Assembly (NCBI GenBank): GCA_964187785.1 | Contig: OZ076409.1 | Span: 71,798,001 to 71,862,000, forward strand | Source: Amphiscolops sp. MND2022 | Taxonomy: Eukaryota | Direction: 5' to 3' | DNA length: 64,000 nt | Shown here: in pieces, positions 1-64,000 of the stretch | How positions within the stretch are numbered: position 1 is the first letter of the stretch | How the letters are laid out: the number at the start of each line of letters is the position of its first letter | Notes under the pieces: model-generated | Databases searched by the model: none | What the model was told of the DNA's origin: nothing | The model's input: only the letters and a program-made list of their open reading frames with translations | Made by a program: the position numbers and the translations under genes

Positions 1-183
1 ACAACTATAAATTGTTTGTTTTTCACCGTAATTAGTTTACGACCCATCACCCTATGTCACGGCACCGTCATTAGTACAACGCCACATAGTGTTGCGACGT
101 GCACAGTCTGTGGGCATGCCGAGGCATGCCCTTCGACGACGTATGCCGAATACCGCGGGCCTACGCCCGCGCTCCCCGGCTAG
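1..183 (+). mobile_element. 3' end of a unit truncated by the window edge (alpha end, CGCGGGC-CTAC-GCCCGCG hairpin)
   Basis: Conserved core at 77-183 ending in CTAG. Confidence 0.6.
112..131. promoter_or_regulatory. Palindromic protein-binding site GGGCATGCCG-AGGCATGCCC, a 19/20 match to the p53-family element (representative; present in all 25 unit ends)
   Basis: Two adjacent RRRCWWGYYY decamers with zero spacer and one mismatch. Function is not demonstrated. Confidence 0.5.
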
Positions 184-1459
184 GTGGTCGTTAGCATGGG
201 ATTTTCTTTATGAGCGTAGTCCACTTTTTTTAGGCCGGGGTAGGGTCCCGGGCCGTTACCAATTTCTTACGGAGGAAAAATGTGAAAATCTGCGAGTTTA
301 AAAAATTGGCCCGTACGATTTGGCTGAAAATTGGCATACAGCATCGTCTTGGGAAACAAATGACTTTGTCCTAGTGTCATTTTGCCCAGAAAATTCAAAA
401 AGTTGGTCAAATTGAAAATTTTTTGACCGTCTAAGGCAAAAATTTGACATTTTCGCTTTTTTTGGCCAATTTTCTCAGAATTGGTTGATTTTAGTGCAGT
501 GAGTCATAAGAGGTTACAAGGTCTGCAAGTAGCCATCAATCGGCTTGCATAATCAGATTTTGTCAAAAGTGTTTAGTTTTTTCAAAAATTCACACTTTTT
601 TTTATTTCAGTGTTTTTTGATACTTTTTATTGAATTTTTTCTAAGTTTCACTAAATTTTTTAAAAATGTTTTAAAACACTTTTTTGCACGTTTTTGATGT
701 TTTTCGCTCTCCCATATAGGTTTTCGCATACGGGGAAACTGAATCTGGCAACTAAATAACTTTATTCTGCAGTTCAACTTTCGCCATTTTTAATTGTTGA
801 AAAATCACTCATTTTCAACCTAACGAGTGAAAATATCAGAATTTAAAAACATAAAGTTGAGTTTAAGGAGACTTACAGGTGGAAACAAATGCTCAGAAAC
901 AAATAGATTTCTTGTATTAGCCAAAGAAAGCCTTTAAAATTCTTTTTACTTTCTTTAAATCAAATTTCAACTATTTTTAAGAAATTTGGCAGTGAAAAAA
1001 TTTATAATTTTTAAATTAAAAAAAACTTGCTTTGTTGGTCATTTCCGTTTGTCATTATTAGCTGTGCAATTCACCAACACGTTTCAAGTTATTTTGACCC
1101 AATTTGAAAATTTTTAATACTGCATAATCTATCCGAGAGAACGAAACAGTTGTGTACATTCCATCTCCCTCCTGGGGGAGATGAGAATGTACTTGCCAAA
1201 GTCCAGGTACTACAGACCATATTTGTTTTTATGCGACACCGTCTATACTAATGCACATGAATACAAATTGTTTGTCTAAATTTTACTTCTGACTTGCCGT
1301 ATGCTGTACGTTTGGTACTGACAATACCCATCATATACATAACAAGCGTCAACGCCACATACCCTTACCAACGCCCATAGTCCGTAGGCATGCCGAGGCA
1401 TGCCTTTCGACGACGCGCGCCAAACACAAGCGCGCCCGCACTTTTGCGGTAGCAGCTAG
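184..1459 (+). mobile_element. Unit U1, 1276 bp, divergent body, B-type hairpin, putative non-autonomous element
   Basis: Bounded by GCTAGGTG junctions. Body unlike the 2 kb family. Shares the B hairpin and its flank (gtccaggtactacag..catatttgtttttatgcgac) with U23. Confidence 0.6.
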
Positions 1460-3446
1460 GTGGGCGGGGGTAATTCCCCAACAAAAATTACGGCCGGCGG
1501 GTTGGGTCCTGCCGGACGTCAAATAGCAAAGAATATCTAGTAGGAAACGGCGACACAGAATCGCGATTTTTAAATCTAACCACAATTTTTTGGACTTGGA
1601 GTGCATGCGGCCCTGAAATGCCCATACGAATCGAAGTTCCTGCTGACGTTAAGCGATTGAAATAATATATAAAAAGTTATGGCCCATTTTTCACTCACAA
1701 AGAAGGGTAAAATGAGGAAATTTTTAACAAAGTCGCTGATAACTCAAAATGTGTTAATTTTTGGACTTTGACTGTGAAACAAGCTCGGAACCTTCATTTC
1801 GTGGCTGTGGCATTGCACTGAACACAAAAGATGTAAAGTTTTTACATTTTTTGAAAATTCGAAATTTTTGAAATTTTTTTCACTACTATCAGGACCCCAT
1901 ATGTCAAAAACGCCTCAGAAAAAATTTTTTATTTGCTTTAAATTGGAAACCTTGGTATCCATGGTTTCTGTCGGATCCTACTCGCAGTCAAACACCCAAC
2001 AGTTTGCATCCAATGTGGAAATAAAAATTTTTTCGGGGTCATAAGCGTTTCACAAGGATTTCTCAACTTAGTTTCAATTTACAAATTGGTCACATTGAAC
2101 ACATTATTTTCATCGAAGCGCGTCAGATACCGCCCTAAAGCTCACGAACGGTCCTACTGGCAACGTAGCAACCATTTATAGTAATATAAAAGATTAAAAA
2201 ATTTTTTTCACCCGGTCTTCAGTCATTTTTCAGTCATTCGGAACTTAACTTAGAAAAATTTCGACCAAAATACCCATTTTTTGTCAGGTCGAAAAATCAA
2301 ATTCAGATTTTTAAGCAAAATTATTAACTCTGACGTAACTCATGGGGCCCATGATACTCAAAACAACGATTGACACTGGTATCAATGGCTCCAATAACAT
2401 ATGAGTCGCGATCGGACGTTATTTTGAGCAATACGTCTCAATTGAGGTAAAGATCTCGCAAGCCAGCGATCACTCTCAAATGTGATTTCATCAAAAATTT
2501 ACTCACTTTTGTCAATCATTATGTGCACAGAATGCGTAGGGTGCGTTTCAGCACTATAATGAGATTTTTGAATGCATCGAGTTGCTCAAGGGGTGGTACG
2601 AGACATTTTTGTCCCATATACTACTGTATTTTCCAAAATTTTTAGCCCAATATCTGGAAATACAAACTTGACAAAATACTTTCAACTACTTTATTCAAAG
2701 GTTACAATATAGATGAACACTGTGGTTGATCAGAAACTTTCATCTCTTTCGTTTTCCGAAATATTTTCCTTCGCATGTGTTATATTTGTATCACAAAAAA
2801 AAATCGAAACTGAAAAATACGCTATTTTGGTAATATAGAATCGCAATGATTGTGCCTAAAAACTCTTTAAACACTTCTAACGCGACCTTACGCACCCAAA
2901 ATGATCGAAAATGCTATTCACAATGGTGACATGTGCTCTTTCAACAATCCTGGCTGGACAAGGTTTGCATATTTTTCAAGTACCTGTCAGCTGAATCTTG
3001 TGATAGCCTTTTCAGTTGGCCTTGTGTCAACTTGGGAAGGCTATCACATCAAAAAACCATCAACAAAAATAATTTTTGTTTATTGGATCTTACAGTCGAT
3101 ACTTTTTTTCGTGATTCTATACTACCGTTAGTATATTTCATCAGGTCACCTTACGATTGCATTCAGTCTTTGATAAAAACCTATGAACTCAAAGTCACAT
3201 TTATATATTTTTTTGCCAGAAAATAACATCAAAAATATCTAAAATATATAAAATAGAGTCTTTAACATTTTTACGTTTCAAGTTTTTGCCGTTATTAGGC
3301 CAATCAACGTCCTAGAGCCACATCCTGCCACATACTGTACAACGCCACATAGTGTTGCGACGTGCACAGTCTGTGGGCATGCCGAGGCATGCCCTTCGAC
3401 GACGTATGCCGAATACCGCGGGCCTACGCCCGCGCTCCCCGGCTAG
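1460..3446 (+). mobile_element. Unit U2, 1987 bp, 2 kb family, A hairpin, alpha end
   Basis: Junction-bounded; its 5' part closely matches U18. Confidence 0.6.
3000..3047 (+). other. A-type internal hairpin GTGATAGCCTT..AGTTG(G/A)C-CTTGT-GTCAACT..AAGGCTATCAC (representative; 16 units)
   Basis: Imperfect inverted repeat; also at 4987-5034, 40690-40739, 44684-44731, 60744-60786 and 63644-63684. Confidence 0.9.
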
Positions 3447-5442
3447 GTGGGCGGGGGTAATTCCCCTTCAAAAAATTCGGCCGGCGGGTTGGGTCCTGCC
3501 GGACGTCAAATAGCAGAAAATACCTATTAGGAAACGGCGACACAAAACGGCGATTTTTAAATCTAACCACAATTTTTTGGACTTGGAGTGCATGCGGCCC
3601 TGAAATGCCCATACGAATCGAAGTTCCTGCTGACGTTAAGCGATTGAAATAATATATAAAAAGTTATGGCCCATTTTTCACTCACATAGAAGGGTAAAAT
3701 GAGGAAATTTTTAACAAAGTCGCTGATAACTCAAAATGTGTTAATTTTTGGACATTGACTGTGAAACAAGCTTGGAACCTTCATTTAGTGGCTGTGGCAT
3801 TGCACTGAACACAAAAGATGTAAAGTTTTTACATTTTTTGAAAATTCGACATTTTTGAAATTTTTTTCACTACTATCAGTACCCCATATGTCAAAAACGC
3901 TTCAGAAAAAATTTTTTATTTGCTTTAAATTGGAAACCTTGATATCCATGGTTTCTGTCGGAACCTACTCGCAGCCAAACACTCAACAGTTTGCATCCAA
4001 TGTGAAAATAAAATTTTTTTCGGGGTCATAAGCGTTTCACAAGGATTTCTCAACTTAGTATGATTTTACAAAATGGTCATTTTGAACACAATATTTTCAT
4101 CGAGGCTTGTCGGCTATAGCCTTAATGTTCTAGAACGGTCCCACTGGCAACGTAGGAACCATTTATAGTAATGGAAAGTAATAAAAAAATATTTTCACCC
4201 GGTCTTCAGTCATTTTTCAGTCATTCGGAACTTAACTTAGAAAAATTTCGACCAAAATACCCATTTTTTGTCAGGTCGAAAATTCAAATTCAGATTTTTA
4301 CGCAAAATTATTAACTCTGACGTAACCCATGGGGCCCATGATACTCAAAACAACGATTGACACTGGTATCAATGGCTCCAATAACATATGAGTCGCGATA
4401 AGACGTTATTTTGAGCAATACGTCTCAATTGAGGTAAAGATCTCGCAAGCCAGCGATCACTGTGAAATGTGATTTCATAAAAAATTTACTCATTTTTGTC
4501 AATCACTATGTGCACAGAATGCGTAGGGTGAGTTTCAGCACTATAATGAGGTTTTTGAAGGCATCGAGTTGCTCAAGGGGTGGTATGAGACATTTTTTCC
4601 CTATATACTACTGTATTTTCCAAAACTTTTACCCCATTATCTGGAGAAAGTAACTTGACAAAATACTTGCAATAACTTTATTTAAAGGTTACAATGTAGA
4701 TGAACCCTGTGGTTGATCAGAAACTCTCATCTCATTCGTTTTCCTGAATAATTCCCTTCGAATGTGTTACATTTGTAGCAGAAAAAAAAACCGAACCAAA
4801 AAAATACGCGATTTTGCTGAGATAGAATCGCAATGGTTACGCCTAAAATCTCTTTAAATACTTCTAACGCGACTTTACGGACCCAAAAAGATTGAAAATG
4901 CCATTCACAATGCTGACATGTGCTCTTTCTACGATCCTGGCTTGACAAGTTTTGCATATTATTCAAGTACCTGTTAACTGAATTTTGTGATAGCCTTTCA
5001 AGTTGGCCTTGTGTCAACTTGGGAAGGCTATCACATCAAAAAACTTTCATCAAAAATACTTTTCGTTTAAACGATATTGTATTCGATATTTATTTTCGTG
5101 ATTTTACACTACCGCTAGTACCTTCCGCCAGGTCAGCTGACGATTGCAAGCAGCCTTTGTTAAAAACCTATGAACACCAATATTTTTTTCTCATACTTTT
5201 GTTGAAGAAAAGTACAAATAAACAATAAAAATATAATTTTAACCTTTAACAACACTAATTTGTCTTTATCGTTATCAGTCCTACCACCCATACCCATCAT
5301 CATCCTATGCCATGGCCCGGTGATTAGTCCAACGCCACATAGTGTAGCGACGCCCACAGTCTGTGGGCATGCCGAGGCATGCCCTTCGACGACGTATGCC
5401 AATTTTAGCGTAGCCCGCGGTCACTACCGCGGTAGCAGCTAG
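3447..5442 (+). mobile_element. Unit U3, 1996 bp, 2 kb family, A hairpin, beta end (CCGCGG-TCACTA-CCGCGG)
   Basis: Junction-bounded; body near-identical to U7. Confidence 0.6.
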
Positions 5443-5473
5443 GTGGGCGGGGGTAATTCCCCAACAAAAAAAT

Positions 5474-5501
5474 CGGCCGGCGGGTCGGGTCCTGCCGGCC
5501 G
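5474..5501 (+). other. 5' subterminal stem-loop CGGCCGGCGGG-TCGGGT-CCTGCCGGCCG (representative)
   Basis: Found 31-50 bp after the junction in the units examined, with different stems but a similar loop. Confidence 0.85.
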
Positions 5502-6259
5502 TCCAAAATCAAAATCCTCCTAGTAGAAAACGGCATGTCAAACGAGCTATTTTTTTATTTAACCGTTAGAATTTGGGTTTAGATTGCATGCGGCCATGAA
5601 ATGGCCATACGAATGGAAGTTCTTGCTGACGTTTTGCGATTGAAACACTTTATAAAAAGTTATGGCCAATTTGTCATTCACCTAGAAGGGCGAAATGAGG
5701 AAAATTTTAACAAAGTCACTGATAACTCAAAATGTAATAATTTTTGGAGTTTGACAGTGAAACAAGCTTGGAACTGTCATTTCGTGGCTGTGGCATTGCA
5801 CTGAACACAAAAGATGTAAAGTTTTCACATTTTTCGAAAATTCGACATTTTTGATTTTTTTTTCACTACTATCAGTACACTATATGTCAAAAACGCCTCT
5901 GAAAAATATTTTTATTTGCTTAAAATTAGAAACCTTGGTATCCATGGTTTCCGTCAGTACCTACTCGCTGCCAAACGCTCAACAGTTTGCATACAATGTG
6001 AAAATATAATTTTTTTCGAGGTCATAGGTGTTTCACAAGGATTTCTCAACTTAGTATCTATTTACAAATTGGTCATTTTGAACACGTTATTTTCATCGAA
6101 GCGTGTCAGATACCACCCTAATGCTCACGAATGGGCCTACTGGCAACGTTGGAACCATTTTTAGTAATAGAAAGTATTAAAAAAATATTTTCACCCGGTC
6201 TTCAGTCATTTTTCAGACATTCGGTACTTAACTTAGAAAAATTTCGCATCAAAAACCCA

Positions 6260-7400
6260 TATTTGGTAGGGTCGAAATTTGAAATTCAGTTTTTTATGCA
6301 AAATTATTAACTCTGACGTAACCAGTGGAGCCCATGATACTCAAAAACACGATTGGGACTGGTATCAGTGGCTCCAATAACATATGAGCCGCGATAAGAC
6401 GTTATTCAGAGCAAACGCTCTAAATCGAAGTAAACATCTCTGAAGCCTGGGATCACAGTGAAATGTGATATAACCAAAAGTTTACTCTTTTTTTGTCAAT
6501 CACTATGTACACAGAGTGCTTAGGGTGAGTTTCAGGACTATAATGAGGTTTTTGAAGTAATCGCGCTGCTCAAGGGGTGGTATGAGACTATTTTTTCCCA
6601 TATACTACTACATTTCCATAAGTTTGCAGTCCATTGTCTTGGAAAGATAACTTCACAAAAACAATTTTTCTACTCTATTCAGTTATTAGAATAAAGTTGA
6701 ACACTGTGGGTGATCAGAAATGCTCAATTCTTTTGGTTTTTAAAAAAATTCCTTCGCATTCGTTACATTTGTGGAAGGAAGGTTATCAGTAGCTCCAAAA
6801 AAAAACGAAATTTAGCACGAACAGACATGCAACGATGCAAAGCAAAAACGTTTTTACAACTTCCGACGTCATTATTTTACCCAAGAATCTCGAAAATATT
6901 ATTCGCAATGCTGTCATTCGCTATATATACGATCGCGGTCAATTTACAAACATTTAGATTTCATTGTTCTGCTTGAAAACCAATTTTTGTCAGGTCGAAA
7001 TTTTAAATTTTGCCTGGGGAGCAATACCCTTCACGCTGAAGTAAACAGTGGGGCCCAAGTTACTCAAAAACAAGAAAGAGACTGCTACAATATGTCCTAA
7101 TAACATATGGACCACGATAGTACGTTTTTCACACAAAAAACTCTCATCCGAAGTAAATATGTTGAAAGCTTTTAATCACCGTGAGAAGTGATTTCATCAA
7201 AAGATAACTCTTTTTTGTCAATCACTATTTACACAGAATTTGTAAAGTTAGTTTGAGTCATGAAATGAGGCTTTACCGTAATATGGGTTGCTCAAGGTGT
7301 TATATAAGACAAAAACTTCCTCTTTTCTACTAGCTTCTTCAAATATTTCAACTCTTTGTCACAATAAGTTAATTTTCAAAATCTCTTTGAAATGTATCTT
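6260..7400 (+). repeat. Old diverged ~720 bp tandem duplication inside long units
   Basis: The motif series ggtcgaaa / g(g/a)gccca.g.tactcaaaaaca / aataacatatg / tcaatcactat / gctcaagg recurs ~723 bp later (for example ~6325 and ~7048). Confidence 0.75.
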
Positions 7401-7677
7401 TATGTTGGGGTGAAGTCTAAGAACAATAACTATGATCGAAGAATGCTAGTACTGGTGTTTGAACCATGTCCGGATGAACAAATCACAATATCATCAAAAA
7501 ATTGTTCCCTTTTTTGGTTATTTTGGCAGTACTAAAAATGTTAGCCGATAAATAATTTTTTCGATGGCACCATTGGATTCCTCTCAAAAAGTTGATTATA
7601 TGACCTGTGTAATAACCCCGTATCTTTTCAATTTAAATATATTTAAAAAGCCAACTATTTTGACCAAAATCCTAAAA

Positions 7678-8945
7678 ATCATACCATTTCCTAAAAATTT
7701 TCAAATGCACCCCATTTGACGTATAAGATAAGCACAGAAAACTATCATATACCGATCAACTCTACTCCTATTGTAGATTATTAGAATTTTGTTTAGAATG
7801 AATTTTGATGAATAATAAAAAAATTTTGAACCCTCCAAAAATGGGCCAAATTTACACGAAAAAATTGACCTTAAAATACCAAAATGTTAAAAAATCATCA
7901 AAACCCAGGCTTCTTGGGGTTCTATCAACTCCGCGTGGTCCACAGAGTATGCTAAAACAGGTTTTACCCGTTTTTGAGCAATATGTGAAAAAGCCGACAT
8001 TTTTGGGAAAGAAAAACATACCATTTCCTAAAAAAATTCAAATGCACGTCATTTGCCGTATTAGAATAGCACAGAAAACTATCACATACCAATCAACTCT
8101 ACTTTCATTGCAGATGAACAGAATTTTGTTTAGAATAAATTTTACCGGATAATAAAAAAATTTGAATCCTTCAAAATTGGGCCAAAAATACACGAAAAAA
8201 TGGACCTTAAAAATTTAAAATGTCAAAAAATCATCAAAACAACTGCTTCTTGGGGTTCTATCAACTCCACGAGGTCCACAGAGTATGCTAAAACAGGTTT
8301 TACCCGTTTTTGAGCAATATGTGAAAAAGCCGACATTTTTGGGAAAGAAAAACATACCATTTCCTAAAAAAATTCAAATGCACGCCATTTGCCGTATGAA
8401 AATAGCACAGAAAACTATCACATACCAATCAACTCTACTTTCATTGCAGATGAACAGAATTTTGTTTAGAATAAACTTTACCGGATAATAAAAAAATTTG
8501 ATTCCTTCTAAAATGGGCCAAAATTACACGAAAAAATGGACCTTAAAATTTTAAAATGTCAAAAAATCATCAAAACCACGGCTTCTTGGGGTTCTATCAA
8601 CTCCACGTGGTCCACAGAGTATGCTTAACCCGGTTTTACCCATCTTTGATCAAAATGTGAAAATACCGACATTTTTGGAAAAGAAAAACAGGCCATTTTC
8701 TAATAAATTTCAAATGCACGCCATTTGCTGTATGAGAATAACACAGAAAGCTGTCACATACCGATCAACTCTACTTCCATTGTAGATTATCAGAAGTTTG
8801 TTTAGAATAAATTTTGAAGGATAATAAAAAAATTTGAAACCATCAAAAATGGGTCAAATTTACACGAAAAAATTGACCTTAAAATATCAAAATGTCAAAA
8901 AATCATCAAAACCACAATTTCTTGGCGTTCTATCAACTCCATATG
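7678..8945 (+). repeat. ~336 bp internal tandem repeat, ~3.8 copies (U4)
   Basis: Anchor ttgg(g/c)gttctatcaactcc at ~7914, 8250, 8587 and 8922. Confidence 0.9.
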
Positions 8946-9230
8946 ATACCAAACCAGGTACTGCCAATCGTTTGAGTTATAATAAAAAAACGTCTTTTTT
9001 GGCAAGAATTCCATACCATAAATAATAATCATGTTCCATATAAGAAACGAATCATTTCAGATATATACCCTGTTCATTTTTTTAATATTACCGATTATTA
9101 ATTTAATAGATGTTTTGAATGTGAGCTTCCTAAAAGGTTCAGGTGTGATGATACGTAAATAGAACCTTAGTTTCATCGAAATCTCAATTGAATATGTCCA
9201 ATCTTAACCATCAGATAACAAGAAACACTT

Positions 9231-9273
9231 AAGTACATTCCATCTCCCCATCGGGGGAGATGAGAATGTACTT
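9231..9273 (+). other. B-type internal hairpin AAGTACATTC-CATCTCCCC-loop-GGGGAGATG-A-GAATGTACTT (representative; 8 units)
   Basis: Inverted repeat with a single bulged A; also at 1154-1192, 13994-14035 and 62292-62334. Confidence 0.9.
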
Positions 9274-10205
9274 TCGAGAAGCCAAATACGTCCAACATTC
9301 AAACTTTTGTAACTTTGTATGTAACTCCTGAAACGAAGAAGGAATAAAATTGTTTCTGGTACATACATGAGTCTTTACTTCAGCTTCTATTTCTGCTGAA
9401 CAAAACCATTCGACTCTTTTGCCGGACTTAAGATCGATTGTATTACCCAGTGAACAAAGGCATGATTGAAAACGTTTACTACTTTGTTCATAATTTTCCG
9501 GCCTTCCGAAATGATGAAACGTCCACATAACTAAGATAGCAAGTGAATGACTGCGAAATGCACCTTATTAGATGAGGTAAATAACGTGTAAAACTCTCCT
9601 TTATCCTAACATGAGGTTGAGTAATGATCATTTGAGAATAGTTTGATATGTGAATACAATAGTATAAAACAAGTACATTTTATATGAATAACGCCGTGGA
9701 AAGCGTTCAGAAAGGACAGTAGGCTTGTTTGGAATATGTATGTGTGGTGTCCCTTGGTGGCGTTCGCTTAGTGTATATGTCGAGGGGTATTCGAGTTGTT
9801 ATGATAGAATTTACACACAAGTCTTTTGTTTTTTGGTTTTTTTAAAATGTCGTTAAGTACCTGCATTCTATCCCCTTCTCAGAGATGACGTGAAGTTACG
9901 TTTGCTAAATAATTGTCATCGAAAGATCACACTCCCGACGAAATTAACTATCTTAACACGTGTTTAGAATTTTAAATGAACAACCGTATAAGATTTTTTT
10001 ATTTCATTGAGTTTGATGAAGTCTTTTGTTCTTCTCACTACTATTTCAACCAATACACATATCCGTTACCATATCACATGTCTCCATTAGTACAACGCCA
10101 CATAGCGTTCCGACGCCCACAGTCTGTGGGCATGCCGAGGCATGCCCTTCGACGACGTATGGCAAATGGAGCCATGCCCGCCGTCTTTACGGCGGTAGCG
10201 GCTAG

Positions 10206-13200
10206 GTGGGCGGGGGTAATTCCCCAACTAAAAATTCGGCCGGCGGGTCGGGTCCTGCCGGCCGTCCAAAATCAAAATCCTACTAGTAGAAAACGGCATG
10301 TCAAACGAGCTATTTTTTTATTTAACCGTTAGAATTTGGGTTTAGATTGCATGCGGCCATGAAATGGCCATACGAATTGAAGTTCCTGCTGACGTTTTGC
10401 GATTGAAACACTTTATAAAAAGTTATGGCCAATTTGTCAGTCACCTAGAAGGGCAAAATGAGGAAAATTTTAACAAAGTCGCTGATATCTCAAAATGTGT
10501 TAATTTTTGGACTTTGACTGTGAAACAAGCTTGGAACCTTCATTTCGTGGCTGTGGCATTGCACTGAACACAAAAGCTGTAAAGTTTTCACATTTTTTGA
10601 AAATTCGACATTTTTGAAATTTCTTTCACTACCATCAGTACCCCATATGTCAAAAACACCTCAGAAAAAAATTTTTATTTGCTTTAAATTGGAAACCTTG
10701 GTATCCATGGTTTCTGTCGGAACCTACTCGCAGCCAAACACCCAACAGTTTGCATCCAATGTGAAATAAAAAATTTTTTCGAGGTCATAAGCGTTTCACA
10801 AGGTTTTCATGATTTAGTATTAATTTACATAGTGGTCATTTTAAACATAAAATTTTGGTCCAGGCATGTCGGATATAGTCTGAATGCTCACGAACGGTCC
10901 TACTGGCAACGTATGAACCATTTATAGTAATAAAAAGTATTAAAAAATTTTTTTCACCCGGTCTTCAGTCATTTTTCAGACATTCGGAACTTAACTTAGA
11001 AATTTTTCGAACCAAATACCCATTTTTTGTCAGGTCGAAAATTGAAATTCAGCTAATAAAGCAAAATTTTTTACTCTGACGTAACCAGTGGGGTCCATGA
11101 TACTCAAAAATACGATTGGGACTGGTACCAATGGCTCCTATATCATATGAGCCGCGATAAGATGTTATTTCGAGCAATACGTCTCAATTGAGGTAAACAT
11201 CTCGCAAGCCTGGGATCACAGTGAATTGTAATTTTATCAAAATTTTACTCATTTTTGTCAATCACTATGTGCACAGAGTGCGTAGGGGGAGTTGTAGCAC
11301 TATAATGAGGTTTTTGAAGGCATCGGGTTGCTCAAGGGGTGGTATGAGACATTTTTTTCCTATATACTACTGTATTTTCCAAAACTTTTAGCCCATTATC
11401 TGCAAAAACTAACTTGACAAAATACTTTGAGTTACTCTACTCAAAGCTTAGAACATAGATGAACACTGTGGTTGATCAGAAACTATTTACTATTTTGTTT
11501 TTAGAAAAAACTGCCTTGCATGTGTTACACTAGTGGCAGGAAAAATACCAGTAGCTCCAAAAATCACAAATTTGGACGGACAGACTTGCAATGATGCAAA
11601 GCAAAAACGTTTCAACAACTTCTGACGCCACTTCTTTTACCCAAGAGGTTCGAAAACGCCATTAACAAGGCTGACATTTGCAATAAATAAGATCGAGGTC
11701 CATTTACTAACACTTAGGTTTCAAATTTGTTTCTGAGAAACCCATTTTTGTCTGGTCGCAATTTCAAATTTAATCTGGGAAGCAAAATTTTTCACTCTGA
11801 AGCAAACCGCTGGGCCCAAATTACTCAAAAACAACAAAAAGACTATCACCATATGCTCTAATAACATATGAGATGCGACAGTATGCTTTTAACACAAAAA
11901 CTCTCATCCGAAGTAAACATGTTGAAAGCCTTGAATCACCGTGAGAAGTGATTTCATCAAAAAATATTTCTTTTTCGTCAATCACTATATACACAAAACC
12001 CGTTGTGTTAGTTTCAGCCGTGAAATGAGGTTCTACCGTAATATGGGTTGCTCAAGGTGTTGTATAAGAGAAAATCGTCCTCTTTTCTACTAACTTCTTC
12101 AAATATTTCGACCCTTTGTCACACGAAGTTAAAATTCAAAATCTCTTTGAATTGTTTCTTTAGGTTGGGATGAAGTGGTAGAACAATAACTTTGATCGAA
12201 GAATGCTAGTATTGGTGTTTGGACCATGTTTGGATGAACAAATCGCAAAATCATGAAAAATTTGTTTCTTTTTTTGGTTATTTTGGCAGTACTAAAAATG
12301 TTAGCTGACAAATAATTTTTTCGATAGCACCATTGGATTCGGCTCAAAAAGTTGGTTATATGACATGTGTAATAACGCCGTATCTTTTCAATTTAAATAT
12401 ATTTAAAAAGCCAACTTTTTTGACCAAAATCCTAAAAATCATACCATTTCCTAAAAAATTTCAAATGCACCCCATTTGACGTATAACAATAGCACAGAAA
12501 ACTATCATATACCGATCAACTCTACTCTCATTGTGGATTATTAGCATTTTGTTTTGAACGAATTTTGATGGATATTAAAAAATTTTGAACCCTCCAAATA
12601 TGGGCCAAAATTACACGAAAAAATTGACCTTAAAATTTTAAAATGTCAAAAAATCATCAAAACTACAGCTTCTTGGGGTTCTATCAACTCCACGTGGTCC
12701 ACAGAGTACGCTAAAACAGGTTTTACCCGTTTTTGAGCAATATGTGAAAAAGCCGACATTTTTGGGAAAGAAAAACATCCCATTTCCTAAAAAAATTCAA
12801 TTGCACGCCATTTGCCGTATGAGAATAGCACGGAAAACTATCACATACCGATCAACTCTACTTTTATTGTAGATGAATAAAAATTAGTTTAAAACAAATT
12901 TTGACGGATATTAAAAAATTTTAAACCATTAAAAAATGGGCCAAAATTACACGAAAAAATTGACCTTAAAATTTTAAAATGTCACAAAATCATCAAAACC
13001 ACAGCTTCTTGGGGTTCTATCAACTCCACGTGCTCCACAGAGTACGCTAAAACAGGTTTTACCCGTTTTTGAGCAATATGTGAAAAAGCCGACATTTTTG
13101 GGGAAGAAAAAATAGGCATTTCCTAAAAAAATCAAATGCACGCCATTTGCCGTATAAGAATTGCACAGAAAACTATCATATACCGATCAACTCTACTCCC

Positions 13201-14952
13201 ATTGTAGATTATTAGAATTTTATTTTGAATGATTTTTGATGGTTATTAAAAAATTTTGAGCCCCCCAAAAGCGGGCCAAAATTACACGAAAAAATTGACC
13301 TTAAAATTTTAAAATGTCAAATAATCATCGAAACCACAGCTTCTTGGGGTTCTATCCACTCCACATGGCCCACAGAGTATGCCAAACCAGGTTTTGCGCG
13401 TTTTTGAGCAATATTTGAGAAAGCCGAGTTTTTTGGGGAAGAAAAACATAACATTTCCTAATAAAATTCAAATGCACGCCATTTGGCGTATGACAATAGC
13501 ACAGAAAACTATCACATACTAATCAACTCTACTCTCTTTGTAGATCACCAGAGTTTTGCTTAGAATAAATTTTGATGAATATTTGTAAATTTTAAACCCT
13601 CCTAATATGGGCCAAAATCACACGGAAAAATTGACCCTAAGGTATTAAAATGTCAGAAATTCATCAAAACCACAGCTTCTTGGGGTTCTATCATTTCTAT
13701 ATGACTTTCAGAGTATACCAAACAAGGTATTAACATTGGGCGATAATTAAAAACACCAATTTTATTTTAGAAGAAAACCATAATAAGTTCAATATAAGAA
13801 GTGAATCATTCCATATATATACCCTGTCTTATATTTTAAATTAGCGATAATATATATACTTGATGTTTTTTGAAAGTGAGCTTCATAAGTGGTTGAGATG
13901 TGATAATACGTAAATGGATTCCAAGTTTCATCGAAATGTCAATGGAATACGTCCAATCAACTTCAATCTTAACAATTAGATAACAAAAAACCTAAGTACA
14001 TTCCATCTCCCCATCGGGGAGATGAGAATGTACTTTTCAAAAACCAAAAACTTAGATGTTTTTTTTGTAACACTTACTGTAACTGCTGAAATGATGAAAG
14101 AATAATTATGCTTCTAATAACTCCATGGTTTTTTGCTTCAGCATTTTTTTTGCAGAACAAAACCATCAGACATATTTTTCGCAGTTAAGTTCGATCGTAT
14201 TACCCAGTGAACAAAGGTATGGAAGGATGTTTACAAGTTGTTTCAAAACTTTCCCGCCTTCCAAAATAATGAAACGTCTACACAACCAAGATAGCAAATG
14301 AATGAATGCGGAATGCATCTTATTAGATAAGATAAATAACGTGTAGAACTTACCTTTATCTGAAGTTGACGTTGATTTATGATCTTTAGAGGATAGTTTG
14401 ATTTTTGACCATAATAGTGGGAAACTAATTATTATATGAATGATGGCGTGGAAAGCGTTCAGAAATTGTAGTATTTTGGATTCGAGCATGTATGCGTGGG
14501 TTCCTTTGGTGGCGTTAGCTTAGTGTACATGATGGAAGTTTTCGATCTGTTATGATTAATTTTACTCACGAGTCTTTGTTTTTCCTATTTTTTTGCCATT
14601 AAGTACATTCATTCTATCCCCTTTTCTGAGAATGTACGTTTGTCAAATGACTGTCATCCAAATTTTGCATTCCCGAAGAGTTTAAATACATAACACGTGT
14701 TTAGCGTTTCCAAATCACAACCGAGTAACATTCTATTTTTTTTCTCAAAATTGATAATGGTTTTGATTTTGGTGTCTTCTACTTTCATCATCCATCATAA
14801 CAACCACCTTACCATGTCTCTCGCTTGTCTTCATTTTACAACGCCACATAGTGTAGCGACGCCCACAGTCTGTGGGCATGCCGAGGCATGCCCTTCGACG
14901 ACGTATGCCAAATTTAGCAATAGCCCGCGGTCACTACCGCGGTAGCAGCTAG
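10206..14952 (+). mobile_element. Unit U5, 4747 bp, long type L2, B hairpin, beta end
   Basis: Near-identical to U9; collinear with but diverged from L1. Confidence 0.6.
12438..13700 (+). repeat. ~336 bp internal tandem repeat, ~3.8 copies (U5)
   Basis: Same anchors and spacing as in U4. Confidence 0.9.
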
Positions 14953-17900
14953 GTGGGCGGGGGTAATTCCCCAACAAAAAAATCGGCCGGCGGGTCGGGT
15001 CCTGCCGGCCGTCCAAAATCAAAATCCTCCTAGTAGAAAACGGCCGGTCAAACGAGCTATTTTTTTATTTAACCGTTAGAATTTGGGTTTAGATTGCATG
15101 CGGCCATGAAATGGCCATACGAATGGAAGTTCCTGCTGACGTTTTGCGATTGAAACACTTTATAAAAAGTTATGGCCAATTTGTCATTCACCTAGAAGGG
15201 CAAAATGAGGAAAATTTTAACAAAGTCACTGATAACTCAAAATGTAATAATTTTTGGACTTTGACAGTGAAACAAGCTTGGAACTGTCATTTCGTGGCTG
15301 TGGCATTGCACTGAACACAAAAGATGTAAAGTTTTCACATTTTTTGAAAATTCGACATTTTTGAATTTTTTTTCACTACTATCAGTACACTATATGTCAA
15401 AAACGCCTCTGATAAAAATTTTTATTTGCTTAAAATTAGAAACCTTGGTATCCATGGTTTCCGTCAGTACCTACTCGCTGCCAAACGCTCAACAGTTTGC
15501 ATCCAATGTGAAAATATAATTTTTTTCGAGGTCATAGGTGTTTCACAAGGATTTCTCAACTTAGTATCTATTTACAAATTGGTCATTTTGAACACATTAT
15601 TTTCATCGAAGCGTGTCAGATACCACCCTAATGCTCACGAATGGGCCTACTGGCAACGTTGGAACCATTTTTAGTAATAGAAAGTATTAAAAAAATATTT
15701 TCACCCGGTCTTCAGTCATTTTTCAGACATTCGGTACTTAACTTAGAAAAATTTCGCATCAAAAACCCATATTTGGTAGGGTCGAAATTTGAAATTCAGT
15801 TTTTTATGCAAAATTATTAACTCTGACGTAACCAGTGGAGCCCATGATACTCAAAAACACGATTGGGACTGGTATCAGTGGCTCCAATAACATATGAGCC
15901 GCGATAAGACGTTATTCAGAGCAAACGCTCTAAATCGAAGTAAACATCTCTGAAGCCTGGGATCACAGTGAAATGTGATATCACCAAAAGTTTACTCTTT
16001 TTTGTCAATCACTATGTACACAGAGTGCGTAGGGTGAGTTTCAGGACTATAATGAGGTTTTTGAAGTAATCGCGCTGCTCAAGGGGTGGTATGAGACTAT
16101 TTTTTCCCATATACTACTACATTTCCATAAATTTGCAGTCCATTGTCTTGGAAAGATAACTTCACAAAAACAATTTTTCTACTCTATTCAGTTATTAGAA
16201 TAAAGTTGAACACTGTGGTTGATCAGAAATGCTCAATTCTTTTGGTTTTTAAAAAAATTCCTTCGCATTCGTTACATTTGTGGAAGGAAGGTTATCAGTA
16301 GCTCCAAAAAAAACGAAATTTAGCACGAACAGACATGCAACGATGCAAAGCAAAAACGTTTTTACAACTTCCGACGTCATTATTTTACCCAAGAAGTTCG
16401 AAAATATCATTCGCAATGCTGTCATTCGCTATATATACGATCGCGGTCAATTTACAAACATTTAGATTTCATTGTTCTGCTTGAAAACCAATTTTTGTCA
16501 GGTCGAAATTTTAAATTTTGCCTGGGGAGCAATACCCTTCACGCTGAAGTAAACAGTGGGGCCCAAGTTACTCAAAAACAAGAAAGAGACTGCTACAATA
16601 TGTCCTAATAACATATGGACCACGATAGTACGTTTTTCACACAAAAAACTCTCATCCGAAGTAAATATGTTGAAAGCTTTTAATCACCGTGAGAAGTGAT
16701 TTCATCAAAAAATAACTCTTTTTTGTCAATCACTGTTTACACAGAATTTGTAAAGTTAGTTTGAGTCATGAAATGAGGCTTTACCGTAATATGGGTTGCT
16801 CAAGGTGTTATATAAGACAAAAACTTCCTCTTTTCTACTAGCTTCTTCAAATATTTCAACCCTTTGTCACAATAAGTTAATATTCAAAATCTCTTTGAAA
16901 TGTATCTTTATGTTGGGGTGAAGTCTAAGAACAATAACTATGATCGAAGAATGCTAGTACTGGTGTTTGAACCATGTCCGGATGAACAAATCACAAAATC
17001 ATCAAAAAATTGTTCCCTTTTTTGGTTATTTTGGCAGTACTAAAAATGTTAGCCGATAAATAATTTTTTCGATGGCACCATTGGATTCCTCTCAAAAAGT
17101 TGGTTATATGACCTGTGTAATAACCCCGTATCTTTTCAATTTAAATATATTTAAAAAGCCAACTATTTTGACCAAAATCCTAAAAATCATACCATTTCCT
17201 AAAAATTTTCAAATGCACCCCATTTGACGTATAAGATAAGCACAGAAAACTATCATATACCGATCAACTCTACTCCTATTGTAGATTATTAGAATTTTGT
17301 TTAGAATGAATTTTGATGAATATTAAAAAAATTTTGAACCCTCCAAAAATGGGCCAAAATTACACGAAAAAATTGACCTTAAAATACCAAAATGTCAAAA
17401 AATCATCAAAACCCAGGCTTCTTGGGGTTCTATCAACTCCGCGTGGTCCACAGAGTATGCTAAAACAGGTTTTACCCGTTTTTGAGCAATATGTGAAAAA
17501 ACCGACATTTTTGGGAAAGAAAAACATACCATTTCCTAAAAAAATTCAAATGCACGTCATTTGCCGTATTGGAATAGCACAGAAAACTATCACATACCAA
17601 TCAACTCTACTTTCATTGCAGATGAACAGAATTTTGTTTAGAATAAATTTTACCGGATAATAAAAAAATTTGAATACTTCAAAAATGGGCCAAAAATACA
17701 CGAAAAAATGGACCTTAAAAATTAAAATGTCAAAAATCATCAAAACAACAGCTTCTTGGGGTTCTATCAACTCCACGAGGTCCACAGAGTATGCTAAAAC
17801 AGGTTTTACCCGTTTTTGAGCAATATGTGAAAAAGCCGACATTTTTGGGAAAGAAAAACATACCATTTCCTAAAAAAAATCAAATGCACGCCATTTGCCG

Positions 17901-19712
17901 TATGAAAATAGCACAGAAAACTATCACATACCAATCAACTCTACTTTCATTGCAGATGAACAGAATTTTGTTTAGAATAAACTTTACCGGATAATAAAAA
18001 AATTTGATTCCTTCTAAAATGGGCCAAAATTACACGAAAAAATGGACCTTAAAATTTTAAAATGTCAAAAAATCATCAAAACCACGGCTTCTTGGGGTTC
18101 TATCAACTCCACGTGGTCCACAGAGTATGCTTAACCCGGTTTTACCCATCTTTGAGCAAAATGTGAAAATACCGACATTTTTGGAAAAGAAAAACATGCC
18201 ATTTTCTAATAAATTTCAAATGCACGCCATTTGCTGTATGAGAATAACACAGAAAGCTGTCACATACCGATCAACTCTACTTCCATTGTAGATTATCAGA
18301 AGTTTGTTTAGAATAAATTTTGAAGGATAATAAAAAAATTTGAATCCATCAAAAATGGGCCAAAATTACACGAAAAAATTGACCTTAAAATATCAAAATG
18401 TCAAAAAATCATCAAAACCACAATTTCTTGGCGTTCTATCAACTCCATATGATACCAAACCAGGTACTGCCAATCGTTTGAGTTATAATAAAAAAACGTC
18501 TTTTTTGGCAAGAATTCCATACCATAAATAATAATCATGTTCCATATAAGAAGCGAATCATTTCAGATATATACCCTGTTCATTTTTTTTAATATTACCG
18601 ATCATTAATTTTATAGATGTTTTGAATGTGAGCTTCCTAAAAGGTTCAGGTGTGATGATACGTAAATAGAACCTTAGTTTCATCGAAATCTCAATTGAAT
18701 ATGTCCAATCTTAACCATCAGATAACAAGAAACACTTAAGTACATTCCATCTCCCCATCGGGGGAGATGAGAATGTACTTTCGAGAAGCCAAATACGTCC
18801 AACATTCAAACTTTTGTAACTTTGTATGTAACTCCTGAAACGAAGAAGGAATAAAATTGTTTCTGGTACATACATGAGTCTTTACTTCAGCTTCTATTTC
18901 TGCTGAACAAAACCATTCGACTCTTTTACCGGAGTTAAGATCGATTGTTTTACCCAGTGAACAAAGGCATGACTGAAAACGTTTACTACTTTGTTCATAA
19001 TTTTCCGGCCTTCCGAAATGATGAAACGTCCACATAACTAAGATAGCAAGTGAATGACTGCGAAATGCACCTTATTAGATGAGGTAAATAACGTGTAAAA
19101 CTCTCCTTTATCCTAACATGAGGTTGAGTAATGATCATTTGAGAATAGTTTGATATGTGAATACAATAGTATAAAACAAGTACATTTTATATGAATAACG
19201 CCGTGGAAAGCGTTCAGAAAGGACAGTAGGCTTGTTTGGAACATGTATGTGTGGTGTCCCTTGGTGGCGTTCGCTTAGTGTATATGTCGAGGGGTATTCG
19301 AGTTGTTATGATAGAATTTACACACAAGTCTTTTGTTTTTTGGTTTTTTTACAATGTCGTTAAGTACCTGCATTCTATCCCCTTCTCAGAGATGACGTGA
19401 AGTTACGTTTGCTAAATAAATGTCATCGAAAGATCACACTCCCGACGAAATTAACTATCTTAACACGTGTTTAGAATTTTAAATAAACAACCGTATAAGA
19501 TTTTTATATTTCATTGAGTTTGATGAAGTCTTTTGTTCTTCTCACTACTATTTCAACCAATACACATATCCGTTACCATATCACATGTCTCCATTAGTAC
19601 AACGCCACATAGCGTTCCGACGCCCACAGTCTGTGGGCATGCCGAGGCATGCCCTTCGACGACGTATGGCAAATGGAGCCATGCCCGCCGTCTTTACGGC
19701 GGTAGCGGCTAG
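14953..19712 (+). mobile_element. Unit U6, 4760 bp, long type L1
   Basis: Near-identical to U4 and U11. Confidence 0.6.
17186..18450 (+). repeat. ~336 bp internal tandem repeat (U6)
   Basis: Same anchors and spacing as in U4. Confidence 0.9.
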
Positions 19713-21707
19713 GTGGGCGGGGGTAATTCCCCAACAAAAATTACGGCCGGCGGGTTGGGTCCTGCCGGACGTCAAATAGCAAAGAATATCTAGTAGGAAA
19801 CGGCGACACAGAATCGCGATTTTTAAATCTAACCACAATTTTTTGGACTTGGAGTGCATGCGGCCCTGAAATGCCCATACGAATCGAAGTTCCTGCTGAC
19901 GTTAAGCGATTGAAATAATATATAAAAAGTTATGGCCCATTTTTCACTCACAAAGAAGGGTAAAATGAGGAAATTTTTAACAAAGTCGCTGATAACTCAA
20001 AATGTGTTAATTTTTGGACATTGACTGTGAAACAAGCTTGGAACCTTCATTTCGTGGCTGTGGCATTGCACTGAACACAAAAGATGTAAATTTTTTACAT
20101 TTTTTGAAAATTCGACATTTTTGAAATTTTTTTCACTACTATCAGTACCCCATATGTCAAAAACGCTTCAGAAAAATTTTTTATTTGCTTTAAATTGGAA
20201 ACCTTGGTATCCATGGTTTCTGTCGGAACCTACTCGCAGCCAAACACTCAACAGTTTGCATCCAATGTGAAAATAAATTTTTTTTCGGGGTCATAAGCGT
20301 TTCACAAGGATTTCTCAACTTAGTATTATTTTACAAAATGGTCATTTTGAACACAATATTTTCATCGAGGCTTGTCGGCTATAGCCTTAATGTTCTAGAA
20401 CGGTCCCACTGGCAACGTAGGAACCATTTATAGTAATGGAAAGTAATAAAAAAATATTTTCACCCGGTCTTCAGTCATTTTTCAGTCATTCGGAACTTAA
20501 CTTAGAAAAATTTCGACCAAAATACCCATTTTTTGTCAGGTCGAAAATTCAAATTCAGATTTTTAAGCAAAATTATTAACTCTGACGTAACCCATGGGGC
20601 CCATGATACTCAAAACAACGATTGACACTGGTATCAATGGCTCCAATAACATATGAGTCGCGATAAGACGTTATTTTGAGCAATACGTCTCAATTGAGGT
20701 AAAGATCTCGCAAGCCAGCGATCACTGTGAAATGTGATTTCATAAAAAATTTACTCATTTTTGTCAATCACTATGTGCACAGAATGCGTAGGGTGAGTTC
20801 CAGCACTATAATGAGGTTTTTGAAGGCATCGAGTTGCTCAAGGGGTGGTATGAGACATTTTTTCCCTATATACTACTGTATTTTCCAAAACTTTTACCCC
20901 ATTATCTGGAGAAACTAACTTGACAAAATACTTGCAATAACTTTATTTAAAGGTTACAATGTAGATGAACCCTGTGGTTGATCAGAAACTCTCATCTCAT
21001 TCGTTTTCCTGAATAATTCCCTTCTAATGTGTTACATTTGTAGCAGAAAAAAAACCGAACCAAAAAAAATACGCGATTTTGCTGAGATAGAATCGCAATG
21101 GTTACGCCTAAAATCTCTTTAAATACTTCTAACGCAACCTTACGGACCCAAAAAGATTGAAAATGCCATTCACAATGCTGACATGTGCTCTTTCTACGAT
21201 CCTGGCTTGACAAGTTTTGCATATTATTCAAGTACCTGTTAACTGAATTTTGTGATAGCCTTTCAAGTTGGCCTTGTGTCAACTTGGGAAGGCTATCACA
21301 TCAAAAAACTTTCATCAAAAATACTTTTCGTTTAAACGATATTGTATTCGATATTTATTTTCGTGATTTTACACTACCGCTAGTACCTTCCGCCAGGTCA
21401 GCTGACGATTGCAAGCAGCCTTTGTTAAAAACCTATGAACACCAATATTTTTTTCTCATACTTTTGTTGAAGAAAAGTACAAATAAACAATAAAAATATA
21501 ATTTTAACCTTTAACAACACTAATTTGTCTTTATCGTTATCAGTCCTACCACCCATACCCATCATCATCCTATGCCACGGCCCGGTGATTAGTACAACGC
21601 CACATAGTGTAGCGACGCCCACAGTCTGTGGGCATGCCGAGGCATGCCCTTCGACGACGTATGCCAATTTTAGCGTAGCCCGCGGTCACTACCGCGGTAG
21701 CAGCTAG
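19713..21707 (+). mobile_element. Unit U7, 1995 bp, 2 kb family, beta end
   Basis: Body near-identical to U3; first ~100 bp are of the U2 type. Confidence 0.6.
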
Positions 21708-23692
21708 GTGGGCGGGGGTAATTCCCCAACAAAAATTACGGCCGGCGGGTTGGGTCCTGCCGGACGTCAAATAGCAAAGAATATCTAGTAGGAAACGGCG
21801 ACACAGAATCGCGATTTTTAAATCTAACCACAATTTTTTGGACTTGGAGTGCATGCGGCCCTGAAATGCCCATACGAATCGAAGTTCCTGCTGACGTTAA
21901 GCGATTGAAATAATATATAAAAAGTTATGGCCCATTTTTCACTCACATAGAAGGGTAAAATGAGGAAATTTTTAACAAAGTCGCTGATAACTCAAAATGT
22001 GTTAATTTTTGGACATTGACTGTGAAACAAGCTTGGAACCTTCATTTCGTGGCTGTGGCATTGCACTAAACACAAAAGATGTAAAGTTTTTACATTTTTT
22101 GAAAATTTGACATTTTTGAAATTTTTTTCACTACTATCAGTACCCCATATGTCAAAAACGCCTCAGAAAAAAATTTTTATTTGTTTTAAATTGGAAACCT
22201 TGGTATCCATGGTTTCTGTCGGAACCTACTCGCAGCCAAACACTCAACAGTTTGCATCCAATGTGAAAATAAAATTTTTTTCGGGGTCATAAGCGTTTCA
22301 CAAGGATTTCTCAACTTAGTATTAATTTACAAAATGGTCATTTTGAACACAAAATTTTCATCGAGGCTTGTCGGCTATAGGCTTAATGTTCTAGAACGGT
22401 CCCACTGGCAACGTAGGAACCATTTATAGTAATTGAAAGTTATAAAAATTTTTTTTCCACCCGTTCTTCAGTCATTTTTCAGACATTCGGAACTTATCTT
22501 AGAAAAATTTCGTCTCAAACACCCATTTTTTGACAGGTCGAAAAATCAAATTAGGATTTTTAAGCAAAATTATTATTTCTGACGTAACCCATGGGGCCCA
22601 TGATACTCAAAACAACGATTGACACTGGTATCAATGGCTCCAATAACATATGAGTCGCGATAAGACGTTATTTTGAGCAATACGTCTCAATTGAGGTAAA
22701 CATCTCGCAAGCCTGGGATCACAGTGAAATGTAAATTCATCAAAAATTTACTCATTTTTGTCAATCACTATGTGCACAGAGTGCGTAGGGTGAGTTCCAG
22801 CACTATAATGAGGTTTTTGAAGGCATCGGGTTGCTCAAGGGGTGGTATGAGACATTTTTTTCTATATACTACTGTATTTTCCAAAACTTTTAGCCCATTA
22901 TCTGGAAAAACTAACTTGACAAAATACTTTCAATGATTTTATTCAAAGGCTACAATGTAGATGAACCCAGTGGTTGATCAGAAACTTTCATCTCTTTCGT
23001 TTTCCGAAATATTTCCCTTCGCATGTGTTACATTTGTAGCAGAAAAAAAAATCGAAACTGAAAAATACGCTATTTTGCTAATATAGAATCGCAATGATTG
23101 TGCCTAAAAACTCTTTAAACACATCTAACGCGACCTTACGCACCCAAAATGATCAAAAATGCTATTCACAATGGTGACATGTGCTCTTTCAACGATCCTG
23201 ACTGAACAATTTTCGCAAATTATTCAAGTACCTGTTAACTGAATCTCGTGATAGCCTTTTAAGTTGGCCTTGTGTCAACTTGGGAAGGCTATCACATCAA
23301 AAAATTTTCAACAAAAATACTTTTTGTTTATTGGAAATGACAGTCGATATATAATTTCGTGATTCTATACTACCGTTAGTACCTTCCATTAAGTCACCTG
23401 ACGATTGCTTTCAGTCTTTGATAAATACCTATGAACTCGAAGTCTTATTTATAAATTTTGTGCTAAAAATAAACATCAAAACTATCCAAATTATTTAAAA
23501 TTGAGTCTTTACCGTTTTTGTTTTTCTTTTTCTACTGTTATTAGGCTCATCAACTTCCTACAGCCACGCTCTCTGTCATACTGTACAACGCCACATAGTG
23601 TTGCGACGTGCACGGTCTGTGGGCATGCCGAGGCATGCCCTTCGACGACGTATGCCGAATACCGCGGGCCTACGCCCGCGCTCCCCGGCTAG
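21708..23692 (+). mobile_element. Unit U8, 1985 bp, 2 kb family, alpha end
   Basis: Junction-bounded; 3' part resembles U10 and U21. Confidence 0.6.
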
Positions 23693-26600
23693 GTGGGCGG
23701 GGGTAATTCCCCAACTAAAAATTCGGCCGGCGGGTCGGGTCCTGCCGGCCGTCCAAAATCAAAATCCTACTAGTAGAAAACGGCATGTCAAACGAGCTAT
23801 TTTTTTATTTAACCGTTAGAATTTGGGTTTAGATTGCATGCGGCCATGAAATGGCCATACGAATTGAAGTTCCTGCTGACGTTTTGCGATTGAAACACTT
23901 TATAAAAAGTTATGGCCAATTTGTCAGTCACCTAGAAGGGCAAAATGAGGAAAATTTTAACAAAGTCGCTGATATCTCAAAATGTGTTAATTTTTGGACT
24001 TTGACTGTGAAACAAGCTTGGAACCTTCATTTCGTGGCTGTGGCATTGCACTGAACACAAAAGCTGTAAAGTTTTCACATTTTTTGAAAATTCGACATTT
24101 TTGAAATTTCTTTCACTACCATCAGTACCCCATATGTCAAAAACACCTCAGAAAAAAATTTTTATTTGCTTTAAATTGGAAACCTTGGTATCCATGGTTT
24201 CTGTCGGAACCTACTCGCAGCCAAACACCCAACAGTTTGCATCCAATGTGAAATAAAAAAATTTTTCGAGGTCATAAGCGTTTCACAAGGTTTTCATGAT
24301 TTAGTATTAAATTACATAGTGGTCATTTTAAACATAAAATTTTGGTCCAGGCATGTCGGATATAGTCTGAATGCTCACGAACGGTCCTACTGGCAACGTA
24401 TGAACCATTTATAGTAATAAAAAGTATTAAAAAAATTTTTTCACCCGGTCTTCAGTCATTTTTCAGACATTCGGAACTTAACTTAGAAAATTTTCGAACC
24501 AAATACCCATTTTTTGTCAGGTCGAAAATTGAAATTCAGCTAATAAAGCAAAATTTTTTACTCTGACGTAACCAGTGGGGTCCATGATACTCAAAAATAC
24601 GATTGGGACTGGTACCAATGGCTCCTATATCATATGAGCCGCGATAAGATGTTATTTCGAGCAATACGTCTCAATTGAGGTAAACATCTCGCAAGCCTGG
24701 GATCACAGTGAATTGTAATTTTATCAAAATTTTACTCATTTTTGTCAATCACTATGTGCACAGAGTGCGTAGGGGGAGTTGTAGCACTATAATGAGGTTT
24801 TTGAAGGCATCGGGTTGCTCAAGGGGTGGTATGAGACATTTTTTTCCTATATACTACTGTATTTTCCAAAACTTTTAGCCCATTATCTGCAAAAACTAAC
24901 TTGACAAAATACTTTGAGTTACTCTACTCAAAGCTTAGAACATAGATGAACACTGTGGTTGATCAGAAACTATTTACTATTTTGTTTTTAGAAAAAACTG
25001 CCTTGCATGTGTTACACTAGTGGCAGGAAAAATACCAGTAGCTCCAAAAATCACAAATTTGGACGGACAGACTTGCAATGATGCAAAGCAAAAACGTTTC
25101 AACAACTTCTGACGCCACTTCTTTTACCCAAGAGGTTCGAAAACGCCATTAACAAGGCTGACATTCGCAATAAATAAGATCGAGGTCCATTTACTAACAC
25201 TTAGGTTTCAAATTTGTTTCTGAGAAACCCGTTTTTGTCAGGTCGCAATTTCAAATTTAATTTGGGAAGCAAAATTTTTCACTCTGAAGCAAACCGCTGG
25301 GCCCAAATTACTCAAAAACAACAAAAAGACTATCACCATATGCTCTAATAACATATGAGATGCGACAGTATGCTTTTAACACAAAAACTCTCATCCGAAG
25401 TAAACATGTTGAAAGCCTTGAATCACCGTGAGAAGTGATTTCATCAAAAAATATTTCTTTTTCGTCAATCACTATATACACAAAACCCGTTGTGTTAGTT
25501 TCAGCCGTGAAATGAGGTTCTACCGTAATATGGGTTGCTCAAGGTGTTGTATAAGAGAAAATCGTCCTCTTTTCTACTAACTTCTTCAAATATTTCGACC
25601 CTTTGTCACACGAAGTTAAAATTCAAAATCTCTTTGAATTGTTTCTTTAGGTTGGGATGAAGTGGTAGAACAATAACTTTGATCCAAGAATGCTAGTATT
25701 GGTGTTTGGACCATGTTTGGATGAACAAATCGCAAAATCATGAAAAATTTGTTTCTTTTTTTGGTTATTTTGGCAGTACTAAAAATGTTAGCTGACAAAT
25801 AATTTTTTCGATAGCACCATTGGATTCCGCTCAAAAAGTTGGTTATATGACATGTGTAATAACGCCGTATCTTTTCAATTTAAATATATTTAAAAAGCCA
25901 ACTTTTTTGACCAAAATCCTAAAAATCATACCATTTCCTAAAAAATTTCAAATGCACCCCATTTGACGTATAACAATAGCACAGAAAACTATCATATACC
26001 GATCAACTCTACTCTCATTGTGGATTATTAGCATTTTGTTTTGAACGAATTTTGATGGATATTAAAAAATTTTGAACCCTCCAAATATGGGCCAAAATTA
26101 CACGAAAAAATTGACCTTAAAATTTTAAAATGTCAAAAAATCATCAAAACTACAGCTTCTTGGGGTTCTATCAACTCCACGTGGTCCACAGAGTACGCTA
26201 AAACAGGTTTTACCCGTTTTTGAGCAATATGTGAAAAAGCCGACATTTTTGGGAAAGAAAAACATCCCATTTCCTAAAAAAATTCAATTGCACGCCATTT
26301 GCCGTATGAGAATAGCACGGAAAACTATCACATACCGATCAACTCTACTTTTATTGTAGATGATTAAAAATTAGTTTAAAACAAATTTTGACGGATATTA
26401 AAAAATTTTAAACCCTTAAAAAATGGGCCAAAATTACACGAAAAAATTGACCTTAAAATTTTAAAATGTCACAAAATCATCAAAACCACAGCTTCTTGGG
26501 GTTCTATCAACTCCACGTGGTCCACAGAGTACGCTAAAACAGGTTTTACCCGTTTTTGAGCAATATGTGAAAAAGCCGACATTTTTGGGGAAGAAAAAAT

Positions 26601-28442
26601 AGGCATTTCCTAAAAAAATCAAATGCACGCCATTTGCCGTATAAGAATAGCACAGAAAACTATCATATACCGATCAACTCTACTCCCATTGTAGATTATT
26701 AGAATTTTATTTTGAATGATTTTTGATGGTTATTAAAAAATTTTGAGCCCCCCAAAAGCGGGCCAAAATTACACGAAAAAATTGACCTTAAAATTTTAAA
26801 ATGTCAAATAATCATCGAAACCACAGCTTCTTGGGGTTCTATCCACTCCACATGGCCCACAGAGTATGCCAAACCAGGTTTTGCGCGTTTTTGAGCAATA
26901 TTTGAGAAAGCCGAGTTTTTTGGGGAAGAAAAACATAACATTTCCTAATAAAATTCAAATGCACGCCATTTGGCGTATGACAATAGCACAGAAAACTATC
27001 ACATACTAATCAACTCTACTCTCTTTGTAGATCACCAGAGTTTTGCTTAGAATAAATTTTGATGAATATTTGTAAATTTTAAACCCTCCTAATATGGGCC
27101 AAAATCACACGGAAAAATTGACCGTAAGGTATTAAAATGTCAGAAATTCATCAAAACCACAGCTTCTTGGGGTTCTATCATTTCTATATGACTTTCAGAG
27201 TATACCAAACAAGGTATTAACATTGGGCGATAATTAAAAACACCAATTTTATTTTAGAAGAAAACCATAATAAGTTCAATATAAGAAGTGAATCATTCCA
27301 TATATATACCCTGTCTTATATTTTAAATTAGCGATAATATATATACTTGATGTTTTTTGAAAGTGAGCTTCATAAGTGGTTGAGATGTGATAATACGTAA
27401 ATGGATTCCAAGTTTCATCGAAATGTCAATGGAATACGTCCAATCAACTTCAATCTTAACAATTAGATAACAAAAAACCTAAGTACATTCCATCTCCCCA
27501 TCGGGGAGATGAGAATGTACTTTTCAAAAACCAAAAACTTAGATGTTTTTTTTTTGTAACACTTACTGTAACTGCTGAAATGATGAAAGAATAATTATGC
27601 TTCTAATAACTCCATGATTTTTTGCTTCAGCATTTTTTTTGCAGAACAAAACCATCAGACATATTTTTCGCAGTTAAGTTCGATCGTATTACCCAGTGAA
27701 CAAAGGTATGGAAGGATGTTTACAAGTTGTTTCAAAACTTTCCCGCCTTCCAAAATAATGAAACGTCTACACAACCAAGATAGCAAATGAATGAATGCGG
27801 AATGCATCTTATTAGATAAGATAAATAACGTGTAGAACTTACCTTTATCTGAAGTTGACGTTGATTTATGATCTTTAGAGGATAGTTTGATTTTTGACCA
27901 TAATAGTGGGAAACTAATTATTATATGAATGATGGCGTGGAAAGCGTTCAGAAATTGTAGTATTTTGGATTCGAGCATGTATGCGTGGGTTCCTTTGGTG
28001 GCGTTAGCTTAGTGTACATGATGGAAGTTTTCGATCTGTTATGATTAATTTTACTCACGAGTCTTTGTTTTTCCTATTTTTTTGCCATTAAGTACATTCA
28101 TTCTATCCCCTTTTCTGAGAATGTACGTTTGTCAAATGACTGTCATCCAAATTTTGCATTCCCGAAGAGTTTAAATACATAACACGTGTTTAGCGTTTCC
28201 AAATCACAACCGAGTAACATTCTATTTTTTTTTCTCAAAATTGATAATGGTTTTGATTTTGGTGTCTTCTACTTTCATCATCCATCATAACAACCACCTT
28301 ACCATGTCTCTCGCTTGTCTTCATTTTACAACGCCACATAGTGTAGCGACGCCCACAGTCTGTGGGCATGCCGAGGCATGCCCTTCGACGACGTATGCCA
28401 AATTTAGCGTTAGCCCGCGGTCACTACCGCGGTAGCAGCTAG
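23693..28442 (+). mobile_element. Unit U9, 4750 bp, long type L2
   Basis: Near-identical to U5. Confidence 0.6.
25925..27190 (+). repeat. ~336 bp internal tandem repeat (U9)
   Basis: Same anchors and spacing as in U5. Confidence 0.9.
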
Positions 28443-30425
28443 GTGGGCGGGGGTAATTCCCCTTCAAAAAATTCGGCCGGCGGGTTGGGTCCTGCCGGAC
28501 GTCAAATAGTGTGAAACATCCAGTAGGAAACGGCGACATTTATCAGCGATTTTAAAATTGAACCGTTAGAATTTGGACTTGGAGTGCATGCGGGCCCAAA
28601 ATGCCCATACGAATCGAAGTTCCTGCTGACGTTAAGCGATAAAAACACTTTATAAAAAGTTATGGCCCATTTTACGTTCACTTAGAGAGGTAAAATGAGG
28701 AAAATTTTAACAAAGTTGCTGATAACTCAAAATACATTAATTTTTGGACTTTGACTGTGAAACAAGCTTGGAACCTTCATTTCGTGGCTGTGGCATTGCA
28801 CTGAACACAAAAGATGTAAAGTTTTCACATTTTTTGAAAATTCGACATTTTTGAATTTTTTTCACTACTATCAGTACACTATATGTCAAAAACACCTCAG
28901 AAAAAAATTTCTATTTGCTTAAATTTAGAAACCTCGGTATCCATGGTTTCCGTCAGTACCTACTCGCAGCCAAACACTCAACAAATTGCATCCAATGTGA
29001 AAATAAAATTTTTTTCGGGGTCATAAGCGTTTCACAAGGATTTCTCAACTTAGTATTAATTTACAAAATGGTCATTTTGAACACAATATTTTCATCGAGG
29101 CTTGTCGGCTATAGCCTTAATGTTCTAGAACGGTCCCACTGGCAACGTAGGAACCATTTATAGTAATAGAAAGTTTTAAAAAAATTTTTTCATCCGGTCT
29201 TCAGTCATTTTTCAGTCATTCGGAACTTAACTTAGAAAAATTTCGACCAAAATACCCATTTTTTGTCAGGTCGAAAATTCAAATTCAGATTTTTAAGCAA
29301 AATTATTAACTCTGAAGTAACCCATGGGGCCCATGATACTCAAAACAACAATTGACACTGGTATCAATGGCTCCAATAACATATGAGTCGCGATAAGACG
29401 TTATTTTGAGCAATACGTCTCAATTGAGGTAAAGATCTCGCAAGCCAGCGATCACTGTGAAATGTGATTTCATCAAAAATTTACTCATTTTTGTCAATCA
29501 CTATGTGCACAGAATGCGTAGGGTGCGTTTCAGCACTATAATGAGGTATTTGAAAGCATCGAGTTGCTCAAGGGGTGGTATGAGACCTTTTTGTCCCATA
29601 TACTTCTGTATTTTCCAAAATTTTTAGCCCAATATCTGGAAATACAAACATGACAAAATACTTTCAACTACTTTATTCAAAGGTTACAATATAGATGAAC
29701 ACTGTGGTTGATCAGAAACTTTCATCTCTTTCGTTTTCCGAAATATTTCCCTTCGCATGTGTTACATTTGTAGCAGAAAAAAAATCGATACAGAAAAATA
29801 CGCTATTTTGCTAATATAGAATCGCAATGATTGTGCCTAAAAACTCTTTAAACACTTCTAACGCGACCTTACGCACCCAAAAAGATCGAAAAGGCTATTC
29901 ACAATGGTGACTTGTGCTCTTTCAACGATCCTGACTGAACAATTTTCGCAAATTATTCAAGTACCTGTTAACTGAATCTCGTGATAGCCTTTTAAGTTGG
30001 CCTTGTGTCAACTTGGGAAGGCTATCACATCAAAAAATTTTCAACAAAAATACTTTTTGTTTATTGAAAATGACAGTCGATATATAATTTCGTGATTCTA
30101 TGCTACCGTTAGTACCTTCCATTAAGTCACCTGACGATTGCATTCAGTCTTTGATAAATACCTATGAACTCGAAGTCATATTTATAAATTTTTTGCTAAA
30201 AATAAACATCAAAATTATCCAAATTTATTAAAATTGAGTCTTTATTGTTTTTGTTTTTCTTTTTCTACTGTTATTAGGCCCATCAACTTCCTACAGCCAC
30301 GCTCTCTGTCATACTGTACAACGCCACATAGTGTTGCGACGTGCACGGTCTGTGGGCATGCCGAGGCATGCCCTTCGACGACGTATGCCGAATACCGCGG
30401 GCCTACGCCCGCGCTCCCCGGCTAG
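28443..30425 (+). mobile_element. Unit U10, 1983 bp, 2 kb family, alpha end
   Basis: Near-identical to U21. Confidence 0.6.
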
Positions 30426-33400
30426 GTGGGCGGGGGTAATTCCCCAACAAAAAAATCGGCCGGCGGGTCGGGTCCTGCCGGCCGTCCAAAATCAAAATCC
30501 TCCTAGTAGAAAACGGCCGGTCAAACGAGCTATTTTTTTATTTAACCGTTAGAATTTGGGTTTAGATTGCATGCGGCCATGAAATGGCCATACGAATGGA
30601 AGTTCCTGCTGACGTTTTGCGATTGAAACACTTTATAAAAAGTTATGGCCAATTTGTCATTCACCTAGAAGGGCAAAATGAGGAAAATTTTAACAAAGTC
30701 ACTGATAACTCAAAATGTAATAATTTTTGGACTTTGACAGTGAAACAAGCTTGGAACTGTCATTTCGTGGCTGTGGCATTGCACTGAACACAAAAGATGT
30801 AAAGTTTTCACATTTTTTGAAAATTCGACATTTTTGAATTTTTTTCACTACTATCAGTACATTATATGTCAAAAACGCCTCTGAAAAAAATTTTTATTTG
30901 CTTAAAATTAGAAACCTTGGTATCCATGGTTTCCGTCAGTACCTACTCGCTGCCAAACGCTCAACAGTTTGCATCCAATGTGAAAATATAATTTTTTTCG
31001 AGGTCATAGGTGTTTCACAAGGATTTCTCAACTTAGTATCTATTTACAAATTGGTCATTTTGAACACATTATTTTCATCGAAGCGTGTCAGATACCACCC
31101 TAATGCTCACGAATGGGCCTACTGGCAACGTTGGAACCATTTTTAGTAATAGAAAGTATAAAAAAAATATTTTCACCCGGTCTTCAGTCATTTTTCAGAC
31201 ATTCGGTACTTAACTTAGAAAAATTTCGCATCAAAAACCCATATTTGGTAGGGTCGAAATTTGAAAGTCAGTTTTTTATGCAAAATTATTAACTCTGACG
31301 TAACCAGTGGAGCCCATGATACTCAAAAACACGATTGGGACTGGTATCAGTGGCTCCAATAACATATGAGCCGCGATAAGACGTTATTCAGAGCAAACGC
31401 TCTAAATCGAAGTAAACATCTCTGAAGCCTGGGATCACAGTGAAATGTGATATCACCAAAAGTTTACTCTTTTTTGTCAATCACTATGTACACAGAGTGC
31501 GTAGGGTGAGTTTCAGGACTATAATGAGGTTTTTGAAGTAATCGCGCTGCTCAAGGGGTGGTATGAGACTATTTTTTCCCATATACTACTACATTTCCAT
31601 AAATTTGCAGTCCATTGTCTTGGAAAGATAACTTCACAAAAACAATTTTTCTACTCTATTCAGTTATTAGAATAAAGTTGAACACTGTGGTTGATCAGAA
31701 ATGCTCAATTCTTTTGGTTTTTAAAAAAATTCCTTCGCATTCGTTACATTTGTGGAAGGAAGGTTATCAGTAGCTCCAAAAAAAACGAAATTTAGCACGA
31801 ACAGACATGCAACGATGCAAAGCAAAAACGTTTTTACAACTTCCGACGTCATTATTTTACCCAAGAAGTTCGAAAATATCATTCGCAATGCTGTCATTCG
31901 CTATATATACGATCGCGGTCAATTTACAAACATTAAGATTTCATTGTTCTGCTTGAAAACCAATTTTTGTCAGGTCGAAATTTTAAATTTTGCCTGGGGA
32001 GCAATACCCTTCACGCTGAAGTAAACAGTGGGGCCCAAGTTACTCAAAAACAAGAAAGAGACTGCTACAATATGTCCTAATAACATATGGACCACGATAG
32101 TACGTTTTTCACACAAAAAACTCTCATCCGAAGTAAATATGTTGAAAGCTTTTAATCACCGTGAGAAGTGATTTCATCAAAAAATAACTCTTTTTTGTCA
32201 ATCACTATTTACACAGAATTTGTAAAGTTAGTTTGAGTCATGAAATGAGGCTTTACCGTAATATGGGTTGCTCAAGGTGTTATATAAGACAAAAACTTCC
32301 TCTTTTCTACTAGCTTCTTCAAATATTTCAACCCTTTGTCACAATAAGTTAATATTCAAAATCTCTTTGAAATGTATCTTTATGTTGGGGTGAAGTCTAA
32401 GAACAATAACTATGATCGAAGAATGCTAGTACTGGTGTTTGAACCATGTCCGGATGAACAAATCACAAAATCATCAAAAAATTGTTCCCTTTTTTGGTTA
32501 TTTTGGCAGTACTAAAAATGTTAGCCGATAAATAATTTTTTCGATCGCACCATTGGATTCCTCTCAAAAAGTTGGTTATATGACCTGTGTAATAACCCCG
32601 TATCTTTTCAATTTAAATATATTTAAAAAGCCAACTATTTTGACCAAAATCCTAAAAATCATACCATTTCCTAAAAATTTTCAAATGCACCCCATTTGAC
32701 GTATAAGATAAGCACATAAAACTATCATATACCGATCAACTCTACTCCTATTGTAGATTATTAGAATTTTGTTTAGAATGAATTTTGATGAATATTAAAA
32801 AAATTTTGAACCCTCCAAAAATGGGCCAAAATTACACGAAAAAATTGACCTTAAAATACCAAAATGTCAAAAAATCATCAAAACCCAGGCTTCTTGGGGT
32901 TCTATCAACTCCGCGTGGTCCACAGAGTATGCTAAAACAGGTTTTAATCGTTTTTGAGCAATATGTGAAAAAACCGACATTTTTGGGAAAGAAAAACATA
33001 CCATTTCCTAAAAAAATTCAAATGCACGTCATTTGCCGTATTAGAATAGCACAGAAAACTATCACATACCAATCAACTCTACTTTCATTGCAGATGAACA
33101 GAATTTTGTTTAGAATAAATTTTACCGGATAATAAAAAAATTTGAATACTTCAAAAATGGGCCAAAAATACACGAAAAAATGGACCTTAAAAATTTAAAA
33201 TGTCAAAAAATCATCAAAACAACAGCTTCTTGGGGTTCTATCAACTCCACGAGGTCCACAGAGTATGCTAAAACAGGTTTTACCCGTTTTTGAGCAATAT
33301 GTGAAAAAGCCGACATTTTTGGGAAAGAAAAACATACCATTTCCTAAAAAAATTCAAATGCACGCCATTTGCCGTATGAAAATAGCACAGAAAACTATCA

Positions 33401-35185
33401 CATACCAATCAACTCTACTTTCATTGCAGATGAACAGAATTTTGTTTAGAATAAATTTTACCGGGTAATAAAAAAATTTGATTCCTTCTAAAATGGGCCA
33501 AAATTACACGAAAAAATGGACCTTAAAATTTTAAAATGTCAAAAAATCATCAAAACCACGGCTTCTTGGGGTTCTATCAACTCCACGTGGTCCACAGAGT
33601 ATGCTTAACCCGGTTTTACCCATCTTTGAGCAAAATGTGAAAATACCGACATTTTTGGAAAAGAAAAACATGCCATTTTCTAATAAATTTCAAATGCACG
33701 CCATTTGCTGTATGAGAATAACACAGAAAGCTGTCACATACCGATCAACTCTACTTCCATTGTAGATTATCAGAAGTTTGTTTAGAATAAATTTTGAAGG
33801 ATAATAAAAAAATTTGAATCCATCAAAAATGGGCCAAAATTACACGAAAAAATTGACCTTAAAATGTCAAAATGTCAAAAAATCATCAAAACGACAATTT
33901 CTTGGCGTTCTATCAACTCCATATGATACCAAACCAGGTACTGCCAATCGTTTGAGTTATAATAAAAAAACGTCTTTTTTGGCAAGAATTCCATACCATA
34001 AATAATAATCATGTTCCATATAAGAAGCGAATCATTTCAGATATATACCCTGTTCATTTTTTTAATATTACCGATTATTAATTTAATAGATGTTTTGAAT
34101 GTGAGCTTCCTAAAAGGTTCAGGTGTGATGATAATTAAATAGAACCTTAGTTTCATCGAAATCTCAATTGAATATGTCCAATCTTAACCATCAGATAACA
34201 AGAAACACTTCAGTACATTCCATCTCCCCATCGGGGGAGATGAGAATGTACTTTCGAGAAGCCAAATACGTCCAACATTCAAACTTTTTTAACTTTGTAT
34301 GTAACTCCTGAAACGAAGAAGGAATAAAATTGTTTCTGGTACATACATGAGTCTTTACTTCAGCTTCTATTTCTGCTGAACAAAACCATTCGACTCTTTT
34401 GCCGGAGTTAAGATCGATTGTATTACCCAGTGAACAAAGGCATGACTGAAAACGTTTACTACTTTGTTCATAATTTTCCGGCCTTCCGAAATGATGAAAC
34501 GTCCACATAACTAAGATAGCAAGTGAATGACTGCGAAATGCACCTTATTAGATGAGGTAAATAACGTGTAAAACTCTCCTTTATCCTAACATGAGGTTGA
34601 GTAATGATCATTTGAGAATAGTTTGATATGTGAATACAATAGTATAAAACAAGTACATTTTATATGAATAACGCCGTGGAAAGCGTTCAGAAAGGACAGT
34701 AGGCTTGTTTGGAACATGTATGTGTGGTGTCCCTTGGTGGCGTTCGCTTAGTGTATATGTCGAGGGGTATTCGAGTTGTTATGATAGAATTTACACACAA
34801 GTCTTTTGTTTTTTGGTTTTTTTACAATGTCGTTAAGTACCTGCATTCTATCCCCTTCTCAGAGATGACGTGAAGTTACGTTTGCTAAATAAATGTCATC
34901 GAAAGATCACACTCCCGACGAAATTAACTATCTTAACACGTGTTTAGAATTTTAAATAAACAACCGTATAAGATTTTTATATTTCATTGAGTTTGATGAA
35001 GTCTTTTGTTCTTCTCACTACTATTTCAACCAATACACATATCCGTTACCATATCACATGTCTCCATTAGTACAACGCCACATAGCGTTCCGACGCCCAC
35101 AGTCTGTGGGCATGCCGAGGCATGCCCTTCGACGACGTATGGCAAATGGAGCCATGCCCGCCGTCTTTACGGCGGTAGCGGCTAG
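30426..35185 (+). mobile_element. Unit U11, 4760 bp, long type L1
   Basis: Near-identical to U4 and U6. Confidence 0.6.
32658..33925 (+). repeat. ~336 bp internal tandem repeat (U11)
   Basis: Same anchors and spacing as in U4. Confidence 0.9.
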
Positions 35186-37170
35186 GTGGGCGGGGGTAAT
35201 TCCCCAACAAAAATTACGGCCGGCGGGTTGGGTCCTGCCGGACGTTCAAATAGCGCGAAGCATCTAGTAGAAAACAAGGAGTCCTGAAACAGCGATTTTA
35301 AAATTGAACCGTTAGAATTTGGTTTTAGATTGCATGCGGCCCTAAAATCCCCATACGAATGGAAGTTCCTGCTGGCGTTAAGCGATTGAAATAATATATA
35401 AAAAGTTATGGCCCATTTTTGGGTCATCGAGAAGGGCAAAATGAGGAAAATTTTAACTAAGTTGCTGATAACTCAAAATGTGTTAATTTTTGGACTTTGA
35501 CTGTGAAACAAGCTCGGAACCTTCATTTCGTGGCTGTGGCATTGCACTGAACACAAAAGATGTAAAGTTTTTACATTTTTTGAAAATTCGACATTTTTGA
35601 ATTTTTTTTCACTAGTATCAGTACCCCATATGTCAAAAACGCCTCAGAAAAAAATTTTTATTTGCTTTAAACTGGAAACCTTGGTATCCATGGTTTCTGT
35701 CGGAACCTACTCGCTGCCAAACACCCAACAGTTTGCATCCAATGTGAAAATAAAATTTTTTTCTGGGTCATAAGCGTTTCACAAGGATTTCTCAACTTAG
35801 TATTAATTTACAAAATGGTCATTTTGAACACAAAATTTTCATCGAGGCTTGTCGGCTATAGCCTTAATGTTCTAGAACGGTCCCATTGGCAACGTAGGAA
35901 CCATTTATAGTAATAGAAAGTTTTAAAAAAATATTTTCACCCGGTCTTCAGTCATTTTTCAGTCATTCGGAACTTAACTTAGAAAAATTTCGACCAAAAT
36001 ATCCATTTTTTGTCAGGTCGAAAAATCAAATTCAGATTTTTAAGCAAAATTATTAACTCTGACGTAACCCATGGGGCCCATGATACTCAAAACAACGATT
36101 GACACTGGTATCAATGGCTCCAATAACATATGAGTCGCGATAAGACGTTATTTTGAGCATTACGTCTCAATTGAGGTAAAGATCTCGCAAGCCAGCGATC
36201 ACTGTGAAATGTGATTTCATCAAAAATTTACTCTTTTTTGTCAATCACTATGTGCACAGAATGCGTAGGGTGCGTTTCAGCACTATAATGAGGTTTTTGA
36301 AGGCATCGAGTTGCTCAAGGGGTGGTATGAGACATTTTTGTCCCATATACTACTGTATTTTCCAAAATTTTTAGCCCAATATCTGGAAATACAAACTTGA
36401 CAAAATACTTTCAACTACTTTATTCAAAGGTTACAATATAGATGAACACTGTGGTTGATCAGAAACTTTCATCTCTTTCGTTTTCCGAAATATTTCCCTT
36501 CGCATGTGTTACATTCGTAGCAGAAAAAAAATCGAAACTGAAAAATACGCAATTTTGCTAATATAGAATCGCAATGATTGTGCCTAAAAACTCTTTAAAC
36601 ACTTCTAATGCAACTTTACGCACCCAAATTGATCGAAAATGCTATTCACAATGGTGACATGTGCTCTTTCTACGATCCTGGCTGGACAAGGTTTGCATAT
36701 TTTTCAAGTACCTGTCAGCTAAATCTTGTGATAGCCTTTTCAGTTGGCCTTGTGTCAACTTGGGAAGGCTATCACATCAAAAAACCATCAACAAAAATAA
36801 TTCTCGTTTATTGGATCTTACAGTCGATACTTTTTTCGTGATTCTATACTACCGTTAGTATATTTCATCAGGTCACCTTACGATTGCATTCAGTCTTTGA
36901 TAAAAACCTATGAACTCAAAGTCACATTTATATATTTTTTTGCCAAAAAAACATCAAAAATATCTAAAATATATGAAATAGAGTCTTTAACATTTTTACA
37001 TTTAAAGTTTCTGCCGTTATTAGGCCCATCAACTTCCTACAGCCACGCTCTCTGTCATTAGTACAACGCCACATAGTGTTGCGACGTGCACGGTCTGTGG
37101 GCATGCCGAGGCATGCCCTTCGACGACGTATGCCGAATACCGCGGGCCTACGCCCGCGCTCCCCGGCTAG
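35186..37170 (+). mobile_element. Unit U12, 1985 bp, 2 kb family, alpha end
   Basis: 5' module (ggacgttcaaatagcgcgaagc) shared with U19. Confidence 0.6.
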
Positions 37171-39159
37171 GTGGGCGGGGGTAATTCCCCAACAAAAATT
37201 ACGGCCGGCGGGTAGGGTCCTGCCGGACGTCAAATAGTGTGAAACATCCAGTAGGAAACGGCGACATAAATCAGCGATTTTAAAATTTAACCGTTAGAAT
37301 TCGGACTTGGAGTGCATGCGGCCCCAAAATGCCCATACGAATCGAAGTTCCGCTGACGTTAAGCGATAAAAACATTTTATAAAAAGTTATGGCCAATTTT
37401 TGGTCCCCATTAGATGTAAAAATGATGAAATTTTTCATAAAAGGGCAAATATCTCAAAATGCAATAATTTTTAGACATTGACTGTGAAACAAGCTTGGAA
37501 CCTTCATTTCGTGGCTTTGGCATTGCACTGAACACAAAAGATGTAAAATTTTTACATTTTTCGAAAATTCGACATTTTTGATTTTTTTTCACTTCTATCA
37601 GTACACTATATGTCAAAAACACCTCTGAAAAAAATTATTATTTGCTTAAAATTGGAAACCTTGGTATCCATGGTTTCTGTCGGAACCTACTCGCTGCCAA
37701 ACACCCAACAGTTTGCATCCAATGTGAATTTAAAATTTTTTTCGAGGTCATAAGGGTTTCACAAGGTTTTCATAACTTAGTATTAAACTACAAACTGGTC
37801 ATTTTCAACATAATATCTTTGTCGAGGCATGTCGGATATAGTCCTATTGCTCTCGAACGGTCCTACTGGCAACGTAATAACCATTTATAGAAAATTAAAG
37901 TTATAAAAATTTTTTTTCACCCGGTCTTCAGTCATTTTTCAGTCATTCGGAACTTAACTTAGAAAAATTTCGACCAAAATATCCATTTTTTGTCAGGTCG
38001 AAAAATCAAATTCAGATTTTTAAGCAAAATTATTAACTCTGACGTAACCCATGGGGCCCATGATACTCAAAACAACGATTGACACTGGTATCAATGGCTC
38101 CAATAACATATGAGTCGCGATAAGACGTTATTTTGAGCATTACGTCTCAATTGAGGTAAAGATCTCGCAAGCCAGCGATCACTGTGAAATGTGATTTCAT
38201 CAAAAATTTACTCTTTTTTGTCAATCACTATGTGCACAGAATGCGTAGGGTGCGTTTCAGCACTATAATGAGGTTTTTGAAGGCATCGAGTTGCTCAAGG
38301 GGTGGTATGAGACATTTTTGTCCCATATACTACTGTATTTTCCAAAATTTTTAGCCCAATATCTGGAAATACAAACTTGACAAAATACTTTCAACTACTT
38401 TATTCAAAGGTTACAATATAGATGAACACTGTGGTTGATCAGAAACTTTCATCTCTTTCGTTTTCCGAAATATTTTCCTTCGCATGTGTTACATTCGTAG
38501 CAGAAAAAAAAATCGAAACTGAAAAATACGCAATTTTGCTAATATAGAATCGCAATGATTGTGCCTAAAAACTCTTTAAACACTTCTAACGGAACCTTAC
38601 GCACCCAAAATGATCGAAAATGCTATTCACAATGGTGACATGTGCTCTTTCTACGATCCTGGCGGGACAAGGTTTGCATATTTTTCAAGTACCTGTCAGC
38701 TAAATCTTGTGATAGCCTTTTCAGTTGGCCTTGTGTCAACTTGGGAAGGCTATCACATCAAAAAAACCATCAACAAAATTAATTTTTGTTTATTGGATCT
38801 TACAGTCGATACTTTTTTTCGTGATTCTATACTACCGTTAGTATATTTCATCAGGTCACCTTACGATTGCATTCAGTCTTTGATAAAAACCTATGAACTC
38901 AAAGTCACATTTATATATTTTTTTGACAAAAAGAACATCAAAAAGTTCTAAAATATATAAAATAGAGTCTTTAACATTTTTACATTTCAAGTTTCTGCCG
39001 TTATTAAGCCAATCAACGTCCTAGAGCCACATCCTGTCATACTGTACAACGCCACATAGTGTTGCGACGCCCACAGTCTGTGGGCATGCCGAGGCATGCC
39101 CTTCGACGACGTATGGCAATTTTAGCGTAGCCCGCGGTCACTACCGCGGTAGCAGCTAG
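37171..39159 (+). mobile_element. Unit U13, 1989 bp, 2 kb family, beta end on an alpha-type flank (mosaic)
   Basis: Junction-bounded; A hairpin present. Confidence 0.6.
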
Positions 39160-41152
39160 GTGGGCGGTAGGTTTCCCGTAGTCAAAAAAAAATTGCAGGC
39201 CGGGGTAGGGGCCCTGGCCGAGGCAAAATACCATAGAAAAGGTACCAAATTATGTGAGTTTAGAAAATTGAGCCATACAAATTCTCTGAAAATTGCTGTG
39301 TGTACCCTATCGCCCAATCTAAGAACTTTTTCCTGCTGACGTTTTGCTCTCCAAATGTTACTAATATGACTTTTTGAAAAATTTATCTCTCGTTTTTCAT
39401 CACAAATAGTGATTTTGGCAATTTTTGTGAAATATCTCTGATTGCATTAATTTTTGGACGTTGACTGTGAAACAAGGTCGGAACCATCATTTCGTGACCA
39501 TGGCAATGCACTAAACACAAAAGATGTAGAGTTTTTAAATTTTTTGAAAATTTGACATTTTTAAATTTTTTCCACTACTATCAGTACCATATATGTCAAA
39601 ATAACCTCAGAAAAATTTTTTTATTTTATTTAATTTAGAATCCTTGCTATCCATGGTTTCTGTTAGTATCTACTCGCTGCCAGAGACTCAACAGTTAGCA
39701 TCGAATCTGAAATTAAAAATTTTTTCGAGGTCATAGGTGTTTCACAAGGATTTCACAACATAGTCTTGTTTTACAAATAGGTCATTTACAACATCATATT
39801 TTCATCGAGGCATGTCGGATATAGTCTTATTGCTCACGAACGGTCCTACTGGCAACGTAATAACCATTTATAGAAATATAAAGTTTTAAAAAAATCTTTT
39901 CACCCGTTCTTCAGACATTTTTCAGACGTTCGGAACTTAACTTAGAAAAATTTCGTCTCAAAAACCCATTTTTCGTCGGGTCGAAATTTGAAATTCAGCT
40001 TTTGAAGCACAAATATGCACTCTGACGTAACCAGTAGGGCCAATGATACTCAACAACACCATTGAGACTGGTATCAGTCGCTCCAAAAACATATGACCCG
40101 TGATAAGACGTTTTTTCAACAATACTGTTCAATTGATGTAAACATCGCGGAAGCCTTGGATTACAGTGAAAGTTGATTTGAACGAAAATTTACTCTTTTT
40201 TGTCAATCACTATGTAGACAGAATGCGTAGGGTAAGTTTCAGCACAAATATGAAGATGTTGAAGGAATCGGGTTGCTCAAGGCGTGGTATGAGACACTTT
40301 TTTCTCATATACTAGTGTTTTTCAAAACCTTTTCGTTAAATATCTCGAAAAGCAAACATTAAAAAATACTTTCTGATATCTAATTTAATTCCTAGAATAT
40401 TAATGAATCATGTGGTTGATCAGAAACTCTCTACTTTAATGTTTCCAGAAAAAAATCCCTTCCCATGTTTTATATCTGTAGCAGTAAAAAAAGTAGACGC
40501 TAAAAAATACGCTATTTTGCTAAGATTGAATTGCAATTGTTTAGCTTTAAAACTCTTTTAATACGTCTAACGCCACCTTAAGGACTCAAGATGATTGAAA
40601 ATGTCAATCACAATGCTGACATGTAGTCTTTCTACGATCCTGGCTGGACAGATTTTGATTATTTTTCAGGTACCTGTTAACTGAATCTCGTGATAGCCTT
40701 CTAAGTTGACCTTCTGCGTCAACTTGAGAAGGCTATCACTAAAATAAACTAAATTCTGATTTGTATGTTTGTTCCTAACGTCTTTTGGTACGATCGTCTT
40801 ACGGTTAGTTGGTTAAACCAGGTCGCTTATACTTCCACAATTTTCGACCACCGTGCGTGTATTCGGTTCACACGACTTTACATTTTCAGTCGTTTGTTTT
40901 CGATAACTATCACAATGTACTGCCATTAGCGCAAAATTCATACTAGTACTTGGTTGGTTGAAATACTTAAACAACTGTTTCCATAGTTATTCGCGGTGAT
41001 GGTACAATCCGCGCGCCTACATACCTACGGCGTCTTGTCACTACAACGCCACATAGGGAAACAACGCCCATAGTCCGTAGGCATGCCGAGGCATGCCTTT
41101 CGACGACGCGCGCCAAATCTATGCGCGCCCGCACTTGTGCGGTAGCTGCTAG
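39160..41152 (+). mobile_element. Unit U14, 1993 bp, divergent 2 kb family member with a U1-like 3' end
   Basis: Distinct first ~270 bp and a distinct region after the A hairpin; ends cgacgacgcgcgccaaa..gcgcgcccgcac like U1. Confidence 0.6.
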
Positions 41153-43139
41153 GTGGGCGGGGGTAATTCCCCTTCAAAAAATTCGGCCGGCGGGTTGGGT
41201 CCTGCCGGACGTCAAATAGTGTGAAACATCCAGTAGGAAACGGCGACATTTATCAGCGATTTTAAAATTTAACCGTTAGAATTCGGACTTGGAGTGCATG
41301 CGGCCCCAAAATGCCCATACGAATCGAAGTTCCTGCTGACGTTAAGCGATAAAAACATTTTATAAAAAGTTATGGCCCATTTTACGTTCACCTATAAGGG
41401 TAAAATGAGGAAAATTTTTACAAAGTCGCTGATAACTCAAAATACATTATTTTTTGGACTTTGACTGTGAAACAAGCTTAGAACCTTCATTTCGTGGCTG
41501 TGGCATTGCACTGAACACAAAAGATGTAAAGTTTTTACATTTTTCGAAAATTCGACATTTTTGATTTTTTTTTCACTACTATCAGTACACTATATGTCAA
41601 AAACACCTCTGAAAAAAATTATTATTTGCTTAAAATTGGAAACCTTGGTATCCATGGTTTCTGTCGGAACCTACTCGCTGCCAAACACCCAACAGTTTGC
41701 ATCCAATGTGATTTTAAAATTTTTTTCGAGGTCATAAGGGTTTCACAAGGTTTTCATAACTTAGTATTAAACTACAAACTGGTCATTTTCAACATAATAT
41801 CTTTGTCGAGGCATGTCGGATATAGTCCTATTGCTCACGAACTGTCCTACTGGCAACGTAATAATCATTTATAGAAATGTAAAGTAATAAAAAAAATTTT
41901 TCACCCGGTCTTCAGTCATTTTTCAGTCATTCGGAACTTAACTTAGAAAAATTTCGACCAAAATATCCATTTTTTGTCAGGTCGAAAAATCAAATTCAGA
42001 TTTTTAAGCAAAATTATTAAATCTGACGTAACCCATGGGGCCCATGATACTCAAAACAACGATTGACACTGGTGTCAATGGCTCCAATAACATATGAGTC
42101 GCGATAAGACGTTATTTTGAGCATTACGTCTCAATTGAGGTAAAGATCTCGCAAGCCAGCGATCACTGTGAAATGTGATTTCATCAAAAATTTACTCTTT
42201 TTTGTCAATCACTATGTGCACAGAATGCGTAGGGTGCGTTTCAGCACTATAATGAGGTTTTTGAAGGCATCGAGTTGCTCAAGGGGTGGTATGAGACATT
42301 TTTGTCCCATATACTACTGTATTTTCCAAAATTTTTAGCCCAATATCTGGAAATACAAACTTGACAAAATACTTTCAACTACTTTATTCAAAGGTTACAA
42401 TATAGATGAACACTGTGGTTGATCAGAAACTTTCATCTCTTTCGTTTTCCGAAATATTTCCCTTCGCATGTGTTACATTCGTAGCACAAAAAAAAATCGA
42501 AACTGAAAAATACGCAATTTTGCTAATATAGAATCGCAATGATTTTGCCTAAAATCTCTTTAAACACTTCTAACGCAACCTTACGCACCCAAAATGATCG
42601 AAAATGCTATTCACAAGGGTGACATGTGCTCTTTCTACGATCCTGGCTGGACAAGGTTTGCATATTTTTCAAGTACCTGTCAGCTAAATCTTGTGATAGC
42701 CTTTTCAGTTGGCCTTGTGTCAACTTGGGAAGGCTATCACATCAAAAAACCATCAACAAAAATAATTTTTGTTTATTGGATCTTACAGTCGATACTTTTT
42801 TTCGTGATTCTATACTACCGTTAGTATATTTCATCAGGTCACCTTACGATTGCATTCAGTCTTTGATAAAAACCTATGAACTCAAAGTCACATTTATATA
42901 TTTTTTTGCCAGAAAATAACATCAAAAATATCTAAAATATATAAAATAGAGTCTTTAACATTTTTACGTTTCAAGTTTCTGCCGTTATTAGTCCAATCAA
43001 CGTCCTAGAGCCACATCCTGCCACATACTGTACAACGCCACATAGTGTTGCGACGTGCACAGTCTGTGGGCATGCCGAGGCATGCCCTTCGACGACGTAT
43101 GCCGAATACCGCGGGCCTACGCCCGCGCTCCCCGGCTAG
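41153..43139 (+). mobile_element. Unit U15, 1987 bp, 2 kb family, alpha end
   Basis: Junction-bounded; A hairpin present. Confidence 0.6.
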
Positions 43140-45146
43140 GTGGGCGGGGAAATTTCACCCCGTTTGTATTCGGCCGACGGGTAGGGTCCTGGCGGCCGAC
43201 GATCCGCCTTAAGCTAGCGGTATGTAGCAGAAATTGCAAAAAAAAGACCTAAAATTTAATCTAACCATTAGAATTTGCTCAAAATTTGCATGCGGCCCTC
43301 AAATCCTATTGCAAGACGAAGTTCCTGCTGACGCTAAGCGTTTTATAAACTTTATAAAAAGTTATGGCCAATTTTTTGTTCAAAATTTCAACATTTTTGG
43401 GAAATTTCTAATTTTTCACTTAATATCTCAAAATGTGTTAATTTTTGGACTTTGACTGTGAAACAAGCTTGGAACCTTCATTTCGTGGCTGTGGCATTGC
43501 ACTGAACACAAAAGATGTAAAGTTTTTACATTTTTCGAAAATTCGAGATTTTTGAAATTTTTTTCACTACTATCAGTACCCCATATGTCAAAAACACATC
43601 AGAAAAAAAATTTTTATTTGCTTTAAATTGGAAACCTTGGTATCCATGGTTACTGTCGGAACCTACTCGCAGCCAAACACCCAACAGTTTGCATCCAATG
43701 TGAAAATAAAAATTTTTTTTGGGTCATAAGCGTTTCACATGGATTTTACAACTTAGTTTTAATTTACAAGTTGGTCATTTTGAACACAATATTTTCATCG
43801 AGGCTTGTCGGCTATAGCCTTATTGTTCTAGAACGGTCCTACTGGCAACGTAGGAACCATTTATAGCAATAGAAAGTTTTAAAAAAATATTTTCACCTAG
43901 TCTTCAGTCATTTTTCAGTCATTCGGAACTTAACTTAGAAAAATTTCGACCAAAATACCCATTTTTTGTCAGGTCGAAAAATGAAATTAAGATTTTCAAG
44001 CAAAATTATTAACTCTGACGTAACCCATGGGGCCTATGATACTCAAAACAACGATTGACACTGGTATCAATGGCTCCAATAACATATGAGTCGCGATAAG
44101 ACGTTATTTTGAGCAATACGTCTCAATTGAGGTAAAGATCTCGCAAGCCAGCGATCACTGTGAAATGTGATTTCATCAAAAATTTACTCATTTTTGTCAA
44201 TCACTATGTGCACAGAGTGCGTAGGATGAGTTTCAGCACTATAATGAGGTTTTTGATGTAATCGGCCTGCTCAAGGGTGTGTATGAGACATTTTTTTCCC
44301 ATATAGTACTATATTTTCCAAAATTTTTAGCCCATTATCTCAAAAACCTAACTTCGCAAAATGCTTTCAAATACTTTATTCTAAGGTTAGAATATGAATG
44401 AACACTGTGGTTGATCAGAACCTCTCAATTTTTTTGTTTTCCGAAAAAATACCTTCGCATGGGTTACATTTATGGCAGAAGAGAAAGCAGAAGATAAAAA
44501 ATACGCTATTTTGCTAAGATAGAAACGCGATGATTGAGCCTAAATACCCTTTAAATACTTCTAACGCAACCTTAAGGACCCAATATGATTGGAAAGACCG
44601 TTCACAGTCCTCACATGTACTCTTTCTACAATCCAGACTGCACATTTTTTGAAAATTTTACATGTAGCTTTAAACTGAATCTTGTGATAGCCTTTTAAGT
44701 TGACCTTGTGTCAACTTGGGAAGGCTATCACCACCAAAAACTATAAACAAAACTACCATTTGTTAATCGGATTTTGCTGTCGATGCCTATTTTCGTGATT
44801 GTATACTACCGTTAGTATCTTCCATCATGTCAGCTGACGATAGCATGCAGAGTTTGAAAAAATACCTATGAACTCGAAGACATTTTTGTTTATTATTTGG
44901 TAAATAATTTTATTTCTAAATAGTAAATAACAACTTCTAACCTTTGAATACTATCACATTTGTTTTCTCTTCCGTTATCAGTCTTCCGTCACCCATGATC
45001 TGAGCCTATGTCATGAGCCTGTGATTTGTATAACAACGCCACATACCAACATCAACGCCCACCGTCTGTGGGCATGCCGAGGCATGCCCTTCGACGACGT
45101 ATGCCAAATAAGCCTTACCCGCACTCTGGAGTGCGGTAGCGGCTAG
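43140..45146 (+). mobile_element. Unit U16, 2007 bp, divergent 2 kb family member with unique end hairpin CCGCACTC-TG-GAGTGCGG
   Basis: Junction-bounded; A hairpin at 44684-44731. Confidence 0.6.
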
Positions 45147-47136
45147 GTGGGCGGGGGTAATTCCCCAACAAAAAAATCGGCCGGCGGGTCGGGTCCTGCC
45201 GGCCGTCCAAAATCAAAATCCTCCTAGTAGAAAACGGCATGTCAAACGAGCTATTTTTTTATTTAACCATACGAATTTCACCATTTTTTGCATGCCGCCC
45301 TGAAATGGCCATACGAGACGAAGTTCCTGCTGACGTTTTGCGATGTAAATGTTTTATAAAAAGTTATGGCCGATTTGTCATTCACCTAGAAGGGTAAAAT
45401 GAGGAAAATTTCAACAAAGTCGCTGATAACTCAAATTGTGTTAATTTTTGGACTTTGACTGTGAAACAAGCTTGGAACCTTCATTTCGTGGCTGGGGCAT
45501 TGGACTGAACACAAAAGATGTAAAGTTTTTACGTTTTTTGAAAATTCGACATTTTTGAAATTTTTTTCACTACTATCAGTACCCCATATGTCAAAAACAC
45601 CTAAGAAAAAAATTTTGATTTGCTTTAAATTGGAAACCTTGGTATCCATGGTTTCTGTCGGAACCTACTCGCAGCCAAACACCCAACAGTTTGCATCCAA
45701 TGTGAAAATAAAATTTTTTTCGGGGTCATAAGCGTTTCACAAGGATTTCTCAACTTAGTATTAATTTACAAAATGGTCATTTTGAACATAATATTTTCAT
45801 CGAGGCTTGTCGGCTATAGCCTTAATGTTCTAGAACGGTCCCACTGGCAACGTAGCAACCATTTATAGTAATATAAAAGGTTAAAAAAATTTTTTCACCC
45901 GGTCTTCAGTCATTTTTCAGACATTCGGAGCATAACTTAGAAAATTTTCGACCCAAATACCCATTTTTTGTCAGGTCGAAAATTAAAATTCAGCTATTGA
46001 AGCAAAATTATTTACTCTGACGTAACCAGTGGGGCCCATGATACTCAAAAACACCATTGGCACTGGTACCAATGGCTCCAATAACATATGAGTCGCGATA
46101 AGACGTTATTTTGAGCAATACGTCTCAATTGAGGTAAAGATCTCGCAAGCCAGCGATCACTGTGAAATGTGATTTCATCAAAAATTTACTCATTTTTGTC
46201 AATAACTATGTGCACAGAGTGCGTAGGGTGAGTTCCAGCACTATAATGAGGTTTTTGAAGGCATCGGGTTGCTCAAGGGGTGGTATGAGACATTTTTTTT
46301 CCTATATACTACTGTGTTTTCCAAAACTTGTAGCCCATTATCAGGAAAAAATAATTTGACAAAATACTTTCAACTACTTTATTCAAAGGTTACAAAATAG
46401 ATGAACACTGTGGTTGATCAGAAACTTTCATCTCTTTCGTTTTCCGAAATAATTCCCTTCGAATGTGTTACATTTGTAGCAGGAAAAAAAACTGAAACTA
46501 AAAAATACGCGATTTTGCTGAGATAGAATCACAATGGTTGCGCCTAAAATCTCTTTAAATACTTCTAACGCGACCTTACGGACCCAAAATGATTGAAAAT
46601 GCTATTCACAATGGTGACATGTGCTCTTTCAACAATCCTGGCTGGACAAGGTTTGCATATTTTTCAAGTACCTGTCAGCTGAATCTTGTGATAGCCTTTT
46701 CAGTTGGCCTTGTGTCAACTTGGGAAGGCTATCACATCAAAAAACTTTCAACAAAAATACTTTTTGTTTATTGGATATTGCTGTCGATACCTTTTTTTGT
46801 GATTCTATACTACCGTTAGTATATTCCATCAGGTCACCAGACGATTGTATTCAGTATTTGATAAAAACTTATGAACTCAAAGTCTTTTTCATATGTTTTT
46901 TGTTCAAAAAAATTATCAAAAAAATTTATATTATAAACAATTGAGTCTTTAATTTTTTTATTTCCCAATTTTCCAGTGTTATTAGGCTCATCAACTTCCT
47001 ACTGCAACATCCAGACATTAGTACAACGCCACAAAGTGTTGCGACGTCCACCGTCTGTGGGCATGCCGAGGCATGCCCTTCGACGACGTATGCCAAAAAT
47101 AGCGCCCTCCGCGGTCACTACCGCGGTAGCAGCTAG
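45147..47136 (+). mobile_element. Unit U17, 1990 bp, 2 kb family with an L1-type 5' module and beta-like end
   Basis: Starts ...cggccggcgggtcgggtcctgccggccgtccaaaatc like U4. Confidence 0.6.
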
Positions 47137-49121
47137 GTGGGCGGGGGTAATTCCCCAACAAAAATTACGGCCGGCGGGTTGGGTCCTGCCGGACGTCAAA
47201 TAGCAAAGAATATCTAGTAGGAAACGGCGACACAGAATCGCGATTTTTAAATCTAACCACAATTTTTTGGACTTGGAGTGCATGCGGCCCTGAAATGCCC
47301 ATACGAATCGAAGTTCCTGCTGACATTAAGCGATTGAAATAATATATAAAAAGTTATGGCCCATTTTTCACTCACAAAGAAGGGTAAAATGAGGAAATTT
47401 TTAACAAAGTCGCTGATAACTCAAAATGTGTTAATTTTTGGACATTGACTGTGAAACAAGCTCGGAACCTTCATTTCGTGGCTGTGGCATTGCATTGAAC
47501 ACAAAAGATGTAAAGTTTTTACATTTTTTGAAAATTCTAAATTTTTGAAATTTTTTTCACTACTATCAGTACCCCATATGTCAAAAACGCCTCAGAAAAA
47601 ATTTTTTATTTGCTTTAAATTGGAAACCTTGGTATCCATGGTTTCTGTCGGATCCTACTCGCAGTCAAACACCCAACAGTTTGCATCCAATGTGGAAATA
47701 AAAATTTTTTCGGGGTCATAAGCGTTTCACAAGGATTTCTCAACTTAGTTTCAATTTACAAATTGGTCACATTGAACACATTATTTTCATCGAAGCGCGA
47801 CAGATACCGCCCTAAAGCTCACGAACGGTCCTACTGGCAACGTAGCAACCATTTATAGTAATATAAAAGATTAAAAAAATTTTTTCACCCGGTCTCCAGT
47901 CATTTTTCAGTCATTCGGAACTTAACTTAGAAAAATTTCGACCAAAATACCCATTTTTTGTCAGGTCGAAAAATCAAATTCACATTTTTAAGCAAAATTA
48001 TTAACTCTGACGTAACTCATGGGGCCCATGATACTCAAAACAACGATTGACACTGGTATCAATGGCTCCAATAACATATGAGTCGCGATCGGACGTTATT
48101 TTGAGCAATACGTCTCAATTGAGGTAAAGATCTCGCAAGCCAGCGATCACTGTCAAATGTGATTTCATCAAAAATTTACTCATTTTTGTCAATCATTATG
48201 TGCACAGAATGCGTAGGGTGCGTTTCAGCACTATAATGAGATTTTTCAATGCATCGAGTTGCTCAAGGGGTGGTACGAGACATTTTTGTCCCATATACTA
48301 CTGTATTTTCCAAAATTTTTAGCCCAATATCTGGAAATACAAACTTGACAAAATACTTTCAACTACTTTATTCAAAGGTTACAATATAGATGAACACTGT
48401 GGTTGATCAGAAACTTTCATCTCTTTCGTTTTCCGAAATATTTTCCTTCGCATGTGTTATATTTGTATCAGAAAAAAAAACGAAACTGAAAAATACGCTA
48501 TTTTGCTAATATAGAATCGCAATGATTGTGCCTAAAAACTCTTTAAACACTTCTAACGCAACCTTACGCACCCAAAATGATCGAAAATGCTATTCACAAT
48601 GGTGACATGTGCTCTTTCAACGATCCTGGCTGGACAAGGTTTGCATATTTTTCAAGTACCTGTCAGCTGAATCTTGTGATAGCCTTTTAAGTTGGCCTTG
48701 TGTCAACTTGGGAAGGCTATCACATCAAACAACCATCAACAAAAATAATTTTTGTTTATTGGATATTACAGTTGATACCTTATTTCGTGATTCTATACTA
48801 CCGTTAGGATATTCCATGAGGTCACCTTACGATTGCATTCAGACTTTGATGAAAACCTATGAACTCAAAGTCACATTTATATATTTTTTGCCCAAAAAAA
48901 TCATCAAAAACATCTAATATATATAAAATAGAGTCTTTAACTTTTTTACGTTTCAAGTTTCTGCCGTTATTAAGCCAATCAACTTCCTACAGCCACGCTC
49001 TCTGTCATACTGTACAACGCCACATAGTGTTGCGACGTGCACAGTCTGTGGGCATGCCGAGGCATGCCCTTCGACGACGTATGCCGAATACCGCGGGCCT
49101 ACGCCCGCGCTCCCCGGCTAG
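47137..49121 (+). mobile_element. Unit U18, 1985 bp, 2 kb family, alpha end
   Basis: 5' ~1.5 kb closely matches U2. Confidence 0.6.
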
Positions 49122-51110
49122 GTGGGCGGGGGTAATTCCCCAACAAAAATTACGGCCGGCGGGTTGGGTCCTGCCGGACGTTCAAATAGCGCGAAGCATC
49201 TAGTAGAAAACAAGGAGTCCTGAAACAGCGATTTTAAAATTGAACCGTTAGAATTTGGTTTTAGATTGCATGCGGCCCTAAAATCCCCATACGAATGGAA
49301 GTTCCTGCTGGCGTTAAGCGATTGAAATAATATATAAAAAGTTATGGCCCATTTTTGGGTCACCGAGAAGGTCAAAATGAAGAAAATTTTAACTAAGTTG
49401 CTGATAACTCAAAATGTGTTAATTTTTGGACTTTGACTGTGAAACAAGCTTGGAACCTTCATTTCGTGGCTGTGGCATTGCACTGAACACAAAAGATGTA
49501 AAGTTTTCACATTTTTTGAAAATTCGACATTTTTGAATTTTTTTCACTACTATCAGTACACTATATGTCAAAAACACCTCTGAAAAAAATTTTTATTTGC
49601 TTAAAATTGGAAACCTTGGTATCCATGGTTTCTGTCGGAACCTACTCGCTGCCAAACACCCAACAGTTTGCATCCAATGTGAATTTAAAATTTTTTTCGA
49701 GGTCATAAGGGTTTCACAAGGTTTTCATAACTTAGTATTAAACTACAAACTGGTCATTTTCAACATAATATCTTTGTCGAGGCATGTCGGATATAGTCCT
49801 ATTGCTCACGAACGGTCCTAGTGGCAACGTAATAACCATTTATAGAAATGTAAAGTTATAAAAAAAAATTTTCACCCGGTCTTCAGTCATTTTTCAGTCA
49901 TTCGGAACTTAACTTAGAAAAATTTCGACCAAAATATCCATTTTTTGTCAGGTCGAAAAATCAAATTCAGATTTTTAAGCAAAATTATTAACTCTGACGT
50001 AACCCATGGGGCCCATGATACTCAAAACAACGATTGACACTGGTATCATTGGCTCCAATAACATATGAGTTGCGATAAGACGTTATTTTGAGCATTACGT
50101 CTCAATTGAGGTAAAGATCTCGCAAGCCAGCGATCACTGTGAAATGTGATTTCATCAAAAATTTACTCTTTTTTGTCAATCACTATGTGCACAGAATGCG
50201 TAGGGTGCGATTCAGCACTATAATGAGGTTTTTGAAGGCATCGAGTTGCTCAAGGGGTGGTATGAGACATTTTTGTCCCATATACTACTGTATTTTCCAA
50301 AATTTTTAGCCCAATATCTGGAAATACAAACTTGACAAAATACTTTCAACTACTTTATTCAAAGGTTACAATATAGATGAACACTGTGGTTGATCAGAAA
50401 CTTTCATCTCTTTCGTTTTCCGATATATTTCCCTTCGCATGTGTTACATTCGTAGCAGAAAAAAAAATCGAAACTGAAAAATACGCAATTTTGCTAATAT
50501 AGAATCGCAATGATTGTGCCTAAAAACTCTTTAAACACTTCTAACGCAACCTTACGTACCCAAAATGATCGAAAATGCTATTCACAATGGTGACATCTGC
50601 TCTTTCTACGATCCTGGCTGGACAAGGTTTGCATATTTTTCAAGTACCTGTCAGCTAAATCTTGTGATAGCCTTTTCAGTTGGCCTTGTGTCAACTTGGG
50701 AAGGCTATCACATCAAAAAACCATCAACAAAAATAATTTTTGTTTATTGGATCTTACAGTCGATACTTTTTTTCGTGATTCTATACTACCGTTAGTATAT
50801 TTCATCAGGTCACCTTACGATTGCATTCAGTCTTTGATAAAAACCTATGAACTCAAAGTCACATTTATATATTTTTTTGCCAAAAAAAACATCAAAAATA
50901 TCTAAAATATATAAAATAGAGTCTTTAACATTTTTACGTTTCAAGTTTTTGCCGTTATTAGGCCAATCAACGTCCTAGAGCCACATCCTGCCACATACTG
51001 TACAACGCCACATAGTGTTGCGACGTGCACAGTCTGTGGGCATGCCGAGGCATGCCCTTTCGACGACGTATGCCGAATACCGCGGGCCTACGCCCGCGCT
51101 CCCCGGCTAG
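49122..51110 (+). mobile_element. Unit U19, 1989 bp, 2 kb family, alpha end
   Basis: 5' module like U12, middle like U13/U15; one extra T after the palindrome (~51060). Confidence 0.6.
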
Positions 51111-54100
51111 GTGGGCGGGGGTAATTCCCCAACTAAAAAATCGGCCGGCGGGTAGGGTCCTGCCGGCCGTCCAAAATCAAAAATATACTAGTAGAAAACG
51201 GCCGGTCAAACGAGCTATTTTTTTATTTAACCGTTAGAATTTGGGTTTAGATTGCATGCGGCCATGAAATGGCCATACGAATCGAAGTTCCTGCTGACGT
51301 TTTGCGATTGAAACACTTTATAAAAAGTTATGGCCAATTTGTCAGTCACCTAGAAGGGCAAAATGAGGAAAATTTTAACAAAGTCGCTGATAACTCAAAA
51401 TGTGTTATTTTTTGGACTTTGACTGTGAAACAAGCTTGGAACCTTCATTTCGTGGCTGTGGCATTGCACTGAACGCAAAAGATGTAAAGTTTTTACATTT
51501 TTTGAAAATTTGACATTTTTGAAATTTTTTTCACTACTATCAGTACCATATATGTCAAAAACACCTCAGAAAAAAATTTTTATTTGCTTTAACTTGGAAA
51601 CCTTGGTATCCATGGTTTCTGTCGGAACCTACTCGCAACCAAACAACCAACAGTTTGCATCCAATGTGAAAATAAAAAATTTTTCTGGGTCATAAGCGTT
51701 TCACAAGGATTTCTCAACTTAGTATTAATTTACAAAATGGTCATTTTGAACACAATATTTTCATCGAGGCTTGTCGGCTATAGCCTTAATGTTCTAGAAC
51801 GGTCCCACTGGCAACGTAGGAACCATTTATAGTAATAGAAAGTTTAAAAAATATATTTTCACCCTGTCTTCAGTCATTTTTCAGTCATTCGGAACTTAAC
51901 TTAGAAAAATTTCGACCAAAATACCCAATTTTTGACAGATCGAAAATTCAAATTCAACTTTTTAAGCAAAATTATTAACTCTGACGTAACCAGTGGGGCT
52001 CATGATACTCAAAAACACGATTGGGACTGGTACCAATGGCTCCAATATCATATGAGCCGCGATAAGACGTTATTTTGAGCAATACGTCTCAATTGAGGGA
52101 AACATCTCGCAAGCCTGGGATCACAGTTAAAAGTGATTTCGTCAAAAATTTACTCTTTTTCGTCAATCACTATGTACACAGAGTGCTTAGGGTGAGTTTC
52201 AGCACTATTATGCGGTTTTTGAAGGAATCGGTCTGCTCAAGGGGTGGTATGAGACATTTTTTTTGCATGTAGTACTATATTTCTCAAAACTTTTAGCCCA
52301 TTATCTCGAAAAGCTCACTTCGCAAATTACTTTCAGTTACTCTATTCGAAGCTTAGAATATATATGAACACTGTGGTTGATCAGAAACTCTTGACTATTT
52401 TGTTTTTGGAAAAAAACTGCCTTGCATGTGTTACATTAGTGGCAGGAAAAATACCAGTAGCTCCAAAAATCACAATTTTGGACGGACAGACCTGCAATGA
52501 TGCAAAGCAAAAACGTTTCAACAACTTCTGGCGCCACTTTTTTACCCAAGAGGTTCGAAATTACTATTAACAATGCTGACATTCGCTATAAATAAGATCG
52601 AGGTCAATTTACTAACACTTAGGTTATACATTTATATCTGAGAAACCATTCTTTGTCAGGTCGCAATTTTAAATTTAGTTTGGGAAGCAATACTTTTCAC
52701 TCTGAAGCAAACCGTTGGGCCCAAATTACTCAAAAACTACAAAAAGACTGTCACCATATGCCCTAATAGCATATGAGATTCGACCGTATGTTTTTAACAC
52801 AAAAACTCTCATCCGAAGTAAACATGTTGAAGGCCTTGAATCACCGTGAGAAATGATTTCATCAAAAAATATTCCTTTTTCGTCAATCTTTATTTACACA
52901 GAACACGTTGTGTCATTTTCAGCCGTGAAATGAGCTTCTACCGTAATATGGGTTGCTCAAGGTGTTGTATAAGACAAAAACTTCCTCTTTTCTACTATCT
53001 TCTTCAAATATTTCAACCCTTTGTCACAAGAAGTTAATATTCAAAATCTCTTTGAAATGTTTCTTTAGGTTGGGGTGAAGTGTTAGAACAATAATTATGA
53101 TCGAAGAATGATAGTATTGGTGTTTGGACCATGTCCGGATGAACAAATTGCAAAATCATGAAAAATTTCTTACCATTTTTGGTCATTTTGTCAGTACTAA
53201 AAATGTTAGCTGAAAAAGAATTTTTTTGATGGCACCATTGGATTCCTCTCAAAAAGTTAGCTATATGAACTGTGTAATAACCCCGTATCTTTTCAATTTA
53301 AATAATTTTAAAAAGCAAACTTTTTTGACTAAAATCCTAAAAATCATACCATTTCCTAAAAAATTTCAAATGCCCCCCATTTGACGTATAAGAATAGCAC
53401 AGAAAACTATCACATACCGATCGACTCTACTTCCATTGTAGATTACCAGAATTTTGTTTAGAACAATTTTTGACGGATGCAAAAAAAAATTTAAACCCTC
53501 CAAAAAAGGGCCAAAATTACACGAAAAAATTGACCTTAAAATTTTAAAATGTCGAAAAATCATCAAAACCACAGCTTCTTGGGGTTCTATCAACTCCACG
53601 TGGTCCACAGAGTATGTTAAAACAAGTTTTACCCGTATTTGTGCAATATGTGAAAAAGCCGACTTTTTTGGGAATGAGAAACATACCATTTCCTAAAAAA
53701 TTTCAAACGCACCCCATTTGACGTATAAGAATAGCACAGAAAACTATCACATACCGATCGACTCTACTTCCATTGTAGGTTACCAGAATCTTGTTTAGAA
53801 CAATTGTTGACGGATGCAAAAAAAAATTAAACCCTCCAAAAATGGGCCAAAATTACACGAAAAAATTGACCTTAAATTTTTAAAATGTCAAAAAATCATC
53901 AAAACCACAGCTTCTTGGGGTTCTATCAACTCCACGTGGTCCACAGAGTTTGCTAAAACAGGTTTTACCTGTTTCTGAGCTATATGTGAAAAAACCGACA
54001 TTTTGGGGAAGAAAAACATACCATTTCCTAAAAAATTTCAAATGCACGCCATTTGCCGTATGAGAATAGCACAGAAAACTATCACATACCGATCAACTCT

Positions 54101-56542
54101 ACTTCTATTGTAGATTATCAGATTTTTGTTTAGAACAAATTTTTATGGATATAAAAAATTTTTAAACCCTCCAAAAATGAGCCAAAATAACACGAAAAAA
54201 TGGACCCTAAATTTTTAAAATGTCAAAAAATTATCCAAACCACAGCTTCTTGGGGTTCTATCAGCTCCACGTGGTCCACAGAGTATGCTAAAACAGGTTT
54301 TGCCCGTTTTTGAGCAGTATATGAAAAAGCCGACATTTTTGGGGAAGAAAAACATACCATTTCCTAAAAAAATTCAAATGCACGTCATTTGCCGTATTAG
54401 AATAGCACAGAAAACTATCACATACCAATCAACTCTACTTTCATTGCAGATGAACAGAATTTTGTTTAGAATAAATTTTACCGGATAATAAAAAAATTTG
54501 AATCCTTCAAAAATGGGCCAAAAATACACGAAAAAATGGACCTTAAAAAATTTAAAATGTCAAAAAATCATCAAAACAACAGCTTCTTGGGGTTCTATCA
54601 ACTCCCCGAGGTCCACAGAGTATGCTAAAACAGGTTTTACCCGTTTTTGAGCAATATGTGAAAAAGCCGACATTTTTGGGAAAGAAAAACATACCATTTC
54701 CTAAAAAAATTCAAATGCACGCCATTTGCCGTATGAAAATAGCACAGAAAACTATCACATACCAATCAACTCTACTTTCATTGCAGATGAACAGAATTTT
54801 GTTTAGAATAAACTTTACCGGATAATAAAAAAATTTGATTCCTTCTAAAATGGGCCAAAATTACACGAAAAAATGGACCTTAAAATTTTAAAATGTCAAA
54901 AAATCATCAAAACCACGGCTTCTTGGGGTTCTATCAACTCCACGTGGTCCACAGAGTATGCTTAACCCGGTTTTACCCATCTTTGAGCAAAATGTGAAAA
55001 TACCGACATTTTTGGAAAAGAAAAACATGCCATTTTCTAATAAATTTCAAATGCACGCCATTTGCTGTATGAGAATTACACAGAAAGCTGTCACATACCG
55101 ATCAACTCTACTTCCATTGTAGATTATCAGAAGTTTGTTTAGAATAAATTTTGAAGGATAATAAAAAAATTTGAATCCATCAAAAATGGGCCAAAATTAC
55201 ACGAAAAAATTGACCTTAAAATATCAAAATGTCAAAAAATCATCAAAACCACAATTTCTTGGCGTTCTATCAACTCCATATGATACCAAACCAGGTACTG
55301 CCAATCGTTTGAGTTATAATAAAAAAACGTCTTTTTTGGCAAGAATTCCATACCATAAATAATAATCATGTTCCATATAAGAAGCGAATCATTTCAGATA
55401 TATACCCTGTTCATTTTTTTAATATTACCGATTATTAATTTAAAAGATGTTTTGAATGTGAGCTTCCTAAAAGGTTCAGGTGTGATGATACGTAAATAGA
55501 ACCTTAGTTTCATCGAAATCTCAATTGAATATGTCCAATCTTAACCATCAGATAACAAGAAACACTTAAGTACATTCCATCTCCCCATCGGGGGAGATGA
55601 GAATGTACTTTCGAGAAGCCAAATACGTCCAACATTCAAACTTTTGTAACTTTGTATGTAACTCCTGAAACGAAGAAGGAATAAAATTGTTTCTGGTACA
55701 TACATGAGTCTTTACTTCAGCTTCTATTTCTGCTGAACAAAACCATTCGACTCTTTTGCCGGAGTTAAGATCGATTGTATTACCCAGTGAACAAAGGCAT
55801 GACTGAAAACGTTTACTACTTTGTTCATAATTTTCCGGCCTTCCGAAATGATGAAACGTCCACATAACTAAGATAGCAAGTGAATGACTGTGAAATGCAC
55901 CTTATTAGATGAGGTAAATAACGTGTAAAACTCTCCTTTATCCTAACATGAGGTTGAGTAATGATCATTTGAGAATAGTTTGATATGTGAATACAATAGT
56001 ATAAAACAAGTACATTTTATATGAATAACGCCGTGGAAAGCGTTCAGAAAGGACATTAGGCTTGTTTGGAACATGTATGTGTGGTGTCCCTTGGTGGCGT
56101 TCGCTTAGTGTATATGTCGAGGGGTATTCGAGTTGTTATGATAGAATTTACACACAAGTCTTTTGTTTTTTGGTTTTTTTAAAATGTCGTTAAGTACCTG
56201 CATTCTATCCCCTTCTCAGAGATGACGTGAAGTTACGTTTGCTAAATAAATGTCATCGAAAGATCACACTCCCGACGAAATTAACTATCTTAACACGTGT
56301 TTAGAATTTTAAATAAACAACCGTATAAGATTTTTATATTTCATTGAGTTTGATGAAGTCTTTTGTTCTTCTCACTACTATTTCAACCAATACACATATC
56401 CGTTACCATATCACATGTCTCCATTAGTACAACGCCACATAGCGTTCCGACGCCCACAGTCTGTGGGCATGCCGAGGCATGCCCTTCGACGACGTATGGC
56501 AAATGGAGCCATGCCCGCCGTCTTTACGGCGGTAGCGGCTAG
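51111..56542 (+). mobile_element. Unit U20, 5432 bp, chimeric long unit (L2-like 5' half, L1 3' half, two extra 336 bp repeats)
   Basis: 5432-4760 = 672 = 2 x 336; sequence from ~54350 onward matches L1. Confidence 0.6.
53343..55280 (+). repeat. ~336 bp internal tandem repeat, ~5.8 copies (U20)
   Basis: Anchor cat(a/g)ccatt at ~53345, 53682, 54017, 54353, 54690 and 55026. Confidence 0.9.
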
Positions 56543-58526
56543 GTGGGCGGGGGTAATTCCCCTTCAAAAAATTCGGCCGGCGGGTTGGGTCCTGCCGGAC
56601 GTCAAATAGTGTGAAACATCCAGTAGGAAACGGCGACATTTATCAGCGATTTTAAAATTGAACCGTTAGAATTTGGACTTGGAGTGCATGCGGGCCCAAA
56701 ATGCCCATACGAATCGAAGTTCCTGCTGACGTTAAGCGATAAAAACACTTTATAAAAAGTTATGGCCCATTTTACGTTCACTTAGAGAGGTAAAATGAGG
56801 AAAATTTTAACAAAGTTGCTGATAACTCAAAATACATTAATTTTTGGACTTTGACTGTGAAACAAGCTTGGAACCTTCATTTCGTGGCTGTGGCATTGCA
56901 CTGAACACAAAAGATGTAAAGTTTTCACATTTTTTGAAAATTCGACATTTTTGAATTTTTTTCACTACTATCAGTACACTATATGTCAAAAACACCTCAG
57001 AAAAAAATTTTTATTTGCTTAAATTTAGAAACCTCGGTATCCATGGTTTCCGTCAGTACCTACTCGCAGCCAAACACTCAACAAATTGCATCCAATGTGA
57101 AAATAAAATTTTTTTCGGGGTCATAAGCGTTTCACAAGGATTTCTCAACTTAGTATTAATTTACAAAATGGTCATTTTGAACACAATATTTTCATCGAGG
57201 CTTGTCGGCTATAGCCTTAATGTTCTAGAACGGTCCCACTGGCAACGTAGGAACCATTTATAGTAATAGAAAGTTTTAAAAAAATTTTTTCATCCGGTCT
57301 TCAGTCATTTTTCAGTCATTCGGAACTTAACTTAGAAAAATTTCGACCAAAATACCCATTTTTTGTCAGGTCGAAAATTCAAATTCAGATTTTTAAGCAA
57401 AATTATTAACTCTGACGTAACCCATGGGGCCCATGATACTCAAAACAACAATTGACACTGGTATCAATGGCTCCAATAACATATGAGTCGCGATAAGACG
57501 TTATTTTGAGCAATACGTCTCAATTGAGGTAAAGATCTCGCAAGCCAGCGATCACTGTGAAATGTGATTTCATCAAAAATTTACTCATTTTTGTCAATCA
57601 CTATGTGCACAGAATGCGTAGGGTGCGTTTCAGCACTATAATGAGGTATTTGAAAGCATCGAGTTGCTCAAGGGGTGGTATGAGACCTTTTTGTCCCATA
57701 TACTTCTGTATTTTCCAAAATTAATTGGCCCAATATCTGGAAATACAAACATGACAAAATACTTTCAACTACTTTATTCAAAGGTTACAATATAGATGAA
57801 CACTGTGGTTGATCAGAAACTTTCATCTCTTTCGTTTTCCGAAATATTTTCCTTCGCATGTGTTACATTTGTAGCAGAAAAAAAATCGATACAGAAAAAT
57901 ACGCTATTTTGCTAATATAGAATCGCAATGATTGTGCCTAAAAACTCTTTAAACACTTCTAACGCGACCTTACGCACCCAAAAAGATCGAAAAAGCTATT
58001 CACAATGGTGACTTGTGCTCTTTCAACGATCCTGACTGAACAATTTTCGCAAATTATTCAAGTACCTGTTAACTGAATCTCGTGATAGCCTTTTAAGTTG
58101 GCCTTGTGTCAACTTGGGAAGGCTATCACATCAAAAAATTTTCAACAAAAATACTTTTTGTTTATTGAAAATGACAGTCGATATATAATTTCGTGATTCT
58201 ATGCTACCGTTAGTACCTTCCATTAAGTCACCTGACGATTGCATTCAGTCTTTGATAAATACCTATGAACTCGAAGTCATATTTATAAATTTTTTGCTAA
58301 AAATAAACATCAAAATTATCCAAATTTATTAAAATTGAGTCTTTACTGTTTTTGTTTTTCTTTTTCTACTGTTATTAGGCCCATCAACTTCCTACAGCCA
58401 CGCTCTCTGTCATACTGTACAACGCCACATAGTGTTGCGACGTGCACGGTCTGTGGGCATGCCGAGGCATGCCCTTCGACGACGTATGCCGAATACCGCG
58501 GGCCTACGCCCGCGCTCCCCGGCTAG
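56543..58526 (+). mobile_element. Unit U21, 1984 bp, 2 kb family, alpha end
   Basis: Near-identical to U10. Confidence 0.6.
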
Positions 58527-61324
58527 GTGGCGGGGGGCTGTCCCCAATAGAATATAGTGAGGTAGGGTAGGGTTCCCTACCGAACATTCAGTACTGAAAG
58601 ACTCTTGTAGTATGAAAATTTTTCGATGTTTTGAGACCGATTTCGGATTCCACCCGTCAGAAGTTTATGATTTTTTGGCCCCCACCCAGATTTTGGGCAC
58701 TGATCGCCCCCCCACCAGGTTCCATACCCGTGGTTTCGTTGTGACGGGTACACGAGCGACCGTTAGGGGTCAATCAGGGGGTAAAATTTATAAAAGTGTG
58801 AATAACTTTTCCCCCCGTCGTTTTAGCAGGTCCGGTCACTAGTAAAGGTTTGTTGGGCATCATGCAGTGGGTACGGGGGGCCAAACAAAAATTTTCTATC
58901 ATGCACCGTTACGGACTTGGCCCCCCGCCCAAACCGCTATTTTACCGGAAATTGCACTTTTTGAACGGGAAGGAGTCGTCTGAGCGCGGAGTCGTTTGGT
59001 AATGTTTTGTAGAGCATCTGAAGACGTGATGGGGGACATGTAGTTTGCCGACCCCAGTTTACCCCTCGGACGGGAAATGACCGTTATGTTAGTTTTAAAA
59101 TTGCCCCCCGTCAACTTTAACCGCTATTTCTGGTGTGAAGGCGTCGGAACAGCGTGTCGGGTGCTATATATCAAAAGTAGCTTTAAACAAGGACCTATCA
59201 GAAACATGTGGTTTGGGACCCTTTGAACGGACCCGTTAGCCGGAAATAGGGTGACCGCCTCCTTTTTTTGGTGTTAAAACCGTAAAACGGGCATTAAAGT
59301 GAAATTATCTCGTGAACGCGTGGAGCAATCGTGTCCATCATTCCTACAAGGTTTCATACCCATGACATGGTGTCTTCAGGGGGGCAAACAGATCAGCGCT
59401 ATCTATCACCGTTACGGACTTTGCCCCCCAGCCTAACCGCTATATTACCGGAAACTGCCCTTTTTGACCGGGAAGGAGTCGTCTGAGAGTGGAGTCGTTA
59501 AGTAATGTTTTGTAGAGCATCTAGAGACGTGTTGGGGGACATGTAGTTTGCCGACCCCTGTTTACCCCTCGGACGGGAAATGACCGTTATGTTAGTTTTA
59601 AAATTGCCCCCCGTCAACTTTAACCGCTATTTCTGGTGTGAAGGAGTCGGAATAGCGTGTCGGGTGCTACATATCAACAGTAGCTTTAAACAAGGACCTA
59701 TCAGAAACATGTGGTTTGGGACCCTTGGAACGGACCCGTTAGCCGGAAATAGGGTGACCGCCCCCTTTTTCTGCGGTTAAAATTGTAAAACGGGCATTGA
59801 AGTGGAATTATCTTGGAAACGCGTGGAGCTATAGTGTCCTTCACTACTACAAGGTTTCATACTCAAGATACGGTGCCTTCAGGGGGGAAAACAGATTACC
59901 GCTATATATCACCGTTACGGACTTGGCCCCCCAGCCTAACCGCTATGTTACCGGAAATGTCATTTTTTGAGCCAAAAGGGTTAGTCCCAGCGTGGGAACG
60001 TCAGGTAACTTTATGTAGAACTCAATGAGACGAGTTGGGGGATATGGTTTCAGTCACCCCCCGTTGACCCGTTAGACCGGAAACGACCGTTATGTAGTGA
60101 AAAATGTAATTTTTATACTTTTTGAAGGCCATTTAGGGCAGGAAGTATCGGTAATATGTCTTTGGACAGTATACAATGAAAGTTTTGGTGTGAAACAAGC
60201 AATCTGAAATATCCGTTATTATGATTCGGAAGTCACACTAACAGCGAAAATGACCGTTATGTAGTGAAAATTTTTTTCACATTTTTTTTGCTTTCGATAG
60301 GTCCTTCAAGCCAAGAAGTAGCTGTATTAGGTCTTTGGCCACTTTATGATGATTGTGGTGTTGTGAGATGACCGTACGAACTTGACCTTTATAATGCCCC
60401 TGAAGTTGCTGCGGCACGAGAAATTTCAGAAAGTTTGTCTTTTCTGTGTTTTGTTGGAATAAACATTTAATTTCATTAAACCAATGTGCATTCAGGGTGT
60501 TTAGAAAGCTTCAAGAAAAGAATTTAATAGGAAACATGGCGGTGAGAAATAACAAATTGCCACGTAAATCCAACCCCCGTTGGGGAATAAATGTAATAAA
60601 TTGTTTTGGAAGTGCCAATCGACGTGTATTTGCGGATCATAGCCACGGTATTGTCTATTCGTGTTTCTTTTTGAAGACTTTGAACATTTTCACTTTATCA
60701 GCTTGAGGTTTTAACTCTATATGCTTAATAACCGTTACAATATGATAGCCCTCAAGTTGACCTTGTGTCAACTTGAAAGGGCTATCCTTTCACAACTGCG
60801 CAGCAACAGTGTGATTGAGTGATTTAGTTATTATCCAAGGCCAATTTGAACTTCAACAAGATTTTAACCACAATATTTAAAACTATTCATATGATTCTTT
60901 CAAAAGGGTAAATATTTACCTAATATTTGACAAAAAACTCCAACCTTTAATTTGTGGACCGAATAGTAGGAAAACCATGTTTCTTAACGTTGTTGGATGA
61001 AATTCAAAATGATGCTTTTAAAAGAATAACAATTCTTGACACTATAAATTTTTTCTATTTTCCAATAAACTATTTTTCCAAAAGTCTATTTTTCCAATAA
61101 ACATTGTTGATTGATGCCCATTCATAGTGACTGGAAAGTTTTACCAACTGTGGTGTTTTTTTTAATCAGAGGTGAAACCGCTCCCTACCGTCGCATAATG
61201 TAATTCAAGCCGACGCCCACATGCCAACATCAACGCCCACCGTCCGTAGGCATGCCGAGGCATGCCTTTCGACGACGTATGCCAAATCACGCCCCTGCGA
61301 GGTCACTAAAGCGGTAGCGGCTAG
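58527..61324 (+). mobile_element. Unit U22, 2798 bp, unrelated and more GC-rich body with 503 bp internal repeats, A hairpin
   Basis: Junction-bounded; shares only the terminal motifs and the A hairpin with the main families. Confidence 0.6.
58840..60100 (+). repeat. 503 bp internal tandem repeat, ~2.4 copies (U22)
   Basis: Anchor accgttacggactt at 58905, 59408 and 59911. Confidence 0.9.
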
Positions 61325-62606
61325 GTGCCGGTGTTTTTCACGACAAAGAAAGTTGCGCGCTTTGGGTAGGGTCCCGGCGCGCTTTTGGGGTTCATTTTAA
61401 CAACCTGATCTCCCGTTGCACGTATGTCCGATTTTCCAAACTATCCTACCAATTTTGCTGAAATTTTGCATGTGGGTCCCTATGGACATTCTAAGAACAA
61501 ATCCCTACTGGCGTTTTGCCCGGAAAATTTTTTTTGTTGACTTATTGACAATTTTAGGTGCCGAAAATGACGTTTTTTCAAAAAAAAATTTTTTAAGAGC
61601 CCATATCTCGCTCCCAGGTGCCCGGAGCGGGTCGCATGTGGACGTTGATATTGCTAGGCACTTCGTAAGGAGTCTGTAGACAAATTTCGGTTCAGATTGG
61701 ATGAAAATTGATTGAGTAATAGCCGCAAATTGGACGCATTTTGTCAAATTTTTTCGAAACCCCAGTCTATCTCTGCCGTTTTTTGCCCAGATTTTTTTCT
61801 AGACCCTCTCCTAAAGGCCTCCCCTGGCCGGATTACCTCCCAGCAAAACCATTTGGCCCTAAATACGAAGTTTCAGCGTTCTAGCATTCTCGGGCGAAAA
61901 GTTGTGGGACTTAGAAAAATTTTTTTGAAAACGCAAAATGTGTTAAGTCAACTTCAGGCCTCCCAACGTCAAGGAACTTCCACACAACTAGTATTGCAAG
62001 TGAATGCATGTGGAAAGTACTCGGATAGACGAGAAAAATGAGCTATTATAAATCTCTGTAGCTTAACCTGACGTTGACTTATGACAATTTTAGTGTGAGC
62101 TTGCTATGTGAGAAAAAAATTCAAAATTGGAAATCGAAGCTAAGTCTCATCCAAAACTCATCGGAACACGTTCAATCCATCCCAGAGCGGTTTAATTCCA
62201 GCTATATAATGCAGCAACACTATTCAAGACCATTTGATCCACTTACATTAGTTTTGACACCGTATTATTCATCCGAGAGCACAAAACAGTTGAGTACATT
62301 CCATCTCCCTTTCGGGGGAGATGAGAATGTACTCGCTAAAGTCCAGGTACTACAGCCCATATTTGTTTTTATGCGACGCTTTTATGGTTTGTATGCTAGT
62401 GCGTACACGTATTAATCTTTTAACATATTTTTTGTCGTCTGCAGTTTGCTTTTGACTTGACATAAACTGAACGTTTTGTCCTTAAAACATACACATTACT
62501 AACGTCAACGCCCCATCCTTGCATCAACGCCCACCGTCCGTGGGCATGCCGAGGCATGCCCTTCGACGACGTATACCAAGATATACATAAGCGCGGTAGC
62601 CGCTAG
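61325..62606 (+). mobile_element. Unit U23, 1282 bp, distinct body, B hairpin
   Basis: Junction-bounded; B hairpin region homologous to U1. Confidence 0.6.
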
Positions 62607-63993
62607 GTGGTTGGGGCGGTCCCCAGAACGCACAAGGAGGCGCGGGGAGGGTCCTGCGCCGACGTAGAATAATTTCATATAATACTAGTATCCTACATGG
62701 GTGTTTTAGAAGCGATTTTGGAATCTAACCGTAGGATTTGGATAATTTTTTGCATGCGGCCACAACTCGAAATTCTAAGAACTTTTTCCTACTGTCATTT
62801 TCCCCGCAAATTGTTTTTTGTTGACTTATGGCCGAAAAACCGGAAATAACGTCCTTTTTAGACGTTATATCCGAAGTGTTGTCATAACTTTTTTCCAGGG
62901 CATGCTAGCGTTCTCCTTCACTTTTACACTTAGTTGCAGCATCTCGAAATACAACTGGTGGAAAATTTTGGTTGCATTCGGATCACCCCCCACCGAGATA
63001 GAAGGGTTCCCCCCTCCAGATTTACCCCCCAAATTTGCAAAAAAGCCAATTTTGAGCATGAAGCCGAGGATTTAGCGTACCCGCACCCTTCTGATGTTTT
63101 GTTGTACGTATTGGGGTCAATCTGACGACATGTGTGGTTTTCACCCCCAACCCCCCCTGGGACCGGAAATGACACTTTTTTGTGTTTTTTGGCAGAATTT
63201 AGCCTTTTTCATTATTAGACAGTCGTTTTAGGGACTCATAGCAGGATATCGAAATTGAAATACAACCTGATCACAACCCAGTGACAACATGTTGGCCACT
63301 TGGATGTACCATCATGACCGGAAGTGGGGTCAACCCCCCTTTTTGTGACCGCTTTTTGACCTTGTGCACCAAAATGCCAACAACTTGAGGCCTAATGACG
63401 CATTCAAATCTGTACAAAGATAGAGTGTTAGACAACTGAAGTCCCGGAAGATCTTTAGCATATACCGGAAGTTACCCCCATGACCGGAAGTTACCCAATG
63501 TGACCGGAAATGGTCCAAAAATTAATGTAAAGTTGAATTTTTCACTATTTCAAGACCACTTCATTGAACATTTTCAATCCCAAAACTAGCGTACTGGCTT
63601 GTTTTGCTGAATTTATGGAAATTGATGAGCTCTATCACCCCCTATAGCCTTTGAAGTTGACCTTGCGTCAACTTTGGAGGCTATCGATACTGAAAATGAA
63701 CAAGAAAGTACATTGTTGCTCTCGGTTTTTTCCCGTTGTTTTTCCTCAAACTTTCTTGAGACATATACATGGCCGTTAGTTGAAATCAATATTTAGCCCA
63801 TGTTATAGCTGGAGCAGTGAAGCGTTACACAGACTAGTGTGGTTTTGAAATTACATTACTTAAATTAACAACTGACCGTCTTAGACAACTCCACACATTC
63901 ATACCAACGCCCACCGTCTGTGGGCATGCCGAGGCATGCCCTTCGACGACGTATGACGAATCCACTCCAACGACACCCGCAGTCCTCAGCTAG
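62607..63993 (+). mobile_element. Unit U24, 1387 bp, distinct body rich in ACCGGAA, A hairpin
   Basis: Junction-bounded; conserved core at ~63886-63993. Confidence 0.6.
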
Positions 63994-64000
63994 GTGGTCG

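Follow-up and report, generated by a model that had tools for sequence, protein, structure and literature searches.

The question raised by this locus is how different short units come to lie end to end, in a single orientation and with the same joint between them. In the window, that is, the whole stretch of 64,000 nucleotides analysed here, the octamer GCTAGGTG is found at 25 positions of the + strand and at none of the − strand, against 0.35 occurrences per strand predicted from base composition. Counts on both strands bear out the earlier note on this DNA, which had described 24 abutting units on one strand at 25 such junctions: the units follow each other without spacers and range from 1,276 to 5,432 bp. 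The array extends past the window on both sides. Within the 64-kb window we found no ORF longer than 123 aa, and the window scans returned no Rfam family and no tRNA. The answer that we consider probable is that the locus is part of a multi-megabase, single-orientation array of Helitron-like transposons, outside the groups HLE1 and HLE2, which insert preferentially at their own junctions. The features of the window are:

1..183, + strand: 3' end (RTS) of the upstream unit, terminating in CTAG
184..1459, + strand: U01, non-autonomous, 1,276 bp
1387..1404, + strand: subterminal palindrome GGCATGCCGAGGCATGCC, example copy
1455..1462, + strand: junction, example; boundary CTAG|GTG between 1459 and 1460
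1460..1519, + strand: 5' end (LTS), example; GTG, a short hairpin and a hairpin with a conserved GGG(T/G)(A/T)GGGNCC loop region
1460..3446, + strand: U02, 2-kb family
3447..5442, + strand: U03, 2-kb family
5443..10205, + strand: U04, long family
7675..8941, + strand: internal tandem repeat of U04, 336 bp, 3.8 copies
10206..14952, + strand: U05, long family
14953..19712, + strand: U06, long family
19713..21707, + strand: U07, 2-kb family, 98.6% to U03
21708..23692, + strand: U08, 2-kb family
23693..28442, + strand: U09, long family, 99.6% to U05
28443..30425, + strand: U10, 2-kb family, 99.6% to U21
30426..35185, + strand: U11, long family, 99.5% to U06
35186..51110, + strand: U12 to U19, eight units of the 2-kb family
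39160..41152, + strand: U14, 2-kb-family subtype; 98-99% copies in other arrays
43140..45146, + strand: U16, 2-kb-family subtype; 98-99% copies in other arrays
51111..56542, + strand: U20, long family, 5,432 bp
53340..55278, + strand: 336-bp repeat in U20, 5.8 copies
56543..58526, + strand: U21, 2-kb family
58527..61324, + strand: U22, 2,798 bp
61325..62606, + strand: U23, 1,282 bp
62607..63993, + strand: U24, 1,387 bp
63994..64000, + strand: first bases of the next unit (GTG)

A single 2-kb/long family accounts for 20 of the 24 units: 14 measure about 2 kb and six are long. The 336-bp repeat of U04 recurs in U05, U06, U09, U11 and U20. At least five body types had been proposed, with only terminal motifs in common, but in one case the bodies have more in common, a stretch of 381 bp being 73% identical between U01 and U23. 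The octamer had been taken as the only string common to all junctions, but all 25 junction neighbourhoods also contain TTCGACGACG and an 18-bp palindrome, GGCATGCCGAGGCATGCC; a longer core of the palindrome has 4,733 copies genome-wide. Nor is the octamer invariant: across the genome the rule is CTNG|GTG, and the base 5' of CTAG varies.

A search for long units with the same ends encoding a Rep/helicase, advised in the earlier note, was successful, in agreement with its reading of the short units as non-autonomous. These autonomous relatives are interleaved within the same arrays. Their product is a 2,200-2,550-aa protein with an HUH/Y2 Rep and a Pif1 helicase, usually followed by an SLX1-like GIY-YIG domain (degenerate in some families of this genome), and they additionally encode an RPA-like OB protein; one 13.7-kb unit bounded by junctions carries an ORF of 2,377 aa. 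Pfam matches on array ORFs were Helitron_like_N (PF14214), PIF1 (PF05970) and GIY-YIG, and the HUH and YxxxY motifs were present in all ten ORFs checked. Helitron transposase 7LCC was the top fold match of the Rep model and its sole match below an E value of 0.001. Genome-wide there are 135 Rep matches, 65 of them within open frames of at least 2,100 aa; the 35 Rep matches of C1:70.5-76.5 Mb are all on the + strand, and identical Rep regions occur on different contigs. In all ten autonomous elements with fetched 3' ends, the end is CTAG or CTGG and abuts GTG, and eight of them contain the palindromic core of the window. The earlier suggestion that a rolling-circle enzyme of the HUH type acts in trans is supported.

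The bodies of the units had been regarded as unrelated cargo. Judging from sequence comparison, they are instead deletion derivatives of autonomous families, as seen in U05, U22 and U23. U05 is 85% identical over 2,523 bp to an autonomous element at G000:C2:103.49-103.51 Mb; the match takes in this probable parent's 5' region as well as its 3' end, and Walker A was absent from the parent by the pattern used. Over its first 1,567 bp, U22 shows 90.9% identity with the 5' end of the element at G000:C1:70.548-70.569 Mb, and 369 bp of U23 match at 90.5% the 5' region of the one at G000:C1:71.017-71.029 Mb. No parent of U24 was found among the autonomous elements fetched.

The elements begin with GTG and end with CT(A/G)G, rarely CTTG. 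Among 113 units the 3' tetranucleotide is CTAG in 98, CTGG in 14 and CTTG in one. At the fetched loci, CTNG precedes 154 of 157 element starts (CTAG 127, CTGG 21, CTTG 5, CTCG 1; 117 of the 154 located without upstream bases and 37 re-anchored). Two starts are preceded by TTCT and TTTA. The 5' hairpin has a constant position in nearly all 49 LTS types; its z score against shuffles is below -2 in 16 of them (median -1.35), and folding energy by itself is weak support for it. The terminal 3' hairpin differs between types. The 113 units have no terminal direct repeats and no terminal inverted repeats, the longest exact inverted match being at most 9 nt, equal to shuffled sequences. A minus-strand reading, in which CTAG would be the 3' end of the other strand, was rejected: ORFs and dispersed copies place CTRG at the 3' end of + units.

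Solo copies with empty sites, another check that had been recommended, were also found. Four dispersed insertions have paralogous sites that are empty in 6 of 6, 3 of 3, 3 of 3 and 2 of 2 paralogues. These comparisons fix the ends: all four insertions begin with GTG, and there is no target-site duplication and no loss of target bases. Among 26 dispersed 3' ends fetched, a 5' end was recognisable inside the fetched stretch in just 11, so many copies are truncated, longer or old. The 11 complete insertions have CTNG at the left in 10 (background 11.6 per kb) and NT at the right in 10, their left base being G in 10, C in one and A in none; T stands at +2 in 29 of 31 array-free 3' ends. One confirmed target, GTCC|TT, departs from CTNG. 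Insertion thus nearly always takes place after CTNG and before NT; the target is CTNG|(A/G/T)T, and the element's own 3'/5' junction fits it, as is the case in IS91.

Such sites bear on the other enzyme that had been proposed, a tyrosine recombinase (Crypton/DIRS or integron-like) integrating circles at GCTAGGTG as an 8-bp crossover core. The exact head-to-tail order and short constant joint do recall a cassette array, but at dispersed copies no core is duplicated and the tetranucleotides on the two sides differ (CTTG left and CTAG right; GTCC left and CTAG right). Moreover, the long units with the same ends encode a Rep-helicase, and no tyrosine recombinase gene was found among the array ORFs scanned, what makes this alternative very improbable.

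The genome offers about 5.6 million CTNG|DT sites and about 98,000 chance CTRG|GTG sites. One common 3' end is followed by GTG(G/C) in 1,544 copies and by a non-G base in 31; about 97% of its copies adjoin another element, a figure that refers to this single 3' subtype and leaves out those ends where the next base is G but TG(G/C) does not come after it.

The 113 units sort into 23 families. Arrays are located mid-contig on C1, at a contig end on C2 and near the start on C3, with no single pattern, and their end structure showed no direction of growth. Satellite DNA was rejected as a description of the locus, since neighbouring units in the window are at most 93% identical and duplicated doublets are not in excess. 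The window contains seven near-identical unit pairs, and none of their 14 neighbours match. A related possibility is that CTNG|DT sites are hit at random by the elements, that rolling-circle concatemers, unequal exchange and gene conversion enlarge the arrays where they stand, and that dispersed copies are purged by selection. Homogeneous tandem arrays of Helitrons described from plants (Xiong et al. 2016, as cited in PMC11934779) give this some credit, as do one adjacent pair of units that is 98% alike and chimaeric units within the 2-kb family, such as U13, whose body resembles U15 and whose tail resembles U03/U07, indicating that recombination acts as well. Concatemers, however, predict identical neighbours, and only one of 78 adjacent pairs is at least 97% alike (98%). 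Unequal exchange predicts duplicated doublets, of which 110 junctions yielded one against 0.59 expected, and this doublet flanks an assembly gap. In addition, 10 of 13 pairs stay identical for at most 4 nt beyond the junction, and 36 of 54 for at most 5 nt ahead of it: neighbours swap unit by unit, with breakpoints at CTRG|GTG, within about 5 nt. Where unrelated bodies have been exchanged, the site is thus narrowed down to about 5 nt, too little for homologous recombination. Finally, many dispersed LTR, LINE, hAT and canonical Helitron copies are tolerated by this genome. We consider growth in place improbable.

Mis-joined repeats would be another way to produce such arrays, some of which do break off at a gap or where a contig ends (L011, L143). 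Nevertheless, the junctions recur in many arrays, the empty sites are exact, and units differ by 1-25%, so that reads can place them. Junction-bearing contigs were also obtained from other public runs, all at low depth, with a different upstream tail in run X2 and beginning at the octamer in X1 and X4, which makes an assembly artefact hardly credible; no RNA runs were listed among the sequencing-run matches.

A more serious alternative keeps the same elements and enzyme and lets proximity set the preference, by re-insertion of circles near the donor or within a shared nuclear compartment, or by their joining off the chromosome with later integration as mixed blocks, the junction being merely the nearest good target. 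Families do cluster beside autonomous relatives, in one case with six consecutive units, and these local clusters are explained equally well by re-insertion nearby and by recognition of the junction; a dispersed mini-array (L089) contains three units, all different. On the other hand, 19 of 41 near-identical pairs lie in different arrays or contigs or more than 1 Mb apart, each at a junction, and of the 38 CTNG|DT sites that lie on the same strand inside the 24 window units not one is interrupted, compared with 25 junctions in use. We therefore regard proximity as an unlikely explanation of the preference.

The idea of a landing-pad array with insertion of whole units at the junction, put forward in the earlier note, was largely right. 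We infer active homing to the junction from the structure of the arrays, the preference being read from end products. By analogy with Helitron and IS91 chemistry, the transposase would nick after CTNG at the GTG end, peel one strand as far as the CTRG end, join the ends at CTAG|GTG into a circle and insert this circle at a CTNG|DT site. Terminal hairpins, as putative transposase binding sites, would flank the joint. Being itself a valid target between such hairpins, the element's own joint would draw insertions far more often than bare sites do. Each insertion would result in two usable junction sites, and many families with common terminal signals could stack into one array. The SLX1-like domain may, speculatively, trim or resolve branched intermediates. 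Different mobile units also follow each other head to tail, ordered and all facing the same way, in integron cassette arrays, built by a tyrosine recombinase acting at one attI site, and in the HeT-A/TART/TAHRE arrays of Drosophila, made of retroelements at chromosome ends; unlike in those systems, each junction here is a potential HUH target.

An HUH and Y2 Rep fused to a Pif1 helicase, together with the lack of target-site duplication, places the elements, on sequence grounds, in the Helitron-like superfamily, apparently outside its two described groups. The earlier remark that no described family was recognised thus stands with respect to HLE1 and HLE2, but the superfamily is a known one. 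In our tree, 17 HLE1-type rows and 30 rows of the GIY clade fall on opposite sides of a 100/100 branch, and the transposase clade is separate (100/100) from the references taken for HLE1 and HLE2, in a tree with a long-branch warning and no outgroup whose five HLE2 references all come from this genome. An earlier FastTree tree of 54 of 71 rows gave the same three groups (the final tree used profile anchors); in its Rep-only version HLE1 was not one split. DUF6570 and AP endonuclease were found in none of 18 relatives and in none of the array ORFs scanned, while one or the other is present in six other elements of this genome. Hundreds of transposase relatives exist elsewhere, one of them, XP_039257388.1, in the tunicate Styela clava; no locus in other organisms was confirmed in the viral-contig and metagenome-contig scans. 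In the literature outside subscription papers, Repbase and Dfam, we found no description of Rep-Pif1-GIY-YIG elements with GTG...CTRG ends, nor of junction-stacked mixed arrays. HELIANO reports at least four extra, unclassified HLE clusters, in 19 genomes including sponges, polychaetes and springtails. On balance, we lean toward an undescribed, deep and widespread Helitron-like branch, with a Rep-Pif1-SLX1-type GIY-YIG protein and an RPA-like protein, IS91-like tetranucleotide chemistry, active junction homing and megabase arrays.

With HLE1, the canonical Helitrons (Helraiser, PDB 7LCC), the elements share the Rep (HUH, Y2)-Pif1 fusion, an RPA-like accessory gene, a CTRR-type 3' end, the lack of target-site duplication and many non-autonomous derivatives, features reported in PMC11417382. 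They differ in the 5' end (TC there, GTG here), the target (A|T there, CTNG|DT here, with A at the left of 0 of 11 dispersed insertions), the C-terminal GIY-YIG, the separate clade, and arrays that mix families instead of concatenating one element. With HLE2 (Helentron, Helitron2, FoHeli) they share large transposases, an optional OTU domain and 5' hairpins. For FoHeli, PMC5148889 reports that self-insertion and tandems occasionally occur, and PMC11417382 reports a captured GIY-YIG in one Sphagnum HLE2 family. Terminal inverted repeats, DUF6570 and AP endonuclease are absent here, however, the clade is separate, and the HLE2 target is T|T, whereas the left base here is G in 10 of 11 and C in one.

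The 'third clade' Helitrons of Paramecium (bioRxiv 10.1101/2025.11.06.686955 = PMC13085455) are likewise reported to lie outside HLE1 and HLE2, with very long ORFs, strict orientation, long specialised compartments and a 3' tetranucleotide (CCAA) that equals the insertion sequence. There, telomeric repeats are both target and spacer, in contrast to CTNG|DT within other repeats or own junctions here. These elements are not among the rows of our tree. The text of PMC13085455 does not mention GIY, one ORF of supplement 3 by eye ends about 80 codons past the helicase with no GIY-YIG, and four codon spellings of the RPPE motif of the GIY clade do not occur in that supplement.

The bacterial HUH Y2 rolling-circle elements IS91, IS801 and IS1294 have a tetranucleotide target by one end and a look-alike at the other, subterminal palindromes and no duplication. 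Targets reported for IS91 (CTTG, GTTC, GTCC, CTCG; PMC13181058) overlap those found here (CTTG, CTCG, CTAG, CTGG, GTCC). IS91 carries no helicase or GIY-YIG, and mixed arrays are not described for it in PMC13181058. The Rep here matches Helitron models and not IS91 models; the resemblance is one of mechanism, not of membership. Replitrons, too, are HUH transposons of eukaryotes and insert on the 3' side of a short target but, as reported in bioRxiv 10.1101/2022.12.15.520654, they have a Y1 Rep, terminal direct repeats and no helicase, whereas here there are Y2, a helicase and no such repeats.

The elements probably form a further Helitron-like lineage. Searches by the customary criteria for ends (TC...CTRR or inverted repeats) would overlook it, and it would be a case of a rolling-circle transposon in eukaryotes whose target sequence resembles that of bacterial IS91. 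They point to a route to long mixed tandem arrays with neither satellite amplification nor nested disruption, because insertion at the seam leaves both neighbours intact. If this is true, more than 20 short and many divergent autonomous families use one landing pad, the arrays would be a self-made safe harbour, and the order of units would record the history of transposition. With intact, recently copied transposases and exactly mapped ends, the choice of target is directly testable, and so is the question whether single-strand integration can use a short terminal sequence repeatedly as its landing pad.

The unit array claimed in the earlier note is real: the + strand of the window has 25 copies of GCTAGGTG and the − strand has none (0.35 expected per strand), and these copies delimit 24 units, 1,276-5,432 bp long, that adjoin one another. 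Fourteen units (numbered U01-U24) belong to a 2-kb family, six to a related long family and four to other types, and all 25 junctions have in common an 18-bp palindrome lying upstream. The window contains no ORF longer than 123 aa, and scans of it gave neither an Rfam match nor a tRNA. Contigs containing the junction were also found among four other public runs, at low depth, and in one of these contigs the tail upstream of a U02-like start is a different one.

Sequence similarity indicates that the bodies of the window units derive from autonomous elements encoding a Rep and a helicase. U05 is 85% identical to one such element over 2,523 bp and also matches it at the 3' end, U22 is 90.9% identical to another over 1,567 bp, and U23 90.5% to a third over 369 bp; U01 had only distant matches among the autonomous elements compared, and none of these could be identified as a parent of U24. 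A 336-bp tandem repeat is internal to the long-family units. These units also carry an older internal duplication with a period of ~720 bp and copies 68-71% alike (for example, U04 positions 811-1145 and 1533-1870). Both features are present in the 5' region of the autonomous parent.

Inside a 15-kb core-to-core gap of another array we found a 13.7-kb unit with a GTG start, the same 5' hairpin and a CTAG end, encoding a 2,377-aa protein that matches Helitron_like_N, PIF1 and GIY-YIG. Its Rep region retrieved 135 matches from the genome (31-100% identity), 65 within open frames of at least 2,100 aa and 35 in the array region of the window, the latter all on the + strand. All ten autonomous elements fetched for their 3' end terminate in CTAG or CTGG immediately before the GTG of a following element, and the palindromic core of the window is present in eight; junction-type 5' starts were seen in 5/9 upstream stretches and at two further loci. 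All 10 transposase ORFs checked contain the HUH and YxxxY motifs, and the predicted structure of Rep (mean pLDDT 58) has the Helitron transposase 7LCC as its sole match below E 0.001. Among solved structures, SLX1 is the nearest to the C-terminal domain (profile E 4e-8), which has lost catalytic positions in at least 3/10 families here. In three families (fetched loci L056, L066 and L068) such positions are lost despite intact ORFs, and at L060:8988-9599 GIY-YIG is a separate downstream ORF. Longer transposases occur at L054:1620-9254 and L066:1680-9320, the latter with an OTU-like match at its N-terminus, as in some relatives elsewhere.

A second conserved ORF was modelled as a tandem OB-fold, RPA- or CST-like (TM ~0.2), with CST and POT1-type proteins among the nearest matches. 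The loop conserved in the 5' hairpin, GGGTAGGG or GGGTTGGG, seen at window positions 1490-1519 and at other 5' ends, resembles telomeric G-rich repeats, and one may speculate that the accessory OB protein binds it. In the 13.7-kb element, a further ORF at L012:6362-7027 (− strand) resembles SGNH/GDSL hydrolases by language-model features (score 0.95, 142/256 shared) and has no Pfam match.

The window corresponds to G000:C1:71.80-71.86 Mb in the 1.07-Gb assembly (G000, with contigs C1-C3). Exact copies of the 29-bp core number 4,733 in this assembly, some isolated and others grouped in arrays that vary in size; the reversed control has none. The array of the window begins at ~C1:70.455 Mb, after a host CTAG, and same-strand Rep genes extend to C1:76.46 Mb; array was found at 8/8 places sampled between these limits. 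In two regions, G000:C2:102.0-103.9 Mb and C3:2.4-3.9 Mb, most Rep genes of the lower part are on the − strand and most of those in the upper part are on the +, a pattern that may reflect two diverging arrays, back to back. The C2 array reaches the contig end, where telomeric repeats are absent. Unit families without the core (~1.06, 2.1 and 4.3-4.9 kb; L008, L016-L018, L025, L073, L125, L143) share the same junction and lie within the same arrays. The loci L005:7379-9277, L006 and L024:1235-3604 include other transposons, namely a 633-aa hAT transposase ORF and an LTR retrotransposon interrupted by a 1,256-bp unit, as well as an unassigned 790-aa ORF that matches UvrD_C_2 weakly. Canonical HLE1-type elements and DUF6570-bearing HLE2-type elements are also present (L100-L124), outside the arrays seen.

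Four dispersed insertions within repeats could be compared with the empty site in other copies of the repeat (6/6, 3/3, 3/3 and 2/2), showing neither duplication nor loss at the target; the one at GTCC|TT sets the exact element limits as GTG...CTAG. Of the 26 3' ends fetched from dispersed copies, 11 could be paired with a recognisable 5' end. The target is CTNG|DT (D = A, G or T; the bar marks the insertion point), since the left flank was CTNG in 10/11 (CTTG 5, CTCG 2, CTAG 2, CTGG 1; GTCC in the other), the right flank NT in 10/11, and array-free 3' ends had T at +2 in 29/31. The element's own joint, CTAG|GT, matches this target. IS91 likewise inserts beside a tetranucleotide (CTTG, GTTC, GTCC, CTCG) resembling its other end, according to the part of PMC13181058 available; by this analogy, the GTG end would be the origin and the CTRG end the terminator. 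At L029:6350-6390 (G000:C1:71.888 Mb), the terminal 32 bases of a different 3' end stand between a unit's CTAG and the GTG that comes next. Such a doubled terminator is what insertion into a terminator, with subsequent read-through, would be expected to give.

Copies of one common 3' end precede GTG(G/C) in 1,544 cases and a non-G base in 31, the latter pattern missing roughly a fifth of cases, so that ~97% of these copies adjoin another element, leaving out G-but-not-GTG ends. Extrapolation from 477 kb gives ~5.6 million CTNG|DT sites and ~98,000 chance CTRG|GTG sites genome-wide, and the short sequence alone is therefore insufficient to explain this abutment. Seven pairs of window units are at least 97% alike, with matching neighbours in 0/14 comparisons, and adjacent units reach at most 93% identity. 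Over 110 junctions there was one duplicated doublet (0.59 expected), traced to L011:5200-7700 (G000:C1:23.977-23.980 Mb), where a probable scaffolding inversion changes the orientation at a gap of 200 N. In pairs with one near-identical and one unrelated side, identity ends at most 4 nt past the junction in 10/13 and at most 5 nt before it in 36/54. The 113 complete units form 23 families. Near-identity was seen in 1/78 adjacent pairs, and for 19/41 near-identical pairs the two members are in different arrays or separated by more than 1 Mb. Unshared neighbours, doublets not in excess, breakpoints at the junction and the 38 internal CTNG|DT sites of window units, all uninterrupted, favour the arrival of single units at existing junctions. 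Local clustering of families, chimaeras reflecting recombination within the 2-kb family and the many dispersed copies without a 5' end count against a model of pure homing. On these sequence comparisons, insertion at the element's own junction is the most likely way in which the arrays were built, and we consider it probable.

A transposase profile search gave 383 representatives at E ≤1e-30. Pfam GIY-YIG matched 17/18 sampled relatives, and a GIY profile matched 94/99 relatives extending past the helicase, a partly circular count as the profile was made from 20 of them. A tree of 52 rows and 422 columns, labelled by Pfam features, separated three groups of 30 GIY-clade, 17 HLE1-type and 5 HLE2-type rows, the last all from this genome; the first two groups each received 100/100, in a tree with no outgroup and a long-branch warning. 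Among 30 relatives looked up, the one with a species name comes from the tunicate Styela clava, and the other 29 are on assembly contigs of 7-36 kb. Two cluster members labelled 'bacterium' are probably mis-binned.

In the sections of HELIANO available (PMC11417382), HLE1 has TC...CTRR ends and A|T insertion, HLE2 has inverted repeats, T|T insertion and DUF6570, GIY-YIG is mentioned once, as a domain captured by an HLE2 family, and at least four clusters are left unclassified. The elements here have the ends of neither HLE1 nor HLE2; they could be one of the unclassified clusters. As far as it is described in the material available, a third clade from Paramecium is similar in that its 3' end matches the target, but it inserts in telomeric repeats instead of CTNG|DT and seems to be without GIY-YIG. 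The junction-stacked arrangement is not described in the available portions of PMC5148889, PMC11934779, PMC13404089, PMC6431247, PMC8788227, the Replitron preprint or 10.64898/2026.09.17.752431. The elements of Amphiscolops are almost certainly Helitron-like elements, of a new variant.

Follow-up and report, generated by a model that had tools for sequence, protein, structure and literature searches.

The window, by which we mean the whole stretch of 64,000 nt of DNA analysed here, carries near the end of every one of its repeated units a 20-mer that resembles a p53-family response element, and one may ask what keeps the 20-mer in place, a p53-family protein of the host or the enzyme that mobilises the units. 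Both possibilities were offered side by side by the sequence-only reading of the locus. The match to the p53 consensus proved to be real, and a site for the mobilising enzyme fits the observed conservation better than p53 alone does.

Organization and Composition of the Array

The whole window (1-64000, + strand) is a head-to-tail array in a single orientation, composed of 24 complete units and two cut ends. Each unit is a non-coding cassette, with lengths between 1.3 and 5.4 kb; 14 of the units measure ~2 kb, six range from 4.75 to 5.4 kb, and the four others are 1.28, 1.28, 1.39 and 2.8 kb in length. Unit U1 (184..1459, +) has a length of 1276 nt and a type A internal hairpin, while U2 (1460..3446, +) and U4 (5443..10205, +) exemplify the ~2-kb family (14/24 units) and the 4.75-5.4 kb family (6/24 units), respectively. 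U22 (58527..61324, +; 2798 nt) has a divergent body and a degenerate subterminal hairpin, and U23 and U24 (61325-62606 and 62607-63993, +) are also divergent. In 20 of the 24 units the bodies agree at 78-100% wherever they have parts in common, and near-identical units were found with different neighbours (U3/U7, U10/U21, U5/U9 and U4/U6/U11). Units that had been described as unrelated are in fact distant homologues, with short collinear pieces and internal hairpins in common.

Repeats and length patterns were also observed inside the units. An internal 336-bp tandem repeat occupies 7675-8941 in U4 and 12435-13693, 17183-18447, 25922-27180, 32655-33921 and 53340-55278 in the other long units, with 3.8 copies in five of these units and 5.8 copies in U20. 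U22 harbors an internal direct repeat (~58896-60095) with a period of ~503 nt and 87% identity. The 14 units of the 2-kb family (e.g., 1460-3446 and 39160-41152) keep a length of 1983-2007 nt despite copy differences of up to ~20%, and this narrow range may reflect a constraint on length.

No ORF of ≥150 aa is present in the window. A Pfam scan of 71 frames of ≥58 aa from seven of the 24 units, drawn from four regions (184-3446, 5443-10205, 39160-41152 and 58527-63993), gave no match at the cut-off and five matches that were all below their cut-offs. The best of the five, Flu_PB2_6th in a 77-aa frame at 60280-60510 on the − strand (E 2.4e-5; 24.4 bits against a cut-off of 25), was without a PDB match and is probably a chance match. 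Among the units of the window, the ORF and Pfam scans revealed no gene for RepHel or another enzyme. A search by DNA pattern for an enzyme-coding partner gave no match in the viral_contigs and genome_contigs collections, which are mostly non-animal, so that these blanks are weakly informative; the same search in metagenome_contigs, mostly non-animal as well, gave one match, the contig L001 of 1172 nt. By-eye comparison of the unit ends with motifs of the hammerhead, HDV-like, hairpin, twister and pistol ribozymes, and with an Sm site, a Pol III B box and an LTR/PBS layout, gave no consistent fit.

The 20-mer and Its Match to the p53 Consensus

The 20-mer, RGGCATGCCGAGGCATGCCY, has 25 exact matches on the + strand of the window, one at each of the 25 unit ends, and none in 100 shuffles. 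The distance from the end of the motif to the G of CTAG is 45-59 nt at all 25 ends, so both its presence at every unit end and its proposed spacing of 45-60 bp before the junction were upheld. The G..C form was found in 22 copies and the A..T form in three, with no mixed A..C or G..T form. The first G..C copy (112..131, +) can be described as two GGCATGCC palindromes one helical turn apart or, alternatively, as a 9-bp stem. The A..T copies lie exactly where they had been placed, in U1 (1386..1405, +), in U14 (41079..41098, +), both ends of which are related to U1, and in U22 (61248..61267, +). The divergent units U23 and U24 carry the G..C form (62542..62561 and 63922..63941, +), with no subterminal hairpin in the usual place in U23 and none in U24. 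A further copy, of the A..T form, was provided by the public metagenome contig L001, where it stands on a divergent unit and is followed by the junction GCGAGGTG, with the end CGAG and not CTRR.

A p53 response element was defined as two RRRCWWGYYY decamers with a spacer of 0-13. The 20-mer agrees with this consensus at 19 of the 20 positions, with both cores CATG and a spacer of 0, in 25/25 copies and in L001, which bears out the near-perfect match that had been reported. The single mismatch to RRRCWWGYYYx2 is the G at position 10, fixed in 26/26 copies. Across the window, no site with 0 mismatches to the doubled consensus was found, while 25 sites have one mismatch, one site has two and 22 sites have three. 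A match with ≤1 mismatch is expected by chance at ~1.4e-6 per position, and among random 9-bp-stem hairpins of the same composition such a match occurs at 3e-4, or at 7e-5 with CATG cores. The 20-mer resembles R2, TGACATGCCC-AGGCATGTCT, a p53 target listed in the cited portion of PMC5905954. A second, weak p53-like site with an AGGCATGTCG half-site and three mismatches overall was seen inside some units, at 10862, 24349, 37825, 39808, 41809 and 49780.

Conservation and Variation of the Right-End Block

The 20-mer lies within a right-end block (95..141, +) that consists of CRACG..CAY-N-GTC-YGT, the 20-mer and TTCGACGACG, and in which GTC pairs with GAC across a 3x3 loop. An alignment of 14 distinct ends, with E19 left out (extra T after the motif), revealed that the 18 inner positions of the 20-mer, the off-consensus G10 included, are invariant in 14/14 ends. 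The flanks are equally fixed, with GTC-Y-GT upstream and TTCGACGACG downstream, and GTC..GAC lengthens the stem. The conservation that had been claimed for the 20-mer is therefore real, but the 20-mer does not mark its limit, since the conserved block is wider. The inner 18 nt are the best-conserved stretch of the whole system and form the longest invariant run among the 14 units of the 2-kb family, and the 10-mers common to eight divergent representatives come only from this 18-nt core and TTCGACGACG. In U22, U23, U24 and L001, where the subterminal hairpin is missing or degenerate, the block is intact. Because it holds the longest invariant run and, with TTCGACGACG, the only common 10-mers, and because the block outlasts the lost Helitron-type hairpin, the 20-mer is taken as a key signal.

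A p53 consensus under selection would show fixed C and G positions, free R, Y and W positions and conservation that stops at the edges of the site. A different pattern was observed, in which 13 of the 15 matching degenerate p53 positions (R/Y/W) never vary in the 14 distinct ends. This departure lowers the case for a 20-mer kept by p53 alone, not the case that it can be bound. All 12 stem pairs of the block hold in 14/14 ends, with one pair covarying by a double change and 11 invariant, and hairpin formation at the 20-mer is weakly supported.

The sequence-only reading had cautioned that the paired outer substitutions of the A..T form may represent a single covariation event, and this caution was well placed. 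We attribute the A..T change to one or two independent events, because the ends that carry it are related (U1 and U14 with 89% identity over the last 110 nt, U22 and L001 with 79% identity over 132 nt) and the flanking states are common to all four A..T ends (U1, U14, U22 and L001). The paired change is no evidence for p53, since A..C and G..T would fit RRR/YYY equally well; the change argues for symmetry or pairing, and even for that the evidence is weak.

Around the 20-mer (76-141, all ends), CRACG was observed three times, as CAACGCC(C)AC twice upstream and as CGACG downstream, an arrangement reminiscent of iterated binding sites. Most units start with GTGGGCG, to which the upstream CGCCCAC is reverse-complementary, a match that per unit does not exceed shuffles.

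Junctions and Cassette Boundaries

The junction core, GCTAGGTG (179..186, +), contains the cassette boundary, and its counterpart in L001 is GCGAGGTG. GCTAGGT occurs 25 times in the window, always on the + strand and once after each motif, and GTG follows CTAG at 25/25 junctions. The type of end correlates with the start of its own unit (rho 0.80, permutation p 0.0005), while no clear correlation with the start of the next unit was seen (rho 0.22, p 0.07). U10 and U21 are 100% alike, and their identity stops 5 nt to the left and 4 nt to the right of the unit ends; the variable 40-54 nt between block and core travels with its own unit. Given the different neighbours of near-identical units, the own-start correlation and the limits of the U10/U21 identity, the units behave as cassettes exchanged at the 8-nt core, with the 20-mer inside the cassette near its right end. 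A core of 8 nt is too short for ordinary homologous exchange.

Hairpins of the Units

Further hairpins were observed in addition to the stem of the block. The subterminal hairpin (154..171, +) stands 12 nt before the end of CTAG, is present at 22/25 ends and has a stem sequence that varies by unit type. At these 22 of 25 ends, a perfect stem of 5-8 bp stops 10-12 nt short of the end of CTAG, in six different hairpin sequences, and such a stem is found in 9 of the 13 distinct 40-mers against 0.67 expected. The left-end hairpin, with a GGG-NNGGGT-YCY top (233..254, +), contains a pair that on the + strand is G.T in seven and G-C in four of the 11 variants. It is present at the corresponding place in all units, and in L001 at ~917-938, with a lower stem that changes freely and a fixed top, and a smaller G/C hairpin precedes it in most units. 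This hairpin is a candidate for the left-end recognition signal.

The long internal hairpins fall into two types. Type A (1154..1192, +) was found in eight of the 24 units, at 1154-1192, 9233, 13996, 18740, 27483, 34213, 55570 and 62294, and in L001 (567-605), while type B (3002..3045, +, and 15 more) is present in 16 of the 24 units and never together with type A. Every unit (24/24) carries exactly one long internal hairpin, A or B, 306-973 nt before the unit end, and the two types may serve as alternative signals for origin, priming or processing. In five of the seven type B variants, 2-3 G.T pairs are present and the fold on the + strand is better by 2-9 kcal/mol. The G.T pairs of the left-end and type B hairpins thus favour the + strand, and a stage with a single-stranded + strand is therefore indicated. 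However, G.T-tolerant stems fit RNA equally with single-stranded DNA, which is a point against the Helitron-like reading set out below.

Proposed Mobilisation and Comparison with Known Elements

The reading that we favor, tentatively and at a little under an even chance, is that the 20-mer is the core of the right-end signal for the mobilising enzyme of self-targeting Helitron-like cassettes. An enzyme supplied in trans, presumably of the HUH class, would peel off the + strand and would cut and join within the core, so that a circle is formed. The circle would then be pasted into a genomic junction, since the junction resembles the origin of the circle itself, and insertion one at a time would build the mixed array. 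The end may be marked by binding of the enzyme to the block ~50 nt ahead of the cut, with the block in the form of either a duplex palindrome or a stem-loop. Self-targeted insertion is inferred because of the boundary mapping. The same reading leaves the 19/20 match to p53 (~7e-5 of random hairpins, with CATG cores) as a coincidence or a secondary trait.

For Helraiser, the portions of PMC4778049 and PMC5876387 cited here describe a palindrome of 19 bp that lies 11 nt before CTAG-3′, the formation of circles whose head-to-tail junctions are precise, and cleavage of the plus-strand junction only; the right-end signals that they name are the hairpin and CTAG, with no upstream sequence block among them. 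As described in the cited portions of PMC4778049, PMC5876387 and PMC11417382, non-autonomous Helitron1/HLE1 elements share with the units a hairpin ~11 nt before CTAG, the lack of terminal inverted repeats and target duplication, and one active strand, and head-to-tail junctions and tandem arrays are likewise known for them. The 3′ CTRR of Helitron1/HLE1 is represented by CTAG at 25/25 window junctions, where the boundary is placed only to within the core, and the short hairpin ~11 nt before the 3′ end was found at 22/25 ends. In HLE1 elements the 5′ end is TC and the insertion point is A|T (PMC11417382, the portion cited), whereas neither the 5′ TC nor A|T insertion was seen here and GTG was observed at 25/25 junctions. 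The units also differ from Helitron1/HLE1 in the CGAG of L001, in the joining of different families at a single core into mixed arrays, in an invariant upstream block that is conserved better than the hairpin, and in the single A or B internal hairpin per unit. They work like Helitron1 right ends but are not filed as HLE1, because of the GTG start, the CGAG in L001 and the hairpin that is missing or degenerate in U22-U24 and L001.

HLE2 (Helentron/Helitron2), which has terminal inverted repeats of 11-18 nt and inserts at T|T, was tried and rejected, as the best inverted match was 7-9 nt, at shuffle level (11/24 units). Replitrons are HUH elements with a right-end palindrome and with short direct repeats at both ends, which would look like the shared core of the units; they are placed in plants, algae and protists (PMC10288648, the portion cited), while the units here have no enzyme gene for placement. 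A description of the present system was not found in the literature searched, a scope short of most subscription papers and Repbase Reports. Even if the p53 link fails, a non-canonical self-targeting Helitron-like system has its cis-signals set out in the window, namely the 8-nt core, the invariant block, the end hairpins and the two exclusive internal hairpins, which are needed for finding the enzyme. An enzyme of eukaryotes able to place kilobase cassettes exactly at a defined junction would merit attention.

Alternative Explanations

As judged from its sequence, the 20-mer might instead, or in addition, be a working host p53-family site, maintained because in damaged, stem or germ cells the bound protein opens the junction or drives its transcription, a reading that is possible but that we consider on the unlikely side. 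The enzyme itself would then read the flanks, the hairpins and the core, and in circles and arrays the site would precede the next left end by ~50 nt. The match of 19/20 with CATG cores and zero spacer, with its low chance expectation (1.4e-6 per position, 3e-4 among 9-bp hairpins), speaks for such a site, as does the longest invariant run (18 nt), which coincides exactly with site positions 2-19, with two variable ends that stay R and Y. The cited portions of the literature add that sites which double as inverted repeats are preferred by p53 and p73 (PMC5905954), that p53 sites work inside the non-autonomous zebrafish DNA transposon EnSpm-N6_DR (PMC3485254), that sites of the stress factor HSF-1 are carried in Helitrons (PMC6927752), that the genome of the acoel P. 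naikaiensis, relevant if the host is itself an acoel, has one P53-domain gene (PMC6451197) and that working p53 sites occur in LTRs and L1 as well (PMC5031199). However, 13 of the 15 matching R/Y/W positions are invariant across bodies too diverged to align, while the sites tabulated in the cited part of PMC5905954 vary there; the off-consensus G10 is fixed in 26/26 copies, RRR/YYY does not demand paired changes, the 10 nt downstream are fixed as strongly as the site, and the gene-less units are without a product to induce. The 20-mer is probably open to binding by a p53-family protein of the host, yet so strict a conservation would not be maintained by p53 alone.

EnSpm-N6_DR is likewise a non-autonomous DNA element with full two-decamer p53 sites, but it is a cut-and-paste element with TIRs, a single family dispersed near genes, and its sites were shown to be functional (PMC3485254, the portion cited), whereas the putative site here is common to divergent families in an array and known from sequence. 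The HSE-carrying Helitrons of Caenorhabditis also place sites of a stress transcription factor on rolling-circle elements, though for a different factor and with binding shown (PMC6927752, the portion cited), while here there is one exact candidate site at a fixed subterminal position. It is conceivable, though we think it doubtful, that the units form an animal superfamily of rolling-circle cassettes that builds integron-like arrays by insertion at its own junctions, with a p53-family site fixed ~50 nt upstream of the cut-and-join, so that a host sensor licenses movement. In this equally doubtful licensing scheme, a sensor of DNA damage or of the germline would act on excision, circle replication or insertion, not on a gene. 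If the p53 link is true, a mobile element would be using the genome guardian as a switch for its own movement. Provided that the host is an acoel, the 20-mer would also let the long-debated connection of p53 with transposons be tested directly and at little cost in an early-branching animal.

A structured RNA signal, formed in the block by a GTC/GAC helix, a 3x3 loop and a 9-bp stem, would require the units to move or be processed via an RNA copy. The 12 of 12 pairs that hold in 14/14 ends, one through a double change, and the G.U-type pairs that favour the + strand in the other hairpins agree with an RNA signal, but 11 of the 12 pairs never vary and are thus uninformative on structure. Rfam gave no match at the gathering score and none over the block at E ≤ 10 (1-5600 scanned), no tRNA was found by ARAGORN, and the 25 junctions have no poly(A), LTR pair or target duplication, so we assign this reading a low probability. 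We regard it as similarly improbable that the units are circles of the Crypton kind, which a tyrosine recombinase would integrate at the 8-nt core with the 20-mer as an accessory binding site. The same 8-nt core does flank each unit, much as direct repeats of 4-6 bp flank Cryptons (PMC3212892, the portion cited), yet the inverted arms of 11-13 bp around a 6-8 bp core by which a tyrosine recombinase site is recognised are absent: the best 12-bp match has a mean of 6.4 against 6.3 in shuffles and a maximum of 8 (24 junctions). The geometry of hairpin and CTAG and the strand-biased G.T pairs would also be left unexplained by such a recombinase. The array could finally be a composite satellite reshuffled by unequal exchange, with the block conserved only by gene conversion. 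Exchange is possible, as the bodies of 20 of the 24 units are 78-100% alike over shared parts; nevertheless, the boundaries fall in the 8-nt core rather than in the longer conserved block, each unit retains its own variable 40-54 nt between the two, and the divergent unit of L001 carries the same block, which makes a satellite very improbable.

Related Sequences Outside the Window

Besides L001, the motif is present in a contig of 519 nt from run X1, which crosses a junction, and in a contig from run X3 the block is joined to an upstream flank that is absent from the stretches compared. Short interior pieces of U23 and U24 (61500-61541, 61821-61859, 61979-62018 and 62713-62756) match very deep contigs of run X1, with a depth of up to 25000, which suggests a high-copy related repeat in some organism of that run.

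Follow-up and report, generated by a model that had tools for sequence, protein, structure and literature searches.

Unit-by-unit shuffling of several non-coding repeat families at an 8-bp joint in a 64-kb tandem array

Results

Organization of the array

The window, i.e., the whole 64-kb stretch of DNA that was analysed, contains an array of non-coding units which meet at the octamer GCTAGGTG (Table 1). The octamer occurs 25 times on the plus strand and never on the minus strand, compared to about 0.35 copies expected from base composition, and separates units of 1.3–5.4 kb (n = 24 complete units). Unit borders were set by cutting at GCTAG|GTG, which yields the same unit numbering as the first-pass annotation. 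A profile search of the window recovered 25 tails and 24 heads, all on the plus strand and every one at a joint, and no stray or truncated unit ends. All 25 joints in the window are end-to-end G|G junctions, and the joint region is richer in GC than the unit interiors (63% versus 35%).

Table 1. Positions of the array, its units and their structural features in the window.
Feature	Position	Strand	Remarks
Whole array	179..63996	+	24 complete co-oriented non-coding units; partial unit at each window edge
Joint octamer GCTAGGTG (example copy)	5438..5445	+	25 identical copies, 179 to 63989
U1	184..1459	+	1276 bp; separate family; internal hairpin type A
U2 and U3	1460..5442	+	short family; internal hairpin type B
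Internal bulged hairpin, type B	4988..5033	+	recognised by pattern in 15 units and by BLAST in U14
Conserved tail core	5355..5394	+	25/25 tails; starts 65–79 bp ahead of the cut
20-bp palindrome in tail core	5365–5384	+	
Terminal hairpin, beta type	5415..5432	+	7-bp stem, 4-nt loop; ends 10 nt before CTAG
U4, long type L1	5443..10205	+	gamma tail, hairpin A
Small G/C hairpin of head	5450–5462	+	
Covarying stem of head	5474–5501	+	conserved G-rich loop
Internal 336-bp tandem repeat of long units	7674..8941	+	3.7–5.8 copies
Internal bulged hairpin, type A	9231..9273	+	8/24 units, also L001
U5, long type L2	10206..14952	+	beta-type tail
U6 and U11, further L1 copies	14953–19712, 30426–35185	+	
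U9, second L2 copy	23693–28442	+	
U10	28443..30425	+	99.6% identity to U21
U20, chimeric long unit	51111..56542	+	3' part 98–99% to L1
U21	56543–58526	+	twin of U10
U22, U23, U24	58527..63993	+	2798, 1282, 1387 bp; three further families

The short family has 14 members in the window (about 1.99 kb per unit), and the initial 1.3–1.5 kb or so of L1 is homologous to it. The L1 copies U4, U6 and U11 are 98.7–99.4% identical in pairwise comparison, the L2 copies U5 and U9 99.6%. The 5' part of U20 is 87–90% identical to L1/L2 and carries 5.8 copies of the 336-bp repeat, and U17 combines an L1 head with a short body and a beta-type tail. U1 and U23 show 73% identity across the 3' 356 bp of U1. The interiors of U1 and U22–U24 are unrelated or distant, yet these units are joined at GCTAGGTG and have hairpin-bearing ends in common; ends and joints of U22, U23 and U24 are as in the other units, and all six joints that involve unrelated or distant families are exact and without indels. 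Each unit possesses exactly one internal hairpin, either A or B, and the two types were never found combined.

Structured unit ends

In all 25 tails, the palindrome in the tail core agrees with the consensus for p53-family sites in 19 of its 20 positions. A terminal hairpin of 14–18 nt with a 5–7-bp stem, which ends 10–12 nt upstream of CTAG, is formed by 22 of the 25 tails, with pairing still perfect across five distinct stem sequences; the canonical form is absent from U22–U24. In the covarying stem of the head, 90% of cells are paired, compared to 35–60% in slid controls. Both sides have changed in five of eight pairs, and the covariation score was reached by none of 500 shuffles, in a test where the structure was derived from the very sequences used for scoring. 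G-T pairs fall on the plus strand, which favours a folded single plus strand.

A scan for terminal inverted repeats (TIRs) gave a best mean of 5.3 of 12 matches, and no inverted arms were found around the octamer core at any offset. Across 11 representative units there was no conserved sub-terminal inverted repeat, a 6–8-bp complement between head and sub-terminal region occurring in only five of the 11 units tested (U3, U4, U5, U14 and U16). Poly(A) tails were not found, and none of the 24 units is truncated at its 5' end, all heads being complete.

Linkage is lost at the joint

Twin pairs were drawn from all length-matched pairs among the 24 units at a threshold of 96% identity. All eight pairs have different neighbours on both sides, and exact identity extends 5–32 bp beyond the left cut and 4–60 bp beyond the right cut. 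In the U10/U21 pair the break is confined to positions -5 to +4 around the cut, about 9 bp; the exchange point lies inside the octamer or one base past its end, and only 8–9 bp are in common at the break. Mantel tests on 150-bp segments (1000 permutations) revealed a correlation between head and tail within one unit (rho 0.62, p 0.001, 20 units) and chance level between a tail and the head of the following unit (rho -0.09, p 0.80, 19 joints); neither heads nor tails, compared among themselves, were periodic at lag 1. None of the 48 shared tracts (at least 400 bp, 97% identity) extends more than 60 bp over a joint; random placement of the 40 short-unit tracts, which are not independent of each other, would give about 12.5 joint crossings. 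No higher-order period occurs within the 24-unit window, a longer one being possible beyond 64 kb, and no multi-unit block is repeated in register, as none of the eight twin pairs among the 24 units has a common neighbour. Near-identical units are never adjacent, a result that random order would also give (p 0.50), and twins show no clustering (on average 6.6 units apart versus 8.3 at random, p 0.20). Four of the twin pairs differ by 99 scattered substitutions and 13 indel columns.

The neighbours that the first-pass annotation had listed for the L1, L2 and U10/U21 copies were reproduced on recutting at GCTAG|GTG. Its placement of the exchange point at the junction is borne out by the abrupt drop of linkage at the joint and by the U10/U21 break, and its view that single whole units move, rather than multi-unit blocks, agrees with the new neighbours of all eight twin pairs and the lack of a higher-order period in the window.

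Unit interiors are mosaic

Within 11 core short units, r2 falls from 0.43 at distances below 50 bp and reaches the null level (about 0.10) at distances above 1.4 kb. Of the 96 tract ends, 72 lie inside units; in U13, the donor switches within the conserved tail block. The short units are internal mosaics that arose through interior crossovers or conversions. Linkage within a unit is intact for recent twin copies. Thus, the first-pass claim of linkage holds for its drop across the octamer, but not as a general rule within units, given the mosaic short family. The L1 modules are not confined to L1, since U17 has the L1 head and U20 combines the 3' half of L1 with another 5' half. Recombination among circles predicts renewed head-tail linkage and is not supported, r2 being lowest at 1.9–2.1 kb. 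Judging from the mosaic interiors, ordinary homologous exchange is also active in the array, which counts against a view based on mobility only.

Coding capacity and relatives

The longest stop-free frame in the window encodes 123 amino acids under the standard code, and no transposase or recombinase gene was identified in the ORF list or with any of 20 NCBI codes. A Pfam search covered 71 frames free of stops in the representative units U1, U2, U4, U5 (in part) and U22–U24, and no frame reached a curated cut-off; the best match, to a viral polymerase sub-domain (24.4 bits against a cut-off of 25), was taken as chance. Bases 1–10300 contain no Rfam family or ribozyme at threshold and four sub-threshold matches, and ARAGORN identified no tRNA in the whole window.

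A metagenome scan for relatives yielded one locus. The ends of L001, an independent metagenome contig, are as in the array, with the joint GCGAGGTG and CGAG at the 3' end. On a contig from sequencing run X1, a tail is joined to a head at exactly the GCTAG|GTG cut, which an array and a circle fit equally. Among the sequencing runs listed, three contain matching contigs, as a small share, and no RNA run is among them. Scans of viral sequences and BLAST searches of phages and plasmids gave no matches, and no autonomous partner was found in the collections searched, which are nearly all prokaryotic or viral. Neither a dispersed solo copy nor an empty site nor an edge of the array was encountered in this material. 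One genome scan returned 17 bacterial loci, and the other genome scans none. The 17 loci matched in the palindrome only, with dissimilar flanks, and the six of them that were scanned had no Rfam match; most resemble one conserved coding motif, that of DnaE, and all 17 were rejected as relatives.

Discussion

Whole units are shuffled within the array with a break confined to about 9 bp, families are intermixed, and covarying hairpins at both ends enclose non-coding interiors. We infer an animal host and enzyme-driven mobility through an intermediate in which tail and head are joined. The units are probably non-autonomous mobile elements that insert site-specifically at existing joints, accompanied by slower homologous exchange inside. 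Every unit would be a separate element whose non-coding interior is enclosed by structured 5' and 3' ends. Single units would be copied or excised by an enzyme whose gene lies outside the array, and a unit, its ends linked tail to head, would then be inserted by this enzyme at an existing tail|head joint. Each insertion would remake two joints, and the array would thereby grow in random order with its families intermixed. More slowly, crossover or conversion between similar interiors would create chimeric units that later move whole. Since near-identical units are not adjacent and twins are unclustered, concatemer insertion and local duplication are unlikely builders of the array; homologous exchange is also hard to invoke, as the unrelated or distant units U1, U22, U23 and U24 join at the octamer without indels. 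With regard to the chemistry, the most likely candidate, tentatively, is a single-strand HUH reaction (Helitron- or IS200-IS605-like) on the plus strand that cuts at CTAG|GTG. A circle with a tyrosine or serine recombinase acting on an 8-bp core is not very likely, and a DDE enzyme with target duplication is improbable.

The mosaic interiors, the smooth decay of linkage, the GC-rich joint region and the donor switch in the tail block of U13 would also fit a complex satellite of passive repeats; these would be reshuffled by gene conversion and unequal crossing-over, for which the GC-rich conserved joint block would be a hot spot. However, a crossover in the tail core would transfer the next unit together with the variable terminal module, and identity extends to 45 bp left of the cut in none of the eight twin pairs. 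In addition, no shared tract reaches further than 60 bp over a joint, unrelated families are exact at the joint with only short end motifs in common, and both adjacent duplicates and a higher-order period are lacking. We regard the satellite explanation as unlikely and as already refuted in large part, given that the break falls within 9 bp. A further possibility, which we consider rather improbable, is an RNA route in which a candidate p53-family site in the tail drives the transcription of the next unit, the hairpins serve as RNA signals and a site-specific retrotransposase acts at the joint, comparable to telomeric or R1-type arrays. The match to the consensus lies 65–79 bp before the next start in all 25 tails, the hairpins fold on one strand, and template switching is a possible source of mosaics. 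Acquired p53 sites are reported for some transposons (PMC5031199). However, truncation is described as frequent in non-LTR tandems (10.1101/158386), whereas the units here have neither 5' truncations nor poly(A) tails. Furthermore, bases 1–10300 lack an Rfam family or ribozyme at threshold, and the palindrome can be read equally as a hairpin or as a dimer-binding site.

A circle would also yield the X1 tail-head joint, as expected if related circular or dispersed molecules had been concatenated by the assembler or the library chemistry. Such a chimera is very unlikely: misjoins require long identical overlaps, whereas unrelated families here overlap by 8 bp, most differences between twins are scattered substitutions, and the adjacent identical copies expected from rolling-circle amplification are not present. 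Finally, the intactness of all units, the single hairpin A or B in each and the conservation of ends across very divergent families could point to functional non-coding RNA or structural cassettes that are maintained by the host and shuffled by a domesticated recombinase. We find this hardly credible, as the window has no tRNA and bases 1–10300 no Rfam match, and selection for mobility alone may explain the conserved ends. Our impression that the interiors look like AT-rich non-autonomous transposon sequence also counts against host cassettes.

Site-specific mobility as favoured here has partial parallels in known systems. Non-coding Helitron derivatives contain internal tandem repeats, as do the long units. 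Helitrons (HLE1) are described as lacking TIRs and having a 5' TC and a 3' hairpin followed by CTRR (PMC11417382, PMC4778049), and Helraiser as forming head-to-tail circles and carrying a palindrome of 19 bp that lies 11 nt upstream of CTAG (PMC4778049). The units resemble these descriptions in lacking TIRs, in having CTAG at 25/25 window tails with a 3' hairpin about 11 nt ahead of it in 22 of them, and in their precise head-to-tail joints. The RepHel transposase of an autonomous Helitron partner would have to be encoded outside the window, which has no coding capacity. In contrast, all heads have GTG after CTAG instead of TC, and all 25 joints are G|G rather than the A|T of Helitron insertions, which leave no target site duplication, the edges of the array lying outside the window. 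Compared to the Helitrons described, the neighbour here is always another element's end, several families in random order replace a single-family concatemer, and the conserved tail core and 5' hairpins are additional; the 3' end of L001 reads CGAG. The best mean of 5.3/12 in the TIR scan does not fit HLE2 (Helentron/Helitron2), nor does the presence of a head/sub-terminal complement in only five of 11 units.

Dada elements, in the descriptions consulted, lack TIRs, are target-specific and place different families in tandem around one target word; the tandems comprise two elements at small-RNA genes, with a 6–7-bp target site duplication and, at a set distance from it, sub-terminal inverted repeats, and Dada transposases are of the DDE type (PMC3706591, PMC8869645). 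The array likewise lacks TIRs and has different families in tandem, and its units would be target-specific. It comprises at least 24 units with no conserved sub-terminal inverted repeat and no visible RNA gene; the single 8-bp word between neighbours may be a target word or may consist of element termini, which look alike inside the array. Cryptons, which are tyrosine-recombinase transposons, similarly lack TIRs and have a short terminal direct repeat of 4–6 bp, with a circular intermediate proposed; arrays are unmentioned in the text consulted (PMC3212892). In the array, every unit is flanked by an 8-bp word into which the break maps; this word might correspond to the terminal repeat of Cryptons but exceeds its 4–6 bp, and the 11–13-bp inverted arms described around the Crypton core are absent here.

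Tandem arrays are formed by R1, Bari1, P-element dimers and telomeric retrotransposons (10.1101/158386), and there, too, complete elements lie head to tail and repeated insertion leaves one target word per joint. As far as described in the text consulted, those arrays mostly consist of one family and show unequal exchange and deletions or truncations at joints, in contrast to the exact, unit-by-unit shuffle observed here. The Replitron is an HUH element with a short terminal direct repeat and a right-end hairpin; the word 'tandem' is absent from the preprint, and Replitron-1 right ends are fuzzy (10.1101/2022.12.15.520654). KolobokP forms multimers in which units have a long direct repeat in common, and targeted circle insertion has been proposed for it (PMC9587614). 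Adjacent units of the array have no such long direct repeat of the LTR/TRIM or KolobokP type, only 8–9 bp being in common. Fanzor/IS607, with the tail as omega-RNA, was rejected, as the inverted repeats described for those systems in the parts consulted are absent here. Resemblances to a splice site (AG|GT) and to kinetoplast minicircles were also considered.

Integron cassette arrays and tandem ICE/CIME stacks, which arise by site-specific accretion in bacteria, follow a similar logic: their units are non-autonomous and have structured ends, crossover takes place at a short core, joints are rebuilt, and families are mixed. They carry genes, however, and have a known integrase or att site next to them, while the units here are gene-free and apparently eukaryotic. 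The array may, tentatively, represent a hitherto undescribed kind of mobile DNA in eukaryotes with integron-like arrays, which fits no tested superfamily and has its own tail|head joint as its sole target; gene-free families with structured ends in common would stack and be reshuffled singly, possibly under a p53-family switch. Titles and the opening parts of abstracts, with most subscription journals and Repbase reports outside the scope of the search, gave no description of an arrangement of this kind.

The usual explanation for a long eukaryotic tandem array is either a rolling-circle concatemer or unequal exchange. The DNA itself reveals a third route, in which several families are shuffled unit by unit, exact to the base, at an 8-bp joint. 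An autonomous partner of the units, if there is one, would encode a eukaryotic, site-specific integrase whose action restores the target it uses. Such an enzyme would amount to new transposon biology based on harmless self-targeting and would be a candidate tool for gene insertion. If the integron-like class is real, it would provide a sequence-specific integrase for cargo of 1–5 kb in animals together with a self-made safe site. The conserved ends offer a direct handle for locating the partner enzyme.

Organization of the array

The octamer GCTAGGTG was found 25 times in the window, in every case on the + strand, as opposed to an expected count of about 0.35. Cutting at GCTAG/GTG (the slash marks the cut) yielded 24 complete units, U1 to U24. 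Over these 24 units the order of short and long types showed no periodicity, and near-identical pairs (twins) were neither adjacent to one another nor clustered along the array. The partial last unit begins with the first 7 bases of U1, and a second U1-type unit may follow. Long units additionally carry an older duplication of about 70% identity, offset by 725 bp. GC content was 63% in the joint regions and 35% in the interiors, with CpG observed/expected ratios of 1.13 and 0.93, respectively, so that CpG is not depleted.

Features of the array (positions in the window unless stated otherwise)
Feature	Position	Number or size	Remark
Short units		14; about 1.99 kb each	
Long units		6; 4.75-5.43 kb	first 1.3-1.5 kb common with short family
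U1, U22, U23, U24			interiors unrelated or only distantly related to other units
Tail-core palindrome	5365-5384; metagenome contig 812-831	20 bp	in all 25 tails
Internal bulged hairpin, type A	9231-9273 (example)		
Internal bulged hairpin, type B	4988-5033 (example)		sequence unrelated to type A
336-bp tandem repeat	7674-8941; 53339-55278	3.7-5.8 copies	long units
503-bp tandem repeat	58896-60095	about 2.4 copies	U22
Frames open in ciliate code (table 6)	7801-9115; 32781-34095 (approximate)	438 aa	across the 336-bp repeat of long type L1 (U4, U6, U11)
AT-rich stretch of U3	3812-3871	37-44 bp	
Partial last unit	63994-64000	7 bases	

Units are exchanged at the joint

The first-pass annotation had proposed that unit order is shuffled by exchange at the junction while linkage is kept within a unit; its lists of neighbours proved exact. 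In all eight length-matched pairs of units with at least 96% identity, the neighbours differed on both sides, and exact identity stopped 5-32 bp to the left and 4-60 bp to the right of the cut. For the pair U10/U21 it extended 5 bp to the left and 4 bp to the right, which bounds the position of exchange to GCTAG/GTGG if one fixed position is used. Shuffling by exchange at the junction was thus confirmed, with the break lying within about 9 bp.

Divergence in the last 150 bp of a unit was uncorrelated with that in the first 150 bp of the next (rho -0.09, p 0.80). Within a single unit, head (5' end) and tail (3' end) did correlate over their distance of 2-5 kb (rho 0.62, p 0.001), although twins and class structure account for part of this. 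The proposed drop of linkage across the octamer was also borne out, as SNP r2 was 0.044 across the joint (permutation mean 0.058) versus 0.123 inside a unit. Of 48 shared tracts (97% identity over at least 400 bp), not one extended more than 60 bp beyond a joint. For the 40 tracts in short units, which are not independent of each other, the expectation was about 12.5 crossings. Among the 96 tract ends, 24 lay within 65 bp of a cut, a zone comprising 5% of the window.

The earlier interpretation was partly supported, linkage inside units being less than absolute. In the 11 core short units, r2 decayed from 0.43 at less than 50 bp to the null level of 0.10-0.11 beyond 1.4 kb. Chromosome painting identified U7, U8, U12, U13, U15, U17 and U19 as mosaics, and U20 is a chimera of long types. 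Many tracts begin in a unit interior and end at a joint, indicating that interior exchange creates chimeras and that these subsequently move, or are reshuffled, as intact units. As twins only 0.4-0.6% apart are already flanked by different neighbours, shuffling at the joint is faster than interior exchange.

Structure of heads, tails and interiors

A profile search identified 25 tails and 24 heads, all on the + strand and every one at a joint, with no stray or truncated copies. In the head, a small G/C hairpin is accompanied by a stem carrying a conserved G-rich loop. In nine representatives 90% of the stem cells were paired, both sides had changed in five of eight pairs, and the G-T pairs were those of the + strand. 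The stem's covariation score was reached by none of 500 shuffles, which is supportive rather than a probability since the structure was derived from the same sequences and two rows were off-register.

In the tail, two short direct repeats are found together with a core of 36 nt, 33 positions of which are invariant in 12 representatives, and a variable terminal hairpin. This hairpin, present in 22 of 25 tails and absent from U22-U24, has a perfect 5-7-bp stem of five different sequences, ending 10-12 nt upstream of CTAG. In all 25 tails and in the metagenome contig, the palindrome in the core agrees with the p53-family consensus at 19 of 20 positions. Its outer bases show covariation (G..C or A..T), which would suit a hairpin or a symmetric site as well as a p53-like one.

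Each unit contains exactly one internal bulged hairpin, about 40 nt long. Eight units have type A and 16 have type B, the latter recognised by pattern in 15 units and by BLAST in U14. Long units combine a short-family 5' part with a type-A hairpin, which points to an old inter-family chimera. Neither terminal nor conserved sub-terminal inverted repeats were found in the units.

In the standard code, the longest stop-free frame of this non-coding array spans 123 aa; some other NCBI tables give up to 483 aa. Of 71 frames taken from representative units, not one reached a Pfam cut-off. No tRNA was found in the window, and a scan of bases 1-10300 gave no Rfam match at threshold. The 438-aa frames are probably a by-product of the AT-rich in-frame repeat.

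Relatives outside the window

The metagenome contig L001 (OBOP01004400.1, 1172 bp) carries the tail core, hairpin A and head hairpins as in the window, and its joint reads GCGAGGTG; its two sides are 70-87% similar to U23 and U24 over short stretches. The architecture therefore exists beyond this array. Over its full length (1-1172) the U23-like side lies left and the U24-like side right, as in the window, which may be chance or conserved adjacency.

Small shares of the window sequence occurred in three sequencing runs from three studies; pieces aligned to U3 were short, with 95-99% identity in 8 of 28 and lower in the rest. A 519-bp contig from one run, X1, joins tail to head exactly at 5442 and 3447, which an array and a circle fit equally. 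Several deeper X1 contigs with unrelated flanks match the AT-rich stretch of U3, which is possibly a motif common to other repeat families. Viral and prokaryotic sequence collections gave no relevant match. The host is probably an animal, judging from the lack of genes over 64 kb, the failure to match prokaryotes, the general impression given by the interiors and the p53-like site.

Mechanism and comparison with known systems

Base-exact joints among families sharing just short end motifs, together with the break within about 9 bp, require a site-specific reaction. In the simplest model, which we consider probable, an enzyme provided in trans would mobilise a single unit, an existing tail/head joint would serve as target, and each insertion would rebuild two joints; chimeras made by interior exchange would then move or be reshuffled whole. 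Hairpins that fold on one strand, and a hairpin followed by CTAG, favour HUH chemistry, overall a possibility somewhat short of even. Helraiser is described with a 19-bp palindrome 11 nt upstream of CTAG and precise head-to-tail circles (PMC4778049). A recombinase acting on the 8-bp core is unlikely, and target duplication as in Dada rather more so. Among explanations of other kinds, a satellite with a recombination hot spot appears improbable and an RNA intermediate slightly less credible still; misassembly is very unlikely, and a host cassette array even more so.

By analogy, the array behaves as site-specific accretion, like bacterial cassette or island stacks. Dada tandems (PMC3706591) and a double insertion at one site (10.1101/158386) share this likeness. 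Judged by main-text descriptions, the array is assigned to no known family, and supplementary terminal sequences could bear on membership. Its units lack the 5' TC and A/T insertion site of HLE1 and the inverted repeats of HLE2 (PMC11417382), the sub-terminal repeats of Dada (PMC3706591), the inverted arms of Crypton (PMC3212892) and the long shared repeat of KolobokP multimers (PMC9587614). A literature search outside Repbase reports and most subscription journals found no arrangement of this kind. The array is real and unusual, and what it demonstrates is the shuffling of units, not the enzyme. Tentatively, and with considerable doubt, it might represent a self-targeting class of eukaryotic mobile DNA that has yet to be described.
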